DNA of 20,671 nucleotides. Source: Planctomycetota bacterium. GTDB taxonomy: Bacteria; Planctomycetota; GCA-002687715; DRQF01. The stretch is taken from contig JAZGFI010000121.1 of the NCBI GenBank assembly GCA_036479435.1, forward strand, positions 1 through 20,671, written 5' to 3'. A program made the translations under genes and the position numbers. The notes beneath the pieces are model-generated. The model was not told the origin of the DNA. It ran no database searches and worked only from the letters and a program-made list of their open reading frames with translations. Below, piece by piece: positions 1 through 20,671 of this stretch; the first letter of the stretch is position 1; each line of letters begins with the position of its first letter.

Positions 1-263
1 CCATCACCTACATTGAAAATCACAAGGACCGAATGAACTACTCGACTGCGCTCAACAAAAAGCTGCCGATCGGCAGCGGAAACGTCGAGGCTACCTGCAA
101 GTCTTTGGTCGCGATGAGGATGAAGAGATCCGGGTCAAGATGGAAGGAAGATTCTGGCCATCAAGTCATGCAGCTTCGAGCGCTAGCGCTTAGTAGCCGA
201 TGGCACCCAGCGATGGACAAACTCTTCGAGCGCATTCGGACCCCGGTGAGGAGAACCGCGTGA
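1..263 (+). CDS. C-terminal part of an ISKra4/ISLre2-like (mutator-type DDE) transposase; 5' end lies outside the window
   Basis: Frame is open from position 3: ITYIENHKDRMNY...LPIGSGNVEATCKSLVAMRMKRSGSRW...LRAL. This matches the typical 'Y...N...RMxY...PIGSGxxE..K..V..R.K..G..W' C-terminal motif. Stop at 261-263. Confidence 0.8.
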   Translation, partial: ITYIENHKDRMNYSTALNKKLPIGSGNVEATCKSLVAMRMKRSGSRWKEDSGHQVMQLRALALSSRWHPAMDKLFERIRTPVRRTA

Positions 264-294
264 GTCCGGGTTTCTCACTACGAGAACCACACCC
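264..294 (+). mobile_element. Probable right terminus of the ISKra4-like element
   Basis: Short tail after the transposase stop ending in ...gagaaccacaccc. An unrelated coding repeat resumes abruptly at 296. The partner end is outside the window. Confidence 0.5.
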
Positions 295-295
295 C

Positions 296-598
296 CGCTC
301 TGACGGCAAGCAATGTAGACCGAAAGAGAACTGGACTAATGGGGAGGCGTTCGACGGTGGCATCGGCACGTTCTTTGCCGACGTAGATGGATCAGGCAGG
401 GCTGCCGCGATCGCCGTCAACAGCACGGGCCCCAGTGCGGGAATTTGGGTCCGACGTTCTGACGGCAAGAAGTTCGGACTGAAAGAGAATTGGACCAACG
501 GGGAGGCGTTCGACGGCAGTATCGGCACGTTCTTCGCCGATGTCGTTGGAACAGGTAGGGCTGCCGCAATCGTCGTTAATCAAACCGTTTGGGGATAG
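296..598 (+). pseudogene. 3' remnant of an FG-GAP/VCBS-like repeat protein, cut by the upstream IS
   Basis: Two tandem units with a 159-nt (53-aa) period starting at 296 and 455: RSDGK...ENWTNGEAFDG(G/S)IGTFFADV(D/V)G(S/T)GRAAAI(A/V)VN. No start codon of its own; stop at 596-598. Confidence 0.7.
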
Positions 599-644
599 CC
601 GGGACTGATGCCCCCGGGACTCAAGGTCCTACACCACATTCTAC

Positions 645-690
645 TGTCACGGGTCACTTCAAAACCGGCCAGTTAGGGTCGAATCCCAGG
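645..690 (+). mobile_element. Orphan IS21-family-like terminal sequence
   Basis: tgtcacgggtcacttcaaaaccggccagttagggtcgaatc has a TGTCA start and the caaaaccggcca motif that resembles IS21-family ends. No transposase follows it. Confidence 0.4.
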
Positions 691-923
691 TTATGGAAAA
701 GGCCGGTCCTAAGCGGACCGGCCAGCACGAAGCCACGGGAAAGATCTCTGGCGTAGAGAGGAAGGAAGGAAATCTCACGTGTATGGGACACAATTTTCGA
801 CCCGGCCACGCCGGTGGCTATCGGACATTCTTTGACCGCAACCTTCCGGCACGCCAGGCCTCCTGGCGGCGAGGCTGCCAACAGACACCCGCGTGCGTTG
901 CTCTTAGTCCAAGGCTCGGACCG

Positions 924-1518
924 TTACCGCAGCTGAATCTTCGCATCACCGGCCAAACGAACGATGAGTGCAAGCCCCTCGGCAGTCAGTTGTGGGGTAG
1001 AGAGCTCGAATTCGCCCGTCGTGACTTGAGCGCGGACATCTTTGAGACGCTGTAGTGACTTTAGACTCTCTTGCACTGCCGTCTGGCTACGCTCCAAAAC
1101 TGAAGCGATGTCGAACTGGGCCGCCCTGCGAAAGGCATCCCGCACCTTGTCATTGAACAGCCACGCCGCACTGGCGATTAGCACGTTCTTTGTTTGGATA
1201 GCCCACTCAAGATCGGGCACCGAGAACCGCTTCGCATCGGCATCGTATGACGGTGTGCCTCTAAGGTAGATTCGACCTCTCACACCGAGCGGAAATCGAG
1301 AGATGCCGCTTGCCGCAACGTCGGCCCCCACGACTATTCGGCTGTCCTGAGGATAGCACTCGAAGTTACTGAATGAGATTTCCGTTCCGTCATCAAGCCT
1401 CAGCGGCTGCCGTGCCAACGCGGCCTCCAAGACATCTTCGGCATCGGTGTACCCGGTAGTCACGATGGCGTCGACGTGAATTCCCTTGGATGCGTCCGCA
1501 CCGACTTTTGCCGGCAAT
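924..1518 (-). pseudogene. DUF4403-like protein, C-terminal part only; 5' end removed at the IS21 boundary
   Basis: GRIYLRGTPSYDADAKRFSVPDLEWAIQTKNVLIASAAWL resembles DUF4403 C-terminal regions. The frame runs up to the IS21 terminus at 1519 and no RBS or ATG is evident. Confidence 0.65.
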
Positions 1519-1658
1519 TGTCAAGGCTCGGGTATCCAAGTCCACCCTCAGTTCGGTTAAGCAAGTCCACCCAAGGCCTTTGGAAAACCGGGGTTAGGCT
1601 TTAGAAAACAGGCCAGTTAGCGCCTGGAAAAATCTGCCGTTTTGAGTCGCTGGCCGAC

Positions 1659-2408
1659 TCATGAGGGCTGGTTGTTGTCGGCAGGGGGATTCCTAAACGA
1701 CGCTCCGGTCATGACGACGACGTGCGCGTGATGAAGCAGCCGGTCCATTGCGGCGGAGGCCATGAGGTCGTCAAGAAACATCGGGTACCACTCCTCGATC
1801 GCACGGTTTGAAGTAATGATTGTGGCTCCTCGTTCGTAGCGCGCCCTAATGATCTCGTACAGATCAATGGGCTCATCACCTCCAAGCGGACGTAGCCCAA
1901 GATCATCGACGATCAAAAGATCTGGTGCGGTGAAACGCAGCATTTTTTTGTCGTAGCTTCGGTCGGCTCTGGCTGCCCTCAGCTCAGAGAGCATCCGATG
2001 AGCCGAGGTGTAGCAGACGGCATGCCCAGCGCGGCATGCTCGCTCACCGATGGCTTGGGCTAGATGAGATTTTCCGACACCGGTGGGGCCGATGAGCAAA
2101 GCGTTTTCCATCTTGGCGACGAAGTGGCAAGCGGCGAGGTCGATGATCTTGGCCTTAGGTATCTGTGGGTTGAAGGACCATTCGAAATCTTCGAGGCGCT
2201 TGGTGCATTCGAAGCTCGCGCGCCTAAGCCGCATTTCAAGTTGTTTGGATTCTCTTCGCTCGACTTCGTCGCAGCAAAGCCGGTACAAAAATTCCGTGTG
2301 ACTGAAGCTGGCATCTACCGCCTCTTTCGTCCTTAGGTCGAGAGTCTGCAGAATCCCCGATAAGCGAAGCTTTTTGAGGACCGGGATGAGTTCATCAGCA
2401 ATGGCCAT
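1659..2408 (-). CDS. istB: IS21-family helper AAA+ ATPase IstB (249 aa)
   Basis: Walker A GPTGVGKS, Walker B LLIVDDLG, IITSNR and DRLLHH motifs; RBS aaggag upstream; directly follows istA. Confidence 0.96.
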   Translation of the reverse strand: MAIADELIPVLKKLRLSGILQTLDLRTKEAVDASFSHTEFLYRLCCDEVERRESKQLEMRLRRASFECTKRLEDFEWSFNPQIPKAKIIDLAACHFVAKMENALLIGPTGVGKSHLAQAIGERACRAGHAVCYTSAHRMLSELRAARADRSYDKKMLRFTAPDLLIVDDLGLRPLGGDEPIDLYEIIRARYERGATIITSNRAIEEWYPMFLDDLMASAAMDRLLHHAHVVVMTGASFRNPPADNNQPS

Positions 2409-2420
2409 TAGGCTCTCCTT

Positions 2421-3980
2421 TTAGTTGTCGAGAAAGTAATCTGGATTGCGGGCGAAAGTAGAGCCCTCAGACCAAGATCGAGTCTTTGATCCCGGGAGCG
2501 CTTCAAGATCAAGTCCTTTGGAAAGGATGCTTTTGATCGACCGGTATTCGAGGCTTCCAAAATGAAGGGCTCGAGCTGCGGCGGCCCGAGCACGCGAAAC
2601 TGGAAAGCCCCCAAGATGGGTGACGACCGCTTGCACCCGCCGAAGCTGCAAAAGGACATCATCCGATCCGAATATCTCCTCGACGAGGTGCTCGACCTCC
2701 GGGCCGATGTTGCGGGCGCGGTCAATCCAGTAGCCTCGGCTGCGATGGCGCAGCTCAGATCTAGCTTCAGGTAGGTGGCTATCGACAGTGCTTCTTTGCC
2801 CTGGCTTCGCGCGACCGTGGCGGTAAAGACTCTCGGTATCGTCGAAGAGCTCGATGTCATGAGCCGTAGAGCGCACCCAAAGTGACTTTCCGACGTGAAT
2901 CCAAGGAGCGGAGTAAAAAGCACCATCGACCTGGACGTGGCTGTCTCGATGCAGCTTGGCCTTCTTCCAGATGACCAGCTCCCAGCGCCGCTTAGGCAGC
3001 GGCGTTAATGCCTGTTGCTCTTTTTGTTCAAACAGCTCGATGGGACGACGCTTCGTCGTCCCATGCACTCTTTTGTCTGCGATCTGTTGGTTCCAACGCC
3101 GAAGCTCTTCGTTGTCGACCTTGATGTCTACCGACTCCCAAGTCGCAAAGAAGCTGCCTTTCACGTAGCGGACGTCGCGCTCGACTTTGCCCTTTTTTTC
3201 GGGAGAGCGTGGCGGCGTCGGGTCGATTTGAAAATCGTAGTAGCGGGCGAGTTCTCGATAAGATCGGTTCAGGAGCAGCTTGTCGTCGATGCCAAAGGCG
3301 CAACGGATCACAGCTGACTTGAGATTGTCGGGCACGATTACTTTCGGGACTCCGCCGAAGTACTCAAAAGCGCAGACATGAAGCAAAAGCCAAGTCTGAA
3401 TCTTTTGGTCGAAGACGATCTCAAGATATGAGCAGCGACTAAACCCAAGCGTCATGACAAAGACCCATGCCTTGCGCAACACGCCTTTCTCCGGGTCGTA
3501 GATCTTGCCGACGTAGCCGAAATCGACCTGGGCGACTTCACCCGGAAAAGTCTCTACCGGAATCGCAATATCCGCTTCTTGAGGGCCCTGATCCTTTTTT
3601 AATCGAAGGCACATCCTTTTCACCGCGGAGAGACTGGCGGCATAGTCTTTTTCATGAAGGCGCAAGTAGTCGTGAATCGACGTTGGTCCGGCACCGCCTT
3701 CAAACTTCTTCGCGATCTGCGATTTCCATGGATCGGCTGACGAGTTACGCGACGCAATCGGAGCTGAATCCAAACCAACCGCCGCCGACAATGCCGCTGG
3801 GTTTGGCAGATCATCGGGAGAGCCAACAAGAAGGCCTGCGGCTGAGATCTTCTCCAAGTACTTGCTAATGGTGTCACGGCCCATGCGCAGCAGCCGAGCG
3901 ATTCGTCGTTTGCTTTGCCCTTGGCGGTGCAGTCTGACCACCTCTTGAAGCTCGTGCATTTCGATCCTTTTACCACTCAT
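2421..3980 (-). CDS. istA: IS21-family transposase IstA (519 aa)
   Basis: N-terminal HTH (SKRRIARLLRMGRDTISKYL); DDE core PGEVAQVDFG / IVPDNLKS / KGKVER. The start at 3980 (MSGKRIEM) has RBS aaggag, whereas the ORF-track start at 4076 lies inside the IR repeats. Confidence 0.95.
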   Translation of the reverse strand: MSGKRIEMHELQEVVRLHRQGQSKRRIARLLRMGRDTISKYLEKISAAGLLVGSPDDLPNPAALSAAVGLDSAPIASRNSSADPWKSQIAKKFEGGAGPTSIHDYLRLHEKDYAASLSAVKRMCLRLKKDQGPQEADIAIPVETFPGEVAQVDFGYVGKIYDPEKGVLRKAWVFVMTLGFSRCSYLEIVFDQKIQTWLLLHVCAFEYFGGVPKVIVPDNLKSAVIRCAFGIDDKLLLNRSYRELARYYDFQIDPTPPRSPEKKGKVERDVRYVKGSFFATWESVDIKVDNEELRRWNQQIADKRVHGTTKRRPIELFEQKEQQALTPLPKRRWELVIWKKAKLHRDSHVQVDGAFYSAPWIHVGKSLWVRSTAHDIELFDDTESLYRHGRAKPGQRSTVDSHLPEARSELRHRSRGYWIDRARNIGPEVEHLVEEIFGSDDVLLQLRRVQAVVTHLGGFPVSRARAAAARALHFGSLEYRSIKSILSKGLDLEALPGSKTRSWSEGSTFARNPDYFLDN

Positions 3981-4061
3981 CCGTTTCTCCTTTAGTCCAT
4001 TGATGACCAAGGAGAATCGCAAGTATTGGATGTGCGGGCAGGCGGAAAACTGATCCTTGAA

Positions 4062-4207
4062 GTGGACCAGCTTCACCGAACTGCAGATGGACCAGGATGA
4101 CCGAACTGGGGTGGACCAGCTTCACCGAACTGAGCCCCGATAGCAGCTAGGTCAGGTGGACCAGCTTGCCCGAACTACAGGTGGTCTTGATAACCCGGGC
4201 CATGACA
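4062..4207. repeat. Multiple transposase-binding repeats in the IS21 left end
   Basis: Unit gtggaccagcttcaccgaact (and variants) at about 4062, 4087, 4111 and 4156, plus the terminal copy. Reverse-complement variants lie at about 1525-1575. Confidence 0.85.
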
Positions 4208-4282
4208 GCGCGATGCTGGGAGCCTCAAGATGCGTGGGTGCTTACACCGTGTGAAGGTGTGTTCCATCGTTACAGGCACCGT

Positions 4283-4875
4283 TGATCCTCCCGAAGACTC
4301 GAAGGCAGTCCTGGTAGAGTCGAGGACTGGCACGCGTACCGTGCAAAAAGTCAGCCGACATGCAAACCCTTGAGGCTGAATAACCTCCGCCTTACCCTCG
4401 CGGCCAATGAAGAACGCCCCGGGACCCCACCTCATCATCTCCGCCGTCGCAGGATGGATAGATCGCGAGAAGCAAATGGTCTTTGACCACCTCAAAAAGG
4501 AAAACCGAGTTCTCAAAGAACAGCTGGGCACCAAGAAGATCGGCTTGGCCGAGTCCCAACGCCAGCGCCTCGCAGCCAAAGGTCGGTAGATAGGTCACCT
4601 CTCATGATCGGTAACAACGTGGGCATCGACGCGTCCGCACCGCGCCCGACAGAAACGCATGGCCAAGAAATTTCGACGACGGTGCTCGGCGGAGTTCACG
4701 ATCGATATCGCCGCACAACTAAAGCCGAGAATGGCGAACCGCGCGTCTGAGTTCGCACCCGAAGTTCGCTGCGACAGTTCGCCGCCGGCACAGCGACGAC
4801 GGTAAACGACCGACCCGCTTGTTAGAATCGGCTCACGGGCAACCGTGGCCACGTTTGGGGTTTTCAGGAACCACA
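4283..4875 (+). mobile_element. Composite IS3/IS481-like remnant: type-B left-end stub, type-A left end with 5' transposase fragment, type-B 3' fragment and type-B right end
   Basis: L_B tgatcctcccgaagactc (4283-4300); L_A cgtaccgtgcaaaaagtc (4335-4352); ORF 4407-4589 ...LKKENRVLKEQLG...; 3' fragment ...VLGGVHDRY (about 4680-4710); R_B gggttttcaggaaccaca (4858-4875). Confidence 0.85.
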
Positions 4876-4935
4876 AGGGTACAGACGTACTGGCCAACGA
4901 GCACGAGATAGAACCGAACCGAGGAGGCATAGGAC

Positions 4936-6273
4936 ATGCAACACGGACCAACTGCATTAAAGGGCGTAGCGGTGCTCGCTCTGATCTTACTCTTGAGCTC
5001 TTGCGGAGAGCCGAAGCCCACACCCGAGCAACTCGCGGAAGAGGCGTGGCAGACCGCCGTCGCATCTGATTCCATTGACGCCTACGAGCGTTTTGTCGCC
5101 AAACACGGTACCTCAAGTTCCCGCGTTGGCGAAGCCATGACGATCATTGAAGCCCAGCTCTGGGAGCGCGCTTGTCAATCGGATGATACGCCTTCGTATG
5201 ACGCCTTCATCGCCCGGTTCCCTGGGTCTTTGCGCGCGGATGATGCACAGCATCGAAGAGTCGCTTCGGCCTGGCGAAACGTCTCTGGTCGTGGCGACAA
5301 GCTTGCCTTGCTCGCGTTTGCAAAAGCGAACCCCGATTCTGCTTGGGCGGGCGAAGCACGCAACCTCGTTGAGGGTATCGACTACGATGAGGCATTTGCA
5401 ACGCCGGGCCCAGAGCGAATCGAAGCGTTCTTGCAGGATTACCCGGAGACTTCGAAAGCCAACGAGGCTCGGGCCGAGGGAATGCGTCGGCTATGGCAAG
5501 TAGAGATACTGTCGCACGGACCAACGTCGTTCGACGGCGGGCCATTCTTGCCAGGATCAATCACCGTCACCAAGGGCAAGATGTCAGGAGTCATGGTGAA
5601 AATTCGTCGATTGCGAAGTGCTGCGGAAGCGGTGCTGGATCCGAAGACACTTCGGGCTTGGACGGCTACCACGCCTCGCATCCTTGCTGGTGTGTTTCTG
5701 ATCGAACGAACCGGAAAAAGCGAGATCTTCATGGTGGGATCTCCCGCCCTCGGAGACGTCAGATTCGCGGATTCGAAAGCCACCGTTACGATGCTCGAGA
5801 CGTCGCTAGGTTCCGCAGTCTGGTATCTGATCTCGGGCGGAACTTCCATGCATCGTCCCTGCCAGTATCACTCTCAATTCTTGCCGTTCCTCGGCAGCCG
5901 CACCTGCTACTGCTCTGGGCCCTCGGGAAAAGAGTTTATTGATAGCTGCACCAAGATGAACAAGGCATGGGGAGCCTTGGCGTTGTCGCAAGTCATAGAA
6001 CCTAGTGCTGTGGACAGCGAGAGCCCGCTTTTGCCCTCTAAGTTATCGGGAGTGTGGTGGCATCCGTCGATCGCGAACCACAAACCCGAATCGCTGACAA
6101 AAGATGGCTCCCGTTATACGTTCACGGCTAAGGGGGAAAGTCCGCCGGATGATGTGAGTCTCCGACTGAAGCTCGCCCAAGACGACACCGTGACTCTGCT
6201 TTTTCTGTTCCCGGGTGATGCCGCCGAGCTTCGCTCCTGTGAAATCCTTGGCAGGCGGGTCCTCATCGATTGA
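4936..6273 (+). CDS. Predicted lipoprotein (445 aa) with four ~31-aa helical repeats and an unknown C-terminal domain
   Basis: RBS gaggagg/agga; hydrophobic signal peptide ending in lipobox LLSS-C; repeats of pattern W.......AY..F....P.S....EA. Confidence 0.8.
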   Translation: MQHGPTALKGVAVLALILLLSSCGEPKPTPEQLAEEAWQTAVASDSIDAYERFVAKHGTSSSRVGEAMTIIEAQLWERACQSDDTPSYDAFIARFPGSLRADDAQHRRVASAWRNVSGRGDKLALLAFAKANPDSAWAGEARNLVEGIDYDEAFATPGPERIEAFLQDYPETSKANEARAEGMRRLWQVEILSHGPTSFDGGPFLPGSITVTKGKMSGVMVKIRRLRSAAEAVLDPKTLRAWTATTPRILAGVFLIERTGKSEIFMVGSPALGDVRFADSKATVTMLETSLGSAVWYLISGGTSMHRPCQYHSQFLPFLGSRTCYCSGPSGKEFIDSCTKMNKAWGALALSQVIEPSAVDSESPLLPSKLSGVWWHPSIANHKPESLTKDGSRYTFTAKGESPPDDVSLRLKLAQDDTVTLLFLFPGDAAELRSCEILGRRVLID

Positions 6274-6287
6274 CCGCGAGCTGCAAC

Positions 6288-6497
6288 TGCCCTTTTCGAA
6301 AGCTCGAAAGCCATCCCTAACCTCGAGTTACTTGCTTAGGGTTTCAGCCCCAATACGCGCCCGGCCCCTCGTCGAAAACGTGGCTCCAGGGCTGCACGCG
6401 GGATGTGGCGCAACTCGTGACAACTGATCGCCGTGGCCCTCCCACGAGATCGCATCGGAGCGCCTGCTCAAGGTCGGCTGACTTTTTACACACTACG
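6288..6497 (+). mobile_element. 210-bp chimeric miniature element: type-B left end joined to type-A right end
   Basis: L_B tgcccttttcgaaagctc-gaaagccatccctaacc (6288-). Segment 6408-6497 aligns with 12282-12374. R_A gactttttacacactacg (6480-6497) is the reverse complement of the L_A motif. Confidence 0.8.
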
Positions 6498-6593
6498 GGG
6501 AAAAGGAGCTGGTAGACTCGTAAGCAATCGTGTGTTGCACACGACGACATGACCAGGCGCAATCGACCCAGCATTCTACAAATCGGAGATCCA

Positions 6594-8242
6594 ATGAATC
6601 GTCTCCTGATGGCACTCACCGTATTTCAATTCCTTGTCATCATCGCGCTGTCTTACTTGCTCCTGTCTCAGGATACCGAGCCTGAAGTCCTCCCCCCAAA
6701 CCCAGCCCCTGAACACACCGAGGGTGATGCCAAGGAAACGGCGAGACGACATGCAGATTCCAGAGTCGAAAATCAAGTCCTACCCGGCGTAGGAACCTCG
6801 CCTTCTAAAGCGCCTCCCGAGGCAGCGAAATCCGAAGATGCACTTTCTGTGTCCCTGCTTTATGGCGAGGTCACCGCTCCATCGGGAGTCTCTTTGGATC
6901 AAATACGAATCAACGTCTTTGACACGCAGAAGTCAAGGAATGACAGGTCAGGCATCCGCCTCGCGAGCGTGTCCAGCAATGGCTCCTGCTCCATCGCTGG
7001 TCTTGAACCGTCAGTTTGGAGGCTCGTCTGCAAGGTAGAAGGTTGCCTTGAATACAAGACTGAGATCGACCTCACGGTTTCCACGCTCAGGAGAGAGGAC
7101 ATTCTGCTTCAAGAGGCAGTCGTTCTGCTCGTCAAGATCAACACGCCAAGTGGAAAGCCGATCAACAAGTTGCTTCAAACTGAGGCGAGGCCGTGGCCAT
7201 TGTCGTTGACCGTCGTAGCGACCAAGGACCCCATCAAGGGTGACCTACCCATGACTCCGCGCCGAGATCATTCGCGCCTCGGAGATGGAGAATGGTGTTC
7301 AGCGTCAAGTAGCTCTACCAGCGAGAGCCGTTTCCCAAGGGCTACGCGGGTCAGATCGAGCTCAAGACCGCCCTGCCAACAAATCTGAGCCTAGTTTTGC
7401 GCCATGTCGTCCTGCAGTCACGAAGGGTCGAAATTGGCACCAAGGAAGTCGAGTTTGTGGTGTCGCTTGAAGAAGTTCGTTCGAAAGCCTCTTCAGTCTC
7501 GGGACGTGTCTTGAACGCGAACGATGGCGAACCGATCGCAACGGCACGCGTCGGGTTGACTGATCGTCAAACCAGCGGCGGTGGCAAGAAGGTCGAAGTT
7601 GACGGCAGCTTTCACCAAAAAGGTCTTCGAGCCGGGTTAATGGTGCTGACAATTCGAGCGGCCGGATTTCAGGCGATCCACGAGTACGTCCGCCTCATCC
7701 CCGGTAAGACCTTGGACATGGGGACCCTGCGCCTCCACGCAGCGACCAAAATGAGGGGGCGCATTGTGGATGAAGGTGGAAGCGGCGTCGTGTGCCGAGT
7801 GACCGTAAGGAACTTGGACCGGATGAAATTTCCCCAGGAGATAGACTTGGGATGGGCCGTCAAAACCCAGACTGACGGCACCTTCGAGGTAGGCGGCCTC
7901 GGACCAGGGAGACACCTTGTTGTTGCAGAAAAGCGCGGATTCGGAGTTTCGGCCGCCGAGGTCTCACTCGGTCAAGAAGATGCCGACGGAATCGAAATCG
8001 CGCTGCTTCGCGGAACGCAGGTCAGCATCAAGACAAGCGTCCGTTCTTCACCGTTTTTCCTTCTTCAGATCACGGACAACAACGGCAACCCCGTGGTTAG
8101 CAGGTTCATTGGGGGCAACTGGACTTTGGACTTCAACCTGGCACCCGGCAACTACAGTTTGTCCCGGTTTGAAGACATCAAGCTGATCAGCACGAAGAAG
8201 TTCGAAGTCGGTACGACTCCGTTGACAATCAAAGCCGACTAG
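6594..8242 (+). pseudogene. Membrane-anchored carboxypeptidase-regulatory-like (transthyretin-fold repeat) protein split by a -1 frameshift near 7330
   Basis: ATG at 6594 with RBS ggaga; N-terminal TM helix; repeated domains (LLYGEVTAPSG, VSGRVLNANDGEPIATARV, MRGRIVDEGG...DGTFEVGGLGPGRH). The second frame is open from 7313 and reads ...FPKGYAGQIELKTALPTNLSLVLRHVVLQ into ORF 7397-8242. Confidence 0.75.
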
Positions 8243-8256
8243 CAAGCGCCCGGGGT

Positions 8257-8733
8257 TAAGGTTCCCGAATGCTCGAGAACAGCCCCTACTCACCGGTTAG
8301 CCGCTGAGAGTTTTGACACAACTCCACGCCCGATCTACCACCAACGACTCCGATCCAACAAGATCCGCCCGTGCTCAAACTCCTCGATCGAGCCTTCGCG
8401 CTTCTCGAAGCCGTCGCCACCGACCGAGCGCGACTCGCAATCGTAAATGTGGCCCTACGCCGACAGCTCAACGTTCTCCGAATCCATGCCCTACTAAACC
8501 AACAAGCGAAGCGATCTCGACACCGGTGCTCGGCGGGCTTCACCACCGATATCACCACGCAACCCAAGCCGAGAATGGCCGCACGAAACCCTAATTTCGC
8601 ATCCGAGGTCCGTTGTAACTTTTCGACCAACGCACAGCGACGTCGGTTCGCGACCGACCGGCTTTTTGGAATCCAGAATCAACCTCGATCAAGAGCGACT
8701 AGGAGCCCGTCTTGGGTTTTCGGGAAGACAACA
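8257..8733 (+). mobile_element. Internally deleted type-B IS3/IS481-like element with both ends
   Basis: L_B taaggttcccgaatgctc (8257-8274). 5' transposase fragment DRARLAIVNVALRRQLNVLR (8371-8480) is followed closely by the C-terminal PVLGGLHHRY (about 8523-8555). R_B gggttttcgggaagacaaca (8714-8733). Confidence 0.85.
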
Positions 8734-8831
8734 GGTCGCTGGCGCAAATTCCGGGCCAGAGCATCATCCTCGTCGGCTCAACTGTGCTCGGTCCACTTGC
8801 AGCAACCTCATAAACTGTGAGATCTACACCC

Positions 8832-9703
8832 CTACAGCTGGTTCAACAAGACCAACACGTTATCCGAGAAAAGGTTCGCAAGGGCGAGATCGAAAAGGCC
8901 GTCGCCGTTGAGATCACCAATCGCTATTGACCAAGGACTATTGGTCACCGCAAACGACGTGGCCGCTGCGAAGACACCGCCCCCAATTCCAGCAAGACCG
9001 ACACGCCACTCGGGCCTTGGGCAACGGCAAGATCGAGGAGACCGTCGCCGTTGAGATCACCGATCGCCACTGAACGAGGGCGGCCGCCCACAGAAAACAA
9101 CGTGGCCGCTGCGAAGGCACCACCACCGGTCCCCAGCAAGACCGACACGGTATTCGAGGAAGAGTTCGCGACGGCCAGATCGAGAAATCCGTCACCGTTG
9201 AGATCACCAATCGCCACTGAATAAGGGCTATCGACCGCAGCCAAAAATCCTGGAGACAACAGCCTCATTCTTTCGTCGACCGCATCCGTGATGTAGACAT
9301 CCGGACGGTTAGTAAGGAAGGCCGCACCACCGGGCGGAAACACACAAGCTTGGACGGCGATCAACGTTCTCGCCGGCACACCCAGGCCTGGGGTTCCCGA
9401 TATCGTCGCTACGCCGCGGTCGTCAGAGACTGCGCTTATCACCGCGATAACCGAACTTGGCGCGACCAACACAAATGCTCCTGAGGCGAGTTGGATGCTA
9501 CCTGTTTCAGTCGCGATGATGAAATCCACGATTGCATCTGGAACCGTAGTCACTTCGGCCGATAGCAACTCGCCGCCGACTCCGGTCCCCAAGATCTCCA
9601 AAGCTGTCGTGTTGCCGGGTGGCGCTGGGTGGTTGTAGACCTGCGTCCTTGCGCCGATCGCAAGAAAACCGACGAACAAAAAGAAGCTCGCGACGCGCAT
9701 CAT
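8832..9703 (-). pseudogene. Secreted FG-GAP/VCBS repeat protein with a 1-nt deletion near 8990
   Basis: Signal peptide MMRVASFFLFVGFLAIGA with RBS ggag. Three P.S(V/I)AIGDLNGDG..DLA(V/L)A repeats, spaced 147 and 143 nt. Restoring one G gives a third repeat ending ...NVLVLLNQL* (stop at 8832-8834). Confidence 0.8.
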
Positions 9704-9820
9704 GTGCAATACTCCGCCTGAAACATTTGGTTCGACGACACTACTACTCGAACGACTTACCGTCGAGCGACAACTTCCGAAAACTCTGGATTCGACATCG
9801 GTGGCTCGCTCATTGTCCAT

Positions 9821-9962
9821 TGTTGTTCTCGAAAACTCGAAAGCAGTCACCAAACACGGGTTACACGCCTGAGTTTTCGACACCAATCCACACCCAACCT
9901 CCCGTCTCCCGTCAACGCGCTCCGCTTTTGAAGAAGTTGACCGCGCCATCGCCGAACTCGAA
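9821..9962 (+). mobile_element. Type-B left end plus the degenerate start of its transposase
   Basis: tgttgttctcgaaaactc-gaaagcagtcaccaaacacgggttacacgcctgagttttcgacaccaatccac aligns with the sequences starting at 15197 and 16593. Confidence 0.8.
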
Positions 9963-10004
9963 ATTTGGAGTCGTGGCTTAGAAAATGCCCAGAATTCTCC
10001 CGAC

Positions 10005-10251
10005 TGTTAAACGTAGCACCTCTCAAAACAGAGACACTTCAGAGGCCCTTGGGTCGGTCTCAAGAGTACGAGCCGCGACGCTGCGCTGTGCGGGGCGATT
10101 GGCTTTTCTCGCGGGTTCGCGTGGAGGTTCTTCGCGAACGTGACGGGCGTGTGGCCGGTCGTGGAACGAAGAAAACCGTGGGCTTAGCCACGGTTTTCTG
10201 TTCTCAAGTTTGTGTTTGAGAGTTAGCTCCCCAAACCAGACTCCGGTGCAA
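10005..10251. repeat. Type-C repeat, longest copy
   Basis: 10144-10232 is identical to 12405-12493 (89 bp). About 10005-10140 is similar to about 13825-13960. Confidence 0.85.
10170..10199. terminator. Bidirectional intrinsic-terminator-like hairpin
   Basis: agaaaaccgtgg-gcttag-ccacggttttct: perfect 12-bp stem including A/T runs on both arms. Confidence 0.65.
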
Positions 10252-10365
10252 GCAACCTCTGAGCTAAAAAGTGGGATTTCATTCCCCAAGACTATTTTTC
10301 GCCGCCCACAACACCTTGGCGCTGCTCACCTTGCACAAACATAAACCCCTGGTTAATATTCGTGC

Positions 10366-10932
10366 ATGGGTACCACGACACCAGACTGGGATTCCTTGTA
10401 CCAAGTCGCCGCTTCGCAAGACGGCTACTTCACACCTAAACAGTCACAAAAAGCCGGGTATTCCCCCCAGCTTCTCAACAAGTACATCCACAGCGGAAAG
10501 CTTGTGCACATTCGGCGTGGCGTTTACCGCATCATTCATTTCCCCCCCAGTGATCACGAGGACCTGACCGTCATCTGGCTTTGGAGTCATCGCCAAGGCG
10601 TGTTCAGCCATGAAACTGCGCTGGCGCTGCACGAGCTTTCAGACGTACTCCCCAAAAACATCCACTTGACCTTGCCAAGCCATGACTTCAAAAGGCGACT
10701 GCGTGTTCCGTCTGGAGTTGAACTCCACTTTGGTGACATCAGCGGACACCATCGGCAGTGGTTCGGGTGCGTGCCAATCACGTCACCAGCAAAGGCCCTC
10801 AATGACTGTGCCACCGCCTTCGTCTCGCCAGACCTGCTGTTCCAAGCTGTGGCCGAAGGTCGTGCAAGGGGTCTGTTCAGGCCGCAAGAGATCTCTCCAA
10901 CCAGCCGTTACCTCTCGGAGTTTGATGAGTAG
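10366..10932 (+). CDS. abiEi: Type IV toxin-antitoxin antitoxin, AbiEi family (188 aa)
   Basis: N-terminal wHTH QDGYFT...AG...GKLVHIRRGVYR; GVFSHETALALHELSDVLP...IHLT; ITSPAKALND. Lies 5 nt upstream of the AbiEii-like gene. Confidence 0.88.
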   Translation: MGTTTPDWDSLYQVAASQDGYFTPKQSQKAGYSPQLLNKYIHSGKLVHIRRGVYRIIHFPPSDHEDLTVIWLWSHRQGVFSHETALALHELSDVLPKNIHLTLPSHDFKRRLRVPSGVELHFGDISGHHRQWFGCVPITSPAKALNDCATAFVSPDLLFQAVAEGRARGLFRPQEISPTSRYLSEFDE

Positions 10933-10937
10933 CTAAG

Positions 10938-11843
10938 ATGAGCCAGGAATACGCAAGCCCCGCCGCGTTCAAACAGGCGGTCGAGGCTCGACTCAAGGCT
11001 CGATCCATCGCTCTTGGCGTTGATGTTGCAAGAACGCGACAGCTCCTGGTCTTCGACAGATTCCTTTGCCGGCTTTCGGCATGCCTTGGAGATCGTGTCA
11101 TCCTGAAAGGAGGGCTGGCTCTTGAACTTCGGATCGATCGCGCCAGAACCACCAAGGATGTTGATCTTCGAATGTTGGGCAACCCGGATGAAACACTGAG
11201 TGCGCTGCAGGAAGCTGGTAGGATAGACCTCAACGATTTCCTTCGTTTTGAAATCGAGCCCGACCGCCGTAACCCTGACATCAATGCCGATGGCATGCTC
11301 TACGAAGGGCGTCGTTACCGGGCTCACGCCAACCTCGCTGGCAAAATCTACGGAGCTCATTTCGGGGTAGATGTCGCATTCGCCGAACCCATCTCAGGCG
11401 AGATAGAAGAAGTTGAGAGCAGTCGATTCCTGGACTTTGCCGGCCTCTCAACCTCATCGCTGAGGATCTACCCACTTGAAGCACACATTGCCGAAAAACT
11501 TCACGCACTTACGGTCCCGCGGCGAAGCCCAAACTCTCGAGTCAAGGATCTCCCGGATGTCTGCCTGCTGGCAACCAGTCGGCAGATCGACGCCCAGGCA
11601 CTCAGGGATGTAGTCAAGCAGACTTTTGCGTCAAGAGACACCCATCTTGTTCCAATCGCATTACCATCACCGCCAGAAAACTGGAACAAGATCTACGAAC
11701 GAATGGCAGCAAGCAACCACTTGGCTTGGCCAAGTCTCTCCGACGTGATGAAAGCCGCCAGTTCATTCCTGGACCCGGCTTTGGCGGGGATCAATGGCAC
11801 TTGGATTCCAGAACGGTGGGCTTGGCAATCCGTGCAGAAATAG
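10938..11843 (+). CDS. abiEii: Type IV toxin, AbiEii/AbiGii-family nucleotidyltransferase (301 aa)
   Basis: ILKGGLAL...RTTKDVDL, AEKLHA and NSRVKDLPD motifs. Confidence 0.92.
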   Translation: MSQEYASPAAFKQAVEARLKARSIALGVDVARTRQLLVFDRFLCRLSACLGDRVILKGGLALELRIDRARTTKDVDLRMLGNPDETLSALQEAGRIDLNDFLRFEIEPDRRNPDINADGMLYEGRRYRAHANLAGKIYGAHFGVDVAFAEPISGEIEEVESSRFLDFAGLSTSSLRIYPLEAHIAEKLHALTVPRRSPNSRVKDLPDVCLLATSRQIDAQALRDVVKQTFASRDTHLVPIALPSPPENWNKIYERMAASNHLAWPSLSDVMKAASSFLDPALAGINGTWIPERWAWQSVQK

Positions 11844-11868
11844 CCGAGACCCCAGTGGAAAAATCCGG

Positions 11869-12374
11869 CGTTCCGTGCAAGAACTGAGCCGACCTGTGAA
11901 CCCTTGAGGCCAAACGACCTCCGCCCTGCCCTCTCGACTGATGAAAAACGCCCTCGCGTCCCGCCTTCCCATCATCTCTGCCCTCGCGGGATGGTTAAAC
12001 CGCGAGCAGCTAAGAATCCTCAACTGCCTCAAAGAGGAAAACCAAGTTCTCAAGGAACAGCTCGGCACGAAGAGCCTCCGCTTGACCAACGACCTGCGCC
12101 GCCGCCTCGCCGCCAAGGGTTGGGATATCGGTCGCCGCCTTTTGGGCGAGTACGCGACCGTCGTAATGCCCGACCCCCTACTTCGCTGGCATCGTAAGTT
12201 GATCTCCCAGGAATGGACCAACGCCGCTGGCGGCGGTCGGCCTGGCGCCAACAAGTAGATCGAGGACCTCGGCCTCATATCGGCGCAAACTGTGACGACT
12301 GTTCGCCGGAGGCCCTCCTACGAGATCGCATCCAAACGTCCAAAATGACGTCGGCTGACTTTCTGCACGCTAGG
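11869..12374 (+). mobile_element. Internally deleted type-A IS3/IS481-like element with both ends
   Basis: L_A cgttccgtgcaagaactg-agccgac (11869-). ORF 11941-12258 ...LKEENQVLKEQLG...PDPLLRWHRKLI...GRPG. R_A gactttctgcacgctagg (12357-12374). Confidence 0.88.
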
Positions 12375-12389
12375 GCCTCGCGCAATGAG

Positions 12390-12512
12390 TCTTCGCGAAC
12401 TTGGCGGGCGTGTGGCCGGTCGTGGAACGAAGAAAACCGTGGGCTTAGCCACGGTTTTCTGTTCTCAAGTTTGTGTTTGAGAGTTAGCTCCCCGAACAAG
12501 ACTCCAGTGCAA
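12390..12512. repeat. Type-C repeat, second copy, with hairpin at 12431-12460
   Basis: 89-bp exact identity to 10144-10232, plus similar flanks (tcttcgcgaac; gactccrgtgcaa). Confidence 0.88.
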
Positions 12513-12702
12513 ACGAGCATTGACCGCCGGCGAAACGACCCATCTTACTGCGAGTCCCGTCGACAGAATCCGAAATCGTCGTGCCAGCGGCCGCTGTGGA
12601 CATATTTCGCGGGACGGGGGAAACACAGCCAATCCTTGGCAATCGGGTCGAATCGGGTGTTATCGGGTATCCCCTGGGCCGACAATTGAAAATGAGGTCA
12701 GA

Positions 12703-13749
12703 ATGAAAGAACCCAAAATCACGGTTGGCCAGGACATTCTCAAGCTAGTTTCAGAGCTTGACGAATTCAAAGGCAAGTGGCTTTCACTCAAGACCATGTC
12801 GCCAGATCGTTTGCAGCAACTGCGCAAGGTGGCCACTATCGAAAGCGTGGGGTCTTCCACGCGAATAGAAGGCTCCAAACTAAGCGATGCTCAAGTCGAA
12901 ACGTTGTTGGCCAACCTGCCATCGACCTCCTTCAAAACACGCGATGAACAAGAAGTCGCTGGCTACGCAGAAGCCATGGATTTGGTTTTTCAATCCTATG
13001 AAGACCTGCATCTAACCGAGAATCACCTTCGCCAACTACATCGGATTCTGCTCCGCCACAGCCAAAAAGACGAACGCCATCGCGGCGACTACAAGTCCCT
13101 GCCAAATCACGTCGTCGCTATTGATGCGCAAGGAAACCAAGTCGGAGTCATCTTCGAGACGACCACGCCCTTTGAGACCCCCAGAGAGATGGAGCAATTG
13201 GTCAACTGGGTGGCCAAGTCGATTGACGAGCAATCAATGCACCCCTTGTTGATCATCGCCGTTTTTAACGTCGCGTTCTTAGAGGTGCATCCCTTTCAGG
13301 ATGGCAATGGAAGATTGTCCCGAATCCTAACCACGTTGATGCTACTGCGTGCAGGCTATGACTATGTCCCCTATTCATCGCTTGAAAACGTTGTCGAAGA
13401 AGACAAAGACCTCTATTACCGGGCATTGCGCCGCACGCAGACTACCCTCAAACACGACTCTCCCGACTGGGATCCTTGGATCGGTTTTTTTCTACGTTGC
13501 TTAGCAAAGCAGAAGAACAATCTGGCGACAAAAGTCGGCCAAGGACAGCAGAGGTCAGAATCTGCGTTGCCAACATTGTCTTTGAGAATCTTGGAGCTGC
13601 TGAAGGTGCACGATCGATTAACGATAGCTGAGATCGCCAAGAAGACGGGGGCCAACCGAAATACGCTCAAGGTACGCCTACGAGAACTAGTCAACGATCG
13701 CCACTTGAAACGCCACGGCCAAGCGCGCGCAACGTGGTATAGCCTTTAG
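12703..13749 (+). CDS. Fic-domain protein with C-terminal winged HTH (348 aa)
   Basis: Canonical HPFQDGNGRLSR motif; N-terminal STRIEG inhibitory-type motif (class II Fic); RBS gaggt before the ATG at 12703. Confidence 0.93.
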   Translation: MKEPKITVGQDILKLVSELDEFKGKWLSLKTMSPDRLQQLRKVATIESVGSSTRIEGSKLSDAQVETLLANLPSTSFKTRDEQEVAGYAEAMDLVFQSYEDLHLTENHLRQLHRILLRHSQKDERHRGDYKSLPNHVVAIDAQGNQVGVIFETTTPFETPREMEQLVNWVAKSIDEQSMHPLLIIAVFNVAFLEVHPFQDGNGRLSRILTTLMLLRAGYDYVPYSSLENVVEEDKDLYYRALRRTQTTLKHDSPDWDPWIGFFLRCLAKQKNNLATKVGQGQQRSESALPTLSLRILELLKVHDRLTIAEIAKKTGANRNTLKVRLRELVNDRHLKRHGQARATWYSL

Positions 13750-13824
13750 CTAGCGAGGCAGTCCACGCGAGCCTAGCGCGGATTTCTTGACGAGCTCTCG
13801 CTGCAAATTCAACGATAGGTCCGC

Positions 13825-14057
13825 GTGGTCAACGCGGCCTCGCCAAACTGAGACGCAGCAGAGACTCTCGGGTTGGCCTCGAAAGCTCGAGCCGCGACGT
13901 CGCGCCGTGCGGGGCGATCAACTTTCTCGGGGCGCGGTTCGCGTAAAGCTTCTTGGCGAACCGCGCCTGGCGTCTGATCACAAGCTGCCAAGGCAGAATC
14001 GAGTCGACACCCGACGACGAGTGACTAAGAACGCGTTTGGGGTTTTCGGCAACAACA
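13825..14057 (+). mobile_element. Partial type-C repeat fused to a type-B right end
   Basis: About 13845-13960 aligns with 10027-10140 (gagccgcgacg...gtgcggggcgat...cgcggttcgcgt). 13994-14057 aligns with 8674-8733. R_B gggttttcggcaacaaca (14040-14057). Confidence 0.75.
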
Positions 14058-14091
14058 GGTCATTGGCCACGGCGCTCAGCGCTCCCCATTC

Positions 14092-15012
14092 TTAGGCGAA
14101 TGAATGCCACTTGCTGCTGAACCAACGCCCCGGTTGATGTTCAAAGCGCTGCTTGGCTCGCGGGGAATACCCGGCGTAGTAGGGGAAACATCGCGCCGGG
14201 CAAAAATGTGTCACGAGGCTCTTGCGGGTGGAGTTCGCCAAGGTGATAGGGCTGCCGCCGTGAACCAATTCAGCGTGCCAAAAGAACAAGTCACCTTTTC
14301 GGGCGAGGAAACGTTCTTCTCTAAGTCCTTTTCGTTCACATTGCATGACGAGGTGATTGAGGAATTGTTGATGAGATGCGTCGCCGTCTTTTTTGCGATT
14401 CCAACTGCGTCGCTTGCCATCAAACAAGAATTCCTCGATGCGATGACTGCCGGGCATGTACCGGAGTTCGCCACTTCCTCTTTTTACGTCTTCGAGGGCG
14501 AGCCAACTCGCTACGAACTCCAGCGGCGAATTAACGACGACGTAGGCCGTGTCTTGGTGGAGGTCTTGCACAGACCCTTGGTTGAATGACAAGCCCTGGA
14601 AGGCGAGGGCATCTCCTTCAAAGAGTTCGGTCAAAAACGTCGCCGCTGTTGCCGAAAAAGTCGCTTTTCGAGCGGCCGGTGAATGTGCGTACAGGTCAAG
14701 AAGCTTGTCACCCGGCTGCAGTTCTTGGGAACCCACCTCAAAAGTTATACCTCCCCTTTCGATGAGGCCCGGTGACCCTGGCCGCAGCATGCTGGACATG
14801 TCTTGGAGCACATCGTCACAATCGGCGTGGGATACGGCGTTGGGAAAGCACACGAATCCCTGTTCGCGCCAAGATTGCAGCCAAGGCAACGGCCGGTTCT
14901 GGTTGAGGCTTGATGAGTTTTTGCGATCGGGCCACAGGCCCCCGAAACGGCTGACGAACCCGGGTCGCAGCCGCTCCAAGTCGCGCTTAAGTTGCCAGCG
15001 TTGCAACCACAT
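14092..15012 (-). CDS. Phytanoyl-CoA dioxygenase (PhyH)-family Fe(II)/2-oxoglutarate dioxygenase (306 aa)
   Basis: HQD iron motif, SWLALEDV...SGELRYMPGSHR, KGDLFFWHAELVHGG and RKSLVTH. Confidence 0.9.
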   Translation of the reverse strand: MWLQRWQLKRDLERLRPGFVSRFGGLWPDRKNSSSLNQNRPLPWLQSWREQGFVCFPNAVSHADCDDVLQDMSSMLRPGSPGLIERGGITFEVGSQELQPGDKLLDLYAHSPAARKATFSATAATFLTELFEGDALAFQGLSFNQGSVQDLHQDTAYVVVNSPLEFVASWLALEDVKRGSGELRYMPGSHRIEEFLFDGKRRSWNRKKDGDASHQQFLNHLVMQCERKGLREERFLARKGDLFFWHAELVHGGSPITLANSTRKSLVTHFCPARCFPYYAGYSPRAKQRFEHQPGRWFSSKWHSFA

Positions 15013-15092
15013 GGACGCACTTTAGCATTCAGCACCGCTTTCTGACCAGCGGCTATCGTCGCTGGGATCCTTCATGGCGAATGCCAGTGTCG

Positions 15093-15196
15093 ATGGACCG
15101 CAGGCAATTCCTGCTTGCTTCACTTGCGGCATCGGCAGTTCAATCAACAGGACTGACGGTTGCGGTGGAGCGCGTTGGCCTAGCGATCTGGATGTC
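15093..15196 (+). pseudogene. N-terminal stub of a Tat-exported protein, truncated by a type-B left end
   Basis: MDRRQFLLASLAASAV matches the twin-arginine consensus. The frame runs into the IS end at 15197. Confidence 0.5.
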
Positions 15197-15582
15197 TGAT
15201 CTTCCCGAAAACTCGAGAGCTGTCCCTGATCACGGTTTACACCCTGATATTTCGACACCAATCCACGCTCCATCTCCCGTCAACGACTGTGATCCAACAA
15301 GACGCGCCTAAGCTCAAGATCCTCTCCAAAGCACTTGCGCTTCTCGAAGCCATCGCCGCCGCCGACCGTGCCCGACTCGCAATCGAGAGTGTGGCCCTAC
15401 GTCAGCTGCTCAACGTTCTCCGACCTAGCGTCTTTCGCGCCAACTTTAGCGACAACGACCGCACGTTCTGGGTCCTTCTCTGCAGCCTCTTTGAAAACTG
15501 GAACGATCATTTAGTCATCGTGAAGCCCGAGACGGTCTTCGCCTGGCGCCGCAAGGGCTTTGCCTACCATTGGAAACGAAAG
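15197..15582 (+). mobile_element. Type-B left end plus 5' transposase fragment (no right end)
   Basis: L_B tgatcttcccgaaaactc (15197-15214); DRARLAIESVALRQLLNVLR...DRTFWVLL...LVIVKPETVFAWRRKGFAYHWKRK. Confidence 0.88.
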
Positions 15583-15615
15583 GCCTGTGTGCTTGGACAG
15601 CTCCGCTGGATACAT

Positions 15616-16545
15616 TCACTCTTCGGAGGTCGAGACTTGACAGACGTAATGTAGGCCGCCGCGAATTGTAGCCACCTGGGCATCAATGCAAATCTCGTCC
15701 GTGGCCCTCGGGCTGTCTGGGTAGACCTCGGTGGTCGTGACGAATCTCGCGTTTGTCGCTCCCATGCAAAGGCCGAGAGGACCGGCGTCGTAGTTGATCA
15801 CACCCTCTTGCTCAAGCGGCTCGCCGATAATCTCTCCGTTGATTCCAGGAGCAATGTGAGTCACCTGCTTGACCGATTCGATGATGGCTTTCTGGAATTC
15901 AGGAACAGGTCTAGCGCGGTCGCCGACCGCGTAGAATCCGTCCGGAATCTCCCAGATATCGTGTTGGACCGCATCACGAGCCGCGAGCGCCGGCCTAAAT
16001 TCGCTATTGTCGGTGTCCGTCGTTTCGTGGAGGTCGAAGTGCGCCACGAAGTCGATCTCTGAGATTTCGAGATACCGAATTACGGCCGCCGCTTCTTCAG
16101 ACGGACTGTCCACTTTGAACGATCGATTGGGGTCCACGGACCTGGGATTCCAGCGATTAATCGTCTCATACCCCCAGGGACTCACGCATGGCATGACCAT
16201 GAAGTTGAACTGCTCGGCCAGGTTGTGTGCTTCGACTTGCAAAAAGCGGATCGCGCCCTGGACACCGCTCGTCTCGTAGCCGTGGACGCCGCCCGTGATG
16301 AATACCGAAGGGCGGCTCGGCTCCCAGCTGCGCGACTTCAGGACGAAAAGAGGATAGCGCGCAGGATCGATCGACAACTCGCCGTGAGCCACGACCTCAT
16401 AGTCGGATCGCATTGCGTCGATCTTCGCGACGACCTCGTCGGCATAGCTGCGCTTGACCGACTGTGCGGCGAGCCAGGCGGCCATCTCGTCATTGCCCCA
16501 CGGTGAGCCAAGAGTGCCAATGTGGTAGCGGTCATTCGACTTCAT
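15616..16545 (-). CDS. M14-family zinc metallocarboxypeptidase (succinylglutamate desuccinylase/aspartoacylase-like; 309 aa)
   Basis: GGVHGYE (HxxE), NRWN...DPNRSF, DLHE and TTTEVYPD motifs. Start taken at 16545 (MKSNDRY) because the longer ORF begins inside an IS end. Confidence 0.9.
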   Translation of the reverse strand: MKSNDRYHIGTLGSPWGNDEMAAWLAAQSVKRSYADEVVAKIDAMRSDYEVVAHGELSIDPARYPLFVLKSRSWEPSRPSVFITGGVHGYETSGVQGAIRFLQVEAHNLAEQFNFMVMPCVSPWGYETINRWNPRSVDPNRSFKVDSPSEEAAAVIRYLEISEIDFVAHFDLHETTDTDNSEFRPALAARDAVQHDIWEIPDGFYAVGDRARPVPEFQKAIIESVKQVTHIAPGINGEIIGEPLEQEGVINYDAGPLGLCMGATNARFVTTTEVYPDSPRATDEICIDAQVATIRGGLHYVCQVSTSEE

Positions 16546-16592
16546 CCTGGAAACCCTCGCTCGTGCTTCAGAATACGGTGCCACAATACGGT

Positions 16593-16839
16593 TGCGGTTC
16601 CCGAAAACTCGAGATCCATCCCCAATCACGAGTTACACGGCTGAGTTTTCGACACTAATCGCCACCCTACCTCCCGTCAACGATCGTGATCGGACAAGAT
16701 GCGCGCATGCTCAATGTCCATCGCGACTTTTCGATCTACACGCAGCATCGTCGAATCACGATCAACCGGCTTGTTAGAATCCAAATTCGAACTCGTCAAC
16801 GATCGATTGGGAACTCGCTTTGAGTTTTCGGGAACCAAA
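16593..16839 (+). mobile_element. 247-bp type-B MITE-like element
   Basis: Ends tgcggttcccgaaaactc (16593-16610) and gagttttcgggaaccaaa (16822-16839) contain a perfect 15-bp inverted repeat. The transposase ORF is deleted just after its start. Confidence 0.88.
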
Positions 16840-16842
16840 GAC

Positions 16843-17451
16843 ATGAAATATCTCCACGTTCCGGCCTCCGAACTACCGATACCCGACGACGTGTCGCGCC
16901 TCATCGACGATGCGAGCGCTCGAATCGACAACTTCGTCGCGACCCGTATTGACAACCCTCTCCCCGCGTTCGTTCCCTGCGAATTCACTGCTGTGTATCG
17001 GGTGCTGCGGTCGCTGGCGGCGTCCATGCAGGGAGGCTGCTTCGTCGAATGGGGGGCCGGCTTCGGCGTGGTGGCGACTCTGGCGGCGAAGCTCGGGTTC
17101 GATGCGGGGGGCATCGAGATCCAGCCCGAGCTCGTGGATGCAGCGATTGATCTCGCGACTGACCATGGAGCCAACGTGGCTTTTGCCTGCGGGAGCTTCG
17201 TCCCGCACGATGCGCAAGATCTGATCGACCAAACCGAGTGGCCGAGCTGGCTCGAGGCCGGCGGGCACGATGGTCATGACGAGATAGAGGTCGATCCACG
17301 AGACATCGACCTCGTCTTTGCTTTCCCCTGGCCGGGAGAGTCCCACGTCATCGAGTCCATTTTCGAGCGGGTTTGCTCTCCGGGCGCGCGACTCTTGACC
17401 TGGGGCAGCATCGACGGAGCCTGTTTGGCCCAACTGGGGCATCGGGAATAG
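16843..17451 (+). CDS. Class I SAM-dependent methyltransferase-like protein (202 aa)
   Basis: Motif I FVEWGAGFG, GIEIQPELV, FACGSF and DLVFAFPWPGE. The ATG at 16843 is just outside the MITE. Confidence 0.85.
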   Translation: MKYLHVPASELPIPDDVSRLIDDASARIDNFVATRIDNPLPAFVPCEFTAVYRVLRSLAASMQGGCFVEWGAGFGVVATLAAKLGFDAGGIEIQPELVDAAIDLATDHGANVAFACGSFVPHDAQDLIDQTEWPSWLEAGGHDGHDEIEVDPRDIDLVFAFPWPGESHVIESIFERVCSPGARLLTWGSIDGACLAQLGHRE

Positions 17452-17821
17452 ACCGACGCAAAATCATCGGGAGTTCGCGGTAGGGACCCCAGTCTCCCGG
17501 GGCCCCCGCACAGATCCCAGCGAGCGGCACTACCGCACTGGGCTCATGCCTTGAGTATTGACGTCAAGCCGTTGCTGTGGCCAAGGATGAAGAACCGAGC
17601 TTTCGGAAGCCATCGGGTCACGATCTTAGTCATTCGTGCCCAAGGTAGACGGTGACGTTGGCTTCGACGCCGAATCGATTTAAACCACATCCTTGCTACT
17701 TGGGTTCGAGAGCTCTCAAGAGCCGTGACGTTCGTCGGCACAGCGTGGTAGTTGAAGTGCCGTTACCATGTTCTAGCCAGGAAAACTGGGCACGATCAGA
17801 TGGGGTTCACCGGACGCACAC

Positions 17822-17894
17822 CGTCTTCGAGAATTGGTCAACAACTGCCAAACGCCACGGCAAAGCACGCGCAACGTGGTACAGCCTATCGTGA
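17822..17894 (+). pseudogene. 3'-terminal remnant of a Fic paralogue
   Basis: cgtcttcgagaattggtcaac...aaacgccacggcaaagcacgcgcaacgtggtacagccta aligns with 13675-13749 (RLRELVN...KRHG.ARATWYSL). Confidence 0.8.
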
Positions 17895-17896
17895 CC

Positions 17897-18128
17897 GAGG
17901 AGAGCAAGGATCACTACAGAGTTCTCGAAGGCCATGATTTCGAGCGACATCACCATGGCATTGCCAACGAGCTCATCGATCCGAATACGAAGCCGGTCGA
18001 CGAAGAAGTCGTCCGCGACGAGCGGCTCATTCTATCGTCGCGCTGCCTGAAGTCATCGTTGCCGTTGCCCTCCCAATAGATCGCATCGGGACGCCCAATT
18101 GATGTCGGCTAACTTCTCACGCGATAGC
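17897..18128 (+). mobile_element. Type-A 3' transposase fragment plus degenerate right end
   Basis: ERHHHGIANELIDP...EVVRDERL resembles the ERNHQGL.N.LI...RERLGG C-terminus of this transposase type. agatcgcatcggg...gtcggctaacttctcac aligns with 6447-6497 and 12323-12374. Confidence 0.7.
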
Positions 18129-18171
18129 CATAGCCTTACGTTGCCAGCCGAAGTATCGCCGAGTCAATCCC

Positions 18172-19692
18172 TCACTTTTCGACATTCGAACGCAACATCT
18201 GGTACTGCCAGCCAAAGCTCCCTGAGACCTCCTGTGGGCCCCAAATTCGGTCAGGATTCATGGTGTTGCGCAACTTCAAGCGATACACCCAAACCTCTCC
18301 ATTCTTCTTGAGCATAGCCGCGTCCGCGTTCAAATAGCGGTAAGTCCCGTACTCGACGAGATTCTCCACGATTCGCGCTTCCTGCTTGACTTTGAAGCCG
18401 CCCCTGACCTGCAACTTCAGCAAGGTCTGGTTCGAGTAGTGCGCGATGATGGTCTTGCGCGCGAGCTTTTCCAGCTCTTGGTTCTCAAAGATCTGCTTGG
18501 GGAACCGAGCGCTCTCAATTTCGGCCTTCAGCCGCTTCGCAAGCTCCGCCTCGTACTCGACCTTGGACATCCTCTTGGCCTCTTCAAGCGCACGCTTCTC
18601 TTCGGCCTCACGCTCCTTTTCGGCGATCGCGTAGGCCGCGGCCAGCGCCGGAGTCTCCTTTGCGAGAACATCGCAGGTCTCGACTTCCGCGCAGAGCGCG
18701 AGGAACTGATCAGACTTGCGGTTAATGATGCTGCCGTAACTGCTTTCGAGTCGCCCCTGGAGCTTCTTGGCCGTTGCGACCGCAAGCTTTGCACCGTCGA
18801 CGAGGTCACTGGTCATGGCTCTCGTAGAGTGGATCTTGCGGACCTTCTCGGTCTCCATCAGGATCGTGCAGATTGCGCGATCTACGGACCGACGATTGGG
18901 ATTGCTGGCGGGAACGATGGACTGCGCATCGCCATAGCCGGTATTCTTTGTACCGTCCTCCTTCGTTCCGCCTCCATCCACTTTGGTTTTGTAAAACTCT
19001 CTCAGCGTCGCTTCCGATGCCTTGAGCCGGGTCTTGGCCGCTGCCCAATCGGGGTGCGCGGGATCGAACTTGCCAGAGTAATCACGCTCCCCTTTCGAAA
19101 GTGCTTTCGCAGCTTCCGCCATCTGCCCCTTGGCGACTTTCCATGCCCCGAGCTTCACTTTGCCAGCCCGCGCCAGCGTCTTGTCAAACTGATCGAGCGA
19201 CTCGCTGGCCTTTTTGAGAGAGTGCCCCACACCACCAGTCAGCTTGGCTGGTTTGCCCCCGCCGCTCGCGGGCTTCTCCACCTCGACCTTGGGCTTCTTC
19301 TTTTCTCCGCCAGTGGCACGCGCTTCGAATGCTGTCCCATCAGCCTGTGCTTTCTTGAGGCGTGCGCAGACAGCTACCCAATCAGAGTGCGCGGCGTCAA
19401 ACCGGCTACTGTAGAGGTTGGTGATCGTTTTGTGAGTCTCCTCTGCTTGCGAAAGCTTATCCTTCGCTTTCGTCCAGGTGCCCTTCAAGTCGGATTCTGG
19501 CGCCACGATAAGGGCCTCGAATTGAGTCAAGGTCTCGTTGATGCCGCCTACGAGCCTGCCCACTTTCCCCGAGAGCGGCGTGACCTCTTGCGCCGCGGGT
19601 GGAAGCGCAAGTGAAGGCGATTCTGCCACCGCGCCCCAAGCCTGGGAGAGCAAAGTGATTCCGGAAAAAAAGAAGATGATGATCTGTCTCAT
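18172..19692 (-). CDS. Secreted hypothetical protein (506 aa) with two ~85-aa helical repeats and a coiled coil
   Basis: Signal peptide MRQIIIFFFSGITLLSQAWG-A. Duplicated unit L(S/T)G.VG......E(T/S)L.QF...G.W..AK.....A.......YS.(R/K)FD.AH.DW.A...RLK. Confidence 0.78.
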   Translation of the reverse strand: MRQIIIFFFSGITLLSQAWGAVAESPSLALPPAAQEVTPLSGKVGRLVGGINETLTQFEALIVAPESDLKGTWTKAKDKLSQAEETHKTITNLYSSRFDAAHSDWVAVCARLKKAQADGTAFEARATGGEKKKPKVEVEKPASGGGKPAKLTGGVGHSLKKASESLDQFDKTLARAGKVKLGAWKVAKGQMAEAAKALSKGERDYSGKFDPAHPDWAAAKTRLKASEATLREFYKTKVDGGGTKEDGTKNTGYGDAQSIVPASNPNRRSVDRAICTILMETEKVRKIHSTRAMTSDLVDGAKLAVATAKKLQGRLESSYGSIINRKSDQFLALCAEVETCDVLAKETPALAAAYAIAEKEREAEEKRALEEAKRMSKVEYEAELAKRLKAEIESARFPKQIFENQELEKLARKTIIAHYSNQTLLKLQVRGGFKVKQEARIVENLVEYGTYRYLNADAAMLKKNGEVWVYRLKLRNTMNPDRIWGPQEVSGSFGWQYQMLRSNVEK

Positions 19693-19847
19693 GTGGCAAC
19701 TCGAAAAAAATGTTGAAAAGCGGTAAACGCGAAACGGCAGCCAAGCGTCGCGCGCTGGCATCAAGAATTCTCGGAGAGGTCAATTTTCGTGAAGATGAAT
19801 GCTCAACCAAGCAAATGTGAATGACGATGCTTCCGCTAAGCCTTGAT

Positions 19848-19955
19848 CGTACCGTGCGAAAAGTCAGCCGATTTGTAAACCCTTGCGGCTAAACGACCTT
19901 CGCCCAGCCCTCTCGGCCCAAGAAAAACGGTCTGACGCCCCAGCTCCCCATCACC
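19848..19955 (+). mobile_element. Type-A left-end stub
   Basis: cgtaccgtgcgaaaagtcagccgatttgtaaacccttgcggctaaacgaccttcgcccagccctctcggcc aligns with the sequences starting at 4335, 11869 and 19975. Confidence 0.85.
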
Positions 19956-19974
19956 ATCAACATCATTTCACACC

Positions 19975-20550
19975 CGCACCGTGCAAAAAATCAGCCGACC
20001 CATAAGACCTTGAGGCTGAACGACCTCCGCCCTACCCTCTCGGCCCATGAGGCACGCCCTCACGCTCCGCTTCCTCATCTCCTCTGCCCTCGCAGGCTGC
20101 CTAAATCGCGAGCAGCAATCAGTCCTCGATGACCTCAAGGAGGAAAACCGAGTTCTAAAGGAACAGCTCGGCACCAAGAAACTCCGCTTAACTGACGCTC
20201 AACGCCGTCGCTTCGCCGCCAAGGGCTGGGAGATCGGTCGCCGCCTTCTTGGCGAGTACGCGACCATCGTAACCCCGGACACCCTTCTCCGCTGGCATCG
20301 AAAGTTGATCTCCAAGAAGTGGACCAACGCCGCTGGCGGCGGTCGGCCTGGCGTCCTCAAGAAGATCGAGGAACTCGTCGTTCAAATGTCGCAGGACAAT
20401 CCGAGCTGGGGCTACCGACGAATCCAAGGTGCGCTCAAAAAACTCGGCCACGTCGTCGTGCACATTACTGTCAAGCGAATCCTTGTTAATCATGGCATCG
20501 AGCCCGCACCGGAACGCGGCAAGAAAACCACCTGGTCTCAATTTCGATGA
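19975..20550 (+). mobile_element. Type-A left end plus 5' half of the transposase (ORF 20047-20550), stopping before the rve/DDE core
   Basis: L_A cgcaccgtgcaaaaaatc; LKEENRVLKEQLG...VTPDTLLRWHRKLI...DNPSWGYRRIQGALKKLG...GIEPAPER...TTWSQFR* (IS3-like WGYRRI HTH). Confidence 0.88.
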
Positions 20551-20671
20551 CGCAACATTTCTTCTGTAATTTCCACGAGCGAGTCATTCCGATCCCATCG
20601 CCAAATAGATTGTCCCGGTCTCCCATTCCTCGCTTTTCTCAGCGAGCATCGCCGAGACTAGTCTGAGCAAG

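Follow-up and report, generated by a model that had tools for sequence, protein, structure and literature searches.

Direct arrays of insertion sequences (ISs) have been studied in depth for IS26 and related elements, since resistance regions of clinical bacteria are assembled by them. In the arrays described for IS26, IS257 and IS1216 (IS6 family), direct IS copies stand between units of one to a few genes, there are no target duplications, and insertion takes place beside a resident copy (PMC4196232, PMC7885326, PMC6952201). Other published behaviours also give one-directional stacks. IS30 and IS911 insert by a copy-out/paste-in DDE pathway at a resident end in one strict orientation, and the head-to-tail junctions are described as reactive, with deletions starting there (PMC9333248). 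For IS3 and IS481, a lagging-strand tendency is described in a survey that reports no orientation-biased IS families in phyla other than Proteobacteria, Actinobacteria and Firmicutes (Gomez et al. 2014, PMC3971601). DDE elements of the IS1202 family that target xrs sites are described as lying at a fixed distance and orientation from the module border (bioRxiv 10.1101/2022.12.17.520857).

The window analysed here (20,671 nt) is an entire contig (C121) of an uncultured planctomycete whose genome comprises 5.47 Mb in 299 contigs. It is a chromosomal accessory-gene island in which ends of two related ISs of ~1.3 kb each, A and B, lie between almost all genes and point in a single direction. As in IS26 arrays, A/B copies are directly oriented between gene units and target duplications were not seen; unlike the identical copies of IS26-type arrays, those of A and B are old, diverged and gutted. 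The array is, moreover, chromosomal, belongs to an environmental planctomycete and carries no resistance genes. ISCR/IS91 arrays also consist of same-direction copies, each with different neighbouring cargo, but those are HUH rolling-circle elements with one exact and one ragged end, whereas A and B are DDE elements with defined inverted repeats at both ends.

Element ends and the genes between them

Ends were recovered by repeat finding, blastn against the genome and nhmmer with full-length copies. All 17 ends listed in a sequence-only reading of this DNA are present. Left ends of A (L_A) start at 4335/6, 11869/70, 19848/9 and 19975-7, and left ends of B (L_B) at 6288-93, 8257-62, 9821-26, 15197-202 and 16593-98. 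Right ends of A (R_A) terminate at 6499, 12375 and 18126-8, and right ends of B (R_B) at 4875, 8726-33 and 16839. The two weak ends, an L_B stub at 4283 and an R_B end at 14057, are known by eye in end alignments alone. The claimed common polarity also held, with 16/16 non-overlapping A/B fragments in the window on the + strand in a profile search. Repeat finding gave three inverted pairs in the window, of which I2 and I3 are terminal inverted repeats of the elements themselves and I1 is a hairpin. The array and its borders are as follows.

1519..4251, - strand: IS21-family element (istB 1659-2408, istA 2421-4076), the array's left border
4283..4334, + strand: L_B stub, 52 nt; first ~30 nt match L_B by eye, missed by nhmmer; complete L_A directly 3'
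4335..4638, + strand: L_A, A 1-303; nhmmer E 7e-83, 75-81% identity to other copies
4622..4875, + strand: R_B, B 1029-1291; nhmmer E 7e-59, terminus seen in alignment
4936..6273, + strand: passenger 1, ORF for a 445-aa lipoprotein-like orphan; starts 60 nt past R_B, stops 14 nt before L_B
6288..6375, + strand: L_B, B 1-83; nhmmer E 7e-7, repeat families D4 and D6
6399..6499, + strand: R_A, A 1217-1320; nhmmer E 2e-27; inverted-repeat partner of the L_A end at 4335-4359 (pair I3, 25 nt, 88%)
6549..8242, + strand: passenger 2, a pair of neighbouring ORFs that differ in frame (279 aa, 281 aa); CarboxypepD_reg, Pfam 6.6e-18
8257..8733, + strand: internally deleted B, L_B 1-219 joined to R_B 1040-1286; nhmmer E 8e-59 and 3e-67
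8945..9703, - strand: passenger 3, FG-GAP repeat protein; Pfam FG-GAP_3 2.2e-18; putative start at the signal-peptide Met
9821..10272, + strand: variant L_B (~90 nt of B followed by other sequence) that leads into complete repC; nhmmer E 1.5e-28, alignments
10366..11843, + strand: passenger 4, AbiEi/AbiEii type IV toxin-antitoxin pair; Pfam AbiEi_4 9e-10, AbiEii 3.6e-29
11869..12375, + strand: internally deleted A, L_A 1-404 joined to R_A 1222-1319; nhmmer E 1.7e-124 and 1.3e-24
12378..12514, + strand: 3' half of repC, abutting R_A; 96% identity to 10129-10251 by blastn, alignment
12703..13749, + strand: passenger 5, Fic/DOC protein with C-terminal winged helix; Pfam Fic 2.7e-15, HTH_24; putative internal-Met start
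13838..14057, + strand: 5' half of repC, continuous with an R_B terminus; blastn, alignment, terminus by eye
14092..15012, - strand: passenger 6, PhyH-family dioxygenase; Pfam PhyH 6.3e-18
15197..15592, + strand: L_B 1-379 without right end; nhmmer E 3e-110
15616..16545, - strand: passenger 7, M14-like zinc carboxypeptidase; Pfam Peptidase_M14 1.9e-7; putative start
16593..16839, + strand: internally deleted B of 247 nt, L_B 1-120 joined to R_B 1164-1290; nhmmer, inverted pair I2 (32 nt)
16843..17451, + strand: passenger 8, methyltransferase-like ORF; putative ATG 4 nt past the R_B end, weak PrmA-like NCBIfam match
17903..18128, + strand: R_A fragments, A 972-1146 and 1251-1316; nhmmer E 5e-33 and 1.7e-8
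18172..19692, - strand: passenger 9, ORF for a secreted protein that matches no known family, 506 aa long, or 530 aa if read from the first start codon
19848..19955, + strand: L_A stub, A 1-107; nhmmer E 5e-26; next L_A 19 nt on
19975..20545, + strand: L_A, A 2 to ~570; nhmmer E 8e-190; 167-aa N-terminal transposase ORF, cut by another element
20546..20671, strand not assigned: first 126 nt of another high-copy element, where the contig stops; five other contigs end in a 100% identical sequence

The bordering IS21-family element (Pfam IstB_IS21 1.8e-65, rve and Mu-transpos_C_2; NCBIfam transpos_IS21 230 bits, cut-off 160) truncates a DUF4403 gene (924-1517), and its end at 4207-4251 recurs 18 times in the genome by blastn, mainly at contig ends. 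The order of the array, for which a risk of misassembly had been raised, was upheld by Logan data, in which sequencing runs of three studies had been assembled independently into k=31 contigs (depth ~75x, 16x and 9x). They cover 4220-8542, 8527-10173, 10203-12243, 12468-17545/17797 and 17784-20180 with 0-1 differences and even depth, leaving three short gaps (10173-10203, 12243-12468, 17545-17784) and spanning nearly all junctions. The array is identical across the three studies and is therefore not a misassembly.

The remnants were correctly described as catalytically dead: a Pfam scan found no rve/DDE domain in any of them, and the 167-aa ORF matches HTH_21 and HTH_32 only. The intact transposase that the sequence-only reading proposed to look for was located on C245, where a full-length B (1165-2476) retains a 342-aa ORF. 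Full-length copies of A (C103:217185-218516 and C276:1364-2690) are both frameshifted. The B ORF contains rve_3, HTH_32 and HTH_21, and the A ORF rve_3, so that the DDE rve-type core is present. B scores 99.8 bits with the NCBIfam IS3 model (cut-off 160) and 85.1 with IS481 (cut-off 224), and A scores 100.9 with IS481 and 83.3 with IS3. IS3 and IS481 are thus the nearest families, as the label "IS3/IS481-like" implied, but both elements fall below the curated cut-offs, and their rve/DDE transposases are unclassified. An IS6 model is absent from the NCBIfam matches of A and B, and plasmid homologues are annotated only as "integrase core domain-containing protein". The IS3 and IS481 families are marked by TG...CA inverted repeats at their termini and by short target duplications. 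B is bounded by TGTnnTTCCCGAAAAC ... GTTTTCGGGAACCACA, and A by 25-nt inverted repeats. No target-site duplications were seen around any window unit or any full-length copy. Copies of A and B are just 70-89% alike (blastn).

The ORF list and Pfam bear out nine passenger units in both orientations, five on the + and four on the - strand, lying 4-211 bases from the nearest A/B end. Four were rightly said to sit between ends of the same type: the lipoprotein, FG-GAP and PhyH genes (R_B/L_B) and the gene for the 506/530-aa protein (R_A/L_A). The further description of most passengers as whole and tightly bounded stands for the borders, but some genes near A/B are incomplete: a full-length A on C276 leaves just 108 aa of an AbiEii gene, and the window FG-GAP gene is shorter than its 478-aa paralogue on C135 (73% nt identity). 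Passengers 1 and 9 have no Pfam or NCBIfam match; outside its own genome, passenger 1 gave weak matches in 2/301 phylum genomes searched. As a set, the nine units are accessory genes of ordinary kinds, namely toxin-antitoxin, Fic, secreted-protein and orphan genes.

Homologues in relatives share little more than the gene. The Fic gene has 78% nt identity to genes in G006 and G008, and homology to the G006 locus comprises 12598-13764 only; the AbiE pair resembles the G002 copy over 10315-11846, and the M14 homologues in G002 and G004 share the gene alone (15633-16567). In these cases homology ends 17-84 nt from the gene and contexts differ; the G002 and G006 homologues also adjoin diverged multi-copy repeats. 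A search for the same passenger with the same borders a second time, in the own genome and the relatives searched, found none, and none of 30 relatives searched by DNA has two passengers side by side. Gene order kept in remnant-free relatives, which had been named as a way to refute the idea of modules, was likewise not found among these 30.

The layout recalls integrons and pdif/xrs modules, with one or few genes per interval and toxin-antitoxin and secreted cargo, and this part of the proposed comparison stands. Integrons are marked by an intI tyrosine recombinase gene with attI beside the array, by attC sites where cassettes meet, and by cassettes that mostly share an orientation. No phage-integrase-type (tyrosine recombinase) match was found in the 20 window ORFs scanned with Pfam, and no conserved site or motif was seen beside left ends in the end alignment. 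The repeats are not attC or 28-nt Xer sites but IS ends (nhmmer E down to 1e-190), and cargo orientation is mixed; the likeness to integrons and pdif modules is confined to layout.

Polarity and nesting within and beyond the window

Orientation within contigs was not random, and the view that the pattern is not random IS decay gained support from absolute polarity in the window, in other contigs of the genome and in arrays of other genera. Within the genome, all seven contigs with at least two A/B fragments are strand-uniform (C121, C9, C17, C180, C245, C253, C276). At a second locus, contigs C147-C276-C253-C84, linked by 127-nt overlaps, carry in order R_B and R_A; MBOAT-AlgX; an L_A stub and a full B; AbiEi-AbiEii'; a full A; an ORF; and repC. 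All elements there point one way, and the locus is a younger stage of such an array. The third repeat, repC (~280 nt with a strong hairpin; 9990-10272, 12378-12514 and 13838-13976 in the window), is co-oriented with A/B on all 6 contigs that bear it. The L_B-repC junction at 9821..10272 is common to the window and C9, which hints at one small non-autonomous family; repC is probably the core of a B-derived element unable to move alone.

Among the matches listed for B-type copies (at least 44% identity) in Planctomycetota, 9/9 contigs with at least two separate copies are strand-uniform (G000:C245, G004:C3, G099:C3, G099:C30, G123:C3, G287:C22, G113:C319, G054:C5, G126:C2). Direct versus inverted repeat pairs in those regions number 30/2, 20/0, 15/0, 30/0, 7/1 and 2/0, counts that include some pairs inside genes or between paralogous genes rather than IS ends. 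On G123:C3, two copies of a more distant A-like type (33% identity to B) are interspersed among the B-type copies but run on the opposite strand. Polarity there is therefore type-specific, as would be expected of self-targeting or of routes driven by homology more than of a replication bias common to both types. In the wider clade polarity is not strict: a complete Bradyrhizobium plasmid has 12 B-transposase matches (43-57% identity), spread over 3-372 kb, that split 8 to 4 by strand.

The sense strand of the elements is the C-rich strand at 16/20 loci, with 3 against and 1 at zero. The own skew of the elements is strong (A -0.123, B -0.147) and was masked in their own genome alone, so the link is inflated for relatives. 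The lagging-strand tendency described for IS3/IS481 (PMC3971601) is statistical, whereas polarity within the planctomycete loci is absolute.

About 13/13 nested or stacked junctions are same-direction, and about 9/13 lie no more than ~150 nt from a resident end. Same-direction junctions include B(1-52)|A1, A(1-53)|B1, A(1-107)|A1 and A(13-599)|B1, and further R_B|B571, R_B|A827, R_A|B1078 and B end|A1214. Behind right termini in G099 stand the last 10, 11, 45 or ~140 nt of another right end. Overall, insertions are 6-150 nt inside resident ends, not beside them. An intact right end directly against a left end was not found, the nearest pair being 186 nt apart (C245). Complete ends adjoin interior positions of other A/B copies, which indicates true transposition into IS copies and not just IS-by-IS recombination; such joints are the expected residue of ordinary nested transposition followed by deletion. 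Breakpoints of the B deletions vary per copy (left 83, 120, 194, 219 and 379; right 1029, 1040 and 1164), so the stubs arose independently and are not one amplified MITE.

Origin of the array

With a probability of about 0.5, we infer that A, B and repC hit the island repeatedly, inserting at or close to resident ends with a bias in orientation, and that copies afterwards lost internal segments; the one-directional pattern probably reflects how the elements insert rather than a new gene-cassette system. A and B would be of the copy-out/paste-in type, with new copies landing in, beside or close to resident ends. Their single direction could come from orientation-specific end-targeting, from a replication-linked bias under which the sense strand of the transposase comes to lie on the lagging, C-rich strand, or from both. 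Same-direction landing would build head-to-tail stacks. Later deletions, for which reactive junctions between ends or recombination of direct repeats could be the driver, would strip out the transposase genes, so that left and right ends, solo or stacked, stay behind flush with the genes kept by selection.

The same-direction stacks and the joints of complete ends against interiors fit the IS30/IS911 pathway. End-targeting of that type yields junctions in which just a few bp separate a right end from a left end. Here, by contrast, intact right and left ends do not abut, and A and B nest mutually despite different end sequences. Moreover, end-targeting alone does not account for ends between genes 1-4 kb apart.

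The sequence-only reading had proposed mobile "right end-gene-left end" modules moved by a DDE transposase in trans. We found nothing in support of this: unit borders do not repeat, breakpoints differ, passenger orientation is mixed, and the array is the same in all three studies. In established DDE chemistry, a gene is not marked out for excision by ends that face away from it. The Logan contigs contain no circles or empty-site joints, every joint being explained by a paralogous locus of the same genome; assembled contigs, on which this search was run, drop rare forms.

An unlikely alternative that still deserves weight is accretion as in IS26 arrays, in which IS-plus-gene circles or IS-bounded segments integrate at a resident IS of the same type and the copies later decay. 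Through transposase or homologous (Campbell-type) recombination, direct repeats would then flank each unit and the array would grow unit by unit. The same-type flanks of four passengers, the unseen target duplications, the abrupt end of M14, Fic and AbiE homology in differing surroundings, the repeats beside the G002 and G006 homologues and the type-specific polarity in G123 all agree with it, and the diversity of the stubs could mean that units came from different donors. Nevertheless, no passenger recurs with its borders in the genomes searched, the contig data hold no circle or empty-site joint, and the array does not vary among studies. Complete ends against copy interiors speak for true transposition, A and B are not IS6-family elements, and some borders are of mixed type (L_B/R_A at 6288-6499, L_A/R_B at 4335-4875). 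The bolder proposal that this unclassified rve clade is a chromosomal gene-accretion device of Planctomycetota, integrating IS-bounded single-gene units at resident ends with locked direction, is speculative and distinctly improbable. If true, it would be a functional counterpart of IS26 arrays and integrons run by a different DDE family, stacking orphan, defence and secreted-protein genes over long times into polar arrays whose worn ends remain as recombination or regulatory sites.

It is also doubtful that the island is simply a dispensable region where ISs purged elsewhere pile up, with direction set by a general replication-linked bias and no end-targeting. The GC-skew link, the orphan or accessory cargo, the other IS types in the window (IS21 and two further IS ends) and the tendency described for IS3 and IS481 (PMC3971601) are in line with this. 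However, a statistical tendency does not predict 100% polarity per contig, nor does it predict that insertions are in excess close to resident ends (within ~150 nt) or that the A-like type in G123 is on the opposite strand.

MITE-type insertion into intergenic spacers of a fixed ancestral gene order is quite improbable. Left and right ends are mostly adjacent (8257-8733, 11869-12375, 16593-16839), and two-sided gaps add up to plausible spacer lengths (e.g., 14 + 49 nt). A MITE family, however, would share structure, length and a target duplication, whereas breakpoints differ in every internally deleted copy, duplications were not seen, several units are A/B hybrids or one-ended, and no relative searched has any two passengers adjacent. 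Least credible of all is a chimera joined across repeats: the draft is fragmented and many contigs terminate inside IS copies, but the three-study contigs bridge nearly all junctions and A/B copies are too diverged for collapse.

The arrays in Planctomycetota chromosomes

End-targeting by IS30 and IS911 and the lagging-strand tendency of IS3 and IS481 are already published. New here are the full-length A and B copies, the co-oriented repC, the contigs of uniform strand, the same-direction nesting near ends and the GC-skew link. An architecture similar to that of IS26 arrays has come from a different, unclassified DDE group on environmental Planctomycetota chromosomes, where the arrays persisted long enough for copies to diverge by 10-30%. 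The intact B copy (C245:1279-2307) is a concrete reagent for testing. If polarity stems from end-targeting, this behaviour would extend beyond IS30 and IS911 and would explain the organisation of flexible islands in the phylum. If it stems from replication, the arrays would be an unusually strict case of a bias reported, in the survey cited above, as a tendency and not in Planctomycetota. Either way, they mark collection sites of lineage-specific orphan and defence genes.

Architecture of the array

The architecture of the array is real, non-random and recurrent. In contig C121, at its full 20,671 bases part of a 5.47-Mb draft genome in 299 contigs, nine gene units (passengers) alternate with fragments of A and B, two related insertion sequences, from position 4283 to the contig end. 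Every left and right end (L_A, L_B, R_A, R_B) listed in the sequence-only reading was recovered by repeat finding, blastn and nhmmer; the two weakest, at 4283 (a 52-nt stub) and 14057 (a right end), are visible in end alignments only. The single polarity described there also held up. All 16 non-overlapping A/B fragments in the window lie on the + strand, and the only inverted pairs returned by window repeat finding are the A/B terminal repeats and one hairpin. By Pfam, the fragments lack a catalytic domain, and by blastn they share 70-89% identity with other copies. Conservation in L_B is somewhat higher over the first 30 nt than over the 60 that follow (mean pairwise identity 0.74-0.84 vs 0.65-0.75). 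Neither Rfam at E up to 0.1 nor a tRNA search revealed RNA genes in the window. The passengers are of the following kinds:

lipoprotein-like orphan
two CarboxypepD_reg ORFs
FG-GAP protein
AbiEi/AbiEii pair
Fic protein
PhyH dioxygenase
M14-like peptidase
methyltransferase-like ORF
secreted 506-aa protein

The distances from element end to nearest start or stop codon, obtained by sequence reading with starts inferred at a signal-peptide or internal Met, are 60+14, 49+14, 211+118, 93+25 and 188+88 nt for the first five passengers and 34+184, 23+48, 4+20 and 43+156 nt for the last four.

Misassembly across the repeats, raised earlier as a way in which the array could be spurious, is ruled out, and its probability as an explanation is negligible. 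Logan contigs, assembled from public sequencing runs of three studies, span 4220-8542, 8527-10173, 10203-12243, 12468-17545 or 12468-17797, and 17784-20180. They differ from C121 at 0-1 positions, with even depth of ~75x, ~16x and ~9x; two of the runs are possibly the source of the assembly, and the third study is independent. Eight joints in these contigs were considered as circles or deletions and rejected, as each has a counterpart at another locus of the genome. The joint of 4388 to 16598, for example, with TGTCC between, is the junction of A(1-53) with B on C253. Being contigs, such data are blind to rare circles or variants and carry no weight against circles.

Several other repeats were observed in the window. 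Two more high-copy elements are represented by their ends, at 17472-17590 (eight matching places, mostly contig ends) and 20546-20671 (100% identity with five other contig ends); the elements themselves are absent from the assembly, probably because contigs shorter than 2 kb were dropped. Just inside the end of an IS21-family element, a 29-nt unit occurs in four direct copies at 4062-4184; these are probably binding sites for the transposase, which IS21 elements typically carry as multiple repeats at their ends. An ORF at 200-598 contains a 159-nt coding unit twice in tandem. The FG-GAP gene contains repeated units of 143-147 nt (8844-9274) and is much shorter than its 478-aa C135 paralogue. 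An 80-nt repeat (76% identity) forming a GC-rich hairpin lies directly after the Fic stop codon (13675-13758) and directly before an R_A fragment (17822-17900).

Elements A, B and repC and their distribution

Longer copies of A and B, and a third co-oriented repeat, repC, were located as follows:

C245:1165-2476, full-length B, 1.3 kb, intact 342-aa ORF at 1279-2307 with HTH_32, HTH_21 and rve_3
C276/C253 junction, second full B copy, straddling the junction
C103:217185-218516 and C276:1364-2690, full-length A, both disrupted by frameshifts or stops
9990-10272, 12378-12514 and 13838-13976 in the window, repC, ~280 nt
C9, C36, C176:3474-3687, C276:55-265 and the end of C147, repC elsewhere in the genome

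The transposases of A and B score under the curated NCBIfam cut-offs for the IS3 and IS481 models, and their plasmid homologues are annotated merely as 'integrase core domain-containing protein'; we therefore term both elements IS3/IS481-like and unclassified. The repC repeat has a hairpin with a perfect 12-bp stem, followed by a second small hairpin, and on each contig bearing it always runs in the A/B direction. Its copies are up to 96% alike and better conserved than the A/B stubs. Among 31 genomes searched by DNA it is confined to its own, and it matched no described RNA in Rfam at E up to 0.1. On an otherwise housekeeping contig, one copy is found between accD and a HEAT-repeat gene. The window and C9 share an L_B end (~90 nt) followed by other sequence leading to repC, and a short R_B end comes after repC on C9 and at 13838-14057. 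These arrangements suggest that repC is probably the core of a B-derived element unable to move alone. On C9, the A/B/repC cluster is flanked by a 2500-aa RHS-repeat protein (2313-9815) and a 1481-aa protein of no known family (15388-19833).

A/B fragments occur on 15 contigs of the genome, and all seven contigs with two or more fragments are strand-uniform. Exact 127-base overlaps join C147, C276, C253 and C84 into another island, smaller than the first and set between large chromosomal contigs. In the direction of the elements, its units are R_B and R_A; MBOAT-AlgX; a 53-nt L_A stub with a full B; AbiEi with an AbiEii cut to 108 aa; a full A; an ORF; and repC. The same process seems to be at a younger stage in this island, and its truncated AbiEii shows that A is able to interrupt a gene. 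Other A/B-bearing contigs carry island-type cargo (RHS, PRiA4_ORF3, BrnT, ParB-methylase, T5orf172).

A similar array is present in another genus (G004:C3, 105-141 kb), with all B-like matches on the - strand and 30 of 32 repeat pairs direct. A protein search found the B transposase in 86 of 301 phylum genomes, with 50 further matches beyond those listed. Among the matches listed, all nine contigs with two or more separate B-type copies are strand-uniform, B-type meaning 44% identity or more and G099:C56, G237:C113 and G002:C83 being omitted because the pair in each is two pieces of one broken copy. Direct and inverted repeat pairs in five fetched B-type regions numbered 20/0, 15/0, 30/0, 7/1 and 2/0, the direct pairs being partly intragenic repeats or paralogous genes rather than IS ends; G126:C2 had no repeat pairs. 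Three observations argue against a simple polarity rule. In G123:C3, the B-type copies are interspersed with two of a more distant type (33% identity to B, nearer A) that sit on the other strand; the 30-37% identity class has mixed strands in G279:C1 and G213:C4 among the matches listed; and on a complete Bradyrhizobium plasmid 12 dispersed matches divide 8 vs 4 between strands. A scan of the genome contig collection with the 15-base B left-end motif returned 119 stretches in unrelated phyla, the chance level for a word that short.

Passengers and their relatives

Homologues of Fic, AbiE and M14 in family relatives share 70-78% nucleotide identity with the passengers. The homology is restricted to the gene (Fic vs G006, 12598-13764; AbiE vs G002, 10315-11846; M14 vs G002/G004, 15633-16567), and the homology blocks nearly fill the inter-repeat intervals. 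The surroundings of the homologues differ, even between G002 and G004. In G002 and G006 they also adjoin diverged multi-copy repeats, one of which, in G006, is a 66-nt piece with a match immediately upstream of a B-like transposase gene; in G004 a short repeat with >100 copies lies beside the homologue. The lipoprotein is a near-orphan, with two weak matches besides its own genome among 301 phylum genomes, and most ORFs of the G004 array have no homologue in the genome studied here. Taken together, these features indicate that each passenger acts as a separate accessory unit within flexible, IS-rich regions. As to the G004 repeat itself (171941-172400 of the array contig and >100 other places), its 50-70-nt cores are 93-98% identical and often locally tandem, and the M14 homologue has a copy 58 nt away.

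The expectation that a passenger would recur with the same borders was not borne out, as no unit was found twice. Two candidates for shared cargo were rejected: the 530-aa proteins of the window and G004 are unrelated, and AbiEi of the window is only 26% identical to that of C276. DNA matches of the methyltransferase-like ORF in relatives were likewise discarded as orthologues, since they are short and the matching G004 ORF has no protein match in our genome. Synteny tests on the lipoprotein, the methyltransferase-like ORF and the G004 cargo give an ancestral gene order neither support nor refutation. Identity to reference copies has too poor a resolution to assign a shared lineage to the left and right ends around a passenger.

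Junctions and the origin of the polar stacks

Wherever element meets element, one contributes a complete end that lies directly against internal sequence of the other, and both point the same way; no opposite-direction junction was seen among those examined. On the left side, these junctions are B(1-52) with A, A(1-53) with B, A(1-107) with A and A(13-599) with B. On the right side, they are R_B with B(571...), R_B with A(827...), R_A with B(1078...) on C245 and C9, and a B end with A(1214...). The two sets are the two halves expected of same-direction insertion of a copy into a copy. Right termini in G099 run into the last 10, 11, 45 or ~140 nt of another right end, and a left end there is preceded by a 6-7-nt left terminus. 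About 9 of 13 junctions fall within ~150 nt of a resident end, compared with ~20% expected for random positions in a 1.3-kb element, a figure that ascertainment may inflate. Intact right-left end abutments were not found. By eye, no target duplications were apparent at any window unit, both full-length copies of the genome or four G099 copies; flanks of the examined copies are in some cases inversely symmetrical, or contain short additional copies of the element's termini. The full-length B on C245 is bordered (980-1164, 2477-2510) by an inverted duplication of ~35 nt of the A right-end region, and G099 copies are bordered by small inverted pieces of their own termini. Such pieces may indicate that the target is palindromic or resembles an end. 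Targeting of Xer sites, known from the IS1202 subgroup, was rejected as no conserved motif lies upstream of left ends.

The sense strands of A and B are both C-rich (skew -0.123 and -0.147). With A/B masked, the sense strand lies on the C-rich strand of the surroundings at 8 of 10 loci of the genome, with C287 against, as is C176, where the match is only 35 nt. Unmasked, 8 of 10 loci in relatives fit as well (G002:C74 is against, G126:C2 zero). If GC skew is a guide to the direction of replication, transcription of the transposase would run against the fork. This orientation matches the lagging-strand tendency that PMC3971601 reports for IS3, IS6, IS30, IS481 and ISNCYb; that paper reports no orientation-biased family outside three phyla. 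On C103 (225 kb), the skew changes from + to - at about 100-120 kb, a candidate replication origin or terminus.

We favor, at a probability of about 0.5, a route in two steps: new copies would insert at or close to resident ends with a bias in orientation, and deletions would follow, triggered by the resulting junctions and starting at an end. A replication-linked bias would act together with end-targeting. End-targeted insertion is likened to the targeted transposition of IS911, with the resulting junctions setting off end-starting deletions (PMC9333248). Combined, end-targeting and replication-linked bias would account for polarity, stacking, joints of complete end to interior, and solo ends. 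End-targeting alone leaves ends between genes 1-4 kb apart unexplained.

The main rival, possible yet rather doubtful, is IS26-like accretion, in which circles or segments made of a single IS copy and genes are inserted at a resident copy, either by the transposase or through homologous recombination (PMC4196232 and PMC7885326). Direct repeats follow automatically from this route, as do the same-type flanks pointed out in the sequence-only reading. The gene-sized homology blocks are consistent with it, as is the type-specific polarity in G123, but its moving unit was not seen in the Logan contigs, which cannot reveal rare forms. The module proposed earlier, 'right end-gene-left end', cannot be cut out by known DDE chemistry because the ends face away from the gene. 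The IS26-type unit is 'IS plus gene', and in a head-to-tail array such as this the phase of the unit is indistinguishable. A plain junkyard of elements oriented by a general replication bias is an unlikely account. MITE insertion into a fixed gene order is very improbable, and copies of one MITE are ruled out by internal-deletion breakpoints that differ in every gutted copy.

The comparison with integrons and pdif modules holds for layout and for nothing beyond it, and the array is not a demonstrated new cassette system. We found no paper describing such arrays in Planctomycetota; the literature searched gave only analogues. With end-targeted, orientation-biased insertion as the preferred origin, the array is best filed as a variant of known IS behavior, in which an unclassified clade of rve transposases produces polar stacks that persist for long in the islands of planctomycetes.
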